DNA from: a virus | Taxonomy: Duplodnaviria; Heunggongvirae; Uroviricota; Caudoviricetes | Virus record (IMG/VR): IMGVR_UViG_3300042934_000563 | Strand: one strand, 5' to 3' | Length of the DNA stretch: 64,000 bases | Part shown: positions 1-64,000 of the stretch, in pieces | How positions within the stretch are numbered: position 1 is the first letter of the stretch | Layout: every line of letters begins with the position of its first letter | The notes under the pieces: generated by a model | What the model was told of the DNA's origin: nothing | The model's database searches: none | Seen by the model: the letters and a program-made list of their open reading frames with translations, nothing else | Made by a program: the position numbers and the translations under genes

Positions 1-352
1 GATTAAAGGTCAGGTCAATGTATTCAAAACCTTCGCCGGAGCGGTACTTGATAGTTGTCGCTTTGCCGGACCAGCGGTGTCCGGGGGTCTCCACGATGAC
101 GTGAACATCCTCTACCTCTTTGATCTCCTTGAGGAGCCAGTCGCGTTCTTTGTGGGAGCCGAGGAGGGTGAGGCTGCCCTCTCCGGTGTCGTTGAGTTTG
201 GTCTCGAACTTGGGGTCATGCTCGCCCCACAACACGCGGGCGTTCTGGTGGTTTTTGTCGAGTAGGTAGACGATGGGTCGGGCTCGCTGTGCGCGCGCTT
301 GCGCTTCGACGCGTTGCGCGAGGATCCGGCGAACCTCTGCGGTAGTTGCCAT
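1..352 (-). CDS. minor tail protein, partial (5' end at 352, 3' end beyond window start)
   Basis: The minus-strand frame from ATG at 352-350 stays open to base 1 (MATTAEVRRILAQRVEAQ...GEGFEYIDLTFN) and starts immediately after the stop of the gene upstream in the same operon. Its position downstream of the tape measure and distal tail gene supports a tail role. Confidence 0.45.
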   Translation of the reverse strand, partial: MATTAEVRRILAQRVEAQARAQRARPIVYLLDKNHQNARVLWGEHDPKFETKLNDTGEGSLTLLGSHKERDWLLKEIKEVEDVHVIVETPGHRWSGKATTIKYRSGEGFEYIDLTFN

Positions 353-1312
353 TTACTTTCGACCTCCACCGAAGGGGCGGTCCCATCGCTGCGTCATGAA
401 CGCGGAGACGCTGGAGGCGGTGGTGCCGCCGACGACTTTCACGGGGACCTGTGTCGGGGGTGTGTGCGCGGGGATCGAGTACAGGAAGTCTTCGGCGCGC
501 ATTTTGGCCCACTGGAGGCTGCCGTCCATGACGGTCAGCGTCTCGTGGAGCGGGTAGGTGTCGACTAGGAACTCTTGGCCTACGCCGAGGGCGGGGAGGG
601 TGTGGGTGACGTTCTGCCCTGCCTTGGGGTGCCCGACGGGGTAGCGCATGACGCTGTCCGGGAGGGTCCACGTTTGTGTGCTGGTGAGGGTGTTACTTGC
701 AAATTGCACCCAGCACTCTTGGTCGGCGTCGTTCTGGAGGATGAGGTTGCCGAGGCCGGTGCCGTCGGTGTTGGTCCAGGTGCTTACCAGCGTCGTCGAG
801 TACCACCAGGGGTCACATGCGACTGCGGTGATGGCCCAAACCATGTGCTTGGTGACCGACGGGTCGTAGGTGATGGTGTCGGAGGGCTTACGGTCCAGGC
901 GGATTTTGATCTCTCGCCAGCTGGTGCGGTCTGCCGTGTAGTAGCGGAGGTAGCAGTCGTGTTTGAAGCCGAGTACCTCCCACAGGAGGGAGTCGATGGT
1001 CTCCCACAGTTCGGGGGTGTCGCCCTTAGTTGCTAGTCGGAAGTCGAGGAGTCGTTCGTCGACGCGCGGGAAGTCGGACGGCGTCGAACCCTCCTGGTAT
1101 GCCCACGACTCACGTACGGGGGTGCGGGGTGCGTGCATGAATCCGGTGAAGCCGGACAGTAGGCAGATGCCTTGTCCGCCCATCTCCGGACCACAGATGT
1201 CGAGGACGATGAGGTCTACGTCGTTGGCGTCTCGGAGGATGAGTTGCATGACGCGTCCGGGGTGAAAAAGGCTCTGGACCATTGGTTTAGTTGTCCCCTC
1301 GGTAGCGGCCAT
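353..1312 (-). CDS. minor tail protein, likely distal tail protein (Dit-like) by position
   Basis: 319-aa ORF immediately downstream of the tape measure gene and overlapping its 3' end. Beta-rich composition with no enzymatic motifs. Position-based call. Confidence 0.45.
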   Translation of the reverse strand: MAATEGTTKPMVQSLFHPGRVMQLILRDANDVDLIVLDICGPEMGGQGICLLSGFTGFMHAPRTPVRESWAYQEGSTPSDFPRVDERLLDFRLATKGDTPELWETIDSLLWEVLGFKHDCYLRYYTADRTSWREIKIRLDRKPSDTITYDPSVTKHMVWAITAVACDPWWYSTTLVSTWTNTDGTGLGNLILQNDADQECWVQFASNTLTSTQTWTLPDSVMRYPVGHPKAGQNVTHTLPALGVGQEFLVDTYPLHETLTVMDGSLQWAKMRAEDFLYSIPAHTPPTQVPVKVVGGTTASSVSAFMTQRWDRPFGGGRK

Positions 1313-4300
1313 TGCTCGGGGTCATGCCCGAGGCAAGGGCGCGGTTTTGCTCTTCGATCACTTTCTGGGGGTCCATACCGTTGAAGATCATGGTGTCGGC
1401 GATCTTGTTGGGGTCGGTAATGGTGGTGGTGCCGGTGTTAGCGGCTGCGAGGCGGTCGGACTCCGCCTTGACAGCGGTCTCTACGGCCTTGTCGATCTCT
1501 TTGCCGATGATGGCGTCGAGGCCGAGGGGGCTGGTGAGTTCTCCGGTGATTTCCTTGAACGCGTCGACAGCCCAGTCGCGGCCCGAGTCCTGGAAGGATT
1601 TGGCGTTGTCCGCGAGGTACTTGTTGCCGCCCTCCCAGTTCAGGCCCTGTTTCAGGACATCCCACTGCCCAGCGGAGAACACGGGCTCGGGCTTGCCGCT
1701 GGAGTTGGTGACGATCTGAGTACCGGGCTTGAGCCAGCCGCCACTGTCGTAGCCGTGACCTTGGCCGATGTTGTTGAGGAGGTTGCCGCCGAACTTGCGT
1801 TCGCCGTAGCGCACCATCGCGTTGATCATGGCCCACGGGTCACGACGGTTATCGGGTAGCGCGGGGTCACGGTATGCGGCCCACGTGCCTGGAATCATCT
1901 GTCCGAGGCCGACGCCAGCGCTTTCACCTGTGCCGTTTACGTCCGTGATCTGCTGTGCGATGTTTGGGTCGCCGCCAGACTCCGTGTGGATCTGTCGGAC
2001 CCACGCGTCGATCTTCTCCGGGGTGCCCTCGTAGCCCTGGTTTTTGTAGGCGTCGATGACCATCTGCCGCCACTGCTCAGCGCCAGCTCCGGGAGCCCAG
2101 TTGGAGTTACCGCCCTGACTGCTGCCGCCCGGATCCTTGCCCTTGATGAACGATTCAGCTGCATCGTTGATCTTGTCGAACAGTCTCAGGGGGATCTCAC
2201 CGAACAACCCTCCGCCGAGGTCCGTTGTCTTTTCGACGACGGCGCGGACAGGTTTCATCACATTTTTGTAGGCCCACGATGCACTGCCACGGACAGCACC
2301 CATAACGGAGTCCCAGAACCCTCCACCGCTACCGTCGGAACCGACGCCGCCCGCTTCGATGCCTGCCACGCCGTTCGCGTTGAACAGGGAGTGAATGTGG
2401 TCGAAGTGGTTCTGTGTGACGCTGCCACGGTCTTCCATCATGTTGCCGCCGCCACCAGCTGGCTTGTAGAACTGCTTCCAGATGGTGTAGTTCAGCGCCA
2501 GAGCATCCTTCTGCTCGTGGAGCCAGTCGTTGACCTGTGTACCGACAGGGTCGCCGGTCATGGTGTCCAGCGCGAGGCCCGACGGGTGGTCGGGGTACGC
2601 GTCTTGTGCGCGGTAGCCACCAATCGTGCCGATCTCGGGCCAGTATTTGTGGATGTTGCGGCGCGCGAGGATCGCTGCGGGTTGCAGGTTGCTTTCGCCG
2701 CCGCCACCGGCCCACGGGGCTGCTCCGGTATCGACCGGGCCACCGCGTGCGTAGCGCGGCATGTCGGGGTTGCGGTTCAGTAGGGCCTGTACGCCGCTCA
2801 CGCCGCCGTTGCGGGCTGCTGCGTTGACTTTGTTGACGTAGCCGACGCCAACGGCCCGTGTGAACTCGGGGCGCATGATGGCCTCACCACCGCCGACGGC
2901 GATGATGCGGTCGTCACGTCCGGGGCTGTAGCCGGACTCCACGCCGCCTTTTTTACGGTCGGGGACACCACCCGTAGCGAAGCCGTCGAGGCTCATTTCG
3001 GTTAGCTTGCGGTCGTCCATACCGATCAGGCCAGCAATGCCGTTCCACGCCTTGACGATGCCGTTGTTGTAGACCTTGTCGATGACGAACCGGATCGGGG
3101 CCTTGACGATGTCCTGGATTTTGCCCCACAGGTCGCCGATGGTGGTGACCATCGAGTCGAACCAGTTTTTGACTCCGGTGAGTCCATCTTTCAGCGCGTC
3201 GAACGCCTTGCGGATGACGTTCTCCCAGATCCAGGCGATACCAGCGCCGAGGGCATCCCACACGGGCTTGATGCCGTTCTCCCAGATCCACTTGAAGAAG
3301 TCACCAACGGCCTGGAGTGCAACCTTGAGGGCATCCCACGCCGGTCGGATGATGTTCTCCCACACCCAAGCGATGCCAGCGCCGAGCGCGTCCCACGCGG
3401 GCTTGAGGATGGTGTCCCACACCCAGCCGAAGAACTCGCCGACCTTCTGGAAGGCCCACATGATGGCATCGAACACGGGGCGGATGACGTTCTCCCACAC
3501 CCACGCGATACCAGCCGACAGGGCATCCCACGCCAACTTGATGACTGTCGTCCAGACTGCCCAGAAAAACTCACCGAGGAATTTGAAAACTTCCATGATG
3601 ACGTTGAAAACCGGCTGGATGACGTTCTGCCAATACAGCTGGATTCCGAGCGAGATAGCATCCCACGCCGGTTTCAGGAGGTTCTCCCACACCCAACCGA
3701 AGAATGCACCGACAGCCTGGAAAGCGGCCATCATGCCGTTGAAGATCGGCTTGAGGACCTTCTCCCAGACGAACGATGCCGCCGTCTTGATGGCCTCCCA
3801 CACCGCCTGGATGATGTTGCGGAAAGTTTCGGAGTGCTTGTACGCCAACACAATTGCGGCCACAAGGGCGATGATTGCGATGACGATGAGGACGATGGGG
3901 TTGAGTGCCATGACAGCGTTGAAGGCTGCCTGAATTATGGTCCAGGCTTTCATCACGGCTTGGATTGCGCGTGCGAATCCGTAGAACAGGTTCAGAGCAA
4001 TCGCGTTGGCGTTGATGGCGATCAACAGGATGCCGAGGACGCCTGCCAGCGTCAGGAATACGTCCTTGTTGCTGGTGACGAAGTTCAGCATGTCCGAGAA
4101 TCCCGAGATGATGGGATGCAGGGCGTCGGCGATGACGATGAGGATCGGGGCCAGTAGTTCGACCATGGTGGTCACCAAGCTCGCCAGCGGCTCCAGGAGC
4201 GGGGCGACGGCGACCAGGAGTGCGCTAGCTGCCTCTGCCAGCGCGGGGAGCGACGGCGCGAGGATGGTGAGTGCGTTCGCCAGCGCTTCGATGACGACCT

Positions 4301-6830
4301 GGAATCCGGGGCTCAGTGCGGTCACCATCTGCGAGATGACGGTGCCGAGGAGCGGGAGGACCGGGCCGAGGGCGGTGCCGATGGTCTGGATGACGGGGAC
4401 CAGGGCATCGAATCCGGGCTGGAGGTTGCGGATGCCAGCACCCAAGTTGACGACTAGGTCGGTAACTGTCGGGGCGATGTCGCGGGCCAGGTTTGCCAGC
4501 ATCGGGAAAACGTCGCCGCCGACGATGAGGGCGACCTCTTTGAGGATCGGGGCGATGGCTGTCATGGCGGTAGCACCAGCGGTAAAGAACTCTTTCAGCG
4601 CTGCGTTGCCCTCGGTGCTCTTGAGGAACGCGTCCAGCTCGGACGTGATCTTCTCGATGGTGTTGAGGAATCCGCCCCCGGTTTCCTGCCCAGCGGAGAA
4701 AATACTGCCGAGGCTGCCGCCGATGTCGCCGAGGATCCGCCCGAACTGCTTCGATACGTCGACGCCGTTCTGGATGAGGTTGCGGATGTTGTCGAGATTC
4801 TTCGACCAGTTCTCTAGGGCTTGCGCGCCACTGGTGAACCACTGCGCGAAACTGGAGACACCGTTACCGCTGCTAAGGAACTCCGAGCCTGCCGTGGAGA
4901 GGTTCTTGAATACGCCAGCGAGGGCGAAGATTCCGGGCTGGAGTTCAGCGACCATCAAGCGGACACGCTCGAATACCAGCGCGAACTTTTCGACGGCGTC
5001 CGGTGCGGCGAACGCGGAGATGACGCTCCGGGCTACGCCGTTCAGCTCGGTAGCGATGCCGGTCAGGCCGGTTTTCATAGTTGGCAAGTTGACCAGGGCA
5101 AGGTTCTTGACATCGCTGTCTAGATTCTTGAACAGGTTTTCCTGGACTGCCTTGCGGAGGTCGGTCCACACGGGCCCGAGGGACTGCATCGCCAGGACGA
5201 AGCTCTGCGCCGACGGGGCCAGTTTGTCCATGGCCTCCTGGAATTTGTCGACGCCGCCGCTCTGCGCTGCCTCCTGGACAGCTGCGATGGCTTCGGCCAG
5301 GCGCTCTTGTGCCTTGACTACCTCAGCGTTGGCCTTGACGACATCTTTCTGTGCGTCGACTTCGGCCTCCGCCGCGTCGGCGACAGCGCGTTTCGCGGCG
5401 ACGACGTTGTCCGCGCCTTCGATGCCTTTAGCGCTTGCGTCCTTGTAGGACAGCGCGAGGTCGACGTTGGACTCGCGGACCTCGTCGAGGTTCTGTTTCG
5501 CTTCGCGGAGCGCGAGGTCTGCCTCTTTGTAGTCGAGTGCCGTCGAACCCTTCGGCATGTTGCGGAGGCGTTCCTCTGCGCGCTCCACGCGGAGGACTGC
5601 GCCCTCCTCGGACAGTGCCGCTCCACGGATCTGGAGGTCGAGGTCTTCGAGCTTCTCGCGGGCATCTTCGACGGCGCGGGATAGGTCTTCGCGGGCGTCG
5701 GCGTGTGCGATGGTTGCGCGCTCAGCGTTGCGGTCCGCGCGGGCGACGCCTTCGATGGCGTTGGCTACACCCTCTTCGGCTGCCGTGACCTGTTTCTGTG
5801 CGGCTGCTACGGCTTTCGCTACCTGCCCAGCGTTCTCACCCTGGGATTTCATGGCGCTAAATGCGCCGGAGATGCCGTTAGCGCCGATCATGATGGCAGC
5901 TAGTGGCATCGCCAGCGCGTTCATGGCTGCCGGTAGCGCGAGGAGTACGCCGCCCATCTGGCTCAGTACGCCTAGGAGTGCGGTGAGTCCTGCCAGCGCT
6001 GCCTGTCCAGCGAGTGCGGCCATGGCGACAGCGGACAGCATGGCGATGCCCTTGAGCATCACCATAATTCCCATCAGGGACTGTTTGAGGACCTTGGTGG
6101 CGTTGTCGCTTAGAAACGTGGTGAGCTTGAATTTCTTCTCGCCACCGTTACCTCCGCCACCACCTCCGCCACCGCCCCCTCCGCCTCCGCCGCCGTTGTT
6201 GTTCGTGGTGGTGGAGTTGTTGTTGACCGTGTTAGACGTGTTGTTGTAGGTGTTCGTGTTGTTTGTGGTGTTCAGCGTCCGGTTGTAGTTCGTGACGTTG
6301 TTGTTGGTGACGCTGTTGTTGGTGACGCTGTTTCGGTTGTTGGTGATGTGCCGGTTGATGACGTTGTTGGTGATGGTGGTGCGTGCGCCACCGCCTACGC
6401 CGTTACCGCCGTTGCCACCGGATCCGCCGCTACCGCCGCCGTTGGTGCCGCCGCGTCCGCCGTTGGTGCCGGGTCCGTTGCTGGTGGAGCTGCCGTTACC
6501 GGCTCCGGGGGAGGTGCCGTTGCGTAGCTGGTCGCGCATGGCGCGGTTGTACGACTCGCCGTAGCGTTTACCTGCCTTGGCTCCGGCTAGGGCTGCTGCG
6601 CGGTCGGAGCGGTCCCAGATGTCTTCGATGGCCTTGCCGGGGCGGGTGGACTCCAGGCCAGCTTTGAATCCGCGTCCGTAGCGTGCGCCTGCCTCACGGC
6701 CAGCGGCCAGGGACGCCTTGTTGGCATCGTCCCAGCCTTCTTTTACAGCCCTTTTGATGTCCCGTTTGACGTTGTCGGTGAGGACTTTGATACGGACGTA
6801 GGCGGACCCTACTTGTGCTGTTTCTGCCAT
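1287..6830 (-). CDS. tape measure protein with a C-terminal lytic-transglycosylase-like segment and a central Zn-peptidase-like motif
   Basis: 1847-aa protein directly after the frameshifted tail assembly chaperone genes. Long Gly/Asn/Thr low-complexity tract with G15 run, hydrophobic central helices and repeated W-x-x-[IL]-x-P-[AV]-[WF]-D-A- units. Contains HTESGG...AGVGLGQMIPGTW (SLT-like) and DHPSGLALD...NHFDHIH (HxxxxxxD / HxH, LAS peptidase-like). Confidence 0.9.
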   Translation of the reverse strand: MAETAQVGSAYVRIKVLTDNVKRDIKRAVKEGWDDANKASLAAGREAGARYGRGFKAGLESTRPGKAIEDIWDRSDRAAALAGAKAGKRYGESYNRAMRDQLRNGTSPGAGNGSSTSNGPGTNGGRGGTNGGGSGGSGGNGGNGVGGGARTTITNNVINRHITNNRNSVTNNSVTNNNVTNYNRTLNTTNNTNTYNNTSNTVNNNSTTTNNNGGGGGGGGGGGGGGGNGGEKKFKLTTFLSDNATKVLKQSLMGIMVMLKGIAMLSAVAMAALAGQAALAGLTALLGVLSQMGGVLLALPAAMNALAMPLAAIMIGANGISGAFSAMKSQGENAGQVAKAVAAAQKQVTAAEEGVANAIEGVARADRNAERATIAHADAREDLSRAVEDAREKLEDLDLQIRGAALSEEGAVLRVERAEERLRNMPKGSTALDYKEADLALREAKQNLDEVRESNVDLALSYKDASAKGIEGADNVVAAKRAVADAAEAEVDAQKDVVKANAEVVKAQERLAEAIAAVQEAAQSGGVDKFQEAMDKLAPSAQSFVLAMQSLGPVWTDLRKAVQENLFKNLDSDVKNLALVNLPTMKTGLTGIATELNGVARSVISAFAAPDAVEKFALVFERVRLMVAELQPGIFALAGVFKNLSTAGSEFLSSGNGVSSFAQWFTSGAQALENWSKNLDNIRNLIQNGVDVSKQFGRILGDIGGSLGSIFSAGQETGGGFLNTIEKITSELDAFLKSTEGNAALKEFFTAGATAMTAIAPILKEVALIVGGDVFPMLANLARDIAPTVTDLVVNLGAGIRNLQPGFDALVPVIQTIGTALGPVLPLLGTVISQMVTALSPGFQVVIEALANALTILAPSLPALAEAASALLVAVAPLLEPLASLVTTMVELLAPILIVIADALHPIISGFSDMLNFVTSNKDVFLTLAGVLGILLIAINANAIALNLFYGFARAIQAVMKAWTIIQAAFNAVMALNPIVLIVIAIIALVAAIVLAYKHSETFRNIIQAVWEAIKTAASFVWEKVLKPIFNGMMAAFQAVGAFFGWVWENLLKPAWDAISLGIQLYWQNVIQPVFNVIMEVFKFLGEFFWAVWTTVIKLAWDALSAGIAWVWENVIRPVFDAIMWAFQKVGEFFGWVWDTILKPAWDALGAGIAWVWENIIRPAWDALKVALQAVGDFFKWIWENGIKPVWDALGAGIAWIWENVIRKAFDALKDGLTGVKNWFDSMVTTIGDLWGKIQDIVKAPIRFVIDKVYNNGIVKAWNGIAGLIGMDDRKLTEMSLDGFATGGVPDRKKGGVESGYSPGRDDRIIAVGGGEAIMRPEFTRAVGVGYVNKVNAAARNGGVSGVQALLNRNPDMPRYARGGPVDTGAAPWAGGGGESNLQPAAILARRNIHKYWPEIGTIGGYRAQDAYPDHPSGLALDTMTGDPVGTQVNDWLHEQKDALALNYTIWKQFYKPAGGGGNMMEDRGSVTQNHFDHIHSLFNANGVAGIEAGGVGSDGSGGGFWDSVMGAVRGSASWAYKNVMKPVRAVVEKTTDLGGGLFGEIPLRLFDKINDAAESFIKGKDPGGSSQGGNSNWAPGAGAEQWRQMVIDAYKNQGYEGTPEKIDAWVRQIHTESGGDPNIAQQITDVNGTGESAGVGLGQMIPGTWAAYRDPALPDNRRDPWAMINAMVRYGERKFGGNLLNNIGQGHGYDSGGWLKPGTQIVTNSSGKPEPVFSAGQWDVLKQGLNWEGGNKYLADNAKSFQDSGRDWAVDAFKEITGELTSPLGLDAIIGKEIDKAVETAVKAESDRLAAANTGTTTITDPNKIADTMIFNGMDPQKVIEEQNRALASGMTPSNGRYRGDN

Positions 6831-6847
6831 GTCCGCCTACTTCCGTA

Positions 6848-7246
6848 TCATCCGAGAGGCATCTCTCGGATTCCTGCCACGCCTTCCACGACGCTGCCTG
6901 GACTGGGGGTGGTGGTTAGGACTGCACCCTCACCAGTTCCGAAGGGTCGAGTTGCTGCCTCCTGTCTGCGAAGGTCCTCAGCTTGGGCCTCCTCATCGGA
7001 GAGACAGAGTTCGTTCATGCTGTTCTGGAACGACTCCTTGGCTTCTCGTTCCTCCTTGGTCTCGGTTACTGAACGGAGCGCGTAAGCGGCTCCGAGGGCA
7101 AAGAGTTGGTGTCCGTCAAAGTCCCGGATGTCGGTTCCGTGGTGGAGGAGACTGTCCCCGTAGATCCAGAGCCAGCGGGACTCGATGAAGTCTCCGAGGG
7201 CTCGGCTGGCTCGGTAGGGTTTCCGGTGTACTGCTCCACCAGCCAC
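6848..7246 (-). CDS. tail assembly chaperone frameshift extension (GT-like C-terminal part; full product about 6848..7551 via -1 frameshift)
   Basis: Open in the -1 frame relative to 7066..7551 and ends 18 nt before the tape measure start. This is the classic G/GT arrangement. No canonical XXXYYYZ slippery heptamer found by eye; CCGGAAACCC and ACGGGGACA are candidate sites. Confidence 0.55.
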   Translation of the reverse strand: MAGGAVHRKPYRASRALGDFIESRWLWIYGDSLLHHGTDIRDFDGHQLFALGAAYALRSVTETKEEREAKESFQNSMNELCLSDEEAQAEDLRRQEAATRPFGTGEGAVLTTTPSPGSVVEGVAGIREMPLG

Positions 7247-7551
7247 TGCACGATCTCGGTGAGGATGGGGAGGGCGATGGGCGGTTCCGCGTTCTCCAGG
7301 AAGTCCATGCCAGCGGCGCGGTCCTCGGTGAGGAACGAATCGGAGAGGAATCCGATGATGGCGTCGGCGGTGCTTTCCTCCCCTTCACGCTGCGCGCCGT
7401 CGAGGGCGTTCATGATGCGGAGGATGCGGACGCCGGACATAGCGCCGCGCACCTTGAAAGTGGAGCCGTAGATGGTGAGGTCCATCGACGGGACACCCTG
7501 GGGGATGCCTGCGCCGAATACCTTGGCCTTGCGGACGTTGCTGGTGCTCAT
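7066..7551 (-). CDS. tail assembly chaperone (G-like, upstream frame)
   Basis: 161-aa acidic ORF immediately upstream of the tape measure gene. It overlaps ORF 6848..7246 for about 180 nt in a frame consistent with a -1 shift. Confidence 0.65.
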   Translation of the reverse strand: MSTSNVRKAKVFGAGIPQGVPSMDLTIYGSTFKVRGAMSGVRILRIMNALDGAQREGEESTADAIIGFLSDSFLTEDRAAGMDFLENAEPPIALPILTEIVQWLVEQYTGNPTEPAEPSETSSSPAGSGSTGTVSSTTEPTSGTLTDTNSLPSEPLTRSVQ

Positions 7552-7977
7552 TTAGATAACCTCTCCGAGGAAATTGGTCAGGTACCGATTGGGTGACGTA
7601 CCGGGGTGCCAAACTGAATGTCGGTATACGACAGCCCCTTTCGGGGCTCCGGGCCGACGATCCGGGAACCGCAACATTTTTGCGTTGCGGGGGAATATGG
7701 GATGGGCCTTGGTGCCCATGTGGTGGAAGTAGCCGTAGCCGATCTCATCGCCGCCAGGGTTAGCGCCGACGCGTGCCTCCAGGTCTCCGCCGTGGTCGAG
7801 GAAAAACGCACTGTCGATTGATGCGACCAGCGCGCCCGTATCGAACCCACAGTTAGCCATTGCCAGCACTTCCAAAGTGCGGCAACGGCGTTGGAGGTCT
7901 CGCCCGACGGGGCCGGTGAGGGACTGAAACACTTCCCGATAACCGGCCTCGTCGAATGCGAACACGTAGTCACTCAT
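7552..7977 (-). CDS. hypothetical virion protein (tail terminator or major tail candidate by position)
   Basis: 141-aa ORF in the structural operon just upstream of the chaperones, overlapping its neighbours by start/stop. Confidence 0.4.
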   Translation of the reverse strand: MSDYVFAFDEAGYREVFQSLTGPVGRDLQRRCRTLEVLAMANCGFDTGALVASIDSAFFLDHGGDLEARVGANPGGDEIGYGYFHHMGTKAHPIFPRNAKMLRFPDRRPGAPKGAVVYRHSVWHPGTSPNRYLTNFLGEVI

Positions 7978-8486
7978 GGCAAGCCAATCGTCAGAGTGCC
8001 TACGGTCACGTTCATCTCACCGGACGGGGCCGGGAAGTTGATGGTGCAAGAGACGTTGCCGAAGTTGTAGAGGTTCGACGACGACGTAAGGCGCTGCACT
8101 GCACCCCGGATGACTGCGGAGTCACCAGAGGGCATATCCATAGCCGCCGACAAGAGCGGGCCAGCGACGACACCGTCGCGGCTGCTCGCCAGCGTGGGAG
8201 CGCACCGAACCAGCTCCAGCGAGAAAACGACGGACCACGCGGGCTGACAGTCCTGTGCGCCGGGTAGCCCCATGCCAGTTGCAGTGTCGACACGACCAGT
8301 CATCAGACGGATAGCAACTACCGCCACCTGTTCGCAGTCGTGGACAGCCTGCCCAACGGTCACATACCGCTTAGCGGGGAGCGTGACAGAGAGGTCCAGG
8401 GCCTCCAGCTCCAACTCCGCAAGGATCCTCTCAGCGAGTGCCTTGATGCGGGATTCTTCGGGGGCCAGATCCAACGGAGTGGACAT
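7974..8486 (-). CDS. hypothetical virion protein (head-tail or tail component)
   Basis: 170-aa ORF in the structural operon between the plus-strand island and the chaperones. Confidence 0.4.
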   Translation of the reverse strand: MSTPLDLAPEESRIKALAERILAELELEALDLSVTLPAKRYVTVGQAVHDCEQVAVVAIRLMTGRVDTATGMGLPGAQDCQPAWSVVFSLELVRCAPTLASSRDGVVAGPLLSAAMDMPSGDSAVIRGAVQRLTSSSNLYNFGNVSCTINFPAPSGEMNVTVGTLTIGLP

Positions 8487-8629
8487 ATTGGGGTGTTACT
8501 CCTGCGCTACCGGAAAATCTACGGTCATGGACTCGTCTGGGTGTTCTTTCTCCGGTGACAGTACCAGTTCACCGGACATTTTACGGTTAGGACCCGGTAC
8601 GCTCACGGACAACTAACAAATAGTGAAGG

Positions 8630-10207
8630 GTGCGGATTCTCATGGCTCAACTTGGCGATTACGTCTACGTGTATTGGGTGGTCGGTACGCAGTACGGCGA
8701 CGCGGGCAAGGTGACTGGTGAGGAGTACACGACGCACCTCGCCGAGTTGATCGAGTCGGGATACGGGATCCTCACGTCCAAGCCGACGGGACCGGGCACT
8801 ACGCCGCCTGTGAACCCCGACGGTTTGATGGTGTCGCGCAAGTTCGTGATGGATGCGTTTGCGGACTTCCAGACTGCCGTGGGTGCGACGTATGCGACTA
8901 CGTCCAGCGTTCTCCAGGCGCAAGCGGGAGTAGCGGCTAACGCGTCGCGGACGATGAACAAATTGCATCGCGGTATCGACTCGGTATCTGCCCTCTACGT
9001 CGGTGACTCCACCGGCAACGAACCCATCGAACACATCTATCTGGAGGCTAAGGCTCTCGGACTCCAGTTCCCGCGCTACACAGTCAATTACCGGCTCTGG
9101 AACGACACCAGTCGTACCTACGACGCGGCTGTCGTAGTCCAGACGGGCACCGGCACCACGCCGCCAGTCCTCACCATCTGGAATTGCTCGGTATCCGGTT
9201 TCGCCACTTTCCATTTCATCGGCGACCGATTCACGCAAGCATTCGAGACGTTGCCGGAGCCGCCCGACCTGATACTGGTCTCGCACTCCCACAACATGCT
9301 GGACGTATCGACGGCGAACCTCCGGGCCGCTTTCCGCCCCAACATGCTCGCCCTCACAGAGGAACTCACACAGATTTACCCGGACGCGGGCCTGATTCTG
9401 ATGTCCCAGAATCCGACGTACGTGACCGGACGTGAGACGTGGCAGTCGATCAAAGCAACCGAACTCCAGGGGCTCGCAGCGCGACGCGGCTACGGATTCA
9501 TCGACGTACACCAGGCATTCCAGGACACCGGACACCCGAGGGACTACGTGAAGTCGGACAACGTGCATCCGACCACCAGCGCCGACGCCCCCGCACAGCC
9601 GAACGGATCCAAGTTGTGGGCCGACACCGTCATCGGTGCCCTCAACTACCAGGGCGCGCTCTCATCGCCGACGCAACGCACGTCCTACTTCGCGGACACC
9701 GCCCGCGCGCTCATCCCCAACAGCGAATTTGCTACCTGGACGGACGGGAGCCCCCCGGACGGCTGGACCCTCACCAACGTCACAGCCGAAAAAGACACCG
9801 TCAACTTCGAGACAGGCACGTACGGACTGAAGCTGACGGCGGTCGCGACCGGTGCGTCGTACGCGCAGTTCTCCGCATCCCCGGCCTCGCTCGGTATCCG
9901 AGGACTCCTCTCCGGGCGGTACATCACCGTCGGCATCCGCGTATTCGTGCCAGCGACAAACACATTGGCAGGTGTCGGCATGTCGGTCCGTGACCAGACG
10001 GGAGCAGCTGGACAGCGACGCGTCGACATCTCGTCGTCGACACGCGGACGATTCCACTGGCTCTACGCCGTGAAAAAGATCGAATCCCCCGGATCGCTAC
10101 TGGTAGTTCAGCTCTCGCCGCAATGGTCCGGCACCTACGCCGCCACGAACACCATGACAGTTGATCGGATCCGCGCCGTAGAGGGAGACACCCCCCGGTT
10201 CGGCTAG
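8630..10207 (+). CDS. SGNH/GDSL-family hydrolase with tail-fiber-like N-terminal domain and C-terminal beta-rich (CBM-like) domain
   Basis: GDS block 'ALYVGDSTGN', 'LILVSHSHNM', and D-x-x-H block 'SDNVHPT', typical of SGNH esterases. N-terminal approximately 45 aa (GDYVYVYWVVGTQYGDAGKVTG..YTTHLAELIESGYG) are homologous to the N-terminus of the tail protein at 34879..35361. SD GAAGGG 9 nt upstream. Opposite strand to the surrounding structural operon. Confidence 0.75.
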   Translation: MRILMAQLGDYVYVYWVVGTQYGDAGKVTGEEYTTHLAELIESGYGILTSKPTGPGTTPPVNPDGLMVSRKFVMDAFADFQTAVGATYATTSSVLQAQAGVAANASRTMNKLHRGIDSVSALYVGDSTGNEPIEHIYLEAKALGLQFPRYTVNYRLWNDTSRTYDAAVVVQTGTGTTPPVLTIWNCSVSGFATFHFIGDRFTQAFETLPEPPDLILVSHSHNMLDVSTANLRAAFRPNMLALTEELTQIYPDAGLILMSQNPTYVTGRETWQSIKATELQGLAARRGYGFIDVHQAFQDTGHPRDYVKSDNVHPTTSADAPAQPNGSKLWADTVIGALNYQGALSSPTQRTSYFADTARALIPNSEFATWTDGSPPDGWTLTNVTAEKDTVNFETGTYGLKLTAVATGASYAQFSASPASLGIRGLLSGRYITVGIRVFVPATNTLAGVGMSVRDQTGAAGQRRVDISSSTRGRFHWLYAVKKIESPGSLLVVQLSPQWSGTYAATNTMTVDRIRAVEGDTPRFG

Positions 10208-10360
10208 TCGCGGACAGCGTGTAGGGTCCACCTTGCAAGTTCAATTCCAGAGAGTGGCTTACGGATTCACCGACAAGCGGACAGAGCGTTAGACGCGCGC
10301 ATGGTTGACATGAGGGTAACGACCCGGACCACGGTAGTAACGAGAGACAGCCACACACCA

Positions 10361-10392
10361 GCCCCCGAGTAGCCCTCGGGGGCTCTCTGTTT
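10361..10392 (+). terminator. rho-independent terminator after the SGNH hydrolase gene
   Basis: CCCCCGAG-tagc-CCTCGGGGG stem followed by CTCTCTGTTTT. Confidence 0.5.
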
Positions 10393-10410
10393 TACCAGGC
10401 AAAACAAGGG

Positions 10411-10427
10411 ACTTGCGCTAATGATGG
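10411..10427 (+). promoter_or_regulatory. copy of the 17-bp motif TTGCGCTAA-N5-GAC (candidate promoter -35 or operator) followed by TAATGT
   Basis: TTGCGCTAATGATGGACAGTGTGTAATGT is followed 50 nt later by a GAGGAG SD and the ATG at 10488. Near-identical upstream region at 29481. Confidence 0.5.
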
Positions 10428-10487
10428 ACAGTGTGTAATGTGGGTTTTGCAAGGCCAGCCAGTCACCAACTACCCGAGGAGCCCACA

Positions 10488-10838
10488 ATGATCGCTTGCG
10501 GAAACAACGCCCACACCACCTACGACTACACCCGTGAGCTGGCTCGCCACATTGCCGGGACCTACCACCACACCAACGCCGCCGAGGTTCGCGCTTGCTT
10601 CGCCGCCACCCGCGCCGGTAACGCCCCCGTCGATACCGTCGAGGACGAGATTCGGGCGGAGGAGGATCGGTGGACCTACGAAAGCGAGATGGCTGCCGAG
10701 CGCGCCGCTAACAACTACTGGGAGAACCGTGGTGAGGGCTTCGCCGTAGACGGCCTCTACCAGGACGAAGTAGATCGTGGCATCATCCCCTTTCATATCG
10801 CCATGGCGGACGCCGAGCGCGCTGCCGGTATCATCTGA
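10488..10838 (+). CDS. hypothetical protein (island gene 2)
   Basis: ORF-track frame 10431..10838. Proposed start at MIACGNN with GAGGAG SD 7 nt upstream. Acidic/aromatic C-terminus. Confidence 0.55.
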   Translation: MIACGNNAHTTYDYTRELARHIAGTYHHTNAAEVRACFAATRAGNAPVDTVEDEIRAEEDRWTYESEMAAERAANNYWENRGEGFAVDGLYQDEVDRGIIPFHIAMADAERAAGII

Positions 10839-10850
10839 CACCCACCAACA

Positions 10851-10882
10851 AAAAAGCCCCCCACCAGTGCGGTGGGGGGCTT
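10851..10882. terminator. bidirectional rho-independent terminator
   Basis: GCCCCCCACC-agtgc-GGTGGGGGGC flanked by AAAAAA on one side and TTTCTCGT on the other. It terminates the plus-strand island and the minus-strand gene 10893..11243. Confidence 0.6.
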
Positions 10883-10892
10883 TCTCGTGGGC

Positions 10893-11243
10893 CTACTTGG
10901 TGTCTGCGTCAGCCTTGGCGTCTGCGTCTGCCTTGGGAGCGGCTGCCTTGGGGGCTGCTGCCTTCGCCGGGGCCTTCTTCGGCTCCGCCTTGGGGGCTTC
11001 CGACTTCTCGGAGTCCTTCGGGCGTACCGGCTCCGAGGTGAGGACTGCCGAAGCGTCCAGCACACCCTCCTCCACGGACTCGGTGACGCGGTCGCCGCCA
11101 GCAACATCCGGCGCGCCGAACGTGTTCTCGCCGTCGGCATTCACCAGCTGCGGGGTGGACTCGAATGCGTCGACGGTGGACTCGCCGTCGCCGCTGTAGT
11201 CGGGTGCTTCGACATCGTCGAGATGCGTGGTTGCCTTACTCAT
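10893..11243 (-). CDS. hypothetical acidic protein with KAAAPKA C-terminal repeats
   Basis: 116-aa ORF in the structural operon. Ala/Lys/Pro repeats at the C-terminus. Confidence 0.45.
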   Translation of the reverse strand: MSKATTHLDDVEAPDYSGDGESTVDAFESTPQLVNADGENTFGAPDVAGGDRVTESVEEGVLDASAVLTSEPVRPKDSEKSEAPKAEPKKAPAKAAAPKAAAPKADADAKADADTK

Positions 11244-11255
11244 GTCGTTCTCCTC

Positions 11256-11858
11256 TTACGGGGTGGGAGCCTGGACCGTGTTGGTCCGGGACGGTGGTGG
11301 TGTCATGCGCCCAAACACGCGGGCCGGACGTTTCGCCTGTCCAGGGTTGAACTGCCGGAGAACGGCGTCGATCTCCGCAATTCCTGTCTTGCCCTCGTCG
11401 AGAAACTCTTGTGAGTCCAGCATTGTCATGGTGACGCCCTGCCGGGTGATGCTGGTGACTCGCTGCGGGAGTCGACAATCATTGCTGCCGTCGATGCCTA
11501 GCTGGAGTTCATCGGCCAGTACGCGGATAGCTTCGGCGACACCCTCGGGGGGCGGGGAGCCGTAGCTGTAGCGGATGGACAGTCTGGCATCGGATCCGCA
11601 ACCGGCACGGTAGACGGGGGCTGCCAGGCGGATGGTCCGCCCGCTCTCCACGGTGTAGCCGTCGAGTAGTTTGTCGCCGTGGAATATCTCGATTACCTCG
11701 GTGACAGGACGCCCTTGCAGAACAATCTTCCGTTGTCCTGGGTAGGGCTGGTGATGCTCGGTGGTGGTGACCTCGGGCCACACCCACCGACGCCCGAGGA
11801 GTTCATAGATGACACGGGTAGCCATTGCGGTCGTATCTACCGGAGTAGGGCTGCTCAT
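11256..11858 (-). CDS. hypothetical structural protein (head-tail connector or tail completion candidate)
   Basis: 200-aa ORF positioned between the putative major tail gene and the downstream tail genes. Confidence 0.45.
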   Translation of the reverse strand: MSSPTPVDTTAMATRVIYELLGRRWVWPEVTTTEHHQPYPGQRKIVLQGRPVTEVIEIFHGDKLLDGYTVESGRTIRLAAPVYRAGCGSDARLSIRYSYGSPPPEGVAEAIRVLADELQLGIDGSNDCRLPQRVTSITRQGVTMTMLDSQEFLDEGKTGIAEIDAVLRQFNPGQAKRPARVFGRMTPPPSRTNTVQAPTP

Positions 11859-11884
11859 GATCTATGAACTCCTCGGACTAGGTA

Positions 11885-12856
11885 CTACGCGCCAGGCGTA
11901 GTGGTGACAACGTCGATGGCGGGGCTGGTGCCGCCTTCAAAGTTGCCGGTGGGCACGATCTGCGGCACGTTGATGCCAGCATATGCGCCCGTGAACGTGA
12001 CGGTGTACGGTCCGCCTGCGGAGCCTGCGACCAGGACGTTGCCCTGTCCGACGGATCCGAGTGCCGACAGTGCCGTCTGGACAGCCTGCGCGGTGGCATC
12101 GGCTGCGATGGGGCCCGTGGTGTCGCCACCGAATCCGAGGGTGAACGTGCCACCCGTGGGGGATCCGCTGATGGTGAGCGTCTGGACTTCGCTGATCGGT
12201 GCTGCGCCTGCCAGGACCGGGACGTAGTCGTTGACGCCGAGCGGGGCCACCGCCGAGCGTGCGTACTGGTACGCGCGGTCGGTCTGGTACGGCCAGTCTC
12301 CGCCTGCACCCTTGCCGTACTGCGCGTTGCCGACACCCCAACCCTCGAACTCGTTAGCCATCGCGCCATTTTCGAGGACGCGGTCGCCGGTGAGCTTCAT
12401 CTTGGCGTAGGGGAAAACCCAGCGCCAGTAGGGGTTGGTTGCTGCCGGACGCCCGCCGACGATGGCGCGCGAGAAAATCTCGAACGCAACGCCGTTGGGG
12501 GTGGAGTCGATGCCGGTGGCCGGTGCTGCGTAGCCGATGGCGTCGGTGCCACTCTCGGGCAGGAGGATGTTGCCGCCGATAAGCATCTCGTGCAACTCCG
12601 GGGAGGGGTTGCAGATAGCCAGCGAGAACGTGACGCGCTTGAGAACGTCGGGAGCCTGGTAGTAGATGCAGACGTTGCCGTTAGCACCCTTCTCCTCGAT
12701 CTCCTCGCCTGCCGTGTATTCGGGGGTGAATCCGAATCGCATGAATGCCTCGGTGACGATGCTCGTTTTCGGTCCGATGAGGGGCTTGCCGTCAGGCCCC
12801 AACTTGCAGACTCGAAGAGCAACGCCCTGAACGCTGGACGCGTGTTCAGATGCCAT
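11885..12856 (-). CDS. putative major tail protein with C-terminal Ig-like (TGGTFTL-type) extension
   Basis: 323 aa. C-terminal 'TLTISGSPTGGTFTLGFGGDTTGPIAADATAQAVQTALSALG...GGPYTVTFTGAY' resembles Ig-like extensions common on actinophage major tail or capsid-decoration proteins. Confidence 0.45.
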   Translation of the reverse strand: MASEHASSVQGVALRVCKLGPDGKPLIGPKTSIVTEAFMRFGFTPEYTAGEEIEEKGANGNVCIYYQAPDVLKRVTFSLAICNPSPELHEMLIGGNILLPESGTDAIGYAAPATGIDSTPNGVAFEIFSRAIVGGRPAATNPYWRWVFPYAKMKLTGDRVLENGAMANEFEGWGVGNAQYGKGAGGDWPYQTDRAYQYARSAVAPLGVNDYVPVLAGAAPISEVQTLTISGSPTGGTFTLGFGGDTTGPIAADATAQAVQTALSALGSVGQGNVLVAGSAGGPYTVTFTGAYAGINVPQIVPTGNFEGGTSPAIDVVTTTPGA

Positions 12857-12878
12857 TGTCCTTGCCTCTCTCTACTTT

Positions 12879-13562
12879 TCAGGCCGAGTCTGCTGCTCGG
12901 ACTGCTTGGAAACGATCGAATTCGATTGCGCCGAAACGCGTTACCTCGAACTCGCGTCGATTGTCGGTTCGACGCACGGATTCCGCCGTCACGATGGGCG
13001 ACAGGAAAACTTTCACGGGACCAGTGACAGCTACGGCGTCCTTCGGGTAGCCCGGAGGCACCACGAAGGGCAGTTTGAGGTTTTGCAACCCGAACTGGAG
13101 TGTCATAGCTGCCTGCCAACCGAGATGGACGACCGGCTGGATGTGGGGCGTCTGTTCGTACGCCTTCACCAGTACGTCAGCAAGCGTCGACGCCAGGTCC
13201 GCTGCACGCGGAACCTGGGTGATGTCAGGGTGTTTCATGTAGAGGGTGCCGCCCGTTCCGGGGGCCCCATTCCACATGGCCTGTGTCACGCGATACTCAG
13301 TGACGCCCGCCATGGTGTCTACGACCTTGGAGCGGATCTCCTCGGGTGCGCAACGTACCGGCACGATCTGGTTGCCGATGATTGCGAACGGGGTGAGGTC
13401 CTCGCCTAGCTCATAGTCCGGCGGGGTCGGTCGAGCCGCCGGGACACAGATGTCCGTCACGATGGACGTAAACCCGTGTCCCGACGTGTCGATTGGGTAG
13501 CCTCCGCGCGTCCACGTGCCCTCGCTCTCCACTACCTCGAAGGTCTCGAAGAACCTAGCCAT
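12879..13562 (-). CDS. hypothetical structural protein (head-tail adaptor candidate)
   Basis: 227-aa ORF immediately downstream of the capsid gene with a strong GGAGG SD. Confidence 0.45.
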   Translation of the reverse strand: MARFFETFEVVESEGTWTRGGYPIDTSGHGFTSIVTDICVPAARPTPPDYELGEDLTPFAIIGNQIVPVRCAPEEIRSKVVDTMAGVTEYRVTQAMWNGAPGTGGTLYMKHPDITQVPRAADLASTLADVLVKAYEQTPHIQPVVHLGWQAAMTLQFGLQNLKLPFVVPPGYPKDAVAVTGPVKVFLSPIVTAESVRRTDNRREFEVTRFGAIEFDRFQAVRAADSA

Positions 13563-13607
13563 GTGAACACACCTCCTCTACCAATTGACTTGCTCGAATG
13601 GGGCTGA

Positions 13608-15287
13608 TTACGGCGTGACCGGGGGGAGGCCGAGCTTGGTGCTGGAGGTGACCTCCAGGGCCTCGATGCCGACCTTTGCCACACCCTCGAACGTCTCCAC
13701 GAAGGTGACGTAGTCGTTGGTGCCGACCAGGTCAGCGTCACGAATGACGCCGAGGTCGAGCGTGCCGCCGTCCAGGAACAGGAAAGTTCCTTCGGTGAAC
13801 AGCCAGTATTTGATAGTTGCCGGGAAGTCGTTCAGGACTCCGGCACCCTGTGCGGCGAACGTGTCATCCATGTGCCAGGTGACTCGCAAGCCACGCGATG
13901 CGAACCAGGCGTCAACCTGTGCGTCGGTGATGGCGATGTCCTGGACGCCCATGTTGAAGTTCGTGGCGATGTCCTCACGGACGGAGTCACGGACCCACTC
14001 GGGGAGGATGGCTCGCAGCTGCACGCCACGCGGGATGCGGTGGCGGTTGCGGTACGCGGCGGATGCGCGGCTCACGGAGATGAGGAGGTCACGTGCGGTG
14101 CCCTGCTCGTGAGTCGTGGTGACCTTGCTGGAGAGGGCGCTGATCTTGGAGAGGAGCGTCTTCTCTGCCACGCGTGCGTGTTCGATGAGTGCCAGCTGGT
14201 TGTGGCGCTGGACCAGCTCGGGGAACGCGCGGGTCATGAGGTTGCCGAACTCCAGCGACAGCGTAATTGCGTCGGTGGTGGCGGTCAGCTCGTTAGCGCA
14301 GTTCACCTTGAGGACCGGCTTGGTCGTCGGGTTCGTCGGGTTGGCGTCGTTGATTGCCGTCCACACCGAGATAGCTCCGGTGTACGAACCGAGGACCGGG
14401 GGAGCGATGTAGCGGATGCCGCCACGGGTCGCGCCGAAGGTGGGGAGCGAGTCGCGGACGGGGCGCGCGGTCGAACCGACACCGAAGATGTCGTAGGTGT
14501 TCGGGAGCGGTGCGCAGAATCCACCGGATGCCAGGAGGGCCTTCTCGCCGCGAATCGCGTCGATCTTTGCCGCGTTGGCGGTTGCGTCCTGTCCGAGGTC
14601 GCGGTCCTCGGGGAACTCCATCCGGAGCGATGCGACTACCGCGCGGGTGCCGTCGCCCTTCATGCCGGAGGTCGAGTTGACCTGCGTGGTCATCGCCTGA
14701 GCGATGTCCGACAGGTTGCGGAACTTCTCGCCTGCGGTGTAGCCGCGAACGTCGGCACCAGCGTGAGCGGAGGCAGTAAGTGCAACGGGTGCAACTTCTT
14801 TCAGCTCGTCGGTGTTTTCAACAGCAGAAGCGGCCATTGCCAGAGCCTCACTTTCGATTTCTGCGCCTTCGCTGGTTGCTTCGGCTGCGGGGGTTTCGGC
14901 GTCTGCCGGGGCTTCGGGCTCTGCCTTGGCCTCTTCGGCTTTCGGCTCTGCCTCTGCGGCGGGCTCTGCCTTTTCGGCTTCGGCCTTCTCCGCTTTGTCG
15001 GTCTCTGCCTTTTCGGCCTTGGCCTTTTCGGCTTCGGCCTCTTCGGACTTGCCTGCCTCGTCGATCTGTTCGACTAGCTGCTCGAACATGTCGAGCTTGT
15101 TGAGTCCCTCCATCGCCTCTTTCATTCCGGGTTTGTCACCGGACGCGTCAGCGTCACGGAATGCCTCGGTGAGGTCGTCTGCAAGGGCTTCACGCTCGTC
15201 GACAGTCAGACTTACGAGACGGTCCAGGCGCGCCTGGAAAGTGTCGTCGGTGCTCATGGTTTGCCTCTCACGTATCTCTGGGGTCAC
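13608..15287 (-). CDS. major capsid protein with N-terminal charged scaffold/delta-like domain
   Basis: 559 aa. N-terminal approximately 170 aa are EAEKAK-rich and helical (AEAEKAKAEKAETDKAEKAEAEKAEP...). The rest is a beta/alpha capsid-like body. Located after the protease/scaffold candidates and before the head-tail genes. Confidence 0.65.
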   Translation of the reverse strand: MTPEIRERQTMSTDDTFQARLDRLVSLTVDEREALADDLTEAFRDADASGDKPGMKEAMEGLNKLDMFEQLVEQIDEAGKSEEAEAEKAKAEKAETDKAEKAEAEKAEPAAEAEPKAEEAKAEPEAPADAETPAAEATSEGAEIESEALAMAASAVENTDELKEVAPVALTASAHAGADVRGYTAGEKFRNLSDIAQAMTTQVNSTSGMKGDGTRAVVASLRMEFPEDRDLGQDATANAAKIDAIRGEKALLASGGFCAPLPNTYDIFGVGSTARPVRDSLPTFGATRGGIRYIAPPVLGSYTGAISVWTAINDANPTNPTTKPVLKVNCANELTATTDAITLSLEFGNLMTRAFPELVQRHNQLALIEHARVAEKTLLSKISALSSKVTTTHEQGTARDLLISVSRASAAYRNRHRIPRGVQLRAILPEWVRDSVREDIATNFNMGVQDIAITDAQVDAWFASRGLRVTWHMDDTFAAQGAGVLNDFPATIKYWLFTEGTFLFLDGGTLDLGVIRDADLVGTNDYVTFVETFEGVAKVGIEALEVTSSTKLGLPPVTP

Positions 15288-15381
15288 TACCTGCGGCTAT
15301 TTGTCGATAGACGTAGGGGACAGCTCCGGGTAGACGTGAGGTACTCCACGCGGGAGGCGCTCGCTAGGTGGGAGCGTACAG

Positions 15382-15399
15382 GATTAGTTACGGAAACTA
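15382..15399 (-). promoter_or_regulatory. conserved 18-bp hairpin motif TTAGTTACGGA(A/T)ACTAAC, copy 1 (upstream of capsid gene)
   Basis: Near-identical copy at 16449..16466 upstream of the 15500..16432 gene. TTAGT/ACTAA 5-bp stem with 7-nt loop. Confidence 0.4.
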
Positions 15400-15408
15400 A
15401 CGGTCTAA

Positions 15409-15481
15409 ACAGGAAATTTTCCTGTATGGCGTGTCTGGACAAACAAAAATACGGCCACCCCCTGTGTGAGGGGATGGCCGT
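15409..15481 (-). promoter_or_regulatory. perfect palindrome AGGAAATTTTCCT plus a 14-bp-stem hairpin (ATACGGCCACCCCC/GGGGATGGCCGTAT) in the protease-capsid intergenic region
   Basis: Seen directly at 15409..15421 and 15447..15481, within a locally lower-GC 210-bp intergenic region. Confidence 0.4.
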
Positions 15482-15499
15482 ATCAGGGTCTAGCGGGTG

Positions 15500-16432
15500 C
15501 TACTTTTTTGCTGCGCGACGCTTGTTGAACTTCTCACGCAACGCCTTTCGCTCTTTCTCGTCGTCGTCCTCGTCGTCCTTGGGCTCGGGCTTCGACTCCT
15601 CGTCGTCCTTGTCCATCGACAGCTGGTCGCCGGATTCTTTTTTCTCGTCGTCATCGTCATCGTCGGCGTCGAACGGGGTGGCGGCTTTCTTTTTCTTCCC
15701 TGCCTCCAGTCCAGCGACGATGGCCTCCAGTTCGGCGACGCGGTCGTTGGTGCGGGTGAGGGCTGAGTAGATCGCCTGCTCCTGCTGGAGGTCGTACATG
15801 TCTCCGGCTCCGGCTGCGACCAGGGCGGTGATCTCGCCGGAGGCGACCATGGCGCGGGCCACGGGGAATCCGGGGGTGTTGACCTGGCAGACAGCGACTA
15901 GCTCCAGTGCGCCGTTGAACGGTCGCCAGTCGCCGGACGGGGCGGACGCTCGGAGGGCGCGGATCTGCTCGTCGGTGACGCCGCTGCGGATGCCGCCACT
16001 AATCCAAATGCCGTGTTGGTCCTCTCCGGCTGTCACGTCGGCGATGGCGGATGCGGTGTCGTCGTAGTGCTTGACGGCTTCCGCTGCGCCTGCGGTCATG
16101 GGGGCGTGTCCGCCTGCCAGGGTGAGCTGGCCGACGGGGGTGTCGTTACCGTCATCGAGTTTGAGGAGTCCGGTCTTGAACAACGCGTAGTCGGTGCGGC
16201 TGTGCGGGGGCTTGGTGCCGGGTGGGAGTCCGATGTGGTCGGTTGCCCACGTGGCGATGTGCCCTTTGATCTGCCCGTCGTCAGTGATGGTGAGCGGGGT
16301 GGGGCGGTCCAGCTGCGGATCCTGGTACCACTCCGCTGGAGGGAACAGGGGCCCACCGGCTGCGGTGAGGGATCGGGCTACCGTCAGAGAATCGTCCCTG
16401 ACTTCTTCGTAGAATCCGTCGACGATTCTCAT
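15500..16432 (-). CDS. scaffolding-like protein or capsid maturation protease (position-based)
   Basis: 310 aa, immediately upstream of the capsid gene. C-terminal 70 aa are extremely charged (KKKKAATPFDADDDDDDEKKESGD...EDDDEKERKALREKFNKRRAAKK). Confidence 0.45.
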   Translation of the reverse strand: MRIVDGFYEEVRDDSLTVARSLTAAGGPLFPPAEWYQDPQLDRPTPLTITDDGQIKGHIATWATDHIGLPPGTKPPHSRTDYALFKTGLLKLDDGNDTPVGQLTLAGGHAPMTAGAAEAVKHYDDTASAIADVTAGEDQHGIWISGGIRSGVTDEQIRALRASAPSGDWRPFNGALELVAVCQVNTPGFPVARAMVASGEITALVAAGAGDMYDLQQEQAIYSALTRTNDRVAELEAIVAGLEAGKKKKAATPFDADDDDDDEKKESGDQLSMDKDDEESKPEPKDDEDDDEKERKALREKFNKRRAAKK

Positions 16433-16448
16433 TCTCGGGGCCTTCCAT

Positions 16449-16466
16449 TCGGGGGTGCTTAGTTAC
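16449..16466 (-). promoter_or_regulatory. conserved 18-bp hairpin motif, copy 2
   Basis: CTTAGTTACGGATACTAAC lies 17 nt upstream of the start at 16432. Confidence 0.4.
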
Positions 16467-16526
16467 GGATACTAACTTGTTGGACGGCAGTTTCCAGCCC
16501 TTGTGCAGGCTAGATGCCGTTATTTG

Positions 16527-18152
16527 TTACTTGTTGCGTCTATCTCCGGGCCACATGCCAGCGGCTTCGCGGTGCCGGAGAGCGCACCAGCCCTCTGTCC
16601 GTGCGCCTAGATATTTGCGTAGTTGGCGGACGCAACGGGTGAAGTCTCCTTCTGCTCCCCAACGGATTTTGACTGCGCCTTCGCCTCGGATCCAATATTT
16701 GCGGAGGCTTTCAGCGCGGCGCTGTCCGGGCTTGTCATGCACGAACGGTTCGTTGCCTGCCTTGCTGGCTGCGGTGAGTGCCGGGATGACGACGTGGGTG
16801 AGTTCGGCGGCGCGGGCCCGCTGCTGCGCTAGGTGGCGGAGTCCGGTGGAGACGTGTGCGCGGCGGACGGTGCTCTCGCGGCGGGCTGCGTCCACGTCGA
16901 TCTGTGCCAGGGCTGCGGTGAGTGAGTAGCCGGACTGGTAACCCTCGTCGCTGTAGTACCAGCGTGTTGCTTGTTCGGTGTCGCGGTGGCGCATGTTGGC
17001 GACTGCCCGGAGTGATCGGCTGTAGGCGTCGAATGCGGAGGCGGTGACGGGGGGCTTACTGTTGGGGCCCTCCTCGCTGTCCTCGGGGGTGCGCTTGGGG
17101 CGGTTCTCCGGTGGTGCCGGGGTGCCGGGTGCTGCCTGCGGTTTGACCTTCGGTTCGGGCTTCGCTTTGGGGTCTACGCGGGCTTTTTGTTTCTGGACGC
17201 TGGGGTCCTTGGTGGTCGGTTTGGTCTCTACGACCTCTGCGCCTTCGCCTACCTTGGCTTCGCCGCCGTCCTCGCTCACCAGCTGGTTAGCACTGTTGGC
17301 GTCTACCTGGGTGATGATCTGCGACTTGGTTGCGCCGGTCAGCTCCACGATGGGAGGAGGGGTGGGGGACATGAACGATTCCAGGAGGACTTTGTCCTCC
17401 TGCCACATGCCGCCGTTGCGGCGGTAGACGATGGGGCCTTCGGCGATCTTGATGAGGTCCATGATTGCGGTGGTGTCGTTGGCGTCGACGATGGCGTAGA
17501 CGTTGCCGTCCTCGGAGGAGTCCATCGGGCCGGACGCAAGTAGTGGTGTTTCCGATAGGAAACACTGCGGTTCGCCGTAGGAGAGGAGTACACCAGAGAC
17601 TGCGTCGAGGTCGAATACCAGGGCGGATGCGGTAAATGCCAGCATCTCGGAGTCCAGTCCGACGCCGTAGGTGTGTTTGTCTTCTCCGGTGAAGTCGAAT
17701 ATGGCGGGCATCCAGCCAGCGGCGGTGAGGGCTTCGCTGCGCTCCAGGTTGCCGTCGGCGATGGGGAATCGGACAACTTGCCGGATAAGGTCCTCGTTGT
17801 CGTCTTGGGTGATGCCGACGTAGGCGTAGGTGTCCGGGTCGTAGTCCAGGCGGGTGAGTTGTTCGTCGCGGGTGCGGTCCATCTCGCGCATGACGCCGTC
17901 CACGATTTTATCGGCCCACGTGTGCCCGAGGTCGCCGCCTCGGAGCTTGCGCCCTTCGGTGTCGGTGGACTCGCTGATGCGGATGACATCGTCGATGTCG
18001 ACTTTGCCGTTGGCAAGTTTGTCGGCTAGGTCGTTGTCATGGTGGGTAGCGAGGGTCTGGTCTGCCAGAGCCATACTTACCGACGCCACCACGGCGGCGG
18101 GGACGTTGTATGTCCTCGCCGCTGCGGTGGTCTCTACGATGTCAGCAGACAC
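16527..18152 (-). CDS. hypothetical head-morphogenesis protein (possible protease) with Lys/Pro-rich linker
   Basis: 541-aa ORF between the giant protein gene and the scaffold-like gene. Central KPEPKVKPQAAPGTPAPP linker. No recognisable catalytic motif. Confidence 0.4.
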   Translation of the reverse strand: MSADIVETTAAARTYNVPAAVVASVSMALADQTLATHHDNDLADKLANGKVDIDDVIRISESTDTEGRKLRGGDLGHTWADKIVDGVMREMDRTRDEQLTRLDYDPDTYAYVGITQDDNEDLIRQVVRFPIADGNLERSEALTAAGWMPAIFDFTGEDKHTYGVGLDSEMLAFTASALVFDLDAVSGVLLSYGEPQCFLSETPLLASGPMDSSEDGNVYAIVDANDTTAIMDLIKIAEGPIVYRRNGGMWQEDKVLLESFMSPTPPPIVELTGATKSQIITQVDANSANQLVSEDGGEAKVGEGAEVVETKPTTKDPSVQKQKARVDPKAKPEPKVKPQAAPGTPAPPENRPKRTPEDSEEGPNSKPPVTASAFDAYSRSLRAVANMRHRDTEQATRWYYSDEGYQSGYSLTAALAQIDVDAARRESTVRRAHVSTGLRHLAQQRARAAELTHVVIPALTAASKAGNEPFVHDKPGQRRAESLRKYWIRGEGAVKIRWGAEGDFTRCVRQLRKYLGARTEGWCALRHREAAGMWPGDRRNK

Positions 18153-18170
18153 GTTAGTTGTCTCTTTCCG

Positions 18171-21100
18171 TTATGTCAGGAAGTCCCTACCGGGGCCCAT
18201 CGTCCGCTCGCCCGTGAGGGTCTGGATAATGCGCGCTCGGAATGCTTCTTTCGTGAGCCTACCGTGAGCATCCCAGTACGCCCGTAGCTCGTCAGAGGCG
18301 TTTCTGCGTGCCGTTGCCTCGTTCTGGGTCCAGAGCATCCGGGACAGTTCGTCGGACGATGCCAGCCCTTCGCCTGTGTCGGTGTGGCGGCGGTTTCCGT
18401 CGTTGCTGTAGAAGTATCCGTTGGTGGCGTTCTCTGCCCGGATGATTTCCTCCTCCAGTTCCTGGCGGTAGGCGGCTGCCAGCATCTCCTCGAATCGGTT
18501 GCCGTCGACGCGGCGCATGGAATAGTGCTGGCGGAGGTAGGAGGCGATTTCGCGGTTGAGGATCTTTTTGCGGTCTCCTCCGAATGCCTCTACCTCGGCG
18601 TCGATGGGGTTCATGCCTTCGGCCATGAGCCGGGACATTTTGTCCAACTTGCGCTCGTCGTCGGTGGCGGTCATGGTGCGGCGGATGTTTGCCACGTCAG
18701 CCCAATTGCCTTGCGATGCGGAGTCGAGTGCCAGCATGTTCAGCGTGTCGCTGTCCAGCCCCTCGTATTCCTGGGGGATGGTGGCGGTGGTGCCGTCGCG
18801 GTTGCCGCGCTCCTCCAGGAGTGTCCGCATGTCGTCGCTGTCCATCTGGCCCTCCTGGAGGTAGCCGTCCAGGAGTGCGTTGAGGGTGTCGTTGTCGATG
18901 TCAGCCCATTCGCTTACCGGGCTGCCCCACTCGTCGACGGGGCCGGTAGGCGCGTTGGCGGGCTCGGGGCGCGGCGGTGCGATCTCGTCCTCCGGTGCTG
19001 CCTCTTCGGGCGTTGCCGGTGCTTCGGCGGTGCGTCGGTCGACGACTGCGTCCACGTCGACTCGGGTTCCGGCGTCGCGCTCGCCGCGTAGACGCTCCAG
19101 CTCTTTTTTGTTGGCTGCGAGTTCTTTGCGGTCCTGGTCGGTGGCGGTGCCGTCTTGGACTTTGGCCTCCTGGCGGTTGACTGCGCCTTCGGTGGCGCTG
19201 ATGAGCGCTGCGTAGACGCGCGGTGACATGCCCTTCTTGCCTTGTGCGGCGGTGGTGACTGTCTCCGCTGCCTTGGGGGCGGGGGTCGGGTGCGGGGCCG
19301 GGGTGGTCTCTGCGGCCTCCGGGGCGTCGGGCTGTGCTTCCACTTTGGCGCGCATGTCTGCGAGTGCTTCGGCGGTGCTGGCCTTGCGTTCGGCGGAGCG
19401 GGGGGTCACCTTCGGTTTCGCTACCTTGGTGCGCTCGGTGCTGCCTTCGGCGATGAGCTTGTTGGAGGCGACGTTCCAGCGTCGGCGGGGTCCGCCGTCG
19501 GTGGGGGAGAGGTTGACGGTGCCGTCGGCGTTGACGCTGTCGACTCGCCACGTCTGGTAGCCGCGACCGACGTGGTAGCCACGGTCGGCGTAGAGGGCGT
19601 TGCCTGAGCTGTCCTTGGCGTTTCCGAGGTCGGCCTTGGCTGCGGGGGTGGCTTCGCGCTCGGTGACGGCTGCGGGTGCCGACGGTGCGGCGGCTGCGGG
19701 TGCGTCGATGAGCTTGGAGCGGTCCACGTTCTTCCGGTTGCGGGCTTTACCGCTGGCCGGTGCTGCTCCGGGGGCCGGTGCCAGGTTGACGGTGCCGTCG
19801 GCGTTTTCGGAGGAGATAACCCACCGCTGGTAGCCGCGTCCGACGCGGAACACTGGTGCGCCGTTGTCGTCTGCGGGTACGTCGGGGGTTGCCTTCGGCG
19901 GCTCGGGTACTTCGGCTACCTCGGGGGTGCGCGCCTCGGTGCCGTTGCGCTTTGCGTCGCTCTCGGCGATCTCCAGATCGGCGATGGCTGCCACTCGGCG
20001 GATCCGTGCCAGCTCTGCCTGGTGACGTTCCTGGCGGGTGCTGCCGCGTTGCTGGCCGATTTGTGCGGTGCGCTTCGCTTCGGCGTCGGCTGCCTCGAAT
20101 CGTGCGGCGGCGTTTTCGACGCCATGTTCTGCGTCGTAGTCGGCGCGGGCCTGGCGGACGCCTTCGGCGTATTCGCGCTGGTCCTGGAGGATCTGCTCCT
20201 CTTCGGGGTATGCCTCGCGGCGTGCCTGTGCGCTGGTGTTGTAGAGGTCGTTGACGCGGTTCACCCATGCGGCGCGGCTCTCGCCCTTGGCGGGGCCATC
20301 GTTGAATGCCGTCTGGTGTGCGTCGTCTGCCGCGATGAATCGTGCGGCGGCGTTCTCTTGGTCGGCTGCCTTGTCTGCCTCGTATTCGGCGCGTGATGCC
20401 TGTGCGGCTGCCTCGTTGTCGGCGTCGGGTGCGTCGGCTTCGGCTTTGGCGTTCTCGGCTTTGATGGCGTCGCGCTTGGCTTGCGCGCGTTTCGCTGCTG
20501 CCTCGCGGTCGTCCTTGGCGCTGGCTGCTGCCTCGGCGCTGGCCTTGCGGGACTCCTCGTCGGCTTCGCGCTGGAAGGTGTCGATGAGTCCGTCGAATGC
20601 GTTCAGCTGGCGGATGGTGTTCGGGTGGTTGCGTACCTCGTCGGAGGCGTCGCCGCTGAGGTAGTCGGCCTTCGCTGCCTTCGCTGCGTCGACGCGCTGC
20701 TGTGCGGGGCGATCCGAGGTACCCATGCTGTCCAGTTTGCTGCTGGTGGCGGCTGCTGCGTGCCGCTCTGCGTCGCCCTGGAGCTTGCGCTCGTCCTCTT
20801 TCTTCGGCTTCTCGGCTGCGTCCTCGCGCGCGGCAACTACCAGCTTGTGGAGGGCGTTTGCGCGTGCGACATGCTGCGCGCGCTGGCCGGTTTCGTGTCC
20901 GCCTTCGATGTGGTCGTCGTAGGCGCTGCTGAGTGCTGCCAGGCGCTCGTCGGGCGTCTGGTCGGCGTTGGTGACGCTGCGCTCTTGGGCTTCGGCCCAT
21001 GTCTGGGCCTGCTCCTCGCGGTCTCGCGTAGTGCGTCGGGTGGACTCTTCGCTGCGGAACCGCTCCTCGCGGGCCACGCTGGTCTCGCGGGCTGCGTTGG

Positions 21101-23426
21101 GGCTGTGGCGTCCGGTCTTGTCGCGCTCTTTTGCCTGGTCTTCCAGTACCTGCAATTCGTGGGCGATGCGGCGGAGTTCGGGCTCGTTGCGGCGGCGCGC
21201 GCTGGGGAGTCCGTTCTCGAACTGGAGCTGTCGACGGCGGGCGAGGAGGTCGGTGCGCTCGGGGTTGGCTGCTTCGTCGTCCAGGCGTGCCTGGTGCGCC
21301 TTCTTGGCATCGTCCAGTGCTGCCTGGGCGTTGGCGATCTCTACGTCCAGGGTGGCGTGGTTCTGGTCGTGCTGCTCCTGGGTGAATACCCCATCGGCTA
21401 GGCGTGCGTTGACGGTGTCGCGGAGGGCGTTGCCGTATGCGAGTTTTGCCTCGGCGGCTTTGACGCGGAGTTCGGTGCGGTCGGGGAGGCGGTCCGCTTC
21501 GCTCTCTGCCTGGGCGCGGGTGACTCCGAGGACTCGGGCTTCGTGGAGGGCTGCGTCGGAGCGGGTGCGGTCCTGGTCCTTCGGGGCTTCGGCGGCGGGC
21601 TTAGGTGCTTCGGCCTTAGCTGCCTTGGCGTCGTCCTTGGCCTTTTTCTCCTCGGCTGCCTTGGCTGCCTTGGCTTCTCGCTCCTCGGCTGCCTTGACGT
21701 TCTTCTCGCGGTGCTTTTTCGCGTCCTCCGCCATGCGGTTGTTGCGGTCCCAGCGGGTGCGGCGCTTGTCGGCTTCGGCGTCGGTGATCTCGCCGTTTTC
21801 GTATGCGTTCTGGTCGCGGGTGGCGATGGCGCGGCCTACGGCGATTTTCGCTTCGATCTGGCGGAGGCGGGCTTTTTCGGCGGCGACGGACTTGTCGTCG
21901 CTGTCGTAGCTGTCTGCGTCCTTGACGGCGTCTTTGAACTTGTTCTGAGCTGTCTGGACGGCCTTCTCTTCGGCCTCCGACTGTGCGAATCGTCGGTCGG
22001 CTGCGCGGGCTGCGGCGTCGTCGTCCTTCTTCGGCTCCTCGGCCTTCGGGGCGTCCTTCTTCGGTTCGTCGGCCTTCTTCGCCTCTGCTGCCTTGGGCGG
22101 GTTTTTCTTGTCCGCCTCGCGGGATGCCTTGATCGACTCCAGGCGGGCTAGCTCTGCGCGGTCCGTGCGGAGTTTGGCGGAGTTGCGGGGGCTGTTGGCG
22201 CTGCGGTCCCGAATCATGCGGGCTTCGAGCTGGGAGATGCGTCGACGGTGTCCGTCGATCTGGAAGTCCAGCTCGCCGTCGGACATGGTGGATGTCGGGT
22301 CGGCGCGGTTCTCGTCGGGCTTGATGCCGTTTTTGATCTTCCAAGCCTTGGCGGATTTTGCGCCACGCTTGAGGGCGTCGGCTTCGATGCTGTCGCCGGG
22401 GTGGGCGCGCATTTGTGCTTCGGCGAACTCGATGAGTTCGTCTAGCTCTTCGTCGCTCTTGCTGCGGAGGGACTCGCGGTTGGTGAGTCGCTCCAGCTTC
22501 TCGCGCTGGCTCTTGCCGTCTACCGGATACTTGGCAGGTTTCTTCGCCTCAGGGGCCTTCTCTGCGGCCTTCTCGTCCTTGCTGTCGTCGTCGGGGGCGT
22601 CCTCTACGTCGTCGGACTCGTCGCGGAGGACGTTGAGCCGTCCGGTGCCGGGGATGTCGTAGGTTTCGCTCTTGCCGTCTTCGTCTTCGACCGTGATTTT
22701 GACGCCGTTGGAGGTCTTCTGTACGTCGGTGACTACGCGGGTGGTGCCGTCTTTGTGGAGGAGTTCGTCGCCGTCTTCGAGGTCGGTGGCGCGGGTGACT
22801 ACGGGCTTGGATGCTGCGTCGACTTTGGTGGATCCGACGGACTTGGTGGGTGCGTCCAGTCGGCCCTTGGATCGGTCGGCTTCCAGCTTGCCGGTGCGGG
22901 CGTTGCGGACGATGGGGGTACCGATGGGGGCTTTGTAGCGGCGGACGCCTGCCTGGGTGCGGACGCGGCGGACTTTGTCGGCTGCGGCGATGAGGGCACT
23001 CATGGTTTCATCGCTGATGAAGTTCTCTTCGACGTACACCTGGGCTCCGGCGACGATGGCCTCCATAGCCTCGTCGTAGACGCCGTCTTTGTCGGCCATT
23101 CCGAGGATGGATGCGACTACGGCCTCGGCGTCCTCCTGGGTGGCGTTTTTGGCCTGGAGGTCTTCGACGGTGTCGGCGAATGCGTCGACTGCCTTGTCGA
23201 TTGCTGCGCTTTTGCGGAGTTCGTCCTCGGAGCGGATGGGCTGCTCTCGGAAGGATCCGACCTCGGTGGAATCCCAGTCCTTCGGGATGAGGTCGGAGCG
23301 TTTGAACGCGTGCGCCATCCGTGCCACGTACCAGCGGGCTTTCGCATGATCGGCGGCGGTTGCCCATTTAATCGCGGCCTCCAGATCGGATACCGACTTG
23401 ATGACTACGACGGGCTCGCTATTCAT
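18171..23426 (-). CDS. giant highly charged coiled-coil-rich virion-associated protein (about 1750 aa)
   Basis: Single uninterrupted frame. More than 1000 aa of A/E/K/R/D-rich low-complexity sequence. Internal duplicated motif 'VGRGYQRWVISSENADGTVNLAP' / 'VGRGYQTWRVDSVNADGTVNLSP'. Follows the portal gene. The ORF-track start at 23492 would run through the 23444..23489 hairpin, so an ATG at 23426 with an AGGGA SD is proposed. Confidence 0.65.
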   Translation of the reverse strand: MNSEPVVVIKSVSDLEAAIKWATAADHAKARWYVARMAHAFKRSDLIPKDWDSTEVGSFREQPIRSEDELRKSAAIDKAVDAFADTVEDLQAKNATQEDAEAVVASILGMADKDGVYDEAMEAIVAGAQVYVEENFISDETMSALIAAADKVRRVRTQAGVRRYKAPIGTPIVRNARTGKLEADRSKGRLDAPTKSVGSTKVDAASKPVVTRATDLEDGDELLHKDGTTRVVTDVQKTSNGVKITVEDEDGKSETYDIPGTGRLNVLRDESDDVEDAPDDDSKDEKAAEKAPEAKKPAKYPVDGKSQREKLERLTNRESLRSKSDEELDELIEFAEAQMRAHPGDSIEADALKRGAKSAKAWKIKNGIKPDENRADPTSTMSDGELDFQIDGHRRRISQLEARMIRDRSANSPRNSAKLRTDRAELARLESIKASREADKKNPPKAAEAKKADEPKKDAPKAEEPKKDDDAAARAADRRFAQSEAEEKAVQTAQNKFKDAVKDADSYDSDDKSVAAEKARLRQIEAKIAVGRAIATRDQNAYENGEITDAEADKRRTRWDRNNRMAEDAKKHREKNVKAAEEREAKAAKAAEEKKAKDDAKAAKAEAPKPAAEAPKDQDRTRSDAALHEARVLGVTRAQAESEADRLPDRTELRVKAAEAKLAYGNALRDTVNARLADGVFTQEQHDQNHATLDVEIANAQAALDDAKKAHQARLDDEAANPERTDLLARRRQLQFENGLPSARRRNEPELRRIAHELQVLEDQAKERDKTGRHSPNAARETSVAREERFRSEESTRRTTRDREEQAQTWAEAQERSVTNADQTPDERLAALSSAYDDHIEGGHETGQRAQHVARANALHKLVVAAREDAAEKPKKEDERKLQGDAERHAAAATSSKLDSMGTSDRPAQQRVDAAKAAKADYLSGDASDEVRNHPNTIRQLNAFDGLIDTFQREADEESRKASAEAAASAKDDREAAAKRAQAKRDAIKAENAKAEADAPDADNEAAAQASRAEYEADKAADQENAAARFIAADDAHQTAFNDGPAKGESRAAWVNRVNDLYNTSAQARREAYPEEEQILQDQREYAEGVRQARADYDAEHGVENAAARFEAADAEAKRTAQIGQQRGSTRQERHQAELARIRRVAAIADLEIAESDAKRNGTEARTPEVAEVPEPPKATPDVPADDNGAPVFRVGRGYQRWVISSENADGTVNLAPAPGAAPASGKARNRKNVDRSKLIDAPAAAAPSAPAAVTEREATPAAKADLGNAKDSSGNALYADRGYHVGRGYQTWRVDSVNADGTVNLSPTDGGPRRRWNVASNKLIAEGSTERTKVAKPKVTPRSAERKASTAEALADMRAKVEAQPDAPEAAETTPAPHPTPAPKAAETVTTAAQGKKGMSPRVYAALISATEGAVNRQEAKVQDGTATDQDRKELAANKKELERLRGERDAGTRVDVDAVVDRRTAEAPATPEEAAPEDEIAPPRPEPANAPTGPVDEWGSPVSEWADIDNDTLNALLDGYLQEGQMDSDDMRTLLEERGNRDGTTATIPQEYEGLDSDTLNMLALDSASQGNWADVANIRRTMTATDDERKLDKMSRLMAEGMNPIDAEVEAFGGDRKKILNREIASYLRQHYSMRRVDGNRFEEMLAAAYRQELEEEIIRAENATNGYFYSNDGNRRHTDTGEGLASSDELSRMLWTQNEATARRNASDELRAYWDAHGRLTKEAFRARIIQTLTGERTMGPGRDFLT

Positions 23427-23443
23427 GGAAGTCCCTATATCTG

Positions 23444-23489
23444 CTAGTTGCGTTGTTGCCGACAGTTTGTCAGTAGACAACGCAACTAG
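23444..23489 (-). terminator. 13-bp perfect inverted repeat (CTAGTTGCGTTGT...ACAACGCAACTAG) with nested GACAgttTGTC palindrome, between the portal and giant-protein genes
   Basis: Seen directly. Likely an attenuator, terminator or RNA processing site. Confidence 0.45.
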
Positions 23490-23501
23490 CAACTAAGAAC
23501 G

Positions 23502-25571
23502 CTATGCCGTCTGAGCTGCGGTTGTCTGCATGTTGTCGATGTCGACGCGTACCGCTCTGATGGTACGGCGGTTCATTGCTCGGTGGTGTCCGTCTAGCAG
23601 ATAGTCGCGTCCGCCCTTGGTGAGGACGATGGGGGGCAGATCCTTCGCTCCGGCTCCGCTGCCGTCGGTTTCGCTGCGGTCGCGCGGCTGTGTCGGGATG
23701 AGCTTGGAGGTTTGGAACAGTTCGAGGTCGGGCTGCTGCTCGCGGACGGTCGCTTCGGCGATGAGGCGGTATTCCTCTTGGAGGGTGTTGCCGTCGTAGG
23801 GGGTGGTGTAGAGCTTGGCCCCTCCGGCGCGGATGTTGTGGACGATGCTTTCGGCTGCTGCGGTGATTGCTTCGGCGTCGGCGGCGTCTGTTTCGTCGAC
23901 CAGGAGGTCGTTGGGGTCTCCGCCTGCGGGCGGTGCTGGTGTGCCGTCCTCGTTCGCTTCGGGCTTGTTGTAGAGCAACCGGCGCGCGCTGTCGGGCATC
24001 TCGTTCTCTTCGATGCTTTGGTCGCGCTGGCGGTCGGTGACGGACTTGAGGACGTTGTTGAACAGTGCGGTGACCAGCTCCGGGGGGAGGGTCGCTTTCT
24101 GCAACATGCGGGACGCAATTTCGAGCTCGCTGGGGGCGTCGGTGTCGCCGAAGCCGTGCGCCTGCCGCCATGCGTCTGCGCTGATTGCGTATTTGTCGAA
24201 CCCTTTGTCGGCGCTGTCGGCGGGGTCGGACTTGGTGACGATTTCCGACGGGTCGTACCAGACTCCGATGACGTTGAGGTCCTCGGCGGTGAGTTCAGGG
24301 AACTTCGCCTTGAGGAGGGGGCGGAGGTAGACGGACGTGAGGGCGTCGACCAGCATGAGCACCATCGGCTCGATGTGGCTTTTGTAGAGGCTCTCGTCGA
24401 TGTTCTTGGCGTTGGTGTAGCGGACGTTCGCCATGCCGGTAACAAAGTCTTTGGGCATGTCGAGGCCCTGGAGGATGCGCTCCAGGGCGCGGTCGGCGCG
24501 CTCGGTGAGGTACTGGTCCACTTCACGGTTGAGGGTGATGTAGCGGATTTCTTTGCCCAGTGCTGGCGGTCCGGTGAGGATCGTCGGGAACACGGTGGAG
24601 GCGTTGGTCTCGTCGGTGAGGGGGCCGGTCATGTTGTCGTAGATCGTTTCGACCAGTCCGAGGTTGTTTTCCTCGGCCTGCGCTACGTCCTCTTCGACGG
24701 AGTCGCCTGCCGCTTCCAGCCCGTCGGGGATGAACAGGATTCCGGCATTCATGTTGGAGCGGGCTACGGCGCGAATCATGCGCTGGAGGGTGATGAGTTC
24801 GTCGCACGCTTCGCGGAGTCCGAGCATGGACGATTCCGGCTCACCCGAGTAGCGGGGGTGTTCGCGCCATATGCGTCCGATGAACGTGTTTTTGGGGAGG
24901 ACTTTGTCGCCTAGGACGGATCCGTTGGTGGAGGTGGGGGTTGTGGAGGCGTTGCTGCGCTGCTGGCGGAGGAGTACCTGCCCACCAGCGTCGACGATGA
25001 TCTCGTTGGAGGACTTAATCATCCACTGGTTTTTGATCTTCACCAGGTAGCACTCACCGGGTACGGCCATATTAAGGGCGTAGCTGCGGAGGAATCCACT
25101 CATGCCTCCGGGGCCGGATGCGAGGTCGGCGATGAGCCGTTCGGCGTACTGGAGTACCTCCAGGCTGAGTCCGGGGGATGCCAGCATCTCGCGCTCGCCG
25201 TCGGTGTCCTGCTCTTTTTTGGTGAGGGACTGCTGGCGGCGGCGGTAGTTGAGGGTGGAGATGGGGACGCTGTCGGGGTCCAGGTTCAGTGATGCGTAGA
25301 TGCGGACGCGGGACATGACGGCACCGAGCATTCCGAAGCCGTATTTGATTTCGCCGATGGCGTCGTAGTACGCCCAAGCATCGTTTTGCCATTCGCTGTA
25401 GACGCGGTATCGGAGTTCGGCAATCGAGTCCTCGGACTTGAGGTTGATGCGCTGCCCGGATGCGACCAGGGGGCGGATGTGCCCGTAGGGGACGGACGAC
25501 GCTGCGCCGTCCCCGAACTCCGGGAATCCGTCAGGGTCGGATAGGGCCCTGGCGTTGTTGAAAATTCCCAT
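23502..25571 (-). CDS. portal protein with a C-terminal ParB/Srx-like 'DGHHR' segment
   Basis: 689 aa, positioned after the terminase and MuF-like genes, with SD AAGGA. C-terminal 'KGGRDYLLDGHHRAMNRRTIRAVRV' resembles the ParB-like nuclease-domain motif. Confidence 0.65.
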   Translation of the reverse strand: MGIFNNARALSDPDGFPEFGDGAASSVPYGHIRPLVASGQRINLKSEDSIAELRYRVYSEWQNDAWAYYDAIGEIKYGFGMLGAVMSRVRIYASLNLDPDSVPISTLNYRRRQQSLTKKEQDTDGEREMLASPGLSLEVLQYAERLIADLASGPGGMSGFLRSYALNMAVPGECYLVKIKNQWMIKSSNEIIVDAGGQVLLRQQRSNASTTPTSTNGSVLGDKVLPKNTFIGRIWREHPRYSGEPESSMLGLREACDELITLQRMIRAVARSNMNAGILFIPDGLEAAGDSVEEDVAQAEENNLGLVETIYDNMTGPLTDETNASTVFPTILTGPPALGKEIRYITLNREVDQYLTERADRALERILQGLDMPKDFVTGMANVRYTNAKNIDESLYKSHIEPMVLMLVDALTSVYLRPLLKAKFPELTAEDLNVIGVWYDPSEIVTKSDPADSADKGFDKYAISADAWRQAHGFGDTDAPSELEIASRMLQKATLPPELVTALFNNVLKSVTDRQRDQSIEENEMPDSARRLLYNKPEANEDGTPAPPAGGDPNDLLVDETDAADAEAITAAAESIVHNIRAGGAKLYTTPYDGNTLQEEYRLIAEATVREQQPDLELFQTSKLIPTQPRDRSETDGSGAGAKDLPPIVLTKGGRDYLLDGHHRAMNRRTIRAVRVDIDNMQTTAAQTA

Positions 25572-25581
25572 CGTTGCGTCC

Positions 25582-25890
25582 TTACAAGTTGAAGTCCTCG
25601 GATGGCAGTAGCCGGTCCGTGATGATGCTTGCTTCGCTGAGCGCCAACGCGGTTGCGATGGCCTTGCCCAACAAATTGTTACCTAGCGTAAGTAAGCATA
25701 GGGCCATTACACCAGCCCACATAGAGGAGCACTTGCGGCATGTCACCAGGTAACCGAGCTTTTTCTCCTCCGGTGGGAACACTTCCCAGAACTTCTCCCG
25801 GATGTCCTCGGTGATCTTGTCTTCCACCATCAGCGAGGTCAGTCGACGCGTCGCAAGGTATGCAATTAGGGCATTGACCAGGGTTTTCAT
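25582..25890 (-). CDS. small hydrophobic hypothetical protein (lower-GC moron between the MuF-like gene and portal)
   Basis: 102-aa ORF. Local GC is visibly lower than its neighbours. C-terminal hydrophobic segment MWAGVMALCLLTLGNNLLGKAIATALAL. Confidence 0.5.
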   Translation of the reverse strand: MKTLVNALIAYLATRRLTSLMVEDKITEDIREKFWEVFPPEEKKLGYLVTCRKCSSMWAGVMALCLLTLGNNLLGKAIATALALSEASIITDRLLPSEDFNL

Positions 25891-26691
25891 CTACGCAACC
25901 ATTCCAGAGAGCATCGACAATTAGCAACTAGGTGGATGGGGGCTGTGAGGTCGCCGGGGTATCGGATGTCTCCGGTGGGGGTGTGGAAGATGTCGCCGAT
26001 GGGGATGGCGGTTCCGTCGAGGTAGGCGTGTTCGGGTCGGACGCGGAGGTCGCGTTCGGAGATCCAGCGCTTGTGGGTAAATCCGAGTGTGGCGGCGATC
26101 CGCTCTTGTGCTCCGAACACTGCCTCTCGGGTGAGCCAGCGGGCGGTGAGGGTGGAGAACGATTCGACGCGGCTCTGTTGGATGCTGCGGGTGCTTGTGG
26201 TGGTGCTGCGTCGGTCGAACATGCTGTAGATGTCGGTGGTGGATGTCGTCGACGTTGTGAATGTGGAGATGCGTTGTGATGCGCTGTCGATGACGCTGGA
26301 GGCTACGTCGCGGGCTACGGCGTTGAGGTCGCCGCTGTATTGGCCGGTGCGGTCCATGCTTTGGAGTCGCCGGAAGATGAGGGGGTGGATGATGAGCATG
26401 AGTGCGCCGCGTACGTACTCGGTGATGCCGTTGGCTGCGCCTTTCACCACTTGGTATGTGGGGAACAGGACACCTTTGGCGATGACGCTGCCTAGGTGGC
26501 TCTCGTCGTCGCCGTCTGGTGTGAGTGCGTTAGCTGCCATGGCTGCGAGGATGGCGGTGACCAGGATGGGGGTGATGCTGCCTTCGGCCTGGTCTAGGGC
26601 CTCTTCCAACTCGGCGACCTGTGGGGACGGCGGGGGCTGCTGTGCGGGGGGTGTCTCGGGTGGCGGCTGCTGCGGCTCTGCGGGGGCGGTC
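25887..26691 (-). CDS. MuF-like head morphogenesis protein
   Basis: C-terminus 'RWISERDLRVRPEHAYLDGTAIPIGDIFHTP...IHLVANCRCSLEWL' matches the Mu F-like domain signature (D.RVRp.H..ldG... nCRC). The ORF-track frame extends to 26933, but its first approximately 80 aa look like out-of-frame junk, so a GTG start near 26691 is proposed. Confidence 0.55.
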
Positions 26692-26692
26692 A

Positions 26693-27112
26693 CTATGCGG
26701 CTTTCGGGGTCGGGCCGTGTGCGAGGGTGACGGCGTTGCCGAACGGGTTGTAGCTGCGGAGTCGGGATCCGCACGCGCACGCGCTGCTCGGTGTAATTGC
26801 TAGTTGCTGCCCTGATTCGAGGGTGAGGGTGATGAGGCGTCCGGTGTAGGTGTCGATGCTGGTGACGTTCTCCAGGACCATGCAGTCGGGGTCGGCTCCA
26901 CGGTTGTTGGAGGTCCAGGCTCCGGCGACCCATCCGCCTTCGGGGTTGGCGATGAGGAGGAATCGGGCTGCGGTTACGCCGTTGCTGCCCAGCGTGGCGT
27001 TTGCTGGGTACAGCGACACACCGATCCGTGCGACTCCGTCGGTTACTAGTGTGCTGAGGTCGTACACGTCGCCCCTATCGTCTGAACCGTGTGGGGGCTG
27101 TGTAGGCCCCAT
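26693..27112 (-). CDS. hypothetical protein
   Basis: 139-aa ORF overlapping the terminase 3' end by 38 nt. Confidence 0.4.
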   Translation of the reverse strand: MGPTQPPHGSDDRGDVYDLSTLVTDGVARIGVSLYPANATLGSNGVTAARFLLIANPEGGWVAGAWTSNNRGADPDCMVLENVTSIDTYTGRLITLTLESGQQLAITPSSACACGSRLRSYNPFGNAVTLAHGPTPKAA

Positions 27113-28793
27113 TGCCGCCCAATCCTATGTCGCGTTGTCCGATACGTAGGTGTCGTGATCGGCGCGCCCTGGTGATTACGCGCTGTTTGCCGTCCTTCGG
27201 TGTTTCGGCGTCGGGGTCCTCGGTGAGCGGGGACAGGTAGCCGCGTTTGCGGAGGTAGTCGTCTTCGGGGTAGCGGCCAGCGGGGTTGTGGTCGCGTACG
27301 TCGACGGACATCTCGGCGGGGTTACCGGCGATGGTGACCTTTCCGACCATCTCTTTCGGGGGTGCGATAAGTAGTGCGGTGACGGCGTGGACCAGGGCGT
27401 CGAGGCGGTCGGGGGATGCTAGTCCGATGCCGGGGGCCCAGCTGGTGAGCTGTCCTTCCAGTTCGGGGAACCAGTCGGCGTGGCGGACAGCTCCACGCTC
27501 GTAGGCGGTGCCGACGGGCTCCGCGCGCTGCTCTTTGGACACTGCGGCGTGGACTAGGACCACGGGGACGAATGGGTCCTCATGTTGGATGACCATGCGG
27601 ACCATTTCGCCGCCCTGGTTTTTCTCGGCGACAACTACGGCGCGGTATTTGCGCGCTAGCCGCACGACCTCTTTGGCCCATGTCTGCGGGGGCCCGAGGA
27701 GGGATCCGTCTTCGATGACGTATGAGGTGCGCTTGTAGTGCTTTTTCTCGCCGGTAGCGCCGACGACGACGATGCCGCATTCGTCCTTGGGGGCGCTGGA
27801 CACTGAGGGGTCTACGCCGATGACGCGGTGGGGGAGGCTCGTCCACCACATCGGGTTGTCTTCCGGTGGGGCGAATCGGTTGTCGTCGATGGTGGGCTGG
27901 TTGAGTAGTGCGCCGTCGACATCGGTGAGTAGCTCGCCCTCCAGCTCCTGTTTACCGAGGGCGGTTCCGGCGTACATGCTTTCGACCTGGTCTTTGTACT
28001 CCGCCGACAGGGCCTTGTTGGCGCGCGTCGGGCCACGTACCAGGAGGACGTTTTCCGGTTCGTCCTCGGCCTGTTTGACCAGGTCCAGGATCATCGGGAC
28101 ACGCTTCGGGGTGGTGGCAACGAAAATCTGTGGCTTGTGCTTGCGGACGGTGCCATCGGGGAGCGTCTCGTCGTACGTGAGACGGGTGAGGAGTTTGACC
28201 TGGTCGAATGCGTTAGCGAGGCCGGTGCCTGGGTTCGATCGGTATGCCGCAACCTCGTCACAGAAGCTGGCGTGCGCCTGGATACCTCGGAGAGAGTCGG
28301 GGCGTTCAGCGGAGTAGCAGAGGGCGGTGGAGCCGTTCGCCCACGTCAGTCGACGCGTCGCCGGGTTGTACTTCGGGCGTTCTGCGGGGTTGACGATATT
28401 CATGATGCCCGAGGATCCGAGGATCATAACGTCGCGGACATCCGAGGTAGTTCGTCCGAGGAGGAGTAGCCGGGATCCGGGATGCGACATCGCATAGTTG
28501 TGTAGCGCGATGGACAGGACGTGCGACTTACCCCAACCACGACCGGCCAGAGCAACAGTCATCCACACACTGGAGTTCGCTAGAGCGATCTGTGACGGGC
28601 GGAGCCAGAAATCGGAATCCCACTCCAGCTCTTCCATATCGACGCCCGCGAGGACCTTCTCCCGCTCCTCCTCGGACATCTGCGCCACCTGGTCAGCGAG
28701 AGACATGTCCTCGTCGGGACCGAAGAACAGGCCCACGTTCGCACCAGGCTTGTATGTGCTACGTGTCCGCTGCGGCGCGTCGTCATCACTCAT
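27075..28793 (-). CDS. terminase large subunit
   Basis: 572 aa. Walker A 'LAGRGWGKSH'. Conserved nuclease-half motifs. First gene of the leftward structural operon. Confidence 0.9.
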   Translation of the reverse strand: MSDDDAPQRTRSTYKPGANVGLFFGPDEDMSLADQVAQMSEEEREKVLAGVDMEELEWDSDFWLRPSQIALANSSVWMTVALAGRGWGKSHVLSIALHNYAMSHPGSRLLLLGRTTSDVRDVMILGSSGIMNIVNPAERPKYNPATRRLTWANGSTALCYSAERPDSLRGIQAHASFCDEVAAYRSNPGTGLANAFDQVKLLTRLTYDETLPDGTVRKHKPQIFVATTPKRVPMILDLVKQAEDEPENVLLVRGPTRANKALSAEYKDQVESMYAGTALGKQELEGELLTDVDGALLNQPTIDDNRFAPPEDNPMWWTSLPHRVIGVDPSVSSAPKDECGIVVVGATGEKKHYKRTSYVIEDGSLLGPPQTWAKEVVRLARKYRAVVVAEKNQGGEMVRMVIQHEDPFVPVVLVHAAVSKEQRAEPVGTAYERGAVRHADWFPELEGQLTSWAPGIGLASPDRLDALVHAVTALLIAPPKEMVGKVTIAGNPAEMSVDVRDHNPAGRYPEDDYLRKRGYLSPLTEDPDAETPKDGKQRVITRARRSRHLRIGQRDIGLGGNGAYTAPTRFRR

Positions 28794-28839
28794 AGTTGCT
28801 TAGTCTAAGTACATAGTTGTCCCGTGATAATCTCCCGCC

Positions 28840-29043
28840 ATGCCCGAAGCCGGATTGAACATCACCATGGTCGACCGCGTAAACGAACCCACACCCGAAC
28901 AACACTGGCAAGCCTTCCAGGCTATTTGCGTTGTGGCGGACTATGATCGGCGAATCGTCGCGGAACTAGCCAGCAAGCTAGGACTGGACCTCCAGGCGAT
29001 CAAAAAATATCGGAACGACACGCGGACAAATAGTGCCGCATAA
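28840..29043 (+). CDS. hypothetical small protein
   Basis: 67-aa ORF starting the rightward block, divergent from the terminase. Confidence 0.45.
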   Translation: MPEAGLNITMVDRVNEPTPEQHWQAFQAICVVADYDRRIVAELASKLGLDLQAIKKYRNDTRTNSAA

Positions 29044-29060
29044 GCCCAGAGGACCCGTAA

Positions 29061-29441
29061 ATGCCGTCTGAACCGCTAGGTTTCCAGCCCCCCACCAACG
29101 ACATCAGCACCCCTCGAACCAGCACCACCATCAAAGTCGCACCCACCGCCTCCACAGACCCCCGACCACCCGAAGTCCGCATACTCGAAGACGCCCGAGA
29201 CACCATCACCGGAGAGCGCCTAGACCAGTACGGAGCCGCCGAAGACAGCTTCGGAGGCATCTCCGTCTACTGGCGCAACCACATCAAATTGAAGTACGGC
29301 ATGGACGTACCCCTGGACAACATGGACGCCGCGATCATGATGACGCTGTTCAAGCTCGCACGGGAAGCCAACGCACCCAAACGGGACAACCGGTTGGACG
29401 GCATCGGCTACTTAGCCCTAACCGAGAGAATGGTCGATTAG
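29061..29441 (+). CDS. hypothetical protein
   Basis: 126-aa ORF. Confidence 0.5.
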   Translation: MPSEPLGFQPPTNDISTPRTSTTIKVAPTASTDPRPPEVRILEDARDTITGERLDQYGAAEDSFGGISVYWRNHIKLKYGMDVPLDNMDAAIMMTLFKLAREANAPKRDNRLDGIGYLALTERMVD

Positions 29442-29480
29442 CCCAGGTCAGAGGGCTGCAAAAGTTTTTCTCGGGTAGGG

Positions 29481-29497
29481 CTTGCGCTAATGGTGGA
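29481..29497 (+). promoter_or_regulatory. copy of TTGCGCTAA-N5-GAC motif followed by TATAGT
   Basis: TTGCGCTAATGGTGGACGTGTGGATATAGT. The downstream leader, including ...CCGAGGAGCCCAC(A/G)ATGAT, is nearly identical to that of gene 10488. Confidence 0.5.
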
Positions 29498-29553
29498 CGT
29501 GTGGATATAGTTCTCTCATCACCAACCGCCCAGCCCGACCCGAGGAGCCCACG

Positions 29554-30084
29554 ATGATTGCAACGGCCAAGCAAATCGACTACATCAACACCCTCATCGC
29601 CCAGCGCGCCGAAATCTTCACCAACGCTGGCGACACCATCGCCGCACAGGCTGTCCTGGACGCCGCTGCAACCATCGACATGAACAACATCGACCGCAAC
29701 GCCATCGACAACCTCAAGGCCGGTAACGCCAAGCTCCGCAAGGCGATCAAGCCCCTCACCTCCACCAAGCCTGCCAGCGACGCCCTCACCGATGGCATGT
29801 ATCGCATCGCCGACGGACGCATCTTCAAGCTCCAGTGGAACCGCGAAAAGACTCACGTCTACGGCAAGGAACTCATCACCACCACCGAGGACGGCACCAC
29901 CTACGCCGAGTTCGTCTACACCCCCGGCATCCTCCGCCTCCTCACCCTCGCCGACAAGATGTCCCTGGACGAGGCCAAGGAATACGGAGCCCTCTACGGC
30001 ACCTGCTGCGTCTGCGCCCGCACCCTCACCAACGAAGCGAGCATCGAAGCCGGTATCGGCCCCGTCTGCGCCACCAAGTTCTAG
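29554..30084 (+). CDS. hypothetical protein with C-terminal Cys-rich zinc-ribbon-like motif
   Basis: 176 aa. C-terminal 'YGTCCVCARTLTNEASIEAGIGPVCATKF' (C-x-C...R-x-L-T...S-I-E-x-G-I-G-P-x-C). Confidence 0.6.
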   Translation: MIATAKQIDYINTLIAQRAEIFTNAGDTIAAQAVLDAAATIDMNNIDRNAIDNLKAGNAKLRKAIKPLTSTKPASDALTDGMYRIADGRIFKLQWNREKTHVYGKELITTTEDGTTYAEFVYTPGILRLLTLADKMSLDEAKEYGALYGTCCVCARTLTNEASIEAGIGPVCATKF

Positions 30085-30097
30085 ACCCCCACAGACT

Positions 30098-30128
30098 CCC
30101 CCCGGCCCACAAAGGCCGGGGGGTTGGT
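30098..30128 (+). terminator. rho-independent terminator
   Basis: CCCCCCGGCC-cacaaa-GGCCGGGGGG followed by TTGGTTT. Confidence 0.5.
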
Positions 30129-30161
30129 TTACCCATCCCAACCCACAGAAAGAGGCCCACA

Positions 30162-30313
30162 TGTCCGACCAGACAGCAAAGCGACGCGAAGAAGAGGACC
30201 GCCGCCGACGCGCCTCCTCCGACCCCACCCCGTACGTCGACACCTCGGGCGGATCCACCTCCGACTCCAGTTGTGACACAAGCAGTTCGGGCGGAGGGTG
30301 TGACTTCGGCTAG
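30162..30313 (+). CDS. hypothetical small Arg/Ser/Cys-rich protein
   Basis: 50-aa ORF. Its leader 'CCCACAGAAAGAGGCCCACATG' is duplicated at 30447 upstream of the gene at 30469. Confidence 0.35.
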
Positions 30314-30320
30314 CGCCTGA

Positions 30321-30356
30321 TACGGTACGGACAGTCCGGGCGGTCCGTCCGTACCG
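30321..30356 (+). terminator. 10-bp perfect-stem hairpin (CGGTACGGAC...GTCCGTACCG) before the tRNA
   Basis: Seen directly. Confidence 0.45.
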
Positions 30357-30359
30357 CAA

Positions 30360-30435
30360 GCCCCTATAGCTCAGTTGGTAGAGCTGCGGACTTTTAATCC
30401 GTATGTCGTAGGTTCGAGCCCTACTGGGGGCACCA
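30360..30435 (+). tRNA. tRNA-Lys (anticodon UUU), CCA encoded
   Basis: Folded by hand. Acceptor stem GCCCCTA/TGGGGGC. D-arm GCTC-AGTTGGTA-GAGC. Anticodon arm GCGGA-CTTTTAA-TCCGT gives UUU. T-arm TAGG-TTCGAGC-CCTA. 3' ACCA. Confidence 0.85.
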
Positions 30436-30468
30436 CACCCGCACCACAACCCACAGAAAGGTAAGCCC

Positions 30469-30696
30469 ATGGAACATGCTTGGGAGAAGTCGACAAACAC
30501 AGAGGAATGGTCGTCGACTACCCGAATCGACGGACTCGGAACCCTGGAGCTGTCCGTCTACCGACCAGCCCCCAACCAGTTCCACTGGGGGATCCTGGAC
30601 GACAACGAAGAGCACCTCGCCACCGGGATCGCCATGTCCCTACACCAGGCAGATGCACAAGTCAGCGAAGCTCTCACCGAGCTAGAGGAGGAGTGA
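30469..30696 (+). CDS. hypothetical acidic protein
   Basis: 75-aa ORF. Confidence 0.45.
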   Translation: MEHAWEKSTNTEEWSSTTRIDGLGTLELSVYRPAPNQFHWGILDDNEEHLATGIAMSLHQADAQVSEALTELEEE

Positions 30697-31136
30697 ACAC
30701 CAGACCCGCATGGCCGTACGCGGTGGCCGCACTAGGGGTAATGACAGCGTTGGCATTAGCATTCAACCCAACCGAGTACACCCCCGCCCCCGCACCTAGT
30801 AGCGCGACGTTTTCTACAGCTCTCCCACTGCCAGACCGTCCGCTACACCCTCCAGGCGTGGCGGCTCACCAGATCGGAACGACCCCCATGCTCCCGAGTG
30901 ACTACGGCCTAGAAAAAGAGCCGTTCAACAGTGCCCACTTCGCATTCCTGGAAACCCACGGAGACAACGCAACCAAACTCGCCGCCGCCCTCGCCATCTA
31001 CCAATTCACCATCGACGCGAAACGCCCGCTACCCGAACACCCAACCCTCACCGCCTACCCATCCCTCACCGAACAACGCGACTACCTCAAGTCGCTCACA
31101 GAGATGGCCGAACAGGAGCAATCCACGTATGAGTGA
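30695..31136 (+). CDS. hypothetical membrane-anchored protein
   Basis: GTG start overlaps the upstream stop (GTGA), with GAGGAGG just upstream. N-terminal TM 'WPYAVAALGVMTALALAF'. It is part of the longer ORF-track frame 30480..31136. Confidence 0.45.
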
Positions 31137-31383
31137 GACACCCACCCCCGACAACGACACCGGGGCCATCAGCTACAAAGCGACGATGGTCAACGGCGAC
31201 GAAGCGACCGTCACAGTCTCGGGATTCAAACACGGCGCAACCGCCATCCGAGCACTCATCCACACCGGCAGTCCCGAAGTTATCGAGTCCCTCATGCAGG
31301 AACTCGCCGAACAAGGTGACCTATCCATCGTCACCCTCGCCCTGGAGCTTGGGGCCGAAGCGGAGAAACCGGATCGACGGTGA
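31127..31383 (+). CDS. hypothetical protein
   Basis: Internal ATG of track frame 30931..31383, overlapping the upstream stop. Reads MSETPTPDNDTG... Confidence 0.4.
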
Positions 31384-31718
31384 CCAACTACCACATCGAC
31401 GCACTCCACACGGTCATCCGTAACACGCTCTGGGGTATCCCCTACCCGGACATCATCGCCATCGCCAAAGCCCTACACGAGGCCGGATGGACCCCCGGAG
31501 AGCCACCTACCATCACCCACGCCGACGATCTGGACAACAAGTCCACCGGCACGGTCGTCATAGCCCCCGACGGCACCGTATTCCAACGTGCCACCGCCGC
31601 ATTCTTTTGCTGGTCATCCCCCGGAATCCTCTACCGGGCGTCCGGCGAAGACCTGATAACCCAATACGGGGAACTCGGGTTGCTCTACACACCCACCCAA
31701 CAGAAAGACACACCATGA
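31380..31718 (+). CDS. hypothetical protein
   Basis: 112-aa ORF, ATGA overlap with the upstream gene. Confidence 0.5.
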   Translation: MTNYHIDALHTVIRNTLWGIPYPDIIAIAKALHEAGWTPGEPPTITHADDLDNKSTGTVVIAPDGTVFQRATAAFFCWSSPGILYRASGEDLITQYGELGLLYTPTQQKDTP

Positions 31719-32581
31719 AGCGCACCGCCCTCGCAGTCGGCACCCTCGCCATCGGCACACTCCTCCTCACCGGCTGCACAGTCACCAGCAACGGGCCGGA
31801 CCAGGCTGCGGTCGTCTACGACGGAGGCCCGTTCTCCGCCGTCGAGTTCGACAGCTGCGTTAACCCGTCCGCCCGCGACTTCTCCGCCATCACAGACAGC
31901 TACTACCAGTACCCGGCAGGACAGCGAACCTACGTGTTCGACAGTGCCCAGAAGTCCGACGGCGGCATCATCGGCGACGTAGGGTCCTACTCCGCCCCGT
32001 CAAAAGATCAGCAGTCCCTCACCATCTCCGGGCAAATGCGTTTCCAGCTCAACACCGAAGACTGCGCCATCCTCCAGGAGTTTCACGAAAAGATCGGACG
32101 CAAGTACGGCAGCGGCGAAGACTCCCAGTGGAAGGATCTGCTAGCCGTCTACCTCTCCCAGCCCCTCAACCGCGCCATCACCGACGCAACCCAACAGTTC
32201 GTGTGGGTTGACCTCTACAGCAACGTCGACGGCGCACAGGGCAAGTGGGAGGCCAAGGTCAAGGAACTCCTCCCCGCCTACATCAAGCAGGCAGCGGGCG
32301 GCGACTACTTCAACAACATCGACATCACCCTCCAGAAGCCGACGGTGTCCCCCGAGATGCAAGCCAAGATCGACGCCGTAGCACAGGCAATCCAGGACAA
32401 CCGCGCACAGACCGAGCGCAACACACAGGTCCTGTCCGAAGCGGAGGGGCTCAAGCCCCTCATGGACCTGTTCAAGGGTGACCAGGACGCACTGAACGTC
32501 TACCTGGCTATCAAGGCTGGCAAGCTCACCGGAGTCCTCCCGGTACCGGCAGGTAGCCCCGTCATCGTCCAGCCGAAGTAA
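31715..32581 (+). CDS. lipoprotein
   Basis: Internal start MKRTALAVGTLAIGTLLLTGC of track frame 31487..32581. This is a signal peptide plus lipobox LTGC. 288 aa. Confidence 0.6.
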   Translation: MKRTALAVGTLAIGTLLLTGCTVTSNGPDQAAVVYDGGPFSAVEFDSCVNPSARDFSAITDSYYQYPAGQRTYVFDSAQKSDGGIIGDVGSYSAPSKDQQSLTISGQMRFQLNTEDCAILQEFHEKIGRKYGSGEDSQWKDLLAVYLSQPLNRAITDATQQFVWVDLYSNVDGAQGKWEAKVKELLPAYIKQAAGGDYFNNIDITLQKPTVSPEMQAKIDAVAQAIQDNRAQTERNTQVLSEAEGLKPLMDLFKGDQDALNVYLAIKAGKLTGVLPVPAGSPVIVQPK

Positions 32582-32586
32582 CCGAC

Positions 32587-32784
32587 ATGGTCCGCCTACT
32601 CCCCCTCGCAGTGCTCGCAGTCCTCGGAATCATCGCCCTGGTCATCTACTACCGCAAGCACTCCGGCGAACTGTCCCCCATCGTCAAAACACTGTCCGTC
32701 ATCGTCGGAATGTTCGGTATCGCATTCGTCGTCATGTTCGGAATCTGGGGACTCACCGCATTAGGCAACCAGATCGGCAATTAG
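32587..32784 (+). CDS. small two-TM membrane protein (holin-like)
   Basis: 65 aa with two hydrophobic helices. Last gene before the convergent terminator. Confidence 0.45.
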   Translation: MVRLLPLAVLAVLGIIALVIYYRKHSGELSPIVKTLSVIVGMFGIAFVVMFGIWGLTALGNQIGN

Positions 32785-32807
32785 CAAGTAAGGTCACAGC
32801 AAGCCCC

Positions 32808-32848
32808 CTACCACCTGTTTTCCAACGGTGGTGGGGGGCTTTGTCATG
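32808..32848. terminator. bidirectional rho-independent terminator at the convergence point
   Basis: CCCCCTACCACC-tgttttccaac-GGTGGTGGGGGG followed by CTTTGT. The plus-strand block and the minus-strand tail-fiber operon converge here. Confidence 0.6.
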
Positions 32849-32850
32849 CT

Positions 32851-34518
32851 CTAGGAGATGCGGACGAATGTGTCCGCGCCGGGGATAACGTACGGCGCGG
32901 GGGCGACGAACGTACCGGCGCATGTGATGTAGATGTAGTCTCCCGCGACAAAGTTTCCGGTGTAGGTCATGACGGCTTCGTAGTTCGTGCCGACGCCCGC
33001 ACCTGAGACGGTCACCGATGCAAGCTGCGTCGCCGCCGCGTTTTTCAGTAGCCGCCACTGGAACGATGGGGATCCGGTAGCCGAGTTCGTTTGGTATCGG
33101 ATGAATACCTCAACTTTGGCACCTGTTTTCGTTATCGGTATGACGAGCCGGTCCGAGGTGACCGTTGATTCGGGGTCGGCGGACCACCCTACTACCTGTG
33201 TCTGCGTGCCTGAGTTGACGAGTGTGTGTTGCGTGGTCAAGTGCATCCCTGCAATGACTGTCATCGGTTCGACAACGAATGTCGCCCCTAGGTATGGCAT
33301 CGAGATAGAGGGGATGACGTTGACGATGGGTTGGACGCCAACGTCGACGGCTGCGCCGGTTGCGACGGTCATTACGCTGTTATCTCCGTTGCTTGCAGCG
33401 GCTACGGACTGTTGCTGTACCAGTTCGGTCATGGGTGCGCCCCATGAGGAGTAGGTCGGACCCGACGGGGTCGGGGGGTTGCCGATGACAGCGCGGACAA
33501 CGAGGCTGTTCTCTTTCGTCGTCGTCACAGCTGGGGTTGTGTGCGGGCTAGGCGCTGTTCCCGAATAGTTTTTCGCGGTTGCAAAAATGGTCGGAATCAT
33601 CGCTCCGGGAATTGTCAGTACGACGGCAGATGAGGCGGTGCCGTATCCACCAACGTCCAGAGTGAGGGTGTCCGGGTCCATCGGGCGTTTTACCCTGGTG
33701 GCTACCGCGATACCTGGGTCGTACCACGATGAGTCTTCGCCAAGTTCGGGCCATGAGCTGGGGAAGCTGGCAGATTTTGCCACCATTCCGAGGATGATGA
33801 CTCGGAGGTCTCCGGTGTTGGCTGGTGGGAGGGTGACCACCCAGTTGTTTGTCCCCGATCCGCTTGTGTATGCGGATGGGGTCGGGGAGGGCCTGCGCGC
33901 GATGGCGGAGAGGACACCCTCTGCGGTGAAGCCTGCGGTGACGGGAACGCCGACGTTGCCGATGCTGAGCGTGCTATCTCCGGTGAAGGGTGCGGCGACG
34001 GCGTAGCGCGTGAAGTTGGTGGCGCTGAGTGTTCCGACTCCGGCGTACGTGGCGTTGCGGAACTCGCGGGCGACGGTCGCGCCGGTCGCGGTGCCGGTGG
34101 CGGTGAAGTTGGCGGGGCGTTTGATCTGGGAGAACGCCACGCCGGTCGCGGTGCCGGACGCGGTAAATGGTGCGTCGACGGCGAACCCTCCGCCGATGGC
34201 GACGATTCCTACGCTGAGTTGGCCGGATCCGGTGAACGCTGCGTTGGTGATGCCCTTGCCCAGTGCTGCGGCTGTGAGGGTGGCGGCTGCGGTAAACGGT
34301 GCCGTTACCGTCGACACCTGGTTAACGGCTGCGGTGAGGGTGCCGGTCGCTCCGAAGCGGGCGGTGAGGATGCCAGCGGGGATCCACCCTCCGGGGATCG
34401 AAATTCCGGGGACTCCGGGGTATGTGGAGCGGGCGCGCGGTATTCCTGGCAGCACACTAACGCGGCCTGGCACTCCGGGGAGCGGGCCGTGTGTTTTCGG
34501 GCGTGCCGGGAATGCCAC
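32851..34518 (-). CDS. tail fiber / minor tail protein with collagen-like N-terminus and tandem approximately 20-aa repeats
   Basis: 555 aa. N-terminal GPLPGVPGRVSVLPGIPRARSTYPGVPGISIPGG. At least 8 tandem 'FTA.GT.T...' repeats. C-terminal beta-rich domain. Confidence 0.6.
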   Translation of the reverse strand: MAFPARPKTHGPLPGVPGRVSVLPGIPRARSTYPGVPGISIPGGWIPAGILTARFGATGTLTAAVNQVSTVTAPFTAAATLTAAALGKGITNAAFTGSGQLSVGIVAIGGGFAVDAPFTASGTATGVAFSQIKRPANFTATGTATGATVAREFRNATYAGVGTLSATNFTRYAVAAPFTGDSTLSIGNVGVPVTAGFTAEGVLSAIARRPSPTPSAYTSGSGTNNWVVTLPPANTGDLRVIILGMVAKSASFPSSWPELGEDSSWYDPGIAVATRVKRPMDPDTLTLDVGGYGTASSAVVLTIPGAMIPTIFATAKNYSGTAPSPHTTPAVTTTKENSLVVRAVIGNPPTPSGPTYSSWGAPMTELVQQQSVAAASNGDNSVMTVATGAAVDVGVQPIVNVIPSISMPYLGATFVVEPMTVIAGMHLTTQHTLVNSGTQTQVVGWSADPESTVTSDRLVIPITKTGAKVEVFIRYQTNSATGSPSFQWRLLKNAAATQLASVTVSGAGVGTNYEAVMTYTGNFVAGDYIYITCAGTFVAPAPYVIPGADTFVRIS

Positions 34519-34527
34519 TGCGGCCTC

Positions 34528-34875
34528 TTACGTGATGGTGATGGTGGGGGTGACCAGGATCTGCCCTTGTGCTCCGAGGGTGGTTGCGGTGATGAGGACT
34601 TTGTCGACGAACGATCCACCTGTTGCTGCATTCCAGATGCCTGCATAGGTGTAGGTGCCAGCGGGTACGTCGATAGTGACCTGGGAGCCGGTGGCGACGC
34701 CGTCGACGGCTCCAGCGGTCCACGATGTGGCTTTGCGGGCGTAGGCGGGTGAGCCTCCGGTCGCTTCGCTGGCTCCGGTGCTACCGGGGTCTCCGGTGTG
34801 GAGGCTGATGTAGGACCCGAGGGTCGTGTAGGCGGTGGCTAGGGATTCTTTGGAGGCGTTGACTGCGATAGCCAT
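34528..34875 (-). CDS. minor tail protein
   Basis: 115-aa Gly/Thr/Ala-rich beta protein between two tail-fiber genes. Confidence 0.45.
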   Translation of the reverse strand: MAIAVNASKESLATAYTTLGSYISLHTGDPGSTGASEATGGSPAYARKATSWTAGAVDGVATGSQVTIDVPAGTYTYAGIWNAATGGSFVDKVLITATTLGAQGQILVTPTITIT

Positions 34876-34878
34876 TTT

Positions 34879-35361
34879 TCACTCTTTCCGCTGAATAGGG
34901 CCGTAGTACCAGAGCACTTCTCTGGTCGGCGTAGTCGGGAAGGTCACATAAATGCGGTATTTGTACCCGTGTGGGACTACGTCAGTTTCAGCGGACTGAG
35001 CGGTGAATCGGATGCTGGCGGCGGATACGGTTCCGGGCCAGGAGGTGACGGTGGCGTTGGTTGAGGGGTTGACGATGGCTAGGCGCGCGGTGGTGCCTTC
35101 GGGGATCTGGACGTTGCCGTCGGGCGTGATGTCCTGGTCGAAGTCGGCTTCTTTGGAGAGGGTGAGGGGGTTGTAGATCGGCTGGTTACCGAACGGTTGC
35201 ATGGTGTCCCCTGTCCCTGGCACGTAGTGGCCGTATCCGGCTTCAATCAACAATTGGATATGCACGGTGTACGCGAGAGGGGTTATCTCTCCTGCGAGTC
35301 CGTAGACGGTGCCTACGTCCCATTGGACGTAGACAGTGTCGCCTACGGTCAGTGCTGCCAT
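34879..35361 (-). CDS. tail protein sharing its N-terminal domain with the SGNH hydrolase at 8630
   Basis: N-terminus 'MAALTVGDTVYVQWDVGTVYGLAGEITPLAYTVHIQLLIEAGYG' aligns with 'MAQLGDYVYVYWVVGTQYGDAGKVTGEEYTTHLAELIESGYG' of 8630..10207. Confidence 0.55.
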   Translation of the reverse strand: MAALTVGDTVYVQWDVGTVYGLAGEITPLAYTVHIQLLIEAGYGHYVPGTGDTMQPFGNQPIYNPLTLSKEADFDQDITPDGNVQIPEGTTARLAIVNPSTNATVTSWPGTVSAASIRFTAQSAETDVVPHGYKYRIYVTFPTTPTREVLWYYGPIQRKE

Positions 35362-35439
35362 GGGGTACAGGTTAGCAGTGCGAACGACCTTAGACCCGCA
35401 CCAATTCGGTGCGGGTCCAGGGGTTATGCCGGTTAGTTG

Positions 35440-35877
35440 TTAGATGTCCTCGGCTGTGAGGGGATACTTGATGCGCCGTTCGGGGTGTTCGTCGAAAAAT
35501 TCGGGGTTGGCGTCATGGACCATGGGGTCGTTGGAGGCGAGGATTTCCTCGGTTTCCAGGTCGAAGAACGTGGTGTATTCGCCGTCTTTGAACACTCGTT
35601 CGGGGTACATCATGGCGTAGTACGCTTTGGCGCGTTGCATCTCGACTCGTCCGCTCCACTCTCGCTGGCGGCGGGCGTGGATGAGGTAGAGGGCGATGAA
35701 GTGGAGCGCGGTGTAGACCAGCGTGTAGATAGGTATGCCGGTCCAGATGCGTTCGGCGAGGTTGAGGTCGTCCAGGTCGTAGATGCTGGATCGGATGCCG
35801 ATGGCGATGGCTGCGAGGATGAGGCAGAACACAGCTCCTCGTAGTCGCGCGCTCTGGTCCATCGTTCCGCCTACCAT
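35440..35877 (-). CDS. hypothetical membrane protein
   Basis: 145 aa with two predicted TM segments. Confidence 0.45.
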   Translation of the reverse strand: MVGGTMDQSARLRGAVFCLILAAIAIGIRSSIYDLDDLNLAERIWTGIPIYTLVYTALHFIALYLIHARRQREWSGRVEMQRAKAYYAMMYPERVFKDGEYTTFFDLETEEILASNDPMVHDANPEFFDEHPERRIKYPLTAEDI

Positions 35878-36845
35878 TCGTATCTCCTGCCGTGTTTCTG
35901 CTGTTCCAGCGTGATCTCCTCGGCCAGGTCTTCCAGCTGTTGCCGGTGTTGTGCGGATGACTCTCCTCGGGCTTCGGCGACGGTGCCTTGTTCGATGATG
36001 ATGCCTACCTGGTGGAGGAGCCAGCTGAGCCGGTCGGCGAGGTAGCCTCCGCTAGCCTCCTGGAGGGTGGCCTTGAAGTCTTCCCGCTCCAGCTCTGCCA
36101 GATGGTCTACCTGCGCTTTCAAGTCTGCAACCTGTCGCTGGTGTGCAGAGATGATGTCGACGTTGCGTTGCCGGTCCTCGGCGCTGGTGGCGTTGGGGAT
36201 GACTCCGGGGGGTGGGGTAGCTGCGGGCCGCTCGGTGCTCGGGGTGGCGGCTACCTTGGCGACGTTCTCGAAGCTCTCGGCGAACGTGTGGTATTCGGTG
36301 GTTTCCTCCTCCCAGCGCTGCATGTACTTGGTTTTGCGCTCGGTGTGGGTGGTTTTGACTGTCTTGGGTTTCTTCGGTGGTTTCGGTTTGGTGCTTCCCG
36401 ATGAGCCCCAATCCTGGAAGGTCGGCGCGGGGACGGGCGTTCCTGGTGGGGCCATCTCGCGGAGTAGTTCTGTCAGCTCCAGCTGTGTTGCGTAGTCGCA
36501 CGCGGCGGCTAGGCGGCGCTGTTCCTGCGCCCATGCGCCCTCACGGCGTAGGCGCTTGTTCAGGTGGGCGAACAGTAGGCCCATGGCGAGGAGTAGGCCG
36601 AACACGATGAGTCCAGCTATGGGTGTTCCGGTGGCGATGGATGCCACCAGGCAGAGCACACCGAAGACGGGGAGTCCGACGGTGAGCCCTGCGGTGATTC
36701 CGATGAACAGGCGGTCGGACTTGCTGGGGAGGATGCTTCGGGCGGCGGGGAGCTGGGTGTTGTCGGTGGTGAGGGTGAACGCGTCGGCGGGTACCAGGAC
36801 GCCCGGTCCGGGTCGATATGCCAGGTCGCGGCTGTTAGGTGCCAT
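35871..36845 (-). CDS. hypothetical membrane protein with coiled-coil C-terminus
   Basis: 324 aa with two TM segments and a charged helical tail. Confidence 0.45.
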   Translation of the reverse strand: MAPNSRDLAYRPGPGVLVPADAFTLTTDNTQLPAARSILPSKSDRLFIGITAGLTVGLPVFGVLCLVASIATGTPIAGLIVFGLLLAMGLLFAHLNKRLRREGAWAQEQRRLAAACDYATQLELTELLREMAPPGTPVPAPTFQDWGSSGSTKPKPPKKPKTVKTTHTERKTKYMQRWEEETTEYHTFAESFENVAKVAATPSTERPAATPPPGVIPNATSAEDRQRNVDIISAHQRQVADLKAQVDHLAELEREDFKATLQEASGGYLADRLSWLLHQVGIIIEQGTVAEARGESSAQHRQQLEDLAEEITLEQQKHGRRYEW

Positions 36846-37275
36846 CGCTTGTGCCCTTCTTGTTGTGGATCCTGTTGTACGTGACGCCGTCGACTTGCTT
36901 GTCGATGTCTTCGCGGCGGAGGTAGACGATATGTCCGGGTCCGGCGTAGGCGGGGAGGTCTTGGCGCTCGCGGATCCGTCCGATTGTGCGTTTGGTGACG
37001 CCTAGTTGTTCGGCTGCGGCGTCGACGCTGATGAGGTCGGGGGTGACCTCGACTACTGCCATCTTCTCGACTTCGTCGCGGTAGTAGTAGCGGGTGTGTT
37101 TACGACCGGACTTGCGGGCATTCATCGCGGCTAGGACTGACTTGTTGTTGCCGGATTTGATGATGTTGTTGAGTGCCCAGTTTCGGATGGTCTGGTGTGT
37201 CACTCCTGCCAGTTCGGCAGCTTCGTTCAGTCCTACGACGTTGGCTAGGCTGTCGCGCTGCTGGGTGCTTGTCAT
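36835..37275 (-). CDS. DNA-binding protein with two MerR/excisionase-type HTH motifs
   Basis: 'AAELAGVTHQTIRNWAL' and 'AAEQLGVTKRTIGRIRERQDLP'. Confidence 0.55.
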   Translation of the reverse strand: MTSTQQRDSLANVVGLNEAAELAGVTHQTIRNWALNNIIKSGNNKSVLAAMNARKSGRKHTRYYYRDEVEKMAVVEVTPDLISVDAAAEQLGVTKRTIGRIRERQDLPAYAGPGHIVYLRREDIDKQVDGVTYNRIHNKKGTSDGT

Positions 37276-37338
37276 GGGTTTCTCTCTTTCAGAGTGTCGG
37301 TGTTGCGTGGGGGCGGCTGTCCGCCCCCACCGGAAACG

Positions 37339-37602
37339 TCAGATGTCGCCTAGGGCGATATGCAGGGCGAACGCCATAGATGTCAGTGAGCGGTAGATGT
37401 CCGACTTGGATAGTCCGAGGTTGCGGTGTTCTCCGGCGCGCACTTGGAGGGTGGTGGGGAGGTTGGCGCTCGGCTTGCCGAAGACAACTTCGCAGATAAT
37501 GCGGCCACGCTTGTCGGCTCCGGCGCGCATCATGAGCTGTCGGACATCGTTAGCGGCGTTCAGGATCTGGTCCCGGCTGGGGGATTTGGTGATGGTGTCC
37601 AT
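37339..37602 (-). CDS. hypothetical protein
   Basis: 87-aa ORF preceded by the variant motif TTGTGCTAATCTTAGAC at 37633..37649 (minus-strand orientation). Confidence 0.4.
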   Translation of the reverse strand: MDTITKSPSRDQILNAANDVRQLMMRAGADKRGRIICEVVFGKPSANLPTTLQVRAGEHRNLGLSKSDIYRSLTSMAFALHIALGDI

Positions 37603-37666
37603 GGGGCTCCTTTGGTTGGGTGTGTGGTGCTTTGTCTAAGATTAGCACAAGTGCATCGGTGTGCAA

Positions 37667-37696
37667 ATACGCGGACAGCCCGTCTCGTCGGAGGCG
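37667..37696 (-). terminator. 9-bp perfect-stem hairpin GACAGCCCG...CGGGCTGTC
   Basis: Downstream of the 637-aa gene and upstream of the 37633 promoter motif. Confidence 0.5.
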
Positions 37697-37802
37697 GGCT
37701 GTCTCGGTTGTTCGGTTGTATTTCCGCTGATTACGCGGTGGGCGGGCGCTGCTGCCTTGCCGTAGTTGGTCTCGGCGTCTCCACTCGGCTAGGCCGGTGC
37801 GT

Positions 37803-39716
37803 TCATCCGTCGACTTCTTCGGTTTCGGCGTCGATGACTTCGCCGTAGTCACTGATCTCTCCGTTTTCTCGGTCGGTTTCGATGGCTTGCTGGGTGGATG
37901 AGTCTAGCCCGGAGAGGCCCATGATTCGCTCGCGGACGGACTGGCTGGCGGATTTCACGTTCTTGTCCCGTTCGGACAGGTTGACGTTGAGGTCCTTGGA
38001 CTCGTTCAGTCCGATTCGGTTGAGGATCTGCTCTGCGGCGCGGAGGCGGACGGCGTCGTTGCTGCTGCGGAGCATGAGGTCGATCATGACTTCGGTGGCT
38101 TTGCTGCCTCCGGCGAACAGTTTCTGCTGGGAGGCGCGGACCAGGGATTGGGTTTCCTCGGGGGAGAGGTATGTGCCGCCGTGGCGCTCGCAGTAGCCGC
38201 TACCGCCGATGGATTTGCCGTAGCAGGGGTAGGCGGTGCTCAGGCCGGTTTCGCTGTTGATGTGGACATTCTGGTGGCGGCACTGCATGTCCTCCATGGG
38301 CATCCCGGAGGGGGTGATGACGGGCCGGACATCTACGTCGACGCCGATTTCCTCCAGGATCTGGTCTGCGGTGTAGGTGACGAATTTGTCGGCGTCGTGG
38401 AGGTTGAGCTTTTTGCCGTCGGCTTTGGCGATGGCTGCGGCGGCTACCGCTACTTCGTTGACTTCGGGGGCCGTTTCTGGCATCGCTCCTCGGGCCACTA
38501 GTCCAGCTCCGTAGCCTTCGTGGAGTGCGGAGCGGGCCTCCTCGAAGTCGCGGATGCTGAGCGGGCAGGTCTCGAACGCTTCCCATGCGAGGGAGCTGCC
38601 CTCCAGGATCGACTTGCTGAATCCGGCGCGGCTGGCAGCGAGGAACGCTGTCACGTCCGAGTGGACATCCTTCGGCATGATGGGCTTGCCGACCCATACC
38701 CCCTCGGGGCCTCCGGTGAGGACCATCTGTGCGAATGGCCGGATTTTGCGGGCGAGGGTGCGGGCCGCTTTCAGTGCTGCCAGGTCGGGGTCCTTGCGGA
38801 CGCGTTCGGCGTCGCCGGTTACGGACTTGGTGCCGACGCGGAGGGTGTTTTCGGGGGTCACTCCGATCATGGCGAGGACGAACGTGTTTTTGTCGTTGGC
38901 GGCGATCCACAAGAACTGTCGGTAGCTCGGGCGGCGGTGGAGGTTGCGGCGTAGGGGCAGTTCAGCGTCGGTGAGGTCTTCTCCGGTGTCGATGTCGACG
39001 ACGTTGCCGGGGTATCGGGTGGCGGAGGAGATGGCGGGCGCATATGTCGCGGCGGACAACTTGTCGAATAAGGGTTGTGGGTCTTGGCCGTGGGCTGCCT
39101 GGTGGTATTCGGTGGCTATGCGGACGGCTTCGGTGATTCCGAGGGGTAGGGCGGTGACGGTGCTGCCTTTGACGGTGTCGCGCTCGTCGCCGAACAGGTA
39201 TTGCTGGACGGGGGAGAGGCGTCCGGTGGGTTTGGCGCGCTCCAGCTCCTCGGCGTCTTCCATGGCGGCGAGGGTGGTGGATCCGAGGGGGGTGATGGTG
39301 ACTTCGTGTCCGTCGAAGGTGACTAGGCGGCAGTAGTCCAGCATCCGCACGATGGCGGCGACGCGGTCTTCGTTCTGCTCGAAGTAGGTGCAGAACTCGC
39401 GGAGGGTGTCGGGCCAGGTTTCGACGGGGGTGTCTTCCAGCTCGGGGACATCGTCGTCGTCGTCGCTGTCGGGGTCTTTCGCTTTGCGGTTGACCTTGGG
39501 GGTGGGTTTGGGTGCGGGGGGCGTCCACTGGAGTCCTGCGGGGCCTCCGGGGATACCGCCTTCGTGGTTCCAGTCTTTCAGGGTGGCGGCGATGCCGCTG
39601 GTGGTCATGCCGGGGGTGCCGTCCAATAGCGAGAGGACCGCCCCGGCTGTGAAGTTCAGCCGGTAGCGGTCCCCTCGGAAGGTAGAGACTGGCGGGTGCG
39701 GAAAGAGTGTGGTCAC
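37803..39716 (-). CDS. large hypothetical protein with C-terminal Cys/His cluster (possible replication-associated or DNA-binding protein)
   Basis: 637 aa. Poly-Asp linker. 'CRHQNVHINSETGLSTAYPCYGKSIGGSGYCERHG' zinc-finger-like cluster. No Walker A seen. Confidence 0.5.
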   Translation of the reverse strand: MTTLFPHPPVSTFRGDRYRLNFTAGAVLSLLDGTPGMTTSGIAATLKDWNHEGGIPGGPAGLQWTPPAPKPTPKVNRKAKDPDSDDDDDVPELEDTPVETWPDTLREFCTYFEQNEDRVAAIVRMLDYCRLVTFDGHEVTITPLGSTTLAAMEDAEELERAKPTGRLSPVQQYLFGDERDTVKGSTVTALPLGITEAVRIATEYHQAAHGQDPQPLFDKLSAATYAPAISSATRYPGNVVDIDTGEDLTDAELPLRRNLHRRPSYRQFLWIAANDKNTFVLAMIGVTPENTLRVGTKSVTGDAERVRKDPDLAALKAARTLARKIRPFAQMVLTGGPEGVWVGKPIMPKDVHSDVTAFLAASRAGFSKSILEGSSLAWEAFETCPLSIRDFEEARSALHEGYGAGLVARGAMPETAPEVNEVAVAAAAIAKADGKKLNLHDADKFVTYTADQILEEIGVDVDVRPVITPSGMPMEDMQCRHQNVHINSETGLSTAYPCYGKSIGGSGYCERHGGTYLSPEETQSLVRASQQKLFAGGSKATEVMIDLMLRSSNDAVRLRAAEQILNRIGLNESKDLNVNLSERDKNVKSASQSVRERIMGLSGLDSSTQQAIETDRENGEISDYGEVIDAETEEVDG

Positions 39717-39912
39717 GGGGTCGCGTCCTTAGGTGCTGGTCAGGTGCTTTCCGTGGAGTCTATCGGTGGCGTCGGATACGTCCACCTTCCAGCGACCAAT
39801 ACCATTCCCAGCTCTGCGGGTGGGATGCACTTGTTCCGTTTCCGATCTCGGTGTGCGTCGAACCCTCGTAGCGCCGTGAATTTTTCCTTACACACGCTGC
39901 ATTGCATTGTCT

Positions 39913-40383
39913 CTAGTCGTCCTCGTCCTCGGCGTCGGGCGCTGCCTCCGGCCACTCTGCGGGCCAGATTCCACGGTTGAGGTTGTCACGGACCGTGATG
40001 TGGGCGTTAATCGCTTCGTCGCGGCTGCGGTGACGCTGCATCCAGTTGGACATGGGGTGCGGCTGCTGGTCCTCGATGGTGCGGGCGAAGATCATCGTTT
40101 CGTAGATGTACGGGTCCGGCTCTCCGAGCTTGGAGGGCCACATGCGGAGCCCTACCCACACGGTGGAGACGTAGATTTCCACGTCGGGGAGGAGGACTAG
40201 GTCCTTACCGAGTAGCCATTCGGTGGGGTTTTCTCCGTCCTTGGCTTCGGTGAGTTCCGACCAGCGCTCCAGGGTGCAGGCGTTGCCGTCGTAGTCGTAG
40301 AAGTCAGAAGAGGGTGGGGTCGACTCCGACGATGCTGTCGATCCCGAAGTTGGGGCTGCTGATGTGTCGGTCATTGGGTTCAT
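39913..40383 (-). CDS. hypothetical protein
   Basis: 156-aa ORF. Confidence 0.4.
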   Translation of the reverse strand: MNPMTDTSAAPTSGSTASSESTPPSSDFYDYDGNACTLERWSELTEAKDGENPTEWLLGKDLVLLPDVEIYVSTVWVGLRMWPSKLGEPDPYIYETMIFARTIEDQQPHPMSNWMQRHRSRDEAINAHITVRDNLNRGIWPAEWPEAAPDAEDEDD

Positions 40384-41074
40384 CCTTCTCTGTGGGGGTT
40401 GGCGCTTCGGTGTCGGAAGGTACCGACACCAGCTTCGGGGGTGTCCAGATGGACGTTGGTTCTGTTTCGCGTGCGGTCTCTACTTGGTAGTTGAGCCCTT
40501 CGGGTAGCTGGTCGATGTCGGCGTCTGCGTAATCTTCCACTACCTGCGCTTTCAGGGACGCGGCGGCGATGCTGTCGTCGTGTCGCTGTTTGCGGATCTC
40601 GTAGTCGTCGGCGGGGTCTGTGTGGTCTCCTGTCATGGCTCGGGCGCGCTGCTCTCCGTCGTCTTCGTCGTCTTCGGGCCCTACGTAGCTGTCCCGTGCG
40701 CGGCGGATGCTCGCTGCAACGTCCTCGGGGGTGACGTTGTTGACAACGATGGTGGGGGATCCGACGGTTGTGAAGGTGGAGGAGGGGCCGAAGTCCGGGC
40801 GTCCGAGGCTGTCCATGACGGCGGCTACGCCGATTCGGACGGCTTCCAGGTTGATGTCGGCGTCCGGGTCCATGTCGCTATTTGCGATGGCGTGCATAGC
40901 TGTCCGGTAGGCGTTCTCGTTGACCTGTGCGCGTTCGGTGGCTGCTCGGTAGCGGTCGGATAGGGCGATGGCTACGTCTGCGTTGTTGGGATTGTGTGCG
41001 GTGATGGCGACGCACACGTGGGCGAATTGTTCGGGGGTGAGGGTGGCGAGGATGTCGTCTGTGGTCGTGGTCAT
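40304..41074 (-). CDS. hypothetical acidic protein
   Basis: 256-aa ORF. Confidence 0.45.
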   Translation of the reverse strand: MTTTTDDILATLTPEQFAHVCVAITAHNPNNADVAIALSDRYRAATERAQVNENAYRTAMHAIANSDMDPDADINLEAVRIGVAAVMDSLGRPDFGPSSTFTTVGSPTIVVNNVTPEDVAASIRRARDSYVGPEDDEDDGEQRARAMTGDHTDPADDYEIRKQRHDDSIAAASLKAQVVEDYADADIDQLPEGLNYQVETARETEPTSIWTPPKLVSVPSDTEAPTPTEKDEPNDRHISSPNFGIDSIVGVDPTLF

Positions 41075-41352
41075 GGCTTCCCGTTTCGTTGTATGAGGGT
41101 CCAGTCCGGGTGGTCCAGGTTGGAGAGGAGGGTTTGGCCGGACTCGGTGTGCATGATCGTATAACGACGCATCTCGCGGGCGGGGGGTGTGTGGACAGCG
41201 GTGACCAGGTAGGCGTGGTCTCGGTAGGCGATGAGGTCACCGAGTTCTGCGTCTCCGGTTACGGGCTGTCCGATGGGGTTCATGGTGGGCTCCTGAGTGG
41301 GTGTTGGTGCTGGTGTGGACTCTACCCTAGGTGGTGTCCGGGTGTTGCGCAA
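41071..41352 (-). CDS. hypothetical protein
   Basis: 93-aa ORF, ATGA overlap. Confidence 0.4.
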   Translation of the reverse strand: MRNTRTPPRVESTPAPTPTQEPTMNPIGQPVTGDAELGDLIAYRDHAYLVTAVHTPPAREMRRYTIMHTESGQTLLSNLDHPDWTLIQRNGKP

Positions 41353-41394
41353 GTCCGCCCCTGGGGGCCTGGTCAGGGGCGGACTGAGCGCGGT

Positions 41395-41877
41395 TTAGAC
41401 CGTCGGGCCCTCGTCTGCGTTGGCAGGCTTTGCCGACTTACGGCCTCGGGCGTTGCTAGTTGCAATTTCCGGGTCCGTGGCCGGGGTCTCTACCTCGACA
41501 GGGGTTTCCGGGGTCTCCGGTACCTCCGGGGTGGAGGGTTCGGTCGGTTCTACGGGCTGCTCCGGTGCATCCGGGTCCTCTGCGTCGATCTCGTCCGGGA
41601 CGATGGCGTCCAGGGCCTCGGCGACCAGTCCGAGAGAGGCCAGCTTGTCCTGGACAGGTCCGAAGTCCAGTTCCTCGGGGGCCTGGTTCTTGAGCTGGTC
41701 GATCTTGACGGATACCTCGTTGAGTCCCTTGGCGAACTGTCCCGAGATGGCTCCGAGCTGCGTAGCGATGACGTTCAGCTTTTCCTGGTTGGACATGATG
41801 GCCTTTCTGATTAGCCGACTGGCGATGAGGTTCGTTACCAGGGTGGCGGTGACGAACGTGAGGATGTACCAGAGCAT
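41395..41877 (-). CDS. membrane-anchored coiled-coil protein
   Basis: Internal start MLWYILTFVTATLVTNLIASRLI of track frame 41395..41973, with GGAGGG SD. Acidic Pro/Glu-rich tail. Confidence 0.45.
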   Translation of the reverse strand: MLWYILTFVTATLVTNLIASRLIRKAIMSNQEKLNVIATQLGAISGQFAKGLNEVSVKIDQLKNQAPEELDFGPVQDKLASLGLVAEALDAIVPDEIDAEDPDAPEQPVEPTEPSTPEVPETPETPVEVETPATDPEIATSNARGRKSAKPANADEGPTV

Positions 41878-41908
41878 TGGGTGTCCCTCCTGCGTGGCGG
41901 GCCCGAGT

Positions 41909-42241
41909 CTACTCGTCCTCGATGTCTTCGTGGTCTCCGTCGTGGGCGATGTAAACGTGCCAGACCAGCCCATTTGCCTGGACTGTCCCGAGGTACATGT
42001 GCGCGCCCTCGGGCATCGGGTTGCCGGTGCCGACGACGAACACTTCCACGGGCAGCGTGGACAGTTCGAGGTCTACCTCTGCCCACAAGCACAGGACACT
42101 GTTCTGGAATGCAACGTGCAGTACGGCGGCGCATGGGGCGTCGGTGGGGATGTAGATGGTTTGGTGATCGGCGAGGGTGAGGGGGTACTTGTGGATCCGA
42201 CGGTTTGGGTCGGTCACCAGTAGTTCGGGGTCGACGGACAT
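41909..42241 (-). CDS. hypothetical protein
   Basis: 110-aa ORF. Confidence 0.45.
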   Translation of the reverse strand: MSVDPELLVTDPNRRIHKYPLTLADHQTIYIPTDAPCAAVLHVAFQNSVLCLWAEVDLELSTLPVEVFVVGTGNPMPEGAHMYLGTVQANGLVWHVYIAHDGDHEDIEDE

Positions 42242-42249
42242 TGCACTCC

Positions 42250-42423
42250 TTAGTTGATATTTGTCATGACGAAAGTTGCGCCGATGATGATGTCCACAAC
42301 GGCGATGGCACCGATGATTGCCAGTACGGGGCGGCGTCTCGGGTGGACTCGGTCGAATACGCCTAGGGCTAGTCCGAGTCCGATGATGCCTAGGAGGATG
42401 AGGAAGAATCCGGCGAATTGCAT
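42250..42423 (-). CDS. small two-TM membrane protein (57 aa; below the ORF-track size cutoff)
   Basis: Hand-translated: MQFAGFFLILLGIIGLGLALGVFDRVHPRRRPVLAIIGAIAVVDIIIGATFVMTNIN. Confidence 0.35.
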   Translation of the reverse strand: MQFAGFFLILLGIIGLGLALGVFDRVHPRRRPVLAIIGAIAVVDIIIGATFVMTNIN

Positions 42424-42736
42424 TCGGGGTCCGTTTCGTTTCGTTGTCCGCGTCTAGCGATTCCGTGTTTGATGAGGGAGATTGACCAGGTCTTGCCGCC
42501 GATGAGTTGGGTTATCCGCATGGTCCAGTACGGTTGGTCGGGCGCTGCGGTCGCACGGTGGATCATGGCGAGGTCGGTGGTGGTGTTGGGGATGTAGTGG
42601 GCGTACCAGGGCAATTTACTCATGCTCGGGTTCCATCTCGTTGATTCTGCGGTAGAACGCGTCTCGGGTCTTTTTGTCGGCCTGTTTCAGGTTTCTCCAG
42701 TCGTCCTCGTCGGTGCCGTGGGTGCCGTTGGGTTGG

Positions 42737-43504
42737 TCAGGCATTGGCTTCGGCTTGCGCGGCGCTGGTGTCCCATAGGGCTCGGGGTGCGGTGCCGAAC
42801 ACGTGGGGGGCGTGTCCTGCGAGCTGGCTGCCGATTTCGATGGCTAGGCGGCGGATCTCGGCGTCGGCTGCGGGGTTGTCGCGCTTGATGAGGAACTCCA
42901 TCCATGCGCGGTAGTTGCCGGTGACGACGATTTTGGTTTCGGCTTCGTTGGGGAGGTGCGCGCGGGCGGCTTCTCGGGCGGCTTTGCGGCTGTATCCGAG
43001 GGCCAGTTTGCGTTGGACCTTAGAGTTGTAGAGGCGGAGCGCGGTGTCGTATGCCTCGGTGTGTTCGGTGAGCGCTTCGGGGTCCATGTCGTCGGCTGGC
43101 GGGATGACGAATGCGATGTCGCTGCTGTCGACGTAGCGCTGGCTGAGTTGGCTGTAGGAGAAGTGCCGGTGCCGGACCAGTTCGTGGGTGAGGGCTCGGG
43201 ACACTCCGGTGATGTAGAAGGTGACGCTGGCGTGTTCGAGGACTGAGTGGTGGACGTGGTCCAGGATGTTTGCGAGGTATCCGGCGTTGGTGGCGGTCGC
43301 GGGGTTGGTCTTGTTCCAGGATTGGTAGCAGGCTCTGCCGGAGAACTCGGCGAGGGCTTGGCCGTCGTAGGTGCCGTTCTCCGGGTCGATGAGTGTCATG
43401 TCGTCCGGGGTGAACAGGTAGCGGGTTTCGTCGCCGTCCAGTCCCAGGGGCGGCTCGAATATGGTGTACCCGACTAGGCGGACTTCCAGCTGCGCGGTTT
43501 TCAT
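42737..43504 (-). CDS. thyX: FAD-dependent thymidylate synthase ThyX
   Basis: ThyX signature 'RHRHFSYSQLSQRY' (RHR-x7-S) and overall length/composition. Confidence 0.85.
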   Translation of the reverse strand: MKTAQLEVRLVGYTIFEPPLGLDGDETRYLFTPDDMTLIDPENGTYDGQALAEFSGRACYQSWNKTNPATATNAGYLANILDHVHHSVLEHASVTFYITGVSRALTHELVRHRHFSYSQLSQRYVDSSDIAFVIPPADDMDPEALTEHTEAYDTALRLYNSKVQRKLALGYSRKAAREAARAHLPNEAETKIVVTGNYRAWMEFLIKRDNPAADAEIRRLAIEIGSQLAGHAPHVFGTAPRALWDTSAAQAEANA

Positions 43505-43726
43505 TCTGCGATGCCTTTCAGTAGGTGCGTGAGGGTGTCGACAACCTCGTCGTACGGCTGGTTTACGGGGTACACCCCTCCGCTCTTGGTGCGGATGACG
43601 GTGGAGTTGTCGCGGGGGCGTTCACCGATGGATTCGATGGTGCTGACTGCGAGGAGGAATCTCGGGCCGTCGTGTGGGGCGATGGTGAGGCTACCGTGCG
43701 TGTCGGTGATGTTGAGCTGGACAAAG

Positions 43727-44059
43727 TCACTCGCTAGTGGGTTCATCGGGGGCCTCCTCGGATGTCGGGTCGATGCCTTTGATGAGAACTTGCTGGAGGA
43801 GTTTGCCGGTCATCTTGAGGGCTACGCCGTCTCCGTTCTCTGCGAGGCCGTCGGCGAAATTGTCGACGAACCGGAAGATTCGGGCGTAGTTCTGGGTGCG
43901 GGCTTCCAGGGCTCGGATGTGTCCGAGGAGTGCCATGATGTCCGTGTCGCGGGTGTCGACGGGTTCGCCGTTCAGCTCGGCCAGCGCGGTCTGGAGGGCT
44001 TTCTGCTCCAGCATCTCGCGGTATTCGGGGTCCAGGATGTCGTGGTCGTTGATGGTCAT
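43727..44059 (-). CDS. hypothetical protein
   Basis: 110-aa ORF. Adjacent small ORF 43501..43746 is also plausible. Confidence 0.4.
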   Translation of the reverse strand: MTINDHDILDPEYREMLEQKALQTALAELNGEPVDTRDTDIMALLGHIRALEARTQNYARIFRFVDNFADGLAENGDGVALKMTGKLLQQVLIKGIDPTSEEAPDEPTSE

Positions 44060-44063
44060 GTGG

Positions 44064-44792
44064 TCACTTTCCGTAGCTGGAGTGGTTGGTCATGTAGCCG
44101 ATGAGGGTGGAGATGTCGACGGGGGCGTGTGCGTCGCATACGCCGTCGCCGGGAATGCAGATCCAGTTGACGTTGACGTTGTGGAAGGGCGGGCGGGGGC
44201 CGGACAGGGTGACTCCGGGGAGGATGTCGGATCCGGCGAGGACTACCTCGATGCCGGTGATGGGCTGGCGGGGGTCGGAGTACAGCTCTACGCGGATACG
44301 GTCCTGGAGGTCGGTGCCGTCGTCGGTGATGCGGTCGCTGTCGATCTCGGATGCCACGTCGCCGACGACGCGCGCGCCCTGGCTGTAGCCGATGAGGATG
44401 TAGCGGCTGTGGTTACCGCACAGGGCCTCGTTTTCGGCGATCCGCTGGCGGAGGTTGGACTTGCCGATCTCGACGGACTGGTTGTAGCTCTCGCTCCAGC
44501 CGTAGGATCCGGCGATCATGCCACCGGGGTAGGCGATGTGCTCGACAATGGTGTCCGGCTGCATCCGGTAGGGGGCTGTCACGCGGTTCAGCGGGGATTT
44601 GGGGTCGATGCTGGTGGGTGTCCTGGGGCCTTTGGTGCCGTCCAGGGCGAGGACCAGGGTGGGGGCGCATTCGGGGGTCCAGCCGGGGTTGGCGTTGGCG
44701 TTGGACGGGAGGAGTGCGCCGATGCCTGCGCCGACGGCGAGGGCAACCATCAGGATAAGTGCGCGGATGAGGTTGCGGGATTCGTTTTTCAT
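44064..44792 (-). CDS. secreted cutinase-like serine esterase (LysB-like)
   Basis: N-terminal signal peptide MKNESRNLIRALILMVALAVGAGIGALLPSNANA. Cutinase active-site motif 'GYSQGA'. Conserved Cys pairs. Confidence 0.7.
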   Translation of the reverse strand: MKNESRNLIRALILMVALAVGAGIGALLPSNANANPGWTPECAPTLVLALDGTKGPRTPTSIDPKSPLNRVTAPYRMQPDTIVEHIAYPGGMIAGSYGWSESYNQSVEIGKSNLRQRIAENEALCGNHSRYILIGYSQGARVVGDVASEIDSDRITDDGTDLQDRIRVELYSDPRQPITGIEVVLAGSDILPGVTLSGPRPPFHNVNVNWICIPGDGVCDAHAPVDISTLIGYMTNHSSYGK

Positions 44793-45006
44793 GGGTCGAT
44801 TCTTTCTTGGGTGGGTGGTGCTGGTGGGTTAGCGGCGGAGGCGTGTCTATCTGGGAGGTATCTATTCAGTTGTCCCGGAACTAGGTACAGGGCTCATGGT
44901 CCCCACCGCCGTAGCGATGTCAGAAGTTCCCTAGTTCCGGTGCCTCCGCCGTTAACTTGTGGGAGACGTTACAGCGTTGTAATTCGGTGGTGTCGCGGGG
45001 GTGGCT

Positions 45007-45243
45007 CTACAGCGTGTCGTAGATGGCGTATGCGGCTTCGTAGTGGGCTTCGGAGCGCTTGAGGGCCTCCAGGGCGAACTCCATGAAGTGGAGAATTTTG
45101 TCGGGCTGGTTAGGGAACTTGCCAGCGTTGTTGAGTGCCGCCATGTAGTAGCCGTGTTCGGCCTTGGCGTCGTCGATGTGTCCCTGAGCGATCTCTGCGG
45201 GGGTGAGGATCTGGGGCTCTTCGAGGTTGATGATGCCGATCAT
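45007..45243 (-). CDS. hypothetical protein
   Basis: 78-aa ORF with GGAGG SD and motif copy TTGCGCTAAACCGCGAC (minus orientation) at 45296..45312. Confidence 0.45.
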   Translation of the reverse strand: MIGIINLEEPQILTPAEIAQGHIDDAKAEHGYYMAALNNAGKFPNQPDKILHFMEFALEALKRSEAHYEAAYAIYDTL

Positions 45244-45335
45244 GGTGGCCTCCGGGGTAGTGGGTGGTGGTGCGTTGGTGAAACAATAACACCCTGTCGC
45301 GGTTTAGCGCAACAGGGTGGCGTTGTGGGGCGTTT

Positions 45336-45650
45336 CTACTCGTCTGCCTCGGCTTTCAGCTGTCCGATGGCGTCCTGTAGTTCGTCTTCGGTGGCTGTCT
45401 GCCATTCGGGGAGGATCTCGGCGAGCTTGAGGAGCTGGTCGGGGGTCATGTAGCCGTCGGGCTTGGGTGCGGTGGTGTCGGGGTGCTTGTCCAGGTGCTC
45501 CAGGTACCAGTTTCGGCGCTGGAGTCCTCGGGCGATCATGTTGCGGCGTCCGGCCTCTTGGAGTTCCTCGGCGCGCTGCTCAGCGCGTTCACGTCGGCGG
45601 GCTGCTGCGGCTGCGAGACGTTCGGCTTTTTGAACGGTGGTGACGGTCAT
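45336..45650 (-). CDS. hypothetical protein
   Basis: 104-aa ORF. Confidence 0.4.
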   Translation of the reverse strand: MTVTTVQKAERLAAAAARRRERAEQRAEELQEAGRRNMIARGLQRRNWYLEHLDKHPDTTAPKPDGYMTPDQLLKLAEILPEWQTATEDELQDAIGQLKAEADE

Positions 45651-45997
45651 GTGTGGCTCTTTTCGGTGGGGATGGGTGCGGGGCGCGATAATGCGTAGTC
45701 AGCTTCGGTGCAGTCGTAGGGCTGCTCGGTGACGCTTTTGGGGTTGCGCTGGGCTTGCCGGTTGGCGCGCCATAGCCAGCGCATGGTCGACACCATAAAT
45801 AGCAGATATGCGAACAGACAGATTCTCCAGCTCCATGGGGCATCTACTGCCGCGATGTAGTAGAGCGTCATGAGAGACATTGCCACGGCGATTGCGGCCA
45901 TAGCCTTTCCGAGGTCGGTTCGCATCATGCCCAATAGCCTATCGACGGTGGATCCGAATGTTGCTGTGAATCTACTAGTTGTGGCGTGCAGATTCAC
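45647..45997 (-). CDS. hypothetical membrane protein
   Basis: 116-aa ORF with two hydrophobic helices. Confidence 0.4.
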   Translation of the reverse strand: MNLHATTSRFTATFGSTVDRLLGMMRTDLGKAMAAIAVAMSLMTLYYIAAVDAPWSWRICLFAYLLFMVSTMRWLWRANRQAQRNPKSVTEQPYDCTEADYALSRPAPIPTEKSHT

Positions 45998-46012
45998 AGC
46001 AACATCTCTAGA

Positions 46013-46501
46013 TCAGTCGTCCAGGAATCCGGGGCGGCTGATGTCGACGCACGGTACGCCGATGCTGCTGGCGTTGTTCATGGCGATAGTGAGGGGGCAG
46101 TGTCCGAAGTCCTGCGGCGGCTTGCCCTCTACCAGTGCGTCGGCGATGGTCATGGTCCGGCCACAGTCGGGTCCATGCATGTAGAGGAGCAACGTGTCGC
46201 CCTCCACGATGACGCGGCACCCGGACAGGTCCTCCTCCTGGTCACGGGGGACCAGGTATCCACCGAAGTAGTCCGCCATGCTCATGGGATCTTCGGGGGT
46301 TTCCCCCATGATGACGAATGACGGTTGGGGGAGTGAGCAATATTTGACCAGCGCCACAAACCGCTCGGGGCCGCTCAATGCTGTCATGTTCTCGACCACC
46401 ATCAGGCGGTCACGGTGCTCGGTGAAGCTGCCTTTGATCTCGACGATTTTGTCGAACGACACTTCCACGGATCCGGGAAGTGAGGGATTGGTGCTGGTCA
46501 T
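46013..46501 (-). CDS. hypothetical protein
   Basis: 162-aa ORF. Confidence 0.45.
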   Translation of the reverse strand: MTSTNPSLPGSVEVSFDKIVEIKGSFTEHRDRLMVVENMTALSGPERFVALVKYCSLPQPSFVIMGETPEDPMSMADYFGGYLVPRDQEEDLSGCRVIVEGDTLLLYMHGPDCGRTMTIADALVEGKPPQDFGHCPLTIAMNNASSIGVPCVDISRPGFLDD

Positions 46502-46863
46502 GGTGGGTTCCTTTGGGTTGTGGGGACCTGTCGGGGTTTAGCTTATATGACGTGGGAGTGAATGACGCGGACGGGGCCCTTACCGACTCCGATGGATGTC
46601 ACGCGGGCGGATCCGCGCATGAATCCCTCACGTCCTCCCCTCGGTCCGGCCTGTTCCTGGCAGGTCTCCAGGGCTCGGGCCGGTGAGGGGGCGGCTACGA
46701 CCATGCTCTCGTATTCGCCGGGGGAGGCGTCCTCTTTGCGGGTGACTAGGTACAGGTTCACGGGGTCCAGGCTTTCATGAGTGGTTCGATGTAGTCGCCT
46801 CTGACGGTGCCAGCGAAGCGGTTGACTCTGGTGCCATCTTTCAGCACCCAGAACGCGACGCCG

Positions 46864-47400
46864 TCAAACACGCCGTGCAATTCGACTCCGTAGTCGATTG
46901 ACTGACTTTCGGGCGCTGGCGCTGCCGTTGTTGATTCGGGTTCCAATTCGCTTTCGGAGAGTGACATGGTCCTCGGTGTCCTTGCGTGGTATCGGTGTCG
47001 GCCAGCCGGTCGATATTGAGTATTGCGGAGAGTTGCGGAAGTCGCCCCATATCCGCATGTAGATTGCGACTCCGCTGCGGAATAGCGGCTCGGTGACGAC
47101 TTTGATGTCGATGCCGTCGACTCCGCCCTCGGCGACGGCTCCGGTCTTGGCGGCGTAGAGGGACGCGCTGGCGATGTCGGTGAGGTGTTCACTCATGTAG
47201 CGGCGGAGCGCTTCGGCGGTGTACTTGCCGTACATGAGTCCGGTGTAGATGGCGGTGGCCCAGTTGGTGGCCCAGAGGGCCAGCCAGATCAGGGATCCTC
47301 GGTCGAATCCGATCATCCACATAGCGAGGGTGGAGAGGAGGATTCCGAGTCCGCCTAGGAGGAGGTTCCGGCGCTGCTCGGGTAGGTAGTAGGTCCACAT
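46864..47400 (-). CDS. hypothetical membrane protein (3' end uncertain)
   Basis: N-terminal TM helices are convincing, but the last approximately 50 aa look non-coding. A second small ORF (about 46758..46967, MSLSESELEPE...KAWTP) in another frame may follow. Confidence 0.35.
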   Translation of the reverse strand: MWTYYLPEQRRNLLLGGLGILLSTLAMWMIGFDRGSLIWLALWATNWATAIYTGLMYGKYTAEALRRYMSEHLTDIASASLYAAKTGAVAEGGVDGIDIKVVTEPLFRSGVAIYMRIWGDFRNSPQYSISTGWPTPIPRKDTEDHVTLRKRIGTRINNGSASARKSVNRLRSRIARRV

Positions 47401-47401
47401 G

Positions 47402-47926
47402 TCAGAGGCTCCAGCCTGGGACTACTTCGGTGGGGATTCCGAGGGTCGTCCAGAGGTCGATGATGTTGGGGTTGTCGTCGATGGCACCGACGACGCGGTA
47501 GTGGGCGCTGATGGCGTTGTAGAGGTCCGTTTTGACCAGTACGTCCTTGCGGTAGTCACCTTGGGGGCGCATGGCCGGTCCGTGCCAGGGGACGGGTACG
47601 TGTTCGTTGAGCCATTGGGTGGTGATGTAGCGCCACATTTCCATGCGGGCGGTTACGACGATGACGGCGTGTCCGGCTTCGTGGGCGGCGATGCAGTAGT
47701 CCAGGGCTTGTTGGTGGGGTGGGCAGAACTGGGATGCCTTGTGGAAGGCGTCGAAGTCCTTTTTGCCGGGGTCGGCTTCCACGTAGTGGCGGACGCTGGA
47801 CACGTTGCACAGGGTGCCGTCTACGTCCACCAGTACAGCGGTGGGCAGTTCGATCATTCGGGGATCCTGTCGGGTGCTGGGGAGGCGAACAGGCGCGCAA
47901 AATTGTAGGGCGCGATGTTCAGACAA
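47402..47926 (-). CDS. HAD-superfamily phosphatase (polynucleotide 3'-phosphatase-like)
   Basis: HAD motif I 'LVDVDGTL'. Overall resemblance to phage Pnk-phosphatase-domain proteins. Likely start at MIELPTAV. Confidence 0.65.
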   Translation of the reverse strand: MSEHRALQFCAPVRLPSTRQDPRMIELPTAVLVDVDGTLCNVSSVRHYVEADPGKKDFDAFHKASQFCPPHQQALDYCIAAHEAGHAVIVVTARMEMWRYITTQWLNEHVPVPWHGPAMRPQGDYRKDVLVKTDLYNAISAHYRVVGAIDDNPNIIDLWTTLGIPTEVVPGWSL

Positions 47927-48129
47927 ATAGCGAATAAGGCGAGTTCGGCGGCGGAGATGATGCGGGTTCCGGCTTCCATGTTCATTACGTCGGTGCCGGT
48001 GCCGATCCAGCCCATGGTGACGGCTTTGGCGGCGAGGTCGTCGGGGGTGAGTCCAGCGGTGCCGCGATGCAAGCTGAGGTTCATCCCTACGCGGGCGTTC
48101 ATGGCGTCGATGGCCGGTTGGTATCTCAT
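47854..48129 (-). CDS. hypothetical protein
   Basis: Internal start MRYQPAID of track frame 47854..48309. The N-terminal track extension is Pro/Arg junk. Confidence 0.4.
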   Translation of the reverse strand: MRYQPAIDAMNARVGMNLSLHRGTAGLTPDDLAAKAVTMGWIGTGTDVMNMEAGTRIISAAELALFAICLNIAPYNFARLFASPAPDRIPE

Positions 48130-48494
48130 GCAGAGAGGATACGGTCGCGGAAGTAGGCGGCGAGGGTTGTGTCGGCGGTGCGCGGCGGCTGGTAGATGAT
48201 TTCCAGGAGGTGCTGGTCGCGGCGGGGGAGGGTGCGGCGTACGACGCGGTTCTGGTTGGTGGTGCGGACCAAGTGGATGCCGTAGTCGCTTACGTGGTGG
48301 ACGGTCCACTCGGCGGTGCCGGTCTTGAATCGGACGATGTCCGGCTCCCAGTGGTTGGTGAAGTCGGTGAGCCGTGGGCGTCCTCGGAGGGGCTTCGGCT
48401 TGTAGGGCTGGATGGCGACTTTGTCGGCGATGACATCGGCCATGGGGGTGGATGGGTGGGGTTGGCGCTGTCGTGGGTGGGGTGGGCGTGCCAT
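48126..48494 (-). CDS. hypothetical protein
   Basis: Internal start MARPPHP of track frame 48126..48707. Confidence 0.35.
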   Translation of the reverse strand: MARPPHPRQRQPHPSTPMADVIADKVAIQPYKPKPLRGRPRLTDFTNHWEPDIVRFKTGTAEWTVHHVSDYGIHLVRTTNQNRVVRRTLPRRDQHLLEIIYQPPRTADTTLAAYFRDRILSA

Positions 48495-48513
48495 TTTGTT
48501 GCTCCTTGGGTGA

Positions 48514-48771
48514 TTAAAGCGGTTTCGCGGGCCCGTAGACCTCGGCGAGTCGTGCGCGTCCTGCATCTGCGGCCTCTCCGAGAGTTTTTGCGTGGCCGTA
48601 GAGAGTATGCCATTTGGGGGTACGTGGATGGCCCTTCGGCGCGGGGATTTGCCATACCCATCTACCGCTGTATGAGCGGTCGGATAAGCCGTCCAGCATC
48701 CGCGCAAGGGGGGTGTTGAGCTGCCTTACGCGGACACGGGGCGGTCCGTAGGTGCCGGAGGGGCGGATCAT
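48514..48771 (-). CDS. hypothetical protein
   Basis: 85-aa ORF. Confidence 0.35.
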   Translation of the reverse strand: MIRPSGTYGPPRVRVRQLNTPLARMLDGLSDRSYSGRWVWQIPAPKGHPRTPKWHTLYGHAKTLGEAADAGRARLAEVYGPAKPL

Positions 48772-49268
48772 CGGAGTAGGTCCAGAATCATTTGGGCGGA
48801 CTCGTCCAGCTCCAGAGCGACGCTGTTGTTGTTCTGTAGTTGCTGCTCCAGGGTTTCGATGAGTATGCGTCGTTTGCCGGAGAACGGGCCTAGTTTGCTC
48901 TTGGCCTTCGATACCACGGTTCGGATGTCGTCGAATGTCCGGTTTCGGTGTGCTCGGCTGTCCTTGAGGATTCCGATCACCTGTCCGAGGGTGCGGCTGT
49001 TGTTTTCGGCTACCTCTTTCAGGTGTTTCGCGTTGGTCAGTCGGTGGTTGGCCTCCAGGAGCTTTTTGCGGAGTATGCGGACCTCTTCCAGGGCCTCGTC
49101 GTGCGTGAGGTCCCCGGAGAGGGCGTCATAGTTGGAGATTCGGACGTTAATTGTCTTGGCGATGTCCTCGGGGCTCCGGCTGAGCTGGTATCCGATGGGT
49201 TCGACGTTGACGAACGCTTCGGCGATGGCGTCCTCCACGATTCGCGCAACGTCGGATCTGGGTGCCAT
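48768..49268 (-). CDS. hypothetical protein
   Basis: Internal start MAPRSDVARIVEDAIAEAF of track frame 48768..49622. Confidence 0.45.
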   Translation of the reverse strand: MAPRSDVARIVEDAIAEAFVNVEPIGYQLSRSPEDIAKTINVRISNYDALSGDLTHDEALEEVRILRKKLLEANHRLTNAKHLKEVAENNSRTLGQVIGILKDSRAHRNRTFDDIRTVVSKAKSKLGPFSGKRRILIETLEQQLQNNNSVALELDESAQMILDLLR

Positions 49269-49272
49269 GGTC

Positions 49273-49713
49273 CTACTCTCCGTAGCGGGCCGGGGCTCCC
49301 GGCTCGGGGCTGTAGCTGTCGATGTACTTGCCGTCGGCGGTGCGTGCGGTGAAGCTGTGGGGGGCTCCACAACATGAGTAGCATCCGAGGTCGGTGGAGT
49401 CCTGGCTGGTGTTGAACTCGAACGATGAGATGGCGGCGCTGATGCTGGTGGTGCCGTACAGCTTGGCGCGTTTGGCGCGTGCGCCCATCCACCGGGGGAC
49501 GCCGTTCTCGTCGGGGGTGCCGAATAGTTGGTAGCCGTCGCGTTCGCGGTCGTAGTCATCGGGTTCGGCGACAACCCAGTCGACAACCCATCCTGCGGTT
49601 TCCAGGGCTTCCCACTCTGCATCGGTGAGCCACCAGCTGCCCCCGGAGTTGTTGGTGGAGTATTCGACGTACTCGCGTCCGTCGATGGGTGCGGGGGCGG
49701 GTTTCTTGGTCAT
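49273..49713 (-). CDS. hypothetical protein
   Basis: Internal start MTKKPAPAPIDGREY of track frame 49273..50637, with AAGGA SD. Confidence 0.45.
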   Translation of the reverse strand: MTKKPAPAPIDGREYVEYSTNNSGGSWWLTDAEWEALETAGWVVDWVVAEPDDYDRERDGYQLFGTPDENGVPRWMGARAKRAKLYGTTSISAAISSFEFNTSQDSTDLGCYSCCGAPHSFTARTADGKYIDSYSPEPGAPARYGE

Positions 49714-49730
49714 GGGCGGGTCCTTAGTTG

Positions 49731-50354
49731 TTAGTTGCGGCGGCGGGCTTCCGCGCGTGTGATCTCGTCGCTGATTTCGGTGATGCTGCTGGCGAGTTGG
49801 TCGATGCGCTTGCGGTAGTCGGCGATGCGTGTGTCGATTTCGGTGTTGAGGATTTCGTCCAGCTGTTCGGGGGTGACCAGCTTTTCGGGTTCGATGATGT
49901 GCTCCACAAGGGGGCGGAGGAGGGTGTGGTTGGTGACGCTGCGGGGGACGCGCGGCGGTTGCACGTATTCGTTGCTGGTGCCTCTCCGCTGGTTTCGGAG
50001 GCGCTCTTTGATCTGAGCCGTGGCTGCGTATTCCGGGTACAGGTACGGGTCGTTGGGGACGGGCGGGAACACTGCTGCTGCGGGGATGGGCGGCGCTGCG
50101 GGGCCGGGGATGATGACATCGAAGGTTCGGGGGGCGAGTTCCCATCCGGCCTCGGTGAGGTCGTAGGCGGTTCGGGCGGTGATGGTATTGAGGTTGCCGG
50201 AGATGATGATGAAAAACTCCAGCGTCAGCTCTATGCGGGCATCGAGTTCCGTGTCGACGTTGCCGTAGAGGGCGGTGTGGGTGCGGTCGATGGTGACTCT
50301 GTCGTAGTCGATGCGTGCGGTGAGGTCCGGCTTGGGGTGCTTGTTCTTGCCCAT
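49731..50354 (-). CDS. hypothetical protein
   Basis: 207-aa ORF. Confidence 0.45.
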   Translation of the reverse strand: MGKNKHPKPDLTARIDYDRVTIDRTHTALYGNVDTELDARIELTLEFFIIISGNLNTITARTAYDLTEAGWELAPRTFDVIIPGPAAPPIPAAAVFPPVPNDPYLYPEYAATAQIKERLRNQRRGTSNEYVQPPRVPRSVTNHTLLRPLVEHIIEPEKLVTPEQLDEILNTEIDTRIADYRKRIDQLASSITEISDEITRAEARRRN

Positions 50355-50381
50355 GGTGTTCGGTTCCTTCGGTTGGGTGGG

Positions 50382-50947
50382 TTAGGTCTGGTCGATGTCG
50401 CGGAGGCGGGCTTTGAGCTGGTCCAGCTCGGATTCCGCCTTGCGGACTAGTTCTTGGATGCGGGTGTTGTGGTGTTCGTTGAGCTTGACGATGGGGATGG
50501 GTAGTTCTTCGGAGTCCAGCATGAGGCTGCCGTAGCGGATGGCGCGTTCGTCTGCCGTGTTCCGTTCGCTGCTGCGTCGGGGGTAGGCGTATTGGCCTTC
50601 GGGTTCCTGCTCCAGGGATACGTTTTCGATGCCCCAAGTGAGCTTGTGGTAGTTGCGGTCGTATGATCCTCCGCCCTTGAGTCCTAGGTGGTATTCGATG
50701 ACGACGATGAGGTCGCTGGGTTCGTCGTCGACGATGATTTCGATGGGGTAGGTGGCGATGAGGTTGTCGCGGTCGAAGACACTGTCGTAGTCCCTGCGCT
50801 TCTTCGGGATCTTGACGTTGGTCGGCTCCAGGTCGGGCTTGGGGTAGTTGATGCCGATGGTGCGGGTGTGGTGGGGGAGGTCTGCGGCGGGCGGCTGGAG
50901 GACGTAGGTCTGTCCGTTGAGGACGATGGTGTCGGGGTTGTCGGTCA
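50382..50947 (-). CDS. hypothetical protein
   Basis: Internal start MTDNPDTIVLNGQ of track frame 50382..51626, with GGAG SD. Preceded by motif copy TTGCGCTAAACGCGGAC plus TAGGGT. Confidence 0.45.
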
Positions 50948-50980
50948 TGGTGCTCCTTGGGTTGTGGTTCGGGGTTGACC

Positions 50981-51310
50981 CTAGTTGTCGTCCGCGTTTA
51001 GCGCAAGCTCCGTGGGGTCGGTGATGGTGAATTGGTAGGTGAGTCCAGCGTGTGAGCACATTTTGAGGAGTTGTTGGATGCTGCATCGGTGGAGGTTTCC
51101 GACCATGACGCGGCTTATTTGTGACTGGTTGGTTCCGAGGTGTTGCGCTGCCTCGGTCTGTGTCCAGCCTTGCGTTTCGATGTAGGTGGTGAGGATCCGG
51201 GTGAGTCCGCGCCGGATGGCGTACGCCTGCCGGTTGTGGGTGCGGGATTCGGGGTAGTGCTTGATGGCGGCGTAGTCGTCGTCCGTGGGGATGTCGTGGA
51301 TGGTGGTCAT
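50981..51310 (-). CDS. XRE-family helix-turn-helix transcriptional regulator
   Basis: 'WTQTEAAQHLGTNQSQISRVMVG' HTH. Internal start MTTIHDIP of track frame 50981..51778. Confidence 0.55.
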   Translation of the reverse strand: MTTIHDIPTDDDYAAIKHYPESRTHNRQAYAIRRGLTRILTTYIETQGWTQTEAAQHLGTNQSQISRVMVGNLHRCSIQQLLKMCSHAGLTYQFTITDPTELALNADDN

Positions 51311-52206
51311 GCTGCGGGGTCCTTCGGGGTTTGGCCGGTCCAGGGGAGGGTGAGCCCATCGTCGGCGGTGCGGGGGACGATGTGGATGTGGATGTGTTCG
51401 ATGGTTTGGGTGGCGTCGGTTCCGATGCTGGTGATGATGTTGGCTTGGATGCCTCGGCTGCGGATGAGTTCGGCGGCGTAGCGCATGGCTGCGGCGGCGA
51501 GTTCGGGGGCGGCGGCGGCGTTCTTGGAGTGTGGGATGGGTACGACCAGGGTGTGGCCGGGTGTGACGGGGTTGAGGGGCTCGAATGTGAAGCATCCGTG
51601 GTTTTCGGTGTCGTAGTCGCCTGCAACGAATTTCTTGCAGAATACGCAATCGCGCGCGGGGTGCTTCATAACGATTTCTCCTCGTTGTCGGGGGTGGCGG
51701 CTCTCTCCGTTCGGTGGAGGTGGGAGGAGCATTCGCAGATCCACGGCGGAGGGGTCGTTGCCCTTGTCGCCGTTGCATATGTCGTGGCTGGCTGCCAGGT
51801 TCCAGTATGCGTGGTCGCCTCCCAGACTAGAGGGGACGATGTGGTCGACGGTGGGGCGGAGGGTGTTGAGGCTGTCGCGGGTGCTGTCGTCGATGGGGTC
51901 GCCGCATATGTGGCAGATCCATCCGTCGCGCCGGTAGACGGCTTCTCTGTCGATGATCTGGTAGTGGACGCCCAGCCAGTGCATACGGGCCCGTTGGGGG
52001 GTGTTGCCGGTGTATTTGGGGCGGCGTATTTCGGTGGCGTGGAGGGCGTCGTCCAGGGGTGGGCGTAGTGGCGGTGGTGGCGGTGGTGGCGGCTCCGGTG
52101 GTGGTGGGGGTGTCCGTTTCTTCTTTTTCGCTTTGACAGCCTGTTCCCGTGTGGGGTCTGGCAGGTAGGTCCTTGTCAGGGGGTTGATGAACTCGTGGTA
52201 GTCCAT
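51307..52206 (-). CDS. HNH endonuclease – HIT (histidine triad) hydrolase in-frame fusion with poly-Pro linker
   Basis: HNH block 'WICHICGDPIDD...TVDHIVPSSLGGDHAYWNLAASHDICNGDKGN'. HIT block 'IEHIHIHIVP' (HxHxHxx). 'PPPPPEPPPPPPPP' linker. Internal GAGGAG SD plus ATG (51669) before the HIT part. Confidence 0.65.
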   Translation of the reverse strand: MDYHEFINPLTRTYLPDPTREQAVKAKKKKRTPPPPPEPPPPPPPPLRPPLDDALHATEIRRPKYTGNTPQRARMHWLGVHYQIIDREAVYRRDGWICHICGDPIDDSTRDSLNTLRPTVDHIVPSSLGGDHAYWNLAASHDICNGDKGNDPSAVDLRMLLPPPPNGESRHPRQRGEIVMKHPARDCVFCKKFVAGDYDTENHGCFTFEPLNPVTPGHTLVVPIPHSKNAAAAPELAAAAMRYAAELIRSRGIQANIITSIGTDATQTIEHIHIHIVPRTADDGLTLPWTGQTPKDPAA

Positions 52207-52578
52207 TTAGAACCACTGGGTGACGGCGTCGTCGAATGGCTCCGGGTAGGGGGTGGCGCGGTCGACGATCTGGATGTTGACGGTGGTGTCGCGTTCGGCG
52301 TGGACGGCGATGAGCATGAGTTGCTCGTCGACGCCGTCGGGTCGGACGTTGTCACTGATGAGTTCCGCCTCGTTCCCTCCGCTGCGTTGGTAGCGGCGGA
52401 GGTCGGAGGCGAGGTTGGTTTCGTATTCGAGCATGACGCGGAGGGTTACGGTGCCTGCGGATCGGTGCTGGATGCCGGTGAGGATTCCGGTGAGGTTCCC
52501 GAGTGCGGTGTCCAGGTTGATGATGTTTCCGAGGTGCCTGCCGTTCAGCTCTCCGGTAGGTGCGGAGATGACGTGCAT
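52207..52578 (-). CDS. hypothetical protein
   Basis: 123-aa ORF. Confidence 0.45.
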   Translation of the reverse strand: MHVISAPTGELNGRHLGNIINLDTALGNLTGILTGIQHRSAGTVTLRVMLEYETNLASDLRRYQRSGGNEAELISDNVRPDGVDEQLMLIAVHAERDTTVNIQIVDRATPYPEPFDDAVTQWF

Positions 52579-52584
52579 GGGCGG

Positions 52585-52908
52585 TTAGCTCTCCTCTGCG
52601 GCTTTGCGGGCCTCTTTGGTGGTGGCTACCCCGACGGCAAGGGTGGCGTAGATGATGTCGGCGATGGGCTGCGCGTCGGTGCCGTCGGCTTTCTCGGCGA
52701 GCTGTGTGAGGAGTCCGAGGGTTAGGCCGTAGGAGGCGAGGGTCTGGGATGCCTCGAACAGTTTGGAGGTGTCGATCTGGGTTGACTGGGTGCCGGTCTG
52801 GTGTGCAAACAACATGCTGGTGGCGAGGTACTGGATGAGGTCGGTGGGTGGCCGGAATGCTTCGGTGATGGCGCGCTTTTCGGCGGGGGTGTAAACGGTG
52901 TGGGACAT
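52585..52908 (-). CDS. hypothetical protein
   Basis: 107-aa ORF. Confidence 0.45.
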   Translation of the reverse strand: MSHTVYTPAEKRAITEAFRPPTDLIQYLATSMLFAHQTGTQSTQIDTSKLFEASQTLASYGLTLGLLTQLAEKADGTDAQPIADIIYATLAVGVATTKEARKAAEES

Positions 52909-52921
52909 GGTGGTGGGTTCC

Positions 52922-53203
52922 TTAGATGTTGTGTGTGGCGCGGATGTCGGCGATGTCAGTTTCCCAGCTTCCCCATCGCCATGATGGGAGGCCCATGATG
53001 TTTCCGAGTTCGGTGGGGCCTTCGATGAGTCGGGCGGCTTTCTCGTACGCGTTGATTTCGACTTCCAGGGCGTCGTTGATGGCGGGGATGCCTTGGGGGT
53101 GAAGGTACTCGCGTCGGTGCTCGGCGTATTTGCGGAGGACTGCGGCGAGGGTGGCGGGTGTATCAGTCATGTTGTGCTCCTTGGGTTTATGGTGCTGCCG
53201 CAT
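52922..53203 (-). CDS. hypothetical protein
   Basis: 93-aa ORF. Upstream motif copy TTGCGCTAAGGACAGAC plus TAAGGT plus GGAG SD. Confidence 0.45.
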   Translation of the reverse strand: MRQHHKPKEHNMTDTPATLAAVLRKYAEHRREYLHPQGIPAINDALEVEINAYEKAARLIEGPTELGNIMGLPSWRWGSWETDIADIRATHNI

Positions 53204-53406
53204 ACCTTAATTGCTGTCTGTCCTTAGCGCAATTTGTTGGTCGGCGTGTCGTCACATAGAGAGCATGTGGGGGTGCCGTTCCATGGGTTTCAGGGTGTAG
53301 CGGATGTGGGGGTTTTTGCGGTCGTAGTATGCGCGTCCCATGCTGTGGGTGAGGTTCACCAGGTGGTATCGGTCGCGGTGGCGCTGTGTCTCGGTGTCGA
53401 CTTCTT

Positions 53407-53595
53407 TCATGCTTCGGTGACCTCGGTGGGTAGGTGTGGGTGGCGGCGTTTGTGGAGGTGTGTGCGGACGATTCGCCGGACGGTGTCGGTGTCGCGGAAC
53501 CCTAGTCTGTCGTGTTCGTAGGTGGTGGCGAGGGCCATGATGGTCGGGGCGTCGTTGTATGCCACACGGTGCCGTTCGGGGTAGGAGTCGATCAT
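53407..53595 (-). CDS. RHPH-family small protein
   Basis: ...RIVRTHLHKRRHPHLPTEVTEA. A further approximately 56-aa unit follows (53410 down to about 53240), below the track's size cutoff. Confidence 0.5.
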   Translation of the reverse strand: MIDSYPERHRVAYNDAPTIMALATTYEHDRLGFRDTDTVRRIVRTHLHKRRHPHLPTEVTEA

Positions 53596-53749
53596 GGCTA
53601 GAGGTACTCCGCTCCGATGTGTGGGTGGCGGGCTGCGCGGTAGGCGGTGTTGCGGATCTTCCAGTGTTCGGGGGATCCGTGCCGGAGTCCGACGGTGCGG
53701 AAGATTATCTGTCGGATGTGGGCGGAGTCCGCGAAGCTGTGTCGGGCAC

Positions 53750-53986
53750 TCATGAGGCGACCTCGGGGTCGATGTGGGGGTGCCGCAAGCTGCGGTATCT
53801 GATCTCCTGGATCTGTGTGCGGATGGGGTATTCGTCGGGGCCTCCGAGGTCGTTTGCTCGGGTGATGTGCAGGACTTGCCTGCGGTCGTTGTCGTACGCT
53901 TTCCAGCCGAAGTAGTCCTCCTGGTGGGTCATGTACTCACCCATGAGTCTTTCCACCAGGTTTTGGTGTCGTAGAGGGGTCGCCAT
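53750..53986 (-). CDS. RHPH-family small protein
   Basis: ...IRTQIQEIRYRSLRHPHIDPEVAS. Confidence 0.5.
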   Translation of the reverse strand: MATPLRHQNLVERLMGEYMTHQEDYFGWKAYDNDRRQVLHITRANDLGGPDEYPIRTQIQEIRYRSLRHPHIDPEVAS

Positions 53987-55534
53987 AGGTGGACGTGCCG
54001 TCGGAGGGGGTAGGGGGTCATGAGGATGTGCTCTTTGGTTTTGCTGCTGTCGGGGGTGTGCTGGCGGGCGATGTGGCGGGCATAGTCGTTGTCGCGTGCG
54101 ACGGTGGCGCGGAGGTCTACAGGCCCGCTATGTGGGGGTGTCGGTGGATGATCCATCGCTGGTCTCCGATCATGGGTAGGTAGATGTCGATGATGCCGCC
54201 GATTCGTCGGCGTCCGTCTGGGGTTCTGCGGACGATGGCTCGGAAGGTTTCGCGGTCGAGTTCGTAGGCGTCGATGGCGTTCACGGGTAGATCCATCCTC
54301 GGAGGTGTAGGTGCCGGGTGTCTTCGTGTTTGGCGTCGTGAACCATGTAGTAGAGGTTCCGCGGGAAGTCGTCTCCGTCTTCGGCGGGGAAGATTCTCAT
54401 GAGGATGTCGTCGACGTGGTGGTGGTCGATGACGAACTGGATTTGTCTGCGGGGACTAAACACGGTTGACACTCTCCCAGTACGGGACCATGTGCGGGTA
54501 ACGGTCGGTGGCGTAGCGGCTGTTGGCGATGTGTTTGCCGTGGCCGCTGGAGTCGAACGGGTAGTCGTCGGCGTACCGCTTGAGGTGGGCGGCGATAACG
54601 GCTATATCCGCTGTCCGCTTCTGGTAGGGCCAGTTTCCGCAAGGCATGGTCAGCGCCGCTCGAACAGGTGGGGGTGGCGGACTGCTGCGCTGCGGTGTCT
54701 GACGACGCGGTCGAATAGTCGGCTGGGGTGGTCTTTGATCTCGGTGAGTTCGACGGCGAGGTTGGTGAGGGTGATGTGGTCGCGTTCCCACCAGAGTCTG
54801 GATCGGGTCATGGGGTGGTCTCTCGTTGGTTGATGGTGCTAGTTGTCCGAGTTTAGCGCATGTGTCTAGTCGTCGTCGTAGATGGTGGGGTCGTAGCCGT
54901 CGGATTTTTCGATGCCGTCGTAGAGGGGGCAGGTGTAGGCGGCTTTGATGTGGGGGTGTCTGGTGCGGTGGTGGTCGAGTTCGTGGAGGAGGGCTCCGAG
55001 TGGGTTGGGGACGATTCTGGGGTCGTAGAACTTGTTGGCGTTGTCGTCGAGGACGGTGATGTCCAGGTGGGGGTTGAGGGTGCTGTAGCGGTAGAGGGCG
55101 TGTTCTAGGTCGTAGTGGTATTCGTGGCGGTTGGTTGCGTAGTGCTTGCGGGTGTGTCTGGCTTGGGATGGTGGGAAGGGGAGGACGGGGGTGGGGGTCA
55201 TCTGTCGTACCTCCAGGGGGTCATGTGTGGGTGCCGGTTGCGGATGTAGAGGGTGTCGTTGGTGAGGTAGGTGGGTTGTCTGCCGATGAGGACTACCAGG
55301 TAGTTGTCGTCGATTCGGGACCAGCCGCGTATCTGCATCTCCTGCTGTGAGGTGAAGTCGGGTAGGGATGTCATCGTCGGGTAATCATCCGTCTCATGTG
55401 GGGGTGTCTGTGGGATACGTAGAGGGCTCTGGTGGCGTACATGTCGATTCCACGTACGAGTTTTTCGATGTGTTGGTCGTCGACGGTTGTCCAGCCGCGT
55501 ATCTGGGTTTGTGCTCGGAGGTTGGCGGCGGGGG

Positions 55535-55735
55535 TCATCGAAGTACCTTCCAGAACATGTGCGGGTGCCGGTGGTGTCGGTAGAGGGCTCTGATGAGGGT
55601 GTGTTCGTCGTCGGTGCAGGGGTCGGTTCGCTTTATCAGCGTGGCGAGGGTTATGTCGTCGAGTCGGAACCAGGCGCGTGTCTGGATTTCGATGCGTCGT
55701 TCGGCTGCTGCGGTCATCGGGGGATCCTGAACCAT
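55535..55735 (-). CDS. RHPH-family small protein
   Basis: ...TLIRALYRHHRHPHMFWKVLR. Confidence 0.5.
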   Translation of the reverse strand: MVQDPPMTAAAERRIEIQTRAWFRLDDITLATLIKRTDPCTDDEHTLIRALYRHHRHPHMFWKVLR

Positions 55736-56110
55736 TCCATGTGTTTGTGGCGGGTGCCGGAGTTGATGGTGTTGGCGAGGTTGTTGCGGTGTCGGTAGTA
55801 GTCCTCTGTGAGGTTGGTGGAGTATCTCGGGAGTTCGCGGAGGTCGTGGACGTGTTTGTCGTCGGCGCGGGTCCAGCCTCGTCGGCGGATCTGTTCGCGG
55901 AGTTGGGCGGGTTCGTCGGTGAGGTCTGTGTGGATGTAGGGGACTCTCATAGTTCGGGGTCTCCGGTGGTGAGGGTGTCGTCGATGTGTGGGTGTCGGTC
56001 CATGTGGAGGACGGGGATCTGCATTCCGAGGTTCAGGGCGATGTAGCGGCTGGTGATGGGGCCGTAGGTGTCGGGTAGGTGGAGGTCGTCCTCGGGGCGG
56101 TGGTGAAAGG

Positions 56111-56329
56111 TCATCGGGAGAGGGTGAGGTTGGCGAGTTCGCCGATGACGTATCGGATGTGTGGGTGGCGGACGTAGGTGAATGCTTGGCGGTAGACGGG
56201 GTGGTAGTGCCTGCCGTTGGCTTCTGCGGCGGATTCGTGGGCGCTGCGGATGCCGTAGTCGTCGCGCATGGCTGCGAGGGTGTCGCGGTCGGTGCGGAGG
56301 GCGGTGTTGTTGACGTTCCATTTAGGCAT
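56111..56329 (-). CDS. RHPH-family small protein
   Basis: ...YRQAFTYVRHPHIRYVIGELANLTLSR. Confidence 0.5.
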   Translation of the reverse strand: MPKWNVNNTALRTDRDTLAAMRDDYGIRSAHESAAEANGRHYHPVYRQAFTYVRHPHIRYVIGELANLTLSR

Positions 56330-56518
56330 TTAGTGGTCTACTCCGGGTGGGGTGGGGGGATGGGCGTATGGGATGTGTGGGTGGCGGTCCTTATGCAGTA
56401 CAGCATAGTCGTAGTCGAGGGTGTATTCGATGCCGTATTGGTCGAATAGGTCGTTGACGTGGAAGTGGTCGACGGTGGCGTAGGCGCGTCGGGATCGGAG
56501 GACGTTGTGTCTGTTCAT
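56330..56518 (-). CDS. RHPH-family small protein
   Basis: ...DYDYAVLHKDRHPHIPYAHPPTPPGVDH. Confidence 0.5.
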   Translation of the reverse strand: MNRHNVLRSRRAYATVDHFHVNDLFDQYGIEYTLDYDYAVLHKDRHPHIPYAHPPTPPGVDH

Positions 56519-56712
56519 AGGGCTGTCCTTGGGTGGGGGTGAAGGAATCCGTCCCCGTCGGTGCGGTTGATTCCTAGGTGTGGGTGGCGGTGGAGGTGGT
56601 AGACGACGGGGTTGTATAGGGGTTGGTAGTGGTGGAGGTCGTAGCGCTCCAGGATGTCGTAGGTGGTGCGGTGATCGCGTTTCCTGTAGCGCTTGAAAAA
56701 TACCCAGCTCAT
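56515..56712 (-). CDS. RHPH-family small protein
   Basis: ...YNPVVYHLHRHPHLGINRTDGDGFLHPHPRTAL. Confidence 0.5.
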   Translation of the reverse strand: MSWVFFKRYRKRDHRTTYDILERYDLHHYQPLYNPVVYHLHRHPHLGINRTDGDGFLHPHPRTAL

Positions 56713-56907
56713 GCGAGGTATCCGGTGGCGAATTTGAGTTTGATGGCGAGGTGCCGGTCGTCGGCGTAGACGATGCGTCGGACGGGGTGGTGGAGGATTT
56801 TTGGGGTACCGATTGGGTAGACCTCGTAGTCGCGGGAGTAGAAACCGAGGTTTCGGGCGTTGGCGCGTCGGGCGTTGTCGATGGTCATCATGGGCTTACT
56901 CCGGGGG

Positions 56908-57117
56908 TTAGAAGGGGTAGCTGCTGGTGTTGGCGTAGGTGGGGGAGAACGGGTTGAGGTGTGGGTGGCGGTCGGCTACCCAGGTGGTGTTGTAGATGAG
57001 GTTGTAGATGCGGTGGATTTCGTGGACGGGGATGTCGGCGATGTCGGCGTCTCGGACGCGTTCGCGGTAGAGGTTTTGGGCGGCGCGGTAGTCGTGGGTG
57101 CGGGTGTTGTGGGTCAT
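56908..57117 (-). CDS. RHPH-family small protein
   Basis: ...RTHDYRAAQNLYRERVRDADIADIPVHEIHRIYNLIYNTTWVADRHPHLNPFSPTYANTSSYPF. Confidence 0.55.
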   Translation of the reverse strand: MTHNTRTHDYRAAQNLYRERVRDADIADIPVHEIHRIYNLIYNTTWVADRHPHLNPFSPTYANTSSYPF

Positions 57118-57996
57118 CGTTGTGTGGTGAGGGGTCGGGGCATGTGGGGGTGCCGTTTGTGTGCGTGGGAGGCACAGTTGATGAGTTTTCCCTGGCGGAT
57201 GGTGGCGTGGGCGCGTTGGGGGGTGTTGACCGTGTGTTGGTAGTCGCGGCGTTGGATGTCGTATCTGTTCATCGGTAGTGCTTTCTGATGTGTGGGTGTC
57301 GGTGTCCTGGGTTGACGAGTCGGGTGTAGTTCCGAATGTCTGGGTGGTATCCGCCGTGGTAGTAGGTGTCGACGATGCGGCGCAGTATGGCTTCGTCCCA
57401 GTTTTCCCGGTTTTCGGTCATGGGTGAGGTGGTCCAGAGTGAGGGGCCTGAGTAGAGGTTCATAGGTGTAGGTATCCGTGGATCTGTGGGTGTCGGGTGA
57501 TGGTGTCGGAGGTGTGCCGGAGGGTGACGGCTTGCTGGCGTGATGCGGTGACGGATCGTCGGAGGAGGCGGTAGCCGTGGTGGCGGTCGCGGCATTCGGC
57601 GAGGTTGGCGCGCGCGTAGGTTGCGGCTACGTCGTCGTCGGACATTACCAGGCTCTTTCGTCGATGATGGATGGCGCGATGTGGGGGTGTCGGCGGGTGG
57701 TGGTGAGTGCTCGGACGATGTGGCTGCGTCCTGGGTTTCTGCCGTAGTTGTGGTTGCGGCGGAGGGCGAGGATGAGTGGTCGGTCGCGTTCGGTGTTGGT
57801 GGTCATGCGTCTCATGGGGCGCACCTGGCGGCGATGGTGTTGTCGATGTGGGGGTGGCGGTGCCAGCGGTCGACGGTTCGCATGGCTGCGCGGGTGTGGG
57901 TGCTGTTGTAGCTGTAGTCGTCTCCGAGGTGTCGGATGGCGAGGGTTTTTGCGTTGTTGTAGTCGGTGACGGCGCGTTCCTGGAGGTTGTCTCGGT

Positions 57997-58197
57997 TCAT
58001 GGGAGGGCCTGGTCTGTGATGTGTGGGTGTCGGTGGAGTGGTGTGCATAGTTTGATGCATCGGCGGCGGAATCTGGGGTTTACGCGGTAGTTGGTGGCGC
58101 GTGGGGCGTACGGGTCAGCGACTTGGGCGAGGTGGTGGAGGTCGTCTTGTTCGCGGGCGAGTCTGCGGTAGTGGGGGGTGTTGTAGCGGGGGTTCAT
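57997..58197 (-). CDS. RHPH-family small protein
   Basis: ...RRCIKLCTPLHRHPHITDQALP. Confidence 0.5.
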   Translation of the reverse strand: MNPRYNTPHYRRLAREQDDLHHLAQVADPYAPRATNYRVNPRFRRRCIKLCTPLHRHPHITDQALP

Positions 58198-58965
58198 GGT
58201 AGGCGGAGTTCCTCGTCGGTCATGTGTGGGTGTCGGTAGGTGTAGCGGGTGGCGTTTTTGATGATGATGTGGTCGTAGTAGCTGGGGAGGTAGTCGATGA
58301 TGTCGCCGACGGCGTAGTAGTCGGCGCGTCCGATGCGGGCGTAGTTGCTGTTCACAGGTTGGCGATCTGGTGGGGGAGGTGGATGTGTCGGACGCGTCGG
58401 TCGATGGTGCGGAGGATGGTGTGGCGGGTGCCGGATCCGAGGGGGGTGTCGTGTATGTCGGCGAGGTAGGCGCTGACGTTGTAGTCGCTGGTTTGGAGGG
58501 TCATAGTGCGCTCACTTGTGGGGGTAGGTGGGGGTGCCGGTTGTGGCGGTAGATGCTGTGGAGGACGCGGTAGCGGGCAGCTGTTTCGGATGGGATGCGG
58601 TGGTTGCGGGCGAGGCAGAGGGTGGCGACGTGGTCGTGGGTTTCCAGGGTCATAGCGTGGTGATTCCTGTGGATAGGTGGGGGTGTCTGCGGAAGGGTTG
58701 GACGCTGTTGACGATGCGGAGGCGGTCGATGTCGTAGCCGTGGAGTCCTGCGGTGGCAGCGATGCCGCACAGGTGGAGGTATTGGGCGCTGTAGAGGTCT
58801 CGGGTCATGGTCAGGGCCATCTTCCGAGGTCGATGTGGGGGTGTCTGTGGAGGGGGTGGGCGAGGTTGGTGAAGCTGAGGCTGGTGGCGGGGCCAACGTT
58901 GAGGTCGCGGCGGTTGTGGATGTCGATGAACAGTCTGGTGTCGTGGCCGAACGTCTTGGGGATCA

Positions 58966-59163
58966 TCATGTGTGCAGCTCCAGTCCGATGTGGGGGTGTC
59001 TGCTGGTGGGGGCGTCTTGTTGGCTGATGCGGTTGCGTTGGGGGCGGGTGATGATGCGGTCGTAGCCGCATTTTCTGTTGTGGGTTCGTACCAGTCTGAC
59101 GTGGTGGAGTCCGTCGACGCGGACTTGCCGGATGACGCGGTTGAGTGCGGGGCGGCGGGTCAT
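58966..59163 (-). CDS. RHPH-family small protein
   Basis: ...ISQQDAPTSRHPHIGLELHT. Confidence 0.5.
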   Translation of the reverse strand: MTRRPALNRVIRQVRVDGLHHVRLVRTHNRKCGYDRIITRPQRNRISQQDAPTSRHPHIGLELHT

Positions 59164-59498
59164 CTGGTCACCATACTGTCAGCATGTGCGGGTGTCGGAT
59201 GTTGACGTATGCGGCGCGGAGGACTTTCTGTCGGGGCTTGGTGAAGTGGATTAGTTGCTGTTTGTCTGCGAGGTCTTGGAGGTAGATGAGGGTGTCGGCG
59301 AATTGTTCGTAGTTGGTTTGGGCAAATGAGGGGTTCATTGGCGTGTGAGGTTTCTGGGTAGGTGGGGGTGCCGGTGGACGGGGTAGGCGGCGAGTCTGAT
59401 GCAGCGGGCGGTGAGGTTTCGGCGGCGGGGGTTGTTGCGGTGGGCTCGGAGGAGGAGGTCGAGGGTGTCTACGTCGTCGTAGTGGCGGTAGAGGTTCA

Positions 59499-59699
59499 TC
59501 AGTAGATGTCGTCGGGGGTGTGGGGGTGGCGGGTGTATTGGTTGGTTCCGGCGTCGATGATCTGTGCTCGGGTGGTGTAGTCGGCGAAGCTGCCGTGGAA
59601 GTAGAGGCGGTGGTGGTCGGCGAGGTCGCTGGCTGCGCCGTAGTCGCGGCGGTGTCGTTTGATCTCGATGGGGGTGAGGGGTGGGGGTTCGGTGCTCAT
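59499..59699 (-). CDS. RHPH-family small protein
   Basis: ...RRDYGAASDLADHHR...AQIIDAGTNQYTRHPHTPDDIY. Confidence 0.55.
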   Translation of the reverse strand: MSTEPPPLTPIEIKRHRRDYGAASDLADHHRLYFHGSFADYTTRAQIIDAGTNQYTRHPHTPDDIY

Positions 59700-59709
59700 G
59701 GGTGGTTTC

Positions 59710-59904
59710 CTAGCGGATGTTGGGGTGTATGTGTGGGTAGCGGTTGCGTACGTCGGCGTTGTCGACGATGCGGTGGTAGTTGCGGGTGTCGGTGTAATGG
59801 TCGTCGCTTCTGTAGGTGTTGTGGAGGTAGAGGCTGTGCATGGCGGCGAGGTTCTCGTAGTGGTCGTAGTCGAAGCTGGTTTGGGACATTTTTCGGAGGG
59901 TCAT
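59710..59904 (-). CDS. RHPH-family small protein (RYPHI variant)
   Basis: ...YHRIVDNADVRNRYPHIHPNIR. Confidence 0.55.
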   Translation of the reverse strand: MTLRKMSQTSFDYDHYENLAAMHSLYLHNTYRSDDHYTDTRNYHRIVDNADVRNRYPHIHPNIR

Positions 59905-59907
59905 GGG

Positions 59908-60099
59908 TTACCACCAGGCTAGTTCGGGGTCGATGTGGGGGTGTCGGTTGTAGTTTTCGGGGAGTCCGATGATGGTCCGGTAGGTGTGGGCGCGGCGTTT
60001 TCCTCGGTAGACGGAGATGTAGGGGTAGCCGTTGGCTGCTGCGACTTTTTTGAAGTACCAGAAGTCGCGGTCGGTGATGGCTTGTTGTTCGGGGGTCAT
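59908..60099 (-). CDS. RHPH-family small protein
   Basis: ...TIIGLPENYNRHPHIDPELAWW. Confidence 0.55.
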   Translation of the reverse strand: MTPEQQAITDRDFWYFKKVAAANGYPYISVYRGKRRAHTYRTIIGLPENYNRHPHIDPELAWW

Positions 60100-60293
60100 A
60101 GTTGTCCGGCTAGGGGGGTTCGGGGGTGGCGGACGTAGGGGAGGTGTTGGTTGACGATGCGCCAGTGGGTGGGGGTGGTGCGGTTGGTGTATGCGTCGGG
60201 GAAGCTGTGGCCGTTGGCTTTGGCGAGGTCGTCTAGGTGGTCTTCGTCGGCGTATTGGCGGTCGTAGAATCCGGCGTGGGTGTGGTGGATCAT
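60096..60293 (-). CDS. RHPH-family small protein (RHPRT variant)
   Basis: ...THWRIVNQHLPYVRHPRTPLAGQL. Confidence 0.5.
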   Translation of the reverse strand: MIHHTHAGFYDRQYADEDHLDDLAKANGHSFPDAYTNRTTPTHWRIVNQHLPYVRHPRTPLAGQL

Positions 60294-60496
60294 CGTCCGG
60301 TCCGGTTGGGGGTGGTGAGTGGGGTTCCGAGGTGGCGGTTGCCGCTGGTGCAGTTTTCGAGGATGCGCCAGTAGGCGCGGGGGTCGCCGCGTTCGACGGC
60401 GGCTTTGTGGTTGACGCCGTGGTAGAGGGCGATGTCGTTGAGGTGGCGGATGTCTTCTTGGTGGTGGGTGATTAGTCGGAGGTGTGGGGGGATCAT
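60290..60496 (-). CDS. RHPH-family small protein (degenerate NRHLG variant)
   Basis: ...AYWRILENCTSGNRHLGTPLTTPNRTGR. Confidence 0.5.
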   Translation of the reverse strand: MIPPHLRLITHHQEDIRHLNDIALYHGVNHKAAVERGDPRAYWRILENCTSGNRHLGTPLTTPNRTGR

Positions 60497-60708
60497 CTGA
60501 GTCCTTGGCGGGTGAGTTCGTGGGGGATGTGGTAGTGGCGGATGCCTGCGAGTGAGGTGTCGACTATGCGCCAGTGGGTGCGGTCTAGTTGGGCGTAGTC
60601 CACTCGGGTGTTGTGGTCGCGGGCTGCTCGGAGGATGTCAGCGTGGTTGATGTCGGCGATGGTTCTGGTGTGTTTGTAGTCGGTTTCTCGTCGTTCGTGG
60701 GTGGTCAT
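60493..60708 (-). CDS. RHPH-family small protein (RHYHI variant)
   Basis: ...TDYKHTRTIADINHADILRAARDHNT...HWRIVDTSLAGIRHYHIPHELTRQGLR. Confidence 0.55.
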   Translation of the reverse strand: MTTHERRETDYKHTRTIADINHADILRAARDHNTRVDYAQLDRTHWRIVDTSLAGIRHYHIPHELTRQGLR

Positions 60709-60896
60709 CGTGCTCCGATGGTGGTGAGTCGGTCGGGGAGGTGTGGGTGTCTGTGGTCGGGGTGGGAGGTTCGCACGATGTACCAGTAGAGGGTGTCTGC
60801 GTCCGGGTCGTGGTGGTTGAGGAGGGTGGTTTTGTTTCTGTCGGTGATGGCGCTGATGTAGGGGTAGTCGATGCGGAGTTGTTCGCGGGGGGTCAT
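60705..60896 (-). CDS. RHPH-family small protein
   Basis: ...YWYIVRTSHPDHRHPHLPDRLTTIGAR. Confidence 0.6.
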   Translation of the reverse strand: MTPREQLRIDYPYISAITDRNKTTLLNHHDPDADTLYWYIVRTSHPDHRHPHLPDRLTTIGAR

Positions 60897-61081
60897 TCGG
60901 CGAGGTCCTTGGTGATGTGGGGGTGTCGGCAGGTGGGGAGTGTTTGTTTGGTGATGCTTTGGCCGGTGTCTCCGAAGCGTTCGCCGGGGAGTGTGTGGTT
61001 GCGGGCGATTCTGTCGGCGTGGTTGTAGTCGATGACGGTCCGGTCGTAGAGGCGGTCTCCGGGGTTGATGTAGCTGGTCAT
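60893..61081 (-). CDS. RHPH-family small protein
   Basis: ...VIDYNHADRIARNHT...TKQTLPTCRHPHITKDLAE. Confidence 0.6.
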   Translation of the reverse strand: MTSYINPGDRLYDRTVIDYNHADRIARNHTLPGERFGDTGQSITKQTLPTCRHPHITKDLAE

Positions 61082-61278
61082 CGGTTGGTGGCCTCCATGA
61101 TCTCTCTGCCTAGGTGTGGGTGCCGGTGGTGGCGGGTGGCTTGGTCGATCATGTGGAGGTCGACGTTGGCGTAGCCGTTTTCGCGGGGGGTGTGGATTTC
61201 GGCGAGGTCGTCGATGTGACTGTAGTCGCGGGTGAATTGTTGGGTGGTGTGGCGGTTGTGTTTGATCTTGGGTTTCAT
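61078..61278 (-). CDS. RHPH-family small protein
   Basis: ...TRDYSHIDDLAEIHT...HMIDQATRHHRHPHLGREIMEATNR. Confidence 0.6.
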   Translation of the reverse strand: MKPKIKHNRHTTQQFTRDYSHIDDLAEIHTPRENGYANVDLHMIDQATRHHRHPHLGREIMEATNR

Positions 61279-61472
61279 GTGCGTAGTTCCTGGAGTAGCT
61301 GGAGGTGGTGGGGGTGGCGGTAGTAGGTGCTGGCTTGGTCGGCGATGCGGTAGCCGGGGTTGGGGTGGCCGACGGGCATGGGGGCGATGTGGGTGCGGAT
61401 GAGTGAGTGGAGGGTGGAGTAGTCGCGGCGGTAGATGTGTTCGTAGGTGCGTTGGTAGGTGGGTGCGGTCAT
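61275..61472 (-). CDS. RHPH-family small protein
   Basis: ...RRDYSTLHSLIRTHIAP...YRIADQASTYYRHPHHLQLLQELRT. ATGA overlap. Confidence 0.6.
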   Translation of the reverse strand: MTAPTYQRTYEHIYRRDYSTLHSLIRTHIAPMPVGHPNPGYRIADQASTYYRHPHHLQLLQELRT

Positions 61473-61660
61473 CGGTGGTTCCTGATTTCTCGGATGAGTT
61501 TGGTGTGGTGGGGGTGTCTGCCGAGGGGGCTGGCTTGGTCGGCGATGAGGCTGGTGTGGGTGGGTATTCCGAGGGTGTCGTGGGTGGTGGTGTGGTCGCG
61601 GGCGATGTGGTCGAGTGCGTTGTAGTCGCGGGTGAGAGCTTGGCCGTAGGGGGTGGTCAT
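61469..61660 (-). CDS. RHPH-family small protein
   Basis: MTTPYGQALTRDYNALDHIARDHT...SLIADQASPLGRHPHHTKLIREIRNHR. Confidence 0.6.
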   Translation of the reverse strand: MTTPYGQALTRDYNALDHIARDHTTTHDTLGIPTHTSLIADQASPLGRHPHHTKLIREIRNHR

Positions 61661-61848
61661 GTGTAGTAGTTCCCCATGTGTGGGTGGCGGTTGTGTGCGG
61701 CGGCTTTTCCGTAGATGCCGAAGTAGGTGTCCATGCGGTCGGTGTCGCCGTTGCAGCTTCTCCAGGTGTAGCCGTTGCGGTCGGCGACTAATCCGAGTGC
61801 GCCGGAGTCGATGTTGAGTTGGGTGATGTGTCTAGAAGTGCTGCGCAT
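61657..61848 (-). CDS. RHPH-family small protein
   Basis: ...KAAAHNRHPHMGNYYT. Confidence 0.55.
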   Translation of the reverse strand: MRSTSRHITQLNIDSGALGLVADRNGYTWRSCNGDTDRMDTYFGIYGKAAAHNRHPHMGNYYT

Positions 61849-62026
61849 AGGGGCCGCTCATGTGTGGGTGTCGGTTGATTTGGTGGGTGAGGTCGACGAT
61901 GAGGCCGTGGATGTGGACGCGGGTGCTGTCTCGTTTGCAGTGGGCCCATCCGTAGCCGTGGGTGATGGCGATGTCGCCGAAGGCGTCGAGGTCGGTGATG
62001 TGTACGTCGAAGGGGTCGCGGGGCAT
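61832..62026 (-). CDS. RHPH-family small protein
   Basis: ...THQINRHPHMSGPYAQHF. Confidence 0.55.
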   Translation of the reverse strand: MPRDPFDVHITDLDAFGDIAITHGYGWAHCKRDSTRVHIHGLIVDLTHQINRHPHMSGPYAQHF

Positions 62027-62223
62027 GGGGTGCCTGTCAGTGGTAGTCGAGGTGGGGGTGCCGGAATCGGATGGATGTGGCGGTGCGGATGTGGTGGTGG
62101 CTGTACTCCCACCAGTAGGGCTTGGGTGTGGGTAGGCGGTAGGCGGTTCTGGCGGTGATGTCGTCCAGGTATCGGGCGTCGCGGATCCGGGCGTCGAGTG
62201 GGTTGAGGGGCATGTGGGTCCTG

Positions 62224-62385
62224 TCAGTGGAGGTGGGGGTGTCGGAATCTGAGTTGGGAGTTTCGGACGATGATGGTGTGGCTGTGGAGCCAGCTGGGGT
62301 GGACTTTGTCCCAGTCGGCGGCGTTGTGGGTAGCTACGCGCTGGAGGTGCTCGGAGTCCCGGATCCGGGCTTTCTGTGGGTGGGT
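62224..62385 (-). CDS. RHPH-family small protein (first array unit; ...LRFRHPHLH)
   Basis: Internal ATG of track frame 62224..62532, immediately downstream of two tandem TTGCGCTAATC.GGGAC motif copies. Confidence 0.5.
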   Translation of the reverse strand, partial: THPQKARIRDSEHLQRVATHNAADWDKVHPSWLHSHTIIVRNSQLRFRHPHLH

Positions 62386-62397
62386 GGGCATCTTGCC

Positions 62398-62461
62398 ATT
62401 GTCCCTGATTAGCGCAACCTTGGCAAGTGGGCCCTGGTGGTGTCCGGGATTAGCGCAAGTG
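62398..62461 (-). promoter_or_regulatory. two tandem copies of TTGCGCTAATC(C/A)GGGACA about 42 bp apart, immediately upstream of the RHPH array
   Basis: Plus-strand GATTAGCGCAACC at about 62404 and GATTAGCGCAAGTG at about 62446. The minus-orientation copies are separated by 25 bp. The ATG of the first array gene follows the proximal copy by about 19 nt, suggesting a short or absent leader. Confidence 0.5.
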
Positions 62462-62530
62462 AATTGTATTTGAGTTGTGCGGGCGGGCAGCCGAGGGGTT
62501 TTTTGAGCGAACTTTTGGGCTTTGACCAGC

Positions 62531-62590
62531 ATATATACGACTCTCCGAGTCGTATCGTTCGCGTTGCGAACGACCGTAGCGCTGAGCGCT
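62531..62590. repeat. three consecutive perfect palindromes (ATACGACTC-tcc-GAGTCGTAT; CGTTCGC-gtt-GCGAACG; CGTAGCGC-tga-GCGCTACG)
   Basis: Seen directly. Located between the end of gene 62589..62846 and the array promoters. Confidence 0.6.
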
Positions 62591-62846
62591 ACGCTGCGCC
62601 CTCGGGCGGAGTCTCCAGGATCTCGATCAGCTGGAGGCCAATTCCAGCCTCTGTGGTGCCCTGTAGGGCCCGTGCGTACTCGAACAGTGTCGCCCTGGAC
62701 TGTATGAGGAGCTGGACAGCTGCCAGCATCCCAGCGACATCCTCGGTCCGAAGCGATACCCGAGGTTCATCCTCTAAATGCGCCTCCAGCACAGCACCCT
62801 GCACGCGCTCCAGCAGTACGACGATGGGGTTGATGGGTTCAGTCAT
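62589..62846 (-). CDS. hypothetical small protein
   Basis: About 85-aa ORF (MTEPINPIVVLLERVQGAVLEAHLEDE...). A GTG at 62852 could be an alternative start. Confidence 0.4.
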   Translation of the reverse strand: MTEPINPIVVLLERVQGAVLEAHLEDEPRVSLRTEDVAGMLAAVQLLIQSRATLFEYARALQGTTEAGIGLQLIEILETPPEGAA

Positions 62847-62852
62847 AGGCAC

Positions 62853-63060
62853 ACACTATGCGAACCATGCACGCACACCATGCACACCATGCACTGCACA
62901 CATGGACAGCTATGCACATACGCATACACATGCACACATACACACAGTACATACATGCTGGTAGACCATGGTATTGCTATGTGTATGTGTATGTGGGTAC
63001 ACACATACACACATGGGTATGTACCACACTATGTAGTACCTATGTAGTAGGGCCTGTAGT
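62853..63060. repeat. CA/TG-rich alternating purine-pyrimidine tract with reiterated CATGCAC(A) heptamers and TATGTGTATGTG / GGTACACACATAC palindromic segments
   Basis: Seen directly. Non-coding, and compositionally very different from the rest of the window. Confidence 0.6.
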
Positions 63061-63500
63061 AGGGGCCCTATATAGGCCCTATGTGGAGGGCCCTATATGC
63101 GACTTCTCCATAAGGCCCATATAGAAGGCCCTATATAGGCCCTTTCTGGGCAATTCGATATATGCGATTTCCCTATTAGAGCCTCCAGGAGGGCCCATAT
63201 AGCGAAACGCGCATATGGGGATCCTTAGCATAGGCAACTTTTCTACCAGGGCTTATTAGGGAACCCTTATCCAGCTTTACATAATGGGTATTATCGGCAA
63301 AGTTTGTATATCCGCAGGTCACAGCGTTTTCGATTTCTTTGTACCACGGTACAAACCCTAATACGGTTGGTACAAAGGATTTGGGCGGATCCGGCCAACC
63401 GAGCAGGGCCAGCCGGACCCTTTCAAACAACCCACGGCGCAGGAAACGCCAATTCCCAGACATCCCTCGGGGGAGACGAAAGGCCCATATGGGGCCCTCC
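63053..63500. repeat. at least 7 copies of the palindromic motif GGCCC(T/A)TATA(G/T)GGCCC, plus TTTGTACC-acg-GGTACAAA and TTGGTACAAA sites
   Basis: GGGGCCCTATATAGGCCC (63063), GGCCCTATATG (63088), GGCCCATATAG (63113), GGCCCTATATAGGCCC (63124), GGCCCATATAG (63188), GGCCCATATGGGGCC (63480). Lower-GC stretch 63240-63340. Confidence 0.6.
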
Positions 63501-63736
63501 AGAGGATCATTGTGTGATTCTCGATGTTGGACCGCCCACGATACGCCAAAACGCCCTCCAGGGCACTGGGAGCGACTTATCGCGGTCGATGAGGGGACCG
63601 ACTAACGGCGACGAACAGTGTGAGCCCCTGGAGGGCGCAACCGTGTGGAATCGGTGCTGAGGCGAGACACACGGCAGATCGGAGCATACAGGCCGATATA
63701 TGCAAATTGTCCACCGGGGTCACAAAGTCGATTCTT

Positions 63737-63753
63737 GCGCTAACTAACGACTC
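63737..63753 (+). promoter_or_regulatory. copy of TTGCGCTAA-N5-GAC motif (TTGCGCTAACTAACGAC) on the plus strand near the window end
   Basis: Flanked by direct repeats GGGGTCACAA(A)GT (63714, 63850) and a GACCGAA-gattg-TTCGGTC hairpin (63824..63842). No ORF is visible downstream within the window. Confidence 0.35.
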
Positions 63754-64000
63754 TGTGGAGGCCCACCGAACAAAATTCGGCTAAATGCTTGGGAATCAGG
63801 ACAACTAGCGGCAGATAAGGGCTGGACCGAAGATTGTTCGGTCGTAGAGGGGTCACAAGTTTGTGTTGTGGCTACACTTCGTTGACAACGCAGGCACACG
63901 CGCGCGAGGGAAAAACGCAACGCGGCTTGCCTAGAGGGCCCATTAGAGCCCCCTAGGAGCCATTTTCAGCCTGTTAGAACTCCCAGTCATCATCCTCGGT

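Follow-up and report, generated by a model that had tools for sequence, protein, structure and literature searches.

What function is served by a short two-part box, TTGCGCTAA-N5-GAC, that recurs in the genome of an uncultured actinophage, and what reads it? In the window (the whole stretch of DNA analysed, 64,000 nucleotides), exact scanning found 8 copies against 0.00 expected from shuffled sequence, and 10 copies against 0.08 expected when up to one mismatch was allowed. A weight-matrix scan gave 10 box sites scores of 20-27 bits, with the next best score at 15.3 bits and the maxima in shuffled sequence at 8.7-15.4 bits. An additional, degenerate copy at 41352(-) raises the total to 11 copies in 64 kb, which bears out the claim of the first-pass annotation that the motif is present at least 10 times (8 exact, 2 one-mismatch and 1 degenerate copy). 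The sites listed in that annotation are real as well, although their positions were off by 0-9 nt: denoted by the 5' base on the motif strand, as throughout this work, the 10 original copies lie at 10413+, 29482+, 37650-, 45312-, 51006-, 53232-, 54861-, 62417-, 62458- and 63735+. The sequence covered amounts to ~73 kb of a ~110-kb genome, and copy counts refer to the window, where the box copies and the gene of a candidate reader are arranged as follows.

10413..10429, plus strand: copy TTGCGCTAATGATGGAC; -10 TAATGT at 10436-10441 after a 17-nt spacer; gene start at 10488.
29482..29498, plus strand: copy TTGCGCTAATGGTGGAC; -10 TATAGT at 29506-29511 after an 18-nt spacer; DUF6011 gene start at 29554.
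36835..37275, minus strand: candidate reader, a protein of 146 aa with two MerR/excisionase-type winged-HTH domains (the double-HTH protein), in the operon behind box 37650.
37634..37650, minus strand: copy TTGTGCTAATCTTAGAC, preceding gene 37339..37602 and the double-HTH gene.
41336..41352, minus strand: degenerate copy TTGCGCAACACCCGGAC; -10 TAGGGT at 41324-41329 after a 17-nt spacer; gene start at 41283.
45296..45312, minus strand: copy TTGCGCTAAACCGCGAC; -10 TATTGT at 45283-45288 after an 18-nt spacer; gene start at 45243.
50990..51006, minus strand: copy TTGCGCTAAACGCGGAC; -10 TAGGGT at 50978-50983 after a 17-nt spacer; gene start at 50948.
53216..53232, minus strand: copy TTGCGCTAAGGACAGAC; -10 TAAGGT at 53204-53209 after a 17-nt spacer; gene start at 53170.
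54845..54861, minus strand: copy ATGCGCTAAACTCGGAC; only a weak CACCAT at 17 nt; internal TAAACT; gene start at 54811.
62401..62417, minus strand: copy TTGCGCTAATCAGGGAC, the proximal one of a tandem pair, ending 9 nt before the ATG at 62391.
62442..62458, minus strand: copy TTGCGCTAATCCCGGAC, the distal one of the pair, 41 bp upstream of the proximal copy; no -10-like hexamer.
63735..63751, plus strand: orphan copy TTGCGCTAACTAACGAC; no -10 and no downstream ORF.

The placement of the copies is highly selective. Intergenic DNA makes up only 10% of the window by our own gene map. The copies share the direction of the gene that follows, and 9 of the 10 original ones lie fully within intergenic DNA; in the case of 51006, the tenth, the overlap with coding sequence is limited to the last ~25 nt, or final codons, of the XRE-like gene 50981..51310. 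The tandem pair 62417/62458 is counted as intergenic because a longer ORF extending over it has, in its upstream part, a third-codon-position GC of 0.57, compared to 0.82 in the real 55-aa gene. The proposal that the box always points toward a downstream gene stands for 10 of the 11 copies, all of which lie upstream of and in the same orientation as a gene, at a distance that allows a plausible leader, and fails for 63735(+), which faces a non-coding stretch of ~225 nt followed by a convergent ribonucleotide-reductase-beta-like gene, approached from its 3' end. This orphan copy is located beyond a repeat-rich non-coding region of 1.1 kb. As also anticipated, the scan found no copies in the virion operon (structural block 10839-28793); none were detected in positions 1-8600, in the 8.7 kb beyond the window start or, within the window, between the ~50 tightly packed genes of an array of tiny genes, the first of which starts at ATG 62391. 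From the lack of the box in the virion operon, it is a reasonable inference that the regulon served by the box would be non-late.

The relationship between the box and a second hexamer points to promoters. In six copies in the window (10413, 29482, 41352, 45312, 51006 and 53232), TAnnnT is found 17-18 nt after TTGCGC; these include all five copies (10413, 29482, 45312, 51006 and 53232) for which the first-pass annotation had listed such hexamers. The probability that at least 5 of the 10 original copies carry TAnnnT at this distance by chance is 1e-10 to 4e-8. All six instances of TTGCGC-N16-19-TAnnnT in the window have GAC at the same position, and among the 10 intergenic matches to TTGnnn-N16-18-TAnnnT, 6 overlap box copies, 5 of them in the -35 register. 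A pair of hexamers of the sigma-70/sigma-A type (TTGnnn and TAnnnT separated by 16-18 nt) is thus present in 6 of the 11 copies in the window and in 13 of 19 copies across lineages, with five of the copies in the window having no good -10. Copy 37650, for example, lacks TAnnnT at 17-18 nt and contains an internal TAATCT 16 nt after an upstream TTGCAC. A generic promoter scan did not call the box sites. TTGCGC matches the E. coli -35 consensus in only 3 of 6 positions; presumably, it suits -35 recognition by actinobacterial sigma-A.

Many of the sites are also preceded by hairpins. Stable hairpins (-20 to -31 kcal/mol) are located no more than 55 nt upstream of 9 of the 19 sites; in the window, a strong terminator hairpin with a T-run (10360-10384) lies upstream of copy 10413, a hairpin lies upstream of copy 37650, and one of -28 kcal/mol adjoins copy 41352. 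Copy 45312, in turn, lies within a 12-pair inverted repeat (45290-45319).

The box is conserved in metagenomic relatives, the double-HTH orthologues of which are 99%, 67% and 60% identical to the protein encoded in the window. It is retained at syntenic intergenic positions, upstream of the DUF6011 gene (in three relative lineages), the operon of the small gene and the double-HTH gene, a 65-70-aa gene that follows DUF7352, and a cutinase-like gene, whereas the flanks have diverged except for the ribosome-binding site and the ATG. Even the degenerate copy 41352 has syntenic counterparts in the relatives L287 and L289; the L289 orthologue of copy 37650 has the same TTGTGCTAATCT and likewise lacks a downstream -10, and a 95%-identical relative has copy 51006 unchanged, combined with TAAGGT as the -10. 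Across the 19 sites from all lineages, the window included, T2, G3, C6, A8, G15 and C17 are invariant, and the spacing between TTGCGCTAA and GAC is fixed, whereas the distance from the box to the -10 is 17, 18 or 20 nt, and the spacer positions of the box are more conserved than the -10 hexamers. The N5 positions and the flanks of the box are not conserved.

Because the box is coupled to the -10, is preceded by hairpins and is conserved in synteny, we interpret it as the -35 and spacer part of promoters. The suggestion of a shared promoter class with extra conserved positions is strongly supported by these observations together with the co-occurrence of GAC, and on sequence grounds the predicted promoter function is very probable, with the box defining an actinobacterial sigma-A-type class that serves the non-structural units and two islands. 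TTGCGC would be the -35 hexamer, probably read by the host principal (sigma-A/HrdB-type) RNA polymerase; the -10 TAnnnT, often TAnnGT, would lie 17-18 nt further, with transcription predicted to start ~7 nt beyond it and to yield leaders of 23-40 nt that carry a ribosome-binding site of the GGAG type. Each box would be the head of a transcription unit, in many cases following the hairpin that closes the previous one, and the units driven in this manner would comprise the tiny-gene array, the minus-strand blocks of nucleotide-metabolism genes and genes of unknown function, and two islands on the plus strand within the virion operon.

A promoter class alone might not account for the box, and the explanation that we consider probable as a whole combines it with the site of a phage regulator. 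The nine contiguous bases TTGCGCTAA and the (G)GAC(A) exactly five bases on form one rigid unit, with the two blocks about one helical turn apart, that could also be bound over the -35 and spacer by a phage-encoded, probably monomeric two-domain protein approaching one face of the DNA. Such a regulator would switch all box promoters together, most likely through repression by competition with sigma region 4. The invariant spacer bases, the rigid internal spacing and the copies without a -10 argue for a second reader, without proving it; copies 62458 and 63735 lack a -10, 63735 also lacks a gene, and the proximal array copy 62417 overlaps a possible alternative promoter, TTGCCA-17-GACAAT (62426..62398), at its spacer and -10. 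These three copies, which lie in a large non-coding control region, would function mainly as operators. On balance, an additional sequence-specific reader of this kind, a phage regulator on one DNA face, appears somewhat favoured, and a putative operator role is compatible with the promoter reading and, in our view, likely.

The most serious alternative is that the host sigma-A alone reads the box, the extra bases reflecting optimisation of spacer shape or contacts, or common descent of promoter cassettes, with no phage factor involved. A phage's own strong promoters can show extended conservation without an extra factor, and in phages such as T4 and T5, early promoters have conserved positions beyond the two hexamers. 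The correct register of TAnnnT at 13 of the 19 sites is as expected under this explanation, and copies 10413 and 29482, which share the ribosome-binding region and the first codons, are for that reason probably duplicated cassettes rather than independent sites. However, recent duplication cannot explain the overall pattern because neither the flanks nor the N5 positions are conserved. Furthermore, A8, G15 and C17 are invariant across lineages in which the double-HTH protein is only 60-67% identical, whereas the -10 hexamers vary freely; the GAC keeps its distance to the -35 block and not to the -10; and copies 62458 and 63735 lack a -10 and, in the case of 63735, a gene. We therefore regard a promoter consensus without a phage factor as possible but rather unlikely.

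If there is a second reader, the identity of the protein is a separate and more tentative matter. The double-HTH protein (36835..37275) has Pfam matches to HTH_17 and MerR and PHROG matches to excisionase/regulator and MerR-like families, and its AF2 model (pLDDT 81) contains two wHTH units. Its sequence matches no solved structure significantly, and the fold matches to TraN, RacA, Xis and BldC are weak: none has an E value better than 3e-3, and the full-length TM values are 0.25-0.37. The small MerR-like or excisionase-like wHTH regulators BldC (a binder of directional repeats; PMC5859096), mycobacteriophage D29 Gp36 (PMC12266134) and TraN of pIP501 (PDB 4pm3/4p0y) recognise directional non-palindromic sites and repress transcription, and TraN, similarly to the candidate, has two HTH domains in a single chain; the modelled likeness of the candidate to these proteins is nevertheless one of fold only and weak over the full length. 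The presence of the box on the operon of the double-HTH protein itself suggests autoregulation. Orthologues occur in every box-bearing lineage examined, but for three lineages this co-occurrence is circular because they were found through this very protein. Gordonia phage Sixama has neither the box nor the double-HTH protein and is too remote to count as a fair negative control, and a tblastn search of 50,697 phage records (INPHARED) yielded no match to the protein. For the other candidate, the XRE-like protein (50981..51310), a homologue was detected only in a 98%-identical strain, whereas the double-HTH protein is conserved in two diverged box-bearing lineages; this difference mildly favours the latter as the putative binder. 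Judged from these comparisons, the double-HTH protein is the best candidate reader, and a tentative one: its assignment to the box is possible but rather unlikely.

A further alternative is that the box is read by a specificity factor not provided by the host, that is, a phage sigma factor or an activator standing in for -35 recognition in the manner of T4 MotA/AsiA, so that the units would be middle genes requiring a phage product. In T4 middle promoters (a MotA box at -30 with a host -10) and in MarA/SoxS class II promoters, one factor serves many promoters, and our box resembles these systems in being an asymmetric element of fixed orientation over or in place of the -35, combined with a host-type -10. 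The T4 middle-promoter layout is resembled by the 9-bp block ~14-15 bp upstream of a host-type -10, in a geometry strictly fixed in 13 sites, and the ~37 kb of the genome outside the sequence read could encode a sigma factor or another regulator. However, no sigma-70-family, MotA or AsiA domain (Pfam, PHROG) was detected among the proteins analysed from the window and its flanks, nor was an AraC-family protein in the window, and the TTG typical of host -35 hexamers is retained and invariant at the -35, unlike in MotA-dependent promoters of the T4 type. Moreover, the start of the array, expected to be one of the earliest regions transcribed, has the box, and a few copies are in other registers relative to the -10, which activators tolerate poorly. 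Taken together, these observations make such a factor improbable.

The cluster A operator/stoperators (L5 gp71; TipsytheTRex repressor) are short, asymmetric, multi-copy intergenic sites with an orientation that follows transcription; operator copies overlap early promoters, and the protein that reads them, a monomer, places its two DNA-binding domains in successive major grooves on one face (PMC9283540). Our box shares the asymmetry, the repeated intergenic occurrence and the orientation, and the one-turn spacing of its two blocks matches the two-domain, one-face binding of the cluster A reader, a precedent for recognition of an asymmetric, orientation-dependent phage site by a two-domain monomer (PMC9283540). 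Its sequence is unrelated to the cluster A consensus GGTGGMTGTCAAG, its copies are fewer, and most are in the -35 register with a -10. The cluster A repressor consists of an HTH and a 'stoperator' domain, whereas the candidate here has two MerR/Xis-type wHTH domains; judging from these domains and the lack of a tblastn match in the 50,697 phage records, which can be expected to cover cluster A phages, the candidate is probably not a gp71-type repressor. Could the box, then, act as a roadblock at which a bound repressor halts elongating polymerase between genes, promoter activity being incidental? The asymmetric, multi-copy, intergenic and transcription-oriented site, as in cluster A mycobacteriophages (PMC9283540), and the absence of promoter features in copies 62458 and 63735 would fit. 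The exact -35 register of most copies (P ~1e-8), the many copies preceded by a hairpin at which transcription would end anyway, the low number of copies (11 in 64 kb, with none between the ~50 array genes) and the lack of an integrase or immunity cassette in the part of the genome read all make this explanation very improbable. No evidence of lysogeny was found in that part of the genome. A literal stoperator, that is, an elongation roadblock away from promoters, misfits most copies, 13 of the 19 being in promoter register. A processing or protein-binding site in intercistronic mRNA, which the strand-specific, intergenic location would allow, is the least credible explanation, given that the copies have no secondary structure in common (only 45312 lies in a hairpin), that coupling to a -10 at promoter spacing has no rationale at the RNA level and that no Rfam family matches.

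The closest parallel in placement comes from Microbacterium phages of cluster EC, with an 18-bp asymmetric intergenic repeat, ~12 per genome, similar repeats being present in clusters EI and EG; the repeat, of putative function, lies in small gaps among non-structural genes and in islands in the structural region, upstream of start codons (PMC7302621). The box described here is likewise an asymmetric, lineage-specific and lineage-conserved repeat, with ~10 or more copies in short gaps between non-structural genes and in islands. It differs in sequence and in that it starts 48-75 bp upstream of the start codon, compared to 14-30 bp for the cluster EC motifs, and is coupled to a recognisable -10.

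Thus, the occurrence, placement, orientation, -10 coupling and evolutionary conservation of the box are observed, and it is a new example beside the known stoperator-like and cluster EC-like motifs of actinophages. If there is no such regulator as that proposed above, the box represents a phage promoter class that is ordinary and well behaved. A two-domain regulator, if real, would be a second example of monomeric, asymmetric, direction-sensitive recognition that controls a whole phage programme. It is also conceivable, if doubtful, that the box is the operator of an undescribed global switch, with the monomeric 36835..37275 protein on the -35 and spacer of every non-late promoter and on the promoter-less copies that flank the 1.1-kb repeat-rich control region, shutting off or licensing the early/middle programme; this would amount to an independently evolved second solution beside the cluster A stoperators. 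The box provides a compact, testable promoter-plus-operator element for actinobacterial genetics and a ready map of the transcription units in a ~110-kb actinophage lineage known only from metagenomes.

The 17-bp box, in which a TTGCGC-led block is followed after five bases by GAC, is a genuine repeat: the exact pattern occurs eight times against 0.00 expected, and ten copies are found with one mismatch against 0.08 expected, these counts referring to the window; the readable sequence covers about 73 kb of the ~110-kb phage genome of which the window is part. In a weight-matrix scan, the ten copies score 20-27 bits, and the next best match in the window reaches 15.3 bits, close to the top score in shuffled sequence. 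All copies in the first-pass annotation were recovered, but their coordinates had to be shifted by up to 9 nt. A genuine degenerate copy, TTGCGCAACACCCGGAC at 41352(-), adjoins a hairpin of -28 kcal/mol and is followed 17 nt on by TAGGGT, a ribosome-binding site (RBS) and a start codon.

Nine of the ten copies are wholly intergenic, although only 10% of the window lies between genes; the overlap of the tenth with a gene is confined to the final ~25 nt of that gene. The tandem pair 62417/62458 falls within a 102-aa ORF of the assembly gene finder. We consider this pair intergenic because third-codon-position GC is low in the upstream part of that ORF (0.57, versus 0.82 in the 55-aa gene starting at 62391) and because the 55-aa gene matches its neighbours in size and C-terminal motif. 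The copies had been described as always oriented toward a downstream gene, and 10 of 11, with the degenerate one included, do face the next gene. The exception, 63735(+), has ~225 nt of ORF-free DNA ahead of it and, beyond that, the stop codon of a convergent gene with a C-terminus resembling a ribonucleotide-reductase small subunit.

The claim that a TAnnnT hexamer lies 17-18 nt past TTGCGC in several copies withstood a statistical test: at least 5 of 10 such cases would arise by chance with P = 1e-10 to 4e-8, TAnnnT being scarce in the window (0.0017 per position overall, 0.0055 per position in intergenic DNA).

Box copies followed by a TAnnnT hexamer (position, strand, hexamer, distance past TTGCGC)
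10413 (+), TAATGT, 17 or 18 nt
29482 (+), TATAGT, 17 or 18 nt
45312 (-), TATTGT, 17 or 18 nt
51006 (-), TAGGGT, 17 or 18 nt
53232 (-), TAAGGT, 17 or 18 nt
41352 (-), TAGGGT, 17 nt

GAC is present at the same offset in all TTGCGC-N16-19-TAnnnT instances of the window, and a looser search for TTGnnn-N16-18-TAnnnT returned 10 intergenic matches, 6 of which overlap box copies, 5 of these in the -35 register. Transcription starts predicted ~7 nt past the -10 would yield leaders of 23-40 nt containing the RBS. Of the 19 sites pooled across lineages, 9 have a stable hairpin (-20 to -31 kcal/mol) no more than 55 nt upstream, and the one before 10413 is a textbook terminator; the layout is therefore the end of one unit followed by the promoter of the next. 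A generic scan with the E. coli consensus missed these promoters, since TTGCGC agrees with TTGACA at only 3 of 6 positions. This sequence evidence points to a promoter role for the box; its use by RNA polymerase and the timing of expression are inferences.

Several individual sites have features of their own. At 45290-45319, a 12-pair inverted repeat, CACCCTGTTGCG...CGCGACAGGGTG, encloses the 45312 box and is followed by a T-rich tail, so that a terminator-like hairpin and a promoter share the same DNA. Flanking inverted repeats were rejected as a common feature of the box, those at 45312, 62417 and 10413 not being shared. The plus-strand promoters at 10413-10495 and 29482-29560 are alike at 16 of 17 box bases and have TCACCAAC in common, and both leaders carry a near-identical acccgaggagcccac(a/g)ATGAT(c/t)GC that includes the first three codons (Met-Ile-Ala), which points to a duplicated promoter-leader cassette.

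The box is conserved well beyond this phage. Homologues of the double-HTH protein, the product of 36835..37275 (-), were found in other metagenomes at 99%, 67% and 60% identity, with none in IMG/VR or GTDB genomes, and gene order on their contigs matches that of the window from the phosphatase or cutinase-like genes as far as the terminase. The 67% and 60% lineages have the box at the same intergenic positions as the window:

Syntenic box positions
upstream of the DUF6011 gene
upstream of the small gene(s) preceding the double-HTH gene
upstream of the 65-70-aa gene following the DUF7352 gene and its neighbour
upstream of the cutinase-like gene

In alignments of these spacers, only the box, the RBS and the start codon are conserved. 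In a 95%-identical strain, the 51006 box is unchanged and its -10 has shifted from TAGGGT to TAAGGT. Across the 19 pooled sites, T2, G3, C6, A8, G15 and C17 are invariant and T1, C4, G5, T7, A9 and A16 nearly so; the five bases that separate TAA from GAC vary freely, except that G is favoured directly before GAC. TAnnnT is found at 13 of these sites and a weaker CAnnnT at 3 more. In the 99% strain, the cutinase-like gene is directly preceded by a box (L292 182-198, TTGCCCTAACCTCGGAC plus TACGGT), and at the same locus in the window (44793-45335) the 214-bp spacer lacks a box and an additional gene, of 78 aa, brings its own, a mosaic junction at a promoter.

Three sites without a downstream -10 carry a hexamer inside the box itself, TAATCT at 37650 and its orthologue in the 60% lineage and TAAACT at 54861. 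It is possible, but no more than suggestive, that the TAA within the box starts an internal -10 where the downstream one is absent, an association with P of about 0.05 in which two of the three sites are orthologues of each other.

Sigma factor region 4 contacts the -35 hexamer, and conservation of the box extends further. The bases at about -29 to -27 (TAA) and -22 to -19 (GGAC) are conserved like TTG and more strongly than the -10 hexamers. The spacing between the two blocks is constant in all 19 sites, and the distance from box to -10 is 17, 18 or, once, 20 nt; because the spacing of GAC is fixed to the -35 block and not to the -10, these two parts form one recognition unit. The centres of the blocks are ~11 bp, or one helix turn, apart, a geometry matching a pair of reading heads that occupy successive major grooves along the same DNA face. 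Furthermore, several copies depart from this promoter register: 62458 and 63735 show no -10, 37650 and its 60%-lineage orthologue lack a downstream one, and 62417 lies across both spacer and -10 of a second possible promoter, TTGCCA-17-GACAAT, the start point of which would be the ATG at 62391, possibly giving a leaderless mRNA. Three copies cluster round the 1.1-kb repeat-rich non-coding region that heads the tiny-gene array, two of them 41 bp apart; clustered copies are a common arrangement of operator sets. This pattern of conservation and placement suggests that something other than RNA polymerase also reads the box. For a factor covering the -35, repression would be the simplest outcome, with activation by a box-binding factor as the alternative.

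The window encodes two clear HTH proteins. The XRE-like protein (50981..51310) has no detectable homologue beyond a 98%-identical strain variant and weak matches in enterobacterial phages, and the box is kept in lineages far more distant than that variant. The double-HTH protein is conserved in all distant box-bearing lineages examined (67%, 60%), a co-occurrence that is not independent because these lineages were found through this protein. Its operon is headed by a box, and its predicted structure (mean pLDDT 81) shows a pair of MerR/excisionase-type winged-HTH units with a conserved basic linker between them. Structural matches were weak even at best: TraN of plasmid pIP501, which likewise has two such domains in a single chain, came first, followed by the SoxR DNA-binding domain, RacA, a mycobacteriophage Xis and BldC. 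Proteins of the BldC type recognise directional repeats (PMC5859096), mycobacteriophage D29 has a MerR-like repressor of early and late genes (PMC12266134), and cluster A repressors provide a solved case of a two-domain monomer on an asymmetric, orientation-dependent phage site (PMC9283540). Taken together, this circumstantial evidence makes the double-HTH protein a candidate reader of the box.

The genome (GC ~62%) comes from a single public sequencing run, in whose assembly it is split over two contigs:

SRR35185192_26554, 75,960 bp
SRR35185192_59473, 33,986 bp

Our codon-usage map, consistent with the assembly gene calls in the overlapping parts, contains ~114 genes, almost all on the minus strand:

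roughly 1-28793, virion genes
8642-10838 and 28840-32784 (+), plus-strand islands
32851-53170, non-structural genes
53252-62391 (-), ~50 tiny genes

The second island contains a tRNA-Lys(UUU) at 30360-30435 (+), the junction point of the two contigs and the sole match in an Rfam search. An HNH nuclease domain and a HIT domain are combined in one protein at 51307-52206 (-). The tandem tiny genes code for 50-78 aa and mostly overlap by 4 bp (ATGA); many of the proteins end in Arg-His-Pro-His-(Ile/Leu/Met), and the DNA word CACCCCCAC occurs 26 times. This is a large paralogous array, the genes of which have no Pfam or PHROG match. The ~1.1-kb non-coding region at 62850-63700, flanked divergently by box copies, has lower GC and dense repeats (palindromes GGCCCTATATAGGCCC, GGCCCATATAG units and CACACAT(A/G)CACACA runs) and resembles an origin or a packaging/control region.

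Other elements were seen in the window. Directly before the terminase start codon lies CTTAGACTAAG(C/T)AACTATG (window 28793-28825; L287, a relative, 17317-17362; L289, the 60% lineage, 16957-17002), which contains the palindrome CTTAG-A-CTAAG and is kept in three lineages otherwise diverged there. With TAGACT placed 8 nt ahead of the ATG, this could be either a regulatory site or the -10 from which a leaderless late transcript is made. The palindrome TTAGT(T/A)TCCGTAACTAA lies at 15384-15400 and 16459-16475, on either side of a capsid-like gene (15500..16432), and a related GTTAG...CTGCTAAC element at 35362-35439, upstream of an LtfC-like tail gene, is also present in both relative lineages; these may be a late-gene-specific signal. 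ACAACTA is the most enriched 7-mer of intergenic DNA. GACAACTA occurs 11 times in the window versus ~1 expected, including at 28814-28821(-), 18155-18162(-), 8608-8615(+) and 63800-63807(+); it merges with the box GGAC at 54861 and 51006, and some instances merely contain gene-end stop codons.

Among isolated phages, megablast with a 12-kb query found no close relative at the DNA level. By large terminase, the nearest are Gordonia phages Sixama, GMA2 and Forza (50-54% amino acid identity); the whole genome of Sixama has neither the box nor the double-HTH protein, a comparison that spans very distant genomes. IMG/VR terminase relatives are all at most 45% identical, and none carries a box. A pattern scan of IMG/VR for CTTGCGCTAANNNNGGAC gave 78 matches, all single and at chance level, the same scan of a metagenome collection gave single matches only among the matches listed, and no further multi-copy carrier was found in the other viral and metagenomic contigs scanned.

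Actinobacteriophages are known to carry asymmetric intergenic repeats specific to a lineage, and the box belongs with these. Cluster A stoperators are repeats of this kind (PMC9283540), and Microbacterium phages of cluster EC carry an 18-bp motif of no known function, with 12 copies in each genome that lie in short gaps between genes, partly within islands of the structural region (PMC7302621). The box sequence, TTGCGCTAA, is not reported in the literature searched in full text, where the 20 matches listed of 83 were all unrelated. What the box adds to the known repeats is an unusually clear link to a promoter -10 together with a plausible two-domain reader.

Follow-up and report, generated by a model that had tools for sequence, protein, structure and literature searches.

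A giant protein with conserved end modules and a hypervariable charged middle, encoded after the portal gene: a candidate internal head protein of an actinobacterial siphophage

Beside the portal gene of a tailed phage lies a single gene for a protein of 1751 aa (the giant) whose two ends are conserved modules and whose long charged middle is not shared with its relatives, and I consider it, with about an even chance of being right, to be a minor, low-copy internal head protein of a ~110-kb actinobacterial siphophage that would leave the capsid with the DNA. The gene was studied in a stretch of 64,000 nucleotides (IMG/VR record IMGVR_UViG_3300042934_000563; Caudoviricetes), called the window below, and its features are collected in Table 1. 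This reading is favored because the MuF-like minor capsid proteins of actinophages end in a homologue of the C-terminal module, because proteins of the N-terminal module's family carry MuF and effector domains, and because the synteny of the head module is conserved. An earlier note on this DNA had offered an internal head or ejection protein and a scaffold-like 'ruler' side by side; these three observations speak for the former, while the spread in length and the unrelated middles of the relatives speak against the latter. Proteins that enter the cell from the phage head together with the DNA are the first phage weapons that a host meets, and the signals by which capsids are loaded with them have been worked out for just a handful of model phages, namely the T4 capsid-targeting sequence, SPP1 gp7 with the portal, and the Dar proteins of P1.

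The gene is real. Its minus-strand frame is open without a break over 18171..23492, as the ORF list and translation agree with the earlier note in finding, and gives 1751 aa from the ATG at 23426; the identical protein (P0001) was found on a 110-kb JGI contig, and a fragment from an independent source, ENA (P0006), is 98% identical over the C-terminus. Because GC3 is uniform (0.77-0.82 in every 175-codon block, the same as in the neighboring genes) and because the conserved N- and C-terminal blocks share one frame in blastp alignments to the relatives, there is no sign of a frameshift or collapsed repeat, which were the events that would have undone the earlier description. The composition is as rich in A, E, K, R and D as had been read by eye (A 17.8, E 9.8, R 9.6, D 9.4, K 6.6%), without a single Cys and with a net charge of -53, an acidity unusual for a DNA-contacting protein. 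Megablast of the DNA against known phages found no similarity, searches with the whole protein found neither a family in Pfam or NCBIfam nor a relative among solved structures by sequence, no enzymatic, MuF or protease domain was detected in it, and a self-blast of the protein returned no internal repeats at E<=0.01.

The start codon had been thought ambiguous (23492 or 23426), a doubt that the homologues settle in favor of the ATG at 23426 as the predicted start: all five that were aligned match the giant from M1 (MNSEPVVVIKS / MSKPVVIKS ...), each has an ATG with a G-rich Shine-Dalgarno-like run upstream at the position of the AGGGA seen here, and the alternative TTG at 23492 falls within a hairpin at the portal/giant junction. 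The nested palindrome reported for this junction is indeed strong, with perfect 15-nt arms (23442-23456 / 23477-23491) plus an inner stem and a predicted RNA dG of -37.7 kcal/mol (z -5.64); four related loci have a stem-loop at the matching place with compensatory changes in 9 pairs, and the hairpin matched neither the terminator nor the sigma-70 promoter consensus.

Table 1. Features of the giant gene and its neighbors (positions are those of the window; aa numbers are those of the giant)
Feature	Position	Strand	Basis or remark
Giant protein CDS, complete	18171..23426	-	ORF list and translation; 1751 aa plus stop codon
Shine-Dalgarno-like AGGGA	23432..23436	-	sequence read; 5 nt upstream of ATG 23426
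Conserved stem-loop	23442..23491	-	between portal stop codon and ribosome-binding site of the giant
N-module, aa 1-185	22872..23426	-	N-terminal motif (aa 7-53), helical bundle, RVRT motif region
Short linear (RVRT) motif RVRTQAGVRRYKAPIG, aa 154-169	22920..22967	-	regular expression; pattern RVRTxAGxxRYxxPIG
SH3-like beta-barrel 1, aa 206-269	22620..22811	-	AlphaFold2 strands, pLDDT about 95
Hypervariable charged middle, aa 290-1170	19917..22559	-	composition; relatives do not share sequence
AEAKKADEPKKDAPKAEEPKK low-complexity repeat, aa 447-467	22026..22088	-	TRF period 15; direct-repeat family D1
GRGYQxW module 1, aa 1191-1241	19704..19856	-	five-strand small beta-barrel, basic loop KARNRKN
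GRGYQxW module 2, aa 1283-1326	19449..19580	-	five-strand small beta-barrel, basic loop PRRRWN
Helical hairpin 'KGMSPRVYAALI...', aa 1402-1454	19065..19223	-	AlphaFold2 helices, pLDDT about 96
C-module, aa 1512-1750	18177..18893	-	all-helical C-terminal domain; conserved D-F-L-x tail
MuF-like head-morphogenesis gene, separate	25887..26933	-	Pfam Phage_Mu_F E 8.6e-5, below curated cut-off
Portal gene	23502..25571	-	phrog_776, E 4.4e-99; directly upstream of giant
Conserved 541-aa gene	16527..18152	-	phrog_6439 C-terminal motif; directly downstream of giant
Protease-like gene, separate	15500-16432		phrog_18402, 1.4e-54

Starting with the N-module, which is 44-56% identical to that of the relatives and is modeled by AlphaFold2 as helices over residues 13-149 (pLDDT above 90), a profile search matched 139 protein clusters (defined at 50% identity), many of them 1-4 thousand residues long, whose members carry MuF, Zeta toxin, 2H phosphoesterase, GNAT, NUDIX, topoisomerase IB, ART and PG-binding domains (the Pfam names among N-module and RVRT proteins are MuF, Zeta_toxin, 2_5_RNA_ligase2, GNAT, NUDIX, Topoisom_I, ADPrib_exo_Tox and PG_binding_1), and in some cases PKD/Ig or PG_binding_1 domains. 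The same collection has been described for polyvalent proteins packaged in heads (PMC5512222), so that the giant shares modules with genuine multi-effector proteins encoded in a portal/terminase context. The RVRT motif within the module recurs 1-4 times in giant phage proteins in the form RVRTxxGxxRYxxPIG; by regular expression it is present in 73 of the 179 proteins collected, often in 2-4 copies each, and it also occurs in orf10 of Gordonia phage GMA2 and in a 390-aa protein of Microcystis phage Mwe-JY05. The reach of the module depends on the query: tblastn of the giant's own N-module against cultured phages found no match, a more distant family member led to gp69 of Gordonia phages Phendrix/GodonK (in Phendrix a stand-alone homologue) and a third query to nothing, while a scan of IMG/VR gave no confirmed relative. 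Foldseek found no significant fold relative of the helical model in the PDB, and the module as a divergent MuF domain was rejected at an hhalign probability of 0.3%.

The C-module, where the earlier note had seen a more ordinary domain, is folded by AlphaFold2 into a helical C-terminal domain over aa about 1512-1738 (pLDDT about 85), with a core common to many proteins at aa 1572-1750, and it is the C-terminal domain of the actinophage 'MuF-like minor capsid proteins' (PHROG 1752 / 18477 / 12049). For this module, tblastn matched 229 phage records (E down to 4e-12), among them Fionnbharth gp11 at aa 775-903 of 919, that is, at the extreme C-terminus; the match to phrog_1752 covers positions 508-813 of 828 (E 2e-6); Foldseek on BFVD returned the MuF-like proteins of Fionnbharth (E 1.6e-9) and Fosterous (E 1.2e-6); and a local profile scored gp11 at 9.4e-62, next to 3.5e-67 for the giant, which is itself within the profile. 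In all full-length carriers found by profile search the module sits C-terminally. As a divergent MuF domain it was rejected (hhalign probability 2.1%), and the best PDB match of the C-terminal model (Foldseek E-value 0.65) is not significant. The 'head maturation protease' label of PHROG 1752 is misleading here, since the match covers the non-catalytic C-terminal domain only, and the giant was accordingly discarded as a maturation protease, Pfam and NCBIfam having found no protease family in it. In phrog_18477, MuF (positions 164-295) and the C-module (550-734, the part that the C-module protein P0010 matches) lie in one protein, unlike the window, where they are split over two genes; that other phages fuse the two makes the separate MuF gene informative. 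In a further locus (L008) the C-module has a gene to itself, located after the portal and a gene of the VG15/MuF-like kind. Upstream of the module, the helical hairpin is kept in relatives P0002-P0005.

Might the C-module, and possibly the acidic middle, instead be an anti-defence or host-modifying domain, with only the N-module as a capsid anchor? The model would be the C-terminal toxin domains of MuF polymorphic toxins, since variable C-terminal toxins are common on MuF proteins (PMC5576092) and the C-module holds exactly that position in Fionnbharth gp11. Short relatives exist outside head modules, such as the half-domain versions in one locus (L007) beside SLT, NlpC/P60 and D5_N genes, a context that fits an effector no less than an anchor. 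In three unrelated phages the C-module gene is directly followed by a similar gene of ~65-72 aa that resembles an immunity or partner gene. However, a search found no such gene in the window or beside the giant's relatives, no catalytic family was recognized, and the module is conserved rather than polymorphic across hundreds of cluster K phages and one cyanophage, which leaves an effector at this end of the giant unlikely.

Gene order bears directly on where the giant belongs. The window reads TerL, MuF-like, portal, giant, 541-aa gene, protease-like, MCP, which places the giant between the portal and capsid-assembly genes as first described, and the MuF-like gene upstream is separate as had also been noticed, matching PHROG head-morphogenesis families at about 1e-13 (phrog_18477 at positions 164-295). 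The same order is repeated in three related loci (L003, L004 and L010, with a ~545-aa gene after the giant) and in a fourth (L009) as far as the contig reaches; the giant directly follows the portal in the window and does so with inserts in four related loci, and the 541-aa gene always follows the N-module gene, in L003, L004, L010, Phendrix (gp69->gp70) and GMA2 (orf10->orf11). Six other metagenomic proteins share the giant's architecture, and the length comparison that the earlier note had proposed gives 1323-3957 aa, a threefold spread, with conserved end modules flanking a middle that is unrelated in the five relatives compared. A ParB-like insert in P0004 and ART-like inserts in P0005 and Phendrix gp66, all spotted by eye, found no support from Pfam or from the sequences of solved structures.

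It is this variation in length that disfavors both the ruler and the scaffold readings. A scaffolding or core protein would be an internal assembly factor nucleating or sizing a large procapsid around the portal, bound to the coat through its C-terminal domain and degraded before packaging by the downstream protease, and several features are what one would look for: a place between the portal and the protease/MCP genes with a protease-like gene following, an acidic and helix-prone chain, and, as in scaffolding proteins, a conserved domain, ending in a tail that is also conserved, strictly at the C-terminus. Yet one architecture spans the whole range of lengths, its middles unrelated from protein to protein; where a locus extends to the capsid gene, the giants measure 1501-2364 aa while the gene that accompanies them stays at 547-562 aa (559 aa in the window), so that the lengths do not co-vary; N-module proteins carry toxin- or effector-type domains; and Fionnbharth has the C-module on gp11 plus a separate scaffolding protein, gp13. 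The MCP of the window, moreover, has an extra N-terminal ~150 aa, unaligned by tblastn, that could be a delta-type scaffold domain. A scaffolding role is thus improbable.

Between the end modules lie three domains with the five strands and 45-65 residues of SH3-like small beta-barrels. The first (aa 206-269) matches the SH3-like barrels of eIF5A, uL2 and Tudor (Foldseek; best E 4.6e-3, probability up to 1.0), and the other two are the GRGYQxW modules, for which AlphaFold2 predicts strands at pLDDT 80-91 and Foldseek gave solely non-significant SH3-like matches in the PDB. That the GRGYQxW module is duplicated, as the earlier note had it, is borne out by the motif copies that begin at aa 1196 and 1287, by a DNA repeat (D2) of 81 nt (19495-19575 / 19768-19848, 74% identical) and by the retention of both copies in all relatives; the duplication is visible in the DNA and by motif without a self-blast match of the protein at E<=0.01. 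From the models, the three barrels, two of them with basic loops, may contact DNA. Were they adhesion modules, the barrels could, together with the PKD/Ig or PG_binding_1 domains of some N-module family members, point outward, to a fibre on the head, a decoration protein or a factor that binds the wall, but this is very unlikely: the matches are weak, and the barrels matched bind nucleic acids or peptides, the giant showed no signal or anchor features, the C-module is common to proteins annotated as internal minor capsid proteins, and an acidic chain of mostly low hydrophobicity is not typical of fibres.

The middle of the protein, ~880 aa, acidic and helix-prone, has 32-49% charged residues and 53-67% helix formers per 100-aa window, with Pro and Gly scarce. 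It showed no similarity to P0002-P0005 by blastp, no match to Pfam on its own even at E<=1 and no relative among the sequences of solved structures. The K/P/E/A repeat segments described earlier are there, with TRF periods of 15 (22021-22077) and 33 (21619-21700), but the description 'coiled-coil-rich' found no support: a crude heptad scan flags ~6% of the giant's residues, mostly in the N-terminal bundle and in the middle only at aa 501-533, and canonical coiled coils are disfavored there because hydrophobic residues (ILVFMWY) make up just 4-24%. The middle looks like charged single helices or disorder and is best read as a spacer, or a slot for cargo, that evolves freely; among further N-module proteins enzymatic effectors occupy other regions, and in the giant's middle none is detectable. 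Although low-complexity repeats of this kind could betray a mis-assembled region or several ordinary genes fused by a frameshift, an artefact has practically no chance against the unbroken frame with its uniform GC3, the 98%-identical fragment from another data source, and the collinearity of the N-terminal, module and C-terminal blocks with six independent metagenomic homologues of the same architecture.

As an internal head protein, then, the giant would be made late, together with the portal, and enter the procapsid close to the portal by means of its end modules, the N-module with the RVRT motif and/or the C-module with its fixed tail. It would then reside in the DNA-filled head, where the three SH3-like barrels, two with basic loops, could touch DNA, and it would exit the capsid together with the genome at infection. 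The comparisons show the architecture, homologies, synteny and variation in length; incorporation into the virion, docking of the end modules to portal or capsid, DNA contact and ejection I infer from the context, and docking to the portal in particular would follow purely by analogy. Several findings count against this internal-head reading: the giant has no MuF domain (no Pfam match, no Cys, and the hhalign values of 0.3% and 2.1% for its two ends), no effector domain was detected in it, neither of its folded ends has a relative among solved structures, half-domain versions of the C-module occur away from head genes (L007), and the chain is net acidic. Having neither a MuF nor a detected effector domain, it falls under neither of the formal definitions, having the portal-adjacent place in the packaging module but not the MuF domain of the MuF / SPP1 gp7-like proteins (PF04233), and not the two or more effector or enzymatic domains of a polyvalent protein, the PHROGs matching its non-catalytic C-module only.

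A bolder proposal, which I hold to be doubtful, is that the RVRTxxGxxRYxxPIG N-module and the C-module are previously undescribed capsid-targeting or portal-docking signals and that the giant is 'cargo-less', with its acidic middle as the payload. If so, the end modules may define a large head-delivered family, of at least 139 clusters, among phages of Actinomycetota, and the payload may be, for example, a DNA mimic or an ejection modulator. None of the N-module, the RVRT motif, the GRGYQxW module and the C-module has a model in Pfam or NCBIfam, and a search of the polyvalent-protein survey (PMC5512222) for the terms themselves brought up no description of them. What the locus displays is an N-module, small barrels and a C-module that form a conserved frame round a middle that varies threefold in length, and the N-module and RVRT motif also head proteins with clear effector domains. 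Should the end modules serve as signals for loading, the ability of actinophages to pack cargo so large and changeable would be explained, and the modules could be put to use for loading designed proteins into phage particles; should they not, they still mark out a well-defined, unannotated protein family for those who annotate phages.

The named comparison is with Fionnbharth gp11, the 'MuF-like minor capsid protein' of a cluster K Mycobacterium phage (919 aa; PHROG 1752), and with the MuF-like protein of Gordonia phage Fosterous. Like the giant, these are encoded directly after the portal and have a long low-complexity or helical linker that ends in a ~170-aa all-helical C-terminal domain with an AExATNGY...ASxEL..YW..GRLT core and a DFLQ-type tail. 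Unlike the giant, whose phage has MuF as a separate gene upstream of the portal, gp11 begins with a VG15/MuF-like domain (Pfam PF25310, 3.5e-29), and it is half the size, without N-module, RVRT motif or GRGYQxW modules. The closest cultured relatives are the Gordonia phages Phendrix/GodonK (gp69 and gp66) and GMA2 (orf10), with 62-66% identity in the capsid protein, a head module as in the window and a large variable protein after the portal in each. In Phendrix the functions are split over gp66 (1479 aa, unrelated in sequence) and gp69 (260 aa), the latter consisting of an N-module on its own and encoded immediately before the counterpart of the 541-aa gene, while GMA2 orf10, which follows the portal and is 883 aa long, combines a compressed form of the N-module, RVRT motif included, with a C-terminus that weakly resembles 2H/Acb1 (E about 1e-3, short of the cut-off); the GRGYQxW modules and the C-module of the giant are absent from these phages.

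For the proposed action the model is gp7 of Bacillus phage SPP1, the prototype MuF minor head protein, which reaches the inside of the procapsid by attaching to the portal, where a few copies of it help infection to begin (PMC6316719, PMC5576092); in gp7 mutants the infectious fraction falls to about 25%. Its gene is likewise portal-adjacent, and the giant might act in a similar way, but the two have no sequence or profile similarity, and gp7 is exceeded about 6 times in length by the giant. Polyvalent proteins (Iyer et al. 2017, PMC5512222), which include P1 DarB and MuF fusions, are like the giant very large, modular, rapidly varying and encoded beside portal or terminase genes, and differ from it in that the giant has no recognizable enzymatic domain. 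By analogy only, the giants of cluster EK (>4400 aa), such as Microbacterium phage Burro gp27, which are virion-associated by SDS-PAGE (PMC7302621), may be compared as fast-diverging actinophage proteins beside the portal with few recognizable domains, although their phages are podoviruses and the giant's is a siphophage. Finally, the 390-aa protein of Mwe-JY05, a cyanophage, is annotated as a 'capsid maturation protease', for which neither Pfam (no family) nor sequence comparisons gave support. It is encoded just downstream of the portal and, without the helical N-bundle, the SH3-like/GRGYQxW modules and the long middle of the giant, it retains the RVRT motif and the C-module, so that from its sequence it looks like a minimal version of the giant's end-to-end design.

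The giant protein encoded between the portal and capsid genes is clearly a mosaic of modules, as its four metagenomic homologues (P0002-P0005, 1323-2364 aa) and two AlphaFold2 models made plain, and I give roughly an even chance that, by analogy with better-known phages, it is an internal head protein that would be loaded near the portal and leave with the genome. This reading draws on a late, portal-linked gene, on conserved end modules flanking a middle that varies threefold in length, on a C-module that groups with MuF-type minor head proteins and on an N-module common to multi-effector giant proteins. Two larger homologues, P0035 (3957 aa) and P0036 (3288 aa), share the N-module, the GRGYQxW pair and a diverged C-module, so the architecture covers 1323-3957 aa. 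Neither helical domain has a significant relative among solved structures, and the charged middle has no family match at E<=1. The whole protein is rich in A (17.8%), E (9.8%), R (9.6%), D (9.4%) and K (6.6%), with zero cysteine and a net charge of -53. The earlier description of it as coiled-coil-rich is not supported: a crude heptad scan flags about 6% of residues; its middle, with 4-24% bulky hydrophobic residues, 32-49% charged residues, 53-67% helix formers and scarce Pro/Gly, has a composition that would better fit charged single helices or disorder than canonical coiled coils.

Features of the window, the giant (aa) and related loci
Feature	Position	Strand	Evidence or description
Large terminase	27075-28793	minus	Pfam Terminase_6N + Terminase_6C
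Small ORF	26693-27112	minus	none
MuF-like	25887-26933	minus	Pfam MuF 8.6e-5, below cut-off; PHROG head morphogenesis ~1e-13
Small ORF	25582-25890	minus	none
Portal	23502-25571	minus	phrog_776
Giant	18171-23426	minus	
Conserved 541-aa gene	16527-18152	minus	phrog_6439 C-terminal motif
Protease-like	15500-16432	minus	phrog_18402, 1.4e-54
MCP	13608-15287	minus	phrog_777
Tape measure	1287-6830		internal region matches PHROG endolysin families phrog_971 (1.4e-102), phrog_16241
N-module	aa 1-185		helical bundle (pLDDT >90), then basic motif RVRTQAGVRRYKAPIG at aa 154-169
RVRT motif	22920-22967; aa 154-169		(R/K)VRTxxGxx(R/K)(Y/F)xxPIG
SH3-like barrel	aa 206-269		pLDDT ~95; Foldseek eIF5A, uL2, Tudor barrels, best E 4.6e-3
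Charged middle	aa ~290-1170		similarity to relatives absent
GRGYQxW modules	aa 1191-1241, 1283-1326		two five-strand small barrels, each with basic loop; pLDDT 80-91
Conserved helical hairpin	aa 1402-1454		pLDDT ~96
C-module	aa 1512-1750		all-helical, conserved D-F-L-x tail at end; AlphaFold2
Stem-loop in relatives	L003 ~9930-9985; L004 ~9930-9985; L009 ~5915-5980; L010 ~5928-5985		
TTGCTARTTG exact copies	23483-23492, 25918-25927, 26797-26806, 32778-32787, 41453-41462		
Small 65-72 aa genes	L001 6435-6632; L008 6832-7032; L002 6510-6728		L001 copy is Fionnbharth gp12
541-aa gene homologues	L005 9123-10547; L006 8946-10373		Phendrix gp70; GMA2 orf11

The window belongs to a siphophage, with genes for the tape measure (1847 aa), minor and major tail proteins and a head-tail adaptor; the nearest relatives of its capsid protein are in the Gordonia phages GMA2, Phendrix/GodonK and Forza (62-66% identity over ~73% of length), and at the nucleotide level no phage record matches it. 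In the MCP (559 aa), tblastn alignments with the capsid proteins of related phages leave the N-terminal 145-160 residues uncovered, and this stretch may form a delta-type (scaffold-like) N-terminal domain. Head-gene order is conserved at all four fetched related loci, two of which carry an extra Zeta_toxin/AAA_33 gene and small ORFs between the portal and giant genes (L009 2672-3805, L010 4555-5655), so this junction looks like an accessory-gene hot spot. Elsewhere, a lone tRNA-Lys (anticodon TTT; 30360-30435, plus strand) sits where the leftward structural genes give way to the next block of genes, and 52000-64000 holds only small ORFs (~90-175 aa) with unusually strong strand asymmetry (GC skew up to +0.47, AT skew -0.46, both dropping abruptly past 62 kb). 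The position, acidity and C-terminal conservation of the giant would also agree with a scaffold or core protein, an unlikely identity given that its length varies next to capsid genes of almost uniform length and that Fionnbharth carries the C-module plus a separate scaffolding protein.

The C-module connects the giant with known head proteins. Its tblastn matches were limited to the very C-terminal end of gp11-type proteins from cluster K mycobacteriophages, annotated as 'MuF-like minor capsid protein' (in older records 'capsid maturation protease'), and to a 390-aa protein of Microcystis phage Mwe-JY05, while Foldseek against viral models gave significant matches only to the MuF-like proteins of Fionnbharth and Fosterous; Fionnbharth gp11, encoded right after the portal, starts with a VG15/MuF-like domain. 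The profile also picks up stand-alone proteins of 190-290 aa, one of which (P0010) belongs to a head module in which portal and VG15/MuF-like genes precede it, and phrog_18477 joins MuF (positions 164-295, the part matched by the window's own MuF-like protein) and C-module (positions 550-734) in a single polypeptide; some phages thus fuse MuF and C-module, some have them side by side, and this one divides them between two genes. By profile comparison, neither the C-module nor the N-module is itself a divergent MuF domain. The giant's sole PHROG match, phrog_1752, is labelled 'head maturation protease', a name that is not transferable because the match spans only the non-catalytic C-module. Another relative, P0030 (241 aa; L007 8001-8726), has only the second half of the C-module behind a Cys/His-rich N-terminal segment, and its neighbours are SLT, NlpC/P60 and D5_N primase genes, with no recognisable head module. 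Immediately behind the C-module gene, three unrelated phages have similar small genes of 65-72 aa (motif NPxxG...LAxxWxxGY, 37-42% identity). Such a companion, the short C-module relatives outside head modules and a location matching that of the toxin domains in MuF toxins could mean that the C-module is an effector rather than an anchor, yet this is improbable, as the module is conserved and not polymorphic, and no counterpart of the small gene was found in the window or in the giant's close relatives.

An exhaustive profile search with the N-module retrieved 139 clusters, most matches falling on just two short stretches, the N-terminal 50 residues and the RVRT motif; the latter occurs in 73 of 179 collected proteins, often 2-4 times with 250-650 residues between copies, alongside MuF, Zeta toxin, 2H phosphoesterase, GNAT, NUDIX, topoisomerase IB, ADP-ribosyltransferase and peptidoglycan-binding domains. 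This repertoire and its context agree with those of the 'polyvalent proteins', for which Iyer et al. proposed packaging in the head and injection (PMC5512222). The motif itself may serve for loading or mark a site of processing. Many giant phage proteins carry one to four copies (e.g., P0053, P0063, P0070, P0139, P0148), usually behind an Ala-rich 'A-L-L-A-A-A' stretch, and its hhalign alignment with the MuF 'TxxGxxRYxPGD' segment was non-significant. In Phendrix the N-module stands alone (gp69, 260 aa) directly upstream of the 541-aa gene homologue, and in GMA2 orf10 includes it and the same homologue comes next; the pairing of the two genes is therefore conserved, with the second always behind the first. 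The ~70-aa C-terminal motif of the 541-aa gene (phrog_6439; ..GDFTRC..WPGD..) also lies within the 1668-aa PHROG 21406, another stretch of which is matched by the window's protease-like protein. That the giant is an external or wall-binding protein, an idea drawn solely from SH3-like folds and from PKD or PG-binding domains that distantly related members of the family carry, is very improbable.

As the earlier note had claimed, the reading frame is uninterrupted (minus strand, 23492 to 18171). The K/P/E/A low-complexity repeats can be seen at the DNA level (TRF period 15, 22021-22077; period 33, 21619-21700), and the duplicated module shows up as an 81-nt DNA pair (19495-19575 / 19768-19848, 74% identical). 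Every 175-codon block shows the coding signature GC3 (0.77-0.82) > GC1 > GC2, the codon-position GC is the same as in the genes for portal, capsid and terminase, a 110-kb JGI contig record encodes an identical protein and a 98% identical fragment is known from a different source; with no sign of a frameshift or collapsed repeat in any of these, an artefact is essentially excluded. The start, previously considered ambiguous, can be placed at ATG 23426 (a 1751-aa translation) and not at TTG 23492, because five aligned homologues match from the first methionine onward, a G-rich Shine-Dalgarno-like run precedes the start in each, and the TTG falls within the upstream hairpin.

This thermodynamically exceptional 50-nt stem-loop (23442-23491) lies directly upstream of the giant's ribosome-binding site and is kept at the same place in all four related loci, with a conserved base, TTGCTA(G/A)TTG ... 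CAA(C/T)TAGCAGATA, and compensatory changes in nine pairs of the upper stem. A U-tract is missing, and neither a promoter nor a terminator consensus fits it; it may serve in RNA processing or stability, in translational control or as a protein-binding site. The related word TTGCTARTTG is enriched in the window (14 matches with at most one mismatch versus 2.7 expected, a count reached by none of 100 shuffles), frequently as tandem TAGTTGC heptamers with several copies just 5' of gene starts, and may be a phage-specific regulatory repeat.

In SPP1, the portal carries a few copies of gp7 into the procapsid, and gp7 promotes the start of infection (PMC6316719, PMC5576092). By this analogy, one end module, or both, would bring the giant into the procapsid close to the portal; it would then be held in the filled head, where its basic-looped SH3-like barrels may contact DNA, and depart together with the genome. 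No enzyme is detectable in its variable slot. Pfam and NCBIfam have no models for the N-module, RVRT motif, GRGYQxW barrel or C-module, and in cultured phages these modules are labelled only 'hypothetical protein' or bear a borrowed protease or MuF name. The most useful lead from the giant points to the RVRT motif and the C-module as possible signals by which large, variable cargo is loaded into capsids. Having neither the MuF domain that defines the MuF family nor the effector domains that define polyvalent proteins, the giant falls outside both groups, and the proteins that it would most resemble in its action are internal head proteins of the MuF or polyvalent type.

Follow-up and report, generated by a model that had tools for sequence, protein, structure and literature searches.

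What does a tailed phage do with a long run of very small open reading frames on one strand, and are these ORFs related to one another at all? The question is raised by a block on the minus strand of the 64,000-nucleotide stretch of DNA analysed here (the window), in which an initial annotation had described an array of about 9.2 kb with 45-50 small ORFs. We found 49 consecutive ORFs (u1 to u49; 50-111 aa, median 63 aa) over 9140 nt at a coding density of approximately 1.0, confirming that description apart from the array start, which lies at 62391 and not at 62390; independent Prodigal-type gene calls on the strain variant L002 gave the same genes. Neighbouring ORFs overlap or lie at most 4 nt apart at 38 of the 48 junctions, including 29 with a -4 overlap (ATGA, once GTGA), and the units end in TGA (39), TAG (6) or TAA (4). 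SD-like G-rich motifs were present at -18 to -4 in 26/49 units compared to 9.7% of random array windows, and G is enriched at -14 to -7 upstream of the unit starts. From their sequence, the units are thus translationally coupled in appearance, as had been proposed.

Table 1. Positions of the array, of selected units and of putative regulatory elements in the window.
Feature	Position	Strand	Length (aa)	Motif	Remark
Three successive hairpins	62535..62594	-			Terminator-like, without U tract; between upstream 87-aa gene and array promoter region
First upstream motif copy	62441..62457	-		TTGCGCTAATCCCGGACA	Upstream of array
Sigma-70-like match	62398..62426	-		TTGCCA-17 nt-GACAAT	Contains second upstream motif copy (62416-62400)
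Whole array, u1 (from 62391) to u49 (end 53252)	53252..62391	-			49 tandem genes, one orphan family
u1	62224..62391	-	55	RHPHL	Start 6 nt after GACAAT -10-like hexamer
u5	61469..61660	-	63	RHPHH	Entire unit missing in L002
u8	60893..61081	-	62	RHPHI	Modelled with AlphaFold2
u12	60096..60293	-	65	RHPRT	Fastest-evolving unit vs L002
u21	58501..58653	-	50	RHPHL	Entire unit missing in L002
u24	57997..58197	-	66	RHPHI	Intact in L006; disrupted in L002
u27	57460..57645	-	61	RHPQI	RHPQI also in L002; RHPHI in L006
u37 and u38	55371..55735	-	66 and 55		One hybrid unit replaces both in L006
u40	54866..55201	-	111	LNPHL (degenerate), then RHPHI	Acidic tail
Internal motif copy	54844..54860	-			Between u40 and u41, the array's sole long gap (54 nt)
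Motif copy directly 3' of array	53215..53231	-		TTGCGC-17 nt-TAAGGT	Precedes next gene block

The 49 units form one protein family and are not unrelated ORFs, since 43/49 scored above 15 bits in a leave-one-out HMM analysis, whereas shuffled sequences reached at most 6.7. The family signature is D-x(~13)-[HY]-x(~20)-R-H-[P]-H-[ILM], and four alignment positions are near-invariant, namely an N-terminal Asp (48/49), located 35 residues upstream of R-H-x-H, and the C-terminal Arg (49/49), His (47/49) and His (45/49). A hydrophobic residue directly follows the motif in 44/49 units. The scaffold proposed earlier was partly recovered: L/I occupies helix position 21 in 40/49 units, His/Tyr column 28 in 37/40 and Ile column 40 in 29/49, but the Tyr of its D-Y pair is present in just 15/49. 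Exact RHPH occurs in 41 units, against approximately 0.2 expected from composition; the variants listed previously (RHLHL, RHVHL, RYPHM, RHKHM, RHIHL, RHPQI, RHPRT and RHYHI) were all found, together with RYPHI, RHLG, RHLA, RHPHT and RHPHH, and degenerate motifs persist in strain orthologs. The best-conserved segment is the C-terminal ~17 residues, and the regions before the motif have a mean column identity of 16%. Identity between units is only ~20% at the protein level, recent duplicates are absent, and DNA-level resemblance between copies is limited to 60-80% identity over 30-65 nt. Adjacent units score higher (mean 48) than distant ones (~36), with mutual-best pairs 1-2, 3-4, 5-6, 9-10, 21-22 and 37-39. 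The array is a set of old, diverged tandem duplicates of one mini-protein gene of ~60 aa.

Conservation acts at the protein level, as the initial annotation had claimed. Across 69 pairs of orthologs drawn from two further strains (69-70 pairs per residue), the Asp, Arg, His and His residues showed no amino-acid change, compared to a mean of 10.5%. The motif Arg codon underwent 21 synonymous and no non-synonymous changes, including first-position CGA<->AGA, the Pro codon underwent nine synonymous changes, and the I/L/M after the motif was preserved through first- and third-position changes. Within the array, Arg is encoded by CGA (16), CGC (14), CGG (11), AGA (7) and CGT (1), and Pro by CCC (22), CCA (16) and CCG (3), while 8/12 motif bases are fixed. 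Computing dN/dS, suggested for the paralogs, was done on the strain orthologs: an ungapped DNA alignment with L002 gave 0.52 for the annotated reading frame, whereas the two alternative frames reached 0.92 and 1.28, and protein-guided codon alignments gave 0.53 (L002) and 0.60 (L006), compared to 0.20 and 0.32 for three flanking genes. Omega was 0.26 at scaffold columns, 0.82 in the tails, 0.59 at the remaining columns and 0.91 at variable helix-1 columns, a class picked post hoc from the same substitutions. On helix 1, constraint falls on the hydrophobic face; the exposed face is near-neutral, as are the tails at both ends of the protein. The rate differs among units (chi-square p = 0.005 vs L006). 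Since the motif is kept in every copy despite a divergence that has erased nearly all else, these sequence comparisons indicate that the array genes are protein-coding and that each copy, not their sum, is kept by selection. The units had been called rapidly diversifying, and an overall dN/dS of 0.5-0.6, with at most ~0.9 at the most variable positions, points to relaxed or mixed selection; however, omega was nowhere significantly above 1 and positive selection was not demonstrated, the data fitting relaxed constraint and diversifying selection equally well.

Between strains, units have been gained, lost, fused and recombined. In L002, u12 differs by 25 non-synonymous and four synonymous changes, u24 has lost its motif by a frameshift and is fused with u25 (128 aa), and the breakpoint of the u21 loss falls where the motif-tail-start junctions u20/u21 and u21/u22 are homologous to each other. 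The hybrid of u37 and u38 in L006 is the product of an unequal crossover, and u40 looks like two fused units. With breakpoints in the conserved junction segment, the evolving unit straddles two ORFs.

A 17-bp promoter-like motif of the form TGCGCTAA-N4-GGACA was identified twice before the array, once inside and once directly after it (Table 1). The flanking sites are identical across strains, as is the internal copy in L002, L006 and L007. The sigma-70-like match around the second copy stops 6 nt short of the u1 ATG, so the mRNA of u1 may be leaderless. While the two upstream copies and the internal one had been reported correctly, no convincing -10 hexamer accompanies the three copies that adjoin the array or lie within it, suggesting that they may be operators instead of promoters. 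No minus-strand terminator-like sites were found within the array. Together, the sites support the view that a recurrent motif resembling a promoter or operator brackets the array. That the array is expressed early is an assumption based on its position, past the terminator-like hairpins and near nucleotide-metabolism genes.

Searches of Pfam, PHROGs, NCBIfam, PADLOC and the PDB returned no homologues of the family, and GenBank phages, IMG/VR, JGI metagenomes, GTDB genomes and 1.84 billion protein representatives contained nothing related outside the phage's own lineage and one short divergent array, the sole relatives in all collections searched. By these searches, the family appears to be previously unseen, an orphan specific to one lineage of actinobacterial phage. 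The units align, their motif varies synonymously and no annotated multi-copy family matches them, and the earlier remark that no phage has a comparable paralog expansion agrees with the lack of a match in GenBank phages or any large collection searched. Among the functions hypothesised, orphan immunity, counter-defence decoys and Zn/His ligands, an orphan immunity-gene array is disfavoured, as both a toxin gene and an immunity fold of known type are absent.

AlphaFold2 predicted helices at residues 10-28, 38-45, 49-52 and 58-61 of u8 (pLDDT 79), and an all-helical u38 (pLDDT 71.5) with the same order of elements. Both models derive from one alignment of 48 sequences and are moderately confident (pTM 0.58 and 0.41), and no structural relatives of them were found; the predicted family fold is small and helical. 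No unit has a predicted transmembrane segment or signal peptide. The pI ranges from 5.2 to 12 (median 9.3) and the net charge from -6 to +10. A candidate His/Asp metal site would agree with the four conserved residues.

We tentatively favour, at somewhat less than even odds, a lineage-specific repertoire of co-transcribed, translationally coupled mini-proteins with a common scaffold, diversified surfaces and a host-directed role. One or two long polycistronic mRNAs would start from the sites at 62457/62416, and possibly also 54860, and ribosomes would reach each following gene by terminating and reinitiating at the ATGA overlap, aided by the SD-like sequences in each preceding tail, so that all 49 proteins would be produced together. 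Each would be a small helical bundle, in which the conserved Asp and the His/Tyr ending helix 1 would hold the C-terminal R-H-x-H segment in place, probably via a bound metal ion or a salt-bridge network. The shared scaffold would show ~49 different surfaces of widely differing charge, and hence may be a hard-wired repertoire of small binders against host factors, serving host takeover, counter-defence or host range, with copies gained and lost in the pattern of a genomic accordion. A role in host interaction or counter-defence is what we infer for the array.

Alternatively, all copies may share one generic job, copy number raising output and diversity being drift, for example as an Arg/His-rich nucleic-acid coat, in metal sequestration, or as R-H-x-H peptides saturating one host protein. 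The abundance of Arg (11.8%) and His (9.4%), the basic median pI, the few residues under constraint, omega of 0.6-0.9 at most positions and the tolerated loss or fusion of units are consistent with such a bulk role. However, concerted evolution is absent among these ~20% identical copies, the charge range argues against a uniform nucleic-acid-binding character, and both the motif retained in every copy and the significantly different constraint between units point to selection per copy. We consider this explanation less likely.

A much less probable explanation is that R-H-P-H and the upstream hydrophobic/aromatic residues form a ribosome-arrest motif of the R-x-P type, known from SecM (...IRAGP) and RAPP, where pauses before the stop/start overlaps would govern reinitiation or make a ribosome trap, and the released peptides would be functionless. 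Similar to these arrest peptides, the units have an Arg-x-Pro core near the C-terminus, in the segment where conservation peaks, and are short ORFs ahead of another cistron in an architecture suited to translational coupling, the motif lying 2-27 codons (median 8) ahead of the next start. On the other hand, this distance is not constant, 45/49 units carry His as the fourth residue and not the Pro essential in RAPP/SecM-type arrest, the conserved distant Asp, the conserved periodic hydrophobic pattern of helix 1 and the predicted fold argue against arrest, and 49 serial arrest sites per mRNA have no obvious use.

Slightly less probable again are RiPP-like precursors, in which the variable tail of 2-27 residues would act as the core peptide and R-H-P-H-[ILM] would mark the point of recognition or cleavage. 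Prochlorosin-type families likewise have many precursor genes, a conserved motif does precede a hypervariable tail, and one unit matched a RiPP family, although at chance level (E = 0.074); but the putative leaders are unconserved, Cys is nearly absent (0.5% of residues), Ser/Thr are not enriched in the tails, whose lengths are erratic, and the scanned neighbouring genes include no recognisable modifying enzyme, protease or transporter. The least probable reading is a repeat at the DNA or RNA level, for example sites CGNCACCCNCAC bound by a partition, replication or packaging protein, or an RNA that is structured or acts as a sponge, with ORFs arising only because the T-poor strand is open in all three frames. 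The extreme composition (GC skew up to 0.47, C3 71%) and the fixed motif bases are in its favour, but it is already largely refuted, because the motif always lies in the frame having a start, SD-like site and stop, the Arg and I/L/M codons change at first positions, dN/dS is below 1 in the annotated frame only, motif spacing is irregular (146 to >300 nt), TRF found no tandem repeat of a period near 190 and Rfam gave no match.

Compared to known systems, the array resembles host-takeover and anti-defence clusters (SPO1 module, anti-CRISPR loci) in its tightly packed tiny orphan genes behind recurrent promoter/operator motifs, and in archaeal viruses anti-defence genes lie behind a common regulatory motif (PMC11065993). 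However, those clusters consist of unrelated genes and not of 49 paralogs of one family, and the units have no homology to Acr/anti-defence or PADLOC entries. Among tandem paralog clusters of bacteria, the lpl lipoprotein cluster of Staphylococcus aureus (PMC2568036) and the ssl genes encode secreted proteins or lipoproteins of at least 250 aa on bacterial chromosomes, whereas the phage units are cytoplasmic-looking helical mini-proteins of 60 aa without signal peptides; the array shares with them tandem paralogs that have diverged but keep a conserved segment, and breakpoints in the conserved 3'-end/junction/5'-end segment (u21 deletion, u37/u38 hybrid). The last comparison is with viral multigene families or "genomic accordions", including poxvirus K3L amplification (Elde et al., 2012), ASFV MGFs and giant-virus duplications (reviewed in PMC13359090). 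Those are recent amplifications, whereas the copies here are ancient, lack a known homologue and demonstrated positive selection, and are carried by a tailed phage as ~60-codon units chained by start/stop overlaps. In common with the accordions, the array consists of tandem paralogs at a non-structural location of a viral genome, varies in copy number between close strains by unequal recombination, and has a dN/dS raised relative to flanking genes.

The initial annotation had described a tandem array of about 9.2 kb with about 45-50 small ORFs, and the analysis bore this out: 49 successive ORFs of 50-111 aa (median 63), here called units u1 to u49, were found over 9140 nt, corresponding to 14% of the window at a coding density of ~1.0. 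An independent gene caller gave the same gene series in a metagenomic variant of the same phage. The proposed coupling of neighboring units by ATGA start/stop overlaps was likewise observed, with 4-nt overlaps (ATGA, in one case GTGA) at 29 of the 48 junctions; nine further junctions showed other overlap types or gaps of at most 4 nt, and TGA is the stop codon of 39 units. The SD-like sites suggested within the 3' end of the preceding unit were present as G-rich motifs 4-18 nt upstream of 26 of the 49 starts, compared to 9.7% of 15-nt windows drawn at random from the array. At positions -14 to -7 of the starts, the G frequency rises from about 5/49 to 12-19/49.

The 49 products could be aligned with each other. 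Asp is present in 48 of them, followed ~35 residues later by Arg (49/49), His (47/49), Pro (42/49), and His (45/49), and the residue after this motif is Ile, Leu or Met in 44 units. Exact RHPH strings occur in 41 units, as compared to ~0.2 expected from amino-acid composition, and the few found elsewhere in the window lie within ordinary genes. Leave-one-out profiles scored 43 of the 49 units above 15 bits and 45 above 10 bits, while the maximum among 245 shuffled sequences was 6.7 bits, in agreement with the earlier suggestion that the units share one family scaffold. The weak members are u27, u31, u32, and u40, the last of which resembles a fusion of two units, and a profile search of the six-frame translation of the window found no member outside the array. 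Since the DNA of the copies is just 60-80% identical, over stretches of no more than 65 nt, and the array escaped Tandem Repeats Finder, the copies are old duplicates and not the product of recent amplification. Adjoining units are more alike than distant ones (mutual-best pairs 1-2, 3-4, 5-6, 9-10, 21-22, and 37-39), a similarity that, judged from the sequences, we take as the trace of local tandem duplication.

Conservation of the motif acts on the protein. As initially claimed, the motif varies at synonymous positions within the array, where five codons are used for Arg (CGA 16, CGC 14, CGG 11, AGA 7, CGT 1) and three for Pro (CCC 22, CCA 16, CCG 3), and the hydrophobic residue after the motif varies through first and third codon positions. 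Contigs of the same phage lineage from other samples were available for comparison, with identities to the window of 95-97% (L002), 84-88% (L006 and L007), and ~90% (L008 and L009). In 69-70 orthologous unit pairs, no amino-acid change was seen at the Asp, the Arg or either His, the mean being 10.5% per position, and the motif codons for Arg and Pro showed 21 (CGA<->AGA among them) and nine synonymous changes, respectively. In an ungapped DNA alignment with L002, dN/dS (omega) was 0.52 in the annotated frame and 0.92 and 1.28 in the alternative frames, and protein-guided codon alignments gave 0.53 (L002) and 0.60 (L006). The invariant CAC codons of the motif were considered as a possible DNA-level constraint and rejected, because CAC accounts for 187 of the 192 His codons elsewhere in the array, making its invariance uninformative. 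Codon variation, strain comparison and dN/dS thus all point to the protein and largely exclude that the array is a DNA or RNA element.

The array evolves faster than its neighbors, the omega values for three flanking genes being 0.20 and 0.32. The scaffold columns of the alignment comprise the motif, the Asp, the helix-1 positions with L/I/A, column 28 (His/Tyr), and column 40 (Ile); their omega was 0.26, whereas columns 12, 13, 16, 17, 19, 20, 23, and 24, a class picked after seeing the data, gave 0.91; these columns alternate along helix 1 with its conserved positions. In the N- and C-terminal tails, which are unaligned, omega was 0.82, and at the remaining positions 0.59. The units are unequal in omega (chi-square p = 0.005 against L006): u35, u36, u39, u48, and u49 are tightly kept, while others are near or above 1, such as u12 (1.8 against L002) and u34 (1.9 against L006), none of them individually significant. 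From these sequence comparisons we therefore claim relaxed or mixed selection, positive selection being not proven. That the highly diverged units arose by recombination from a distant lineage is not favored, because the dS of u12 is ordinary (0.09) while its dN is high.

Comparison of the strains also revealed that unit turnover in the array is ongoing. Units u5 and u21 are missing as whole units from L002, with the u21 breakpoint falling in homologous motif-tail-start junctions, and in L006 a single hybrid unit replaces u37 and u38. A 1-nt indel in u24 of L002 destroys the motif and fuses the unit to u25, whereas u24 is intact in L006, and the RHPQI of u27 in the window corresponds to RHPHI in L006. 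Other degenerate motifs (RHYHI, RHLG, RHPRT, RYPH, RHKH, RHLH, and RHVH/RHAH) are retained in orthologs, and the minimal invariant core is therefore R-H-x-H.

The phage is a siphovirus, for which tape measure, major capsid, portal, and large terminase genes were identified, all on the minus strand; the nearest isolates are the Gordonia phages GMA2, GodonK, and Sixama (portal 55% aa identity). Downstream of the array lies a LysB-like gene, suggesting a mycolic-acid-containing actinobacterial host. Two further features of the window are an ORF of 1773 aa located between the genes for portal and capsid, unusually large for its position, whose sole match, to a head maturation protease, is weak and C-terminal (E = 2.6e-6), and a tRNA-Lys gene on a plus-strand island flanked by the terminase gene and the early-type region upstream. 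In the strain variant L008 (ENA ERZ28597170; 1425-1920 compared with window 40856-40370), window position ~52511 is joined directly to ~40856, and ~11.6 kb with small genes that lie downstream of the array is absent.

Positions of the array and of other features in the window
Feature	Position	Strand	Remark
Array of 49 small ORFs (u1-u49)	62391-53252	-	
LysB-like PE-PPE/cutinase esterase	44064-44792	-	downstream of array
ThyX thymidylate synthase	42737-43504	-	downstream of array
HNH-HIT fusion	51307-52206	-	one ORF: Pro-rich N-terminus, HNH endonuclease, HIT (histidine triad); downstream of array
TGCGCTAA-N4-GGACA sites	10414, 29483, 63736	+	
TGCGCTAA-N4-GGACA sites	37649, 41351, 45311, 51005, 53231, 54860, 62416, 62457	-	
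Low-GC stretch (0.565)	62852-63300		possible replication origin or regulatory region
Imperfect GGCCCTATATAGGCCC-type palindromes, dense	63048-63161	-	minus-strand reading; within low-GC stretch
CACA/TGTG inverted and tandem repeats	62852-63020		
1773-aa ORF	18171-23492	-	
tRNA-Lys(UUU)	30360-30435	+	

Along the minus strand, the ribonucleotide reductase (RNR) genes upstream of the array come first, and then ~1.1 kb without coding sequence. Next are an 87-aa gene, three hairpins in direct succession (z = -3.4), and the TGCGCTAA-N4-GGACA motif in two copies, after which comes the array. The non-coding DNA carries palindromic GGCCCTATATAGGCCC-type and CACA/TGTG repeats and includes a stretch of reduced GC that could be a replication origin or regulatory region. 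The TGCGCTAA-N4-GGACA motif occurs 11 times in the window compared to 0.95 expected, in 10 of the 11 cases on the strand of the downstream genes. The two tandem promoter/operator copies before the array and the one inside it reported in the initial annotation were both confirmed, the inner copy occupying the array's single long gap (u40/u41), and another copy follows the array directly. Copies of the motif also precede plus-strand gene islands inside the structural region. The motif sites checked were identical in strains differing by 12-16% in the surrounding DNA, and six sites take the form TTGCGC-N17/18-TAnnGT, which is plausible as an actinobacterial promoter; a -10 of the TAnnGT type is missing from the three copies at the array. 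The motif is probably the main promoter/operator type of this phage. The second of the upstream copies lies within a TTGCCA-17-GACAAT match ending 6 nt before the first ATG, which would give a leaderless mRNA, and no terminator-like sites were found on the coding strand inside the array. Third codon positions in the array are 71% C, 9.8% G and 1.7% T, the values being 50-60% C and 22-28% G in structural genes and 28% C and 41% G in the 87-aa gene just upstream. This extreme synonymous-position composition, which may stem from mutational strand bias or from selection on the mRNA, explains the very high GC skew of the array. All three frames of the array's coding strand are open.

Searches of Pfam, PHROGs, NCBIfam, PADLOC, and PDB sequences returned nothing related to the array proteins, and neither megablast of the array nor tblastn of eight concatenated units matched GenBank phages. 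The left arm of GodonK, the nearest isolate, contains no family member, and a profile word-index search recovered the array's own proteins only. Scanning IMG/VR for pairs or triplets of CACCCNCAC motifs spaced like the units gave chance matches only; the same pattern identified only the same phage, in one sample, among JGI metagenomes, and nothing among GTDB genomes. No relatives of the flanking 107-aa gene were found in IMG/VR, no array was present at 80 IMG/VR loci around RNR small-subunit homologues, and the literature on related phages and phage paralog arrays yielded nothing specific. An exhaustive HMM search of 1.84 billion representative proteins gave 31 matches, all from this lineage except P0031, a protein encoded on the distant 1.4-kb phage contig L005, which has no nucleotide similarity to the window. 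L005 carries at least four consecutive degenerate units (565-1373, plus strand) after a 156-aa gene, with the sequences …RHPTW, …RHPHLWS, …RHRHLF, and …HHRHN. Its relative L436 has different genes at this position and one possible single-copy member (5723-5929, plus strand; …FRHPHIDT…) at just 10 bits, for which no other relatives were found; tblastx of L436 against the window gave compositional noise only. The family hence seems confined to a small group of phages, with copy numbers of perhaps one (L436), at least four (L005), and 47-49 (this lineage), suggesting that it may have expanded from one gene. With no homologue anywhere searched, the array proteins form a new family.

AlphaFold2 models of u8 (pLDDT 79, pTM 0.58) and u38 (pLDDT 71.5, pTM 0.41) are all-helical: two or three short helices come after a long N-terminal one, and R-H-P-H lies just past the third helix; the two models are not independent, because both were built on the same paralog alignment. 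No significant profile or fold match was found for the members in Pfam-A, PHROGs v4, NCBIfam, and PADLOC or for the models among solved structures. The proteins have hydrophobic segments of at most seven residues, almost no Cys, 2-11 His each, pI values of 5.2-12, and net charges of -6 to +10. The four conserved polar residues, Asp (48/49), His/Tyr (37/40), His (47/49), and His (45/49), are candidate metal ligands and would be what a small metal site needs.

Here we have shown, by comparison of sequences, a real, translated-looking and individually maintained family of 49 mini-protein genes with an invariant D…R-H-x-H, a constrained helical core and fast-evolving surfaces. We propose that the units would be co-expressed from one or two polycistronic mRNAs by termination-reinitiation, that their common scaffold may be stapled by metal or salt bridges, and that the array could function as a repertoire of binders for host factors. 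This reading as a whole, including the role in host interaction, is put forward tentatively, at somewhat less than an even chance, and our confidence that the array is a protein family is far higher. A more specific version is possible but doubtful, namely a germ-line library of ~49 mini-binders on one His/Asp-stapled helical scaffold, expressed from a single coupled mRNA, neutralizing polymorphic host defense or takeover targets, and grown from a single-copy gene.

Among the alternatives, a dosage or bulk function of all copies is unlikely. Cis-acting arrest peptides are very improbable: arrest of the R-A-P-P/SecM type depends on Arg-x-(x)-Pro, in which the last Pro, placed in the A site, is indispensable, and its conservation is confined to the tunnel-resident C-terminal part, whereas the motif here is R-H-P-H with His as the fourth residue in 45 of 49 units, and a conserved Asp 35 residues upstream and helical periodicity are also present. 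RiPP-like precursors are slightly less credible still: a family of this kind would have a conserved leader, a core rich in modifiable residues, and a modifying enzyme nearby, whereas the leaders here share just 16% mean column identity, Cys makes up 0.5% of residues, and no modifying enzyme was found among the neighbors scanned, which included part of the small genes nearby. A nucleic-acid-level repeat in place of a gene family is the least probable, given that Rfam gave no match, Tandem Repeats Finder was empty, and conservation follows the codon frame; an iteron or other DNA tandem-repeat array was rejected on DNA identity, frame dependence, and irregular motif spacing (146 to over 300 nt). 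The array of orphan immunity genes suggested initially, as for polymorphic toxins, is also disfavored, since no toxin domain was present in the scanned neighbors and no fold or profile match was obtained.

If the units are diversified binders, they would offer a ready panel of ~49 small, easily expressed proteins, each of which may inhibit a different host function or defense system in mycolic-acid actinobacteria, a group including Gordonia, Rhodococcus, and Mycobacterium. The array would then be a compact source of new anti-defense or growth-inhibitor proteins and a natural case of a minimal protein scaffold tolerating almost any surface, and a mini-binder library would be the phage counterpart of immune-type repertoires. 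Accordion-like growth could in that case fill ~1/10 of the genome of a tailed phage (assuming 100-120 kb here, as in related phages), with the expanded family persisting until copies diverge to ~20% identity. Whatever its function, the array offers a clean setting in which to study serial termination-reinitiation over 49 cistrons.

To our knowledge, a mini-binder array of this kind would be the largest tandem paralog expansion in a tailed phage, and, going by the negative searches as well, we know of no described counterpart in tailed phages of 49 diverged paralogs chained by overlaps. Accordion-like growth of gene families is known from poxviruses and giant viruses. The general phenomenon of viral gene-family expansion is known, as both multigene families and expansions of the accordion type have been documented (PMC13359090 and references therein), and the array shares two of their hallmarks: tandem paralogs arisen by duplication, as seen from the leave-one-out HMMs and the likeness of neighbors, and copy-number change between close genomes, as seen in L002 and L006. 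The turnover of the array resembles that of bacterial tandem paralog clusters whose evolving unit straddles two ORFs, from the 3' end of the first to the 5' end of the second (PMC2568036).
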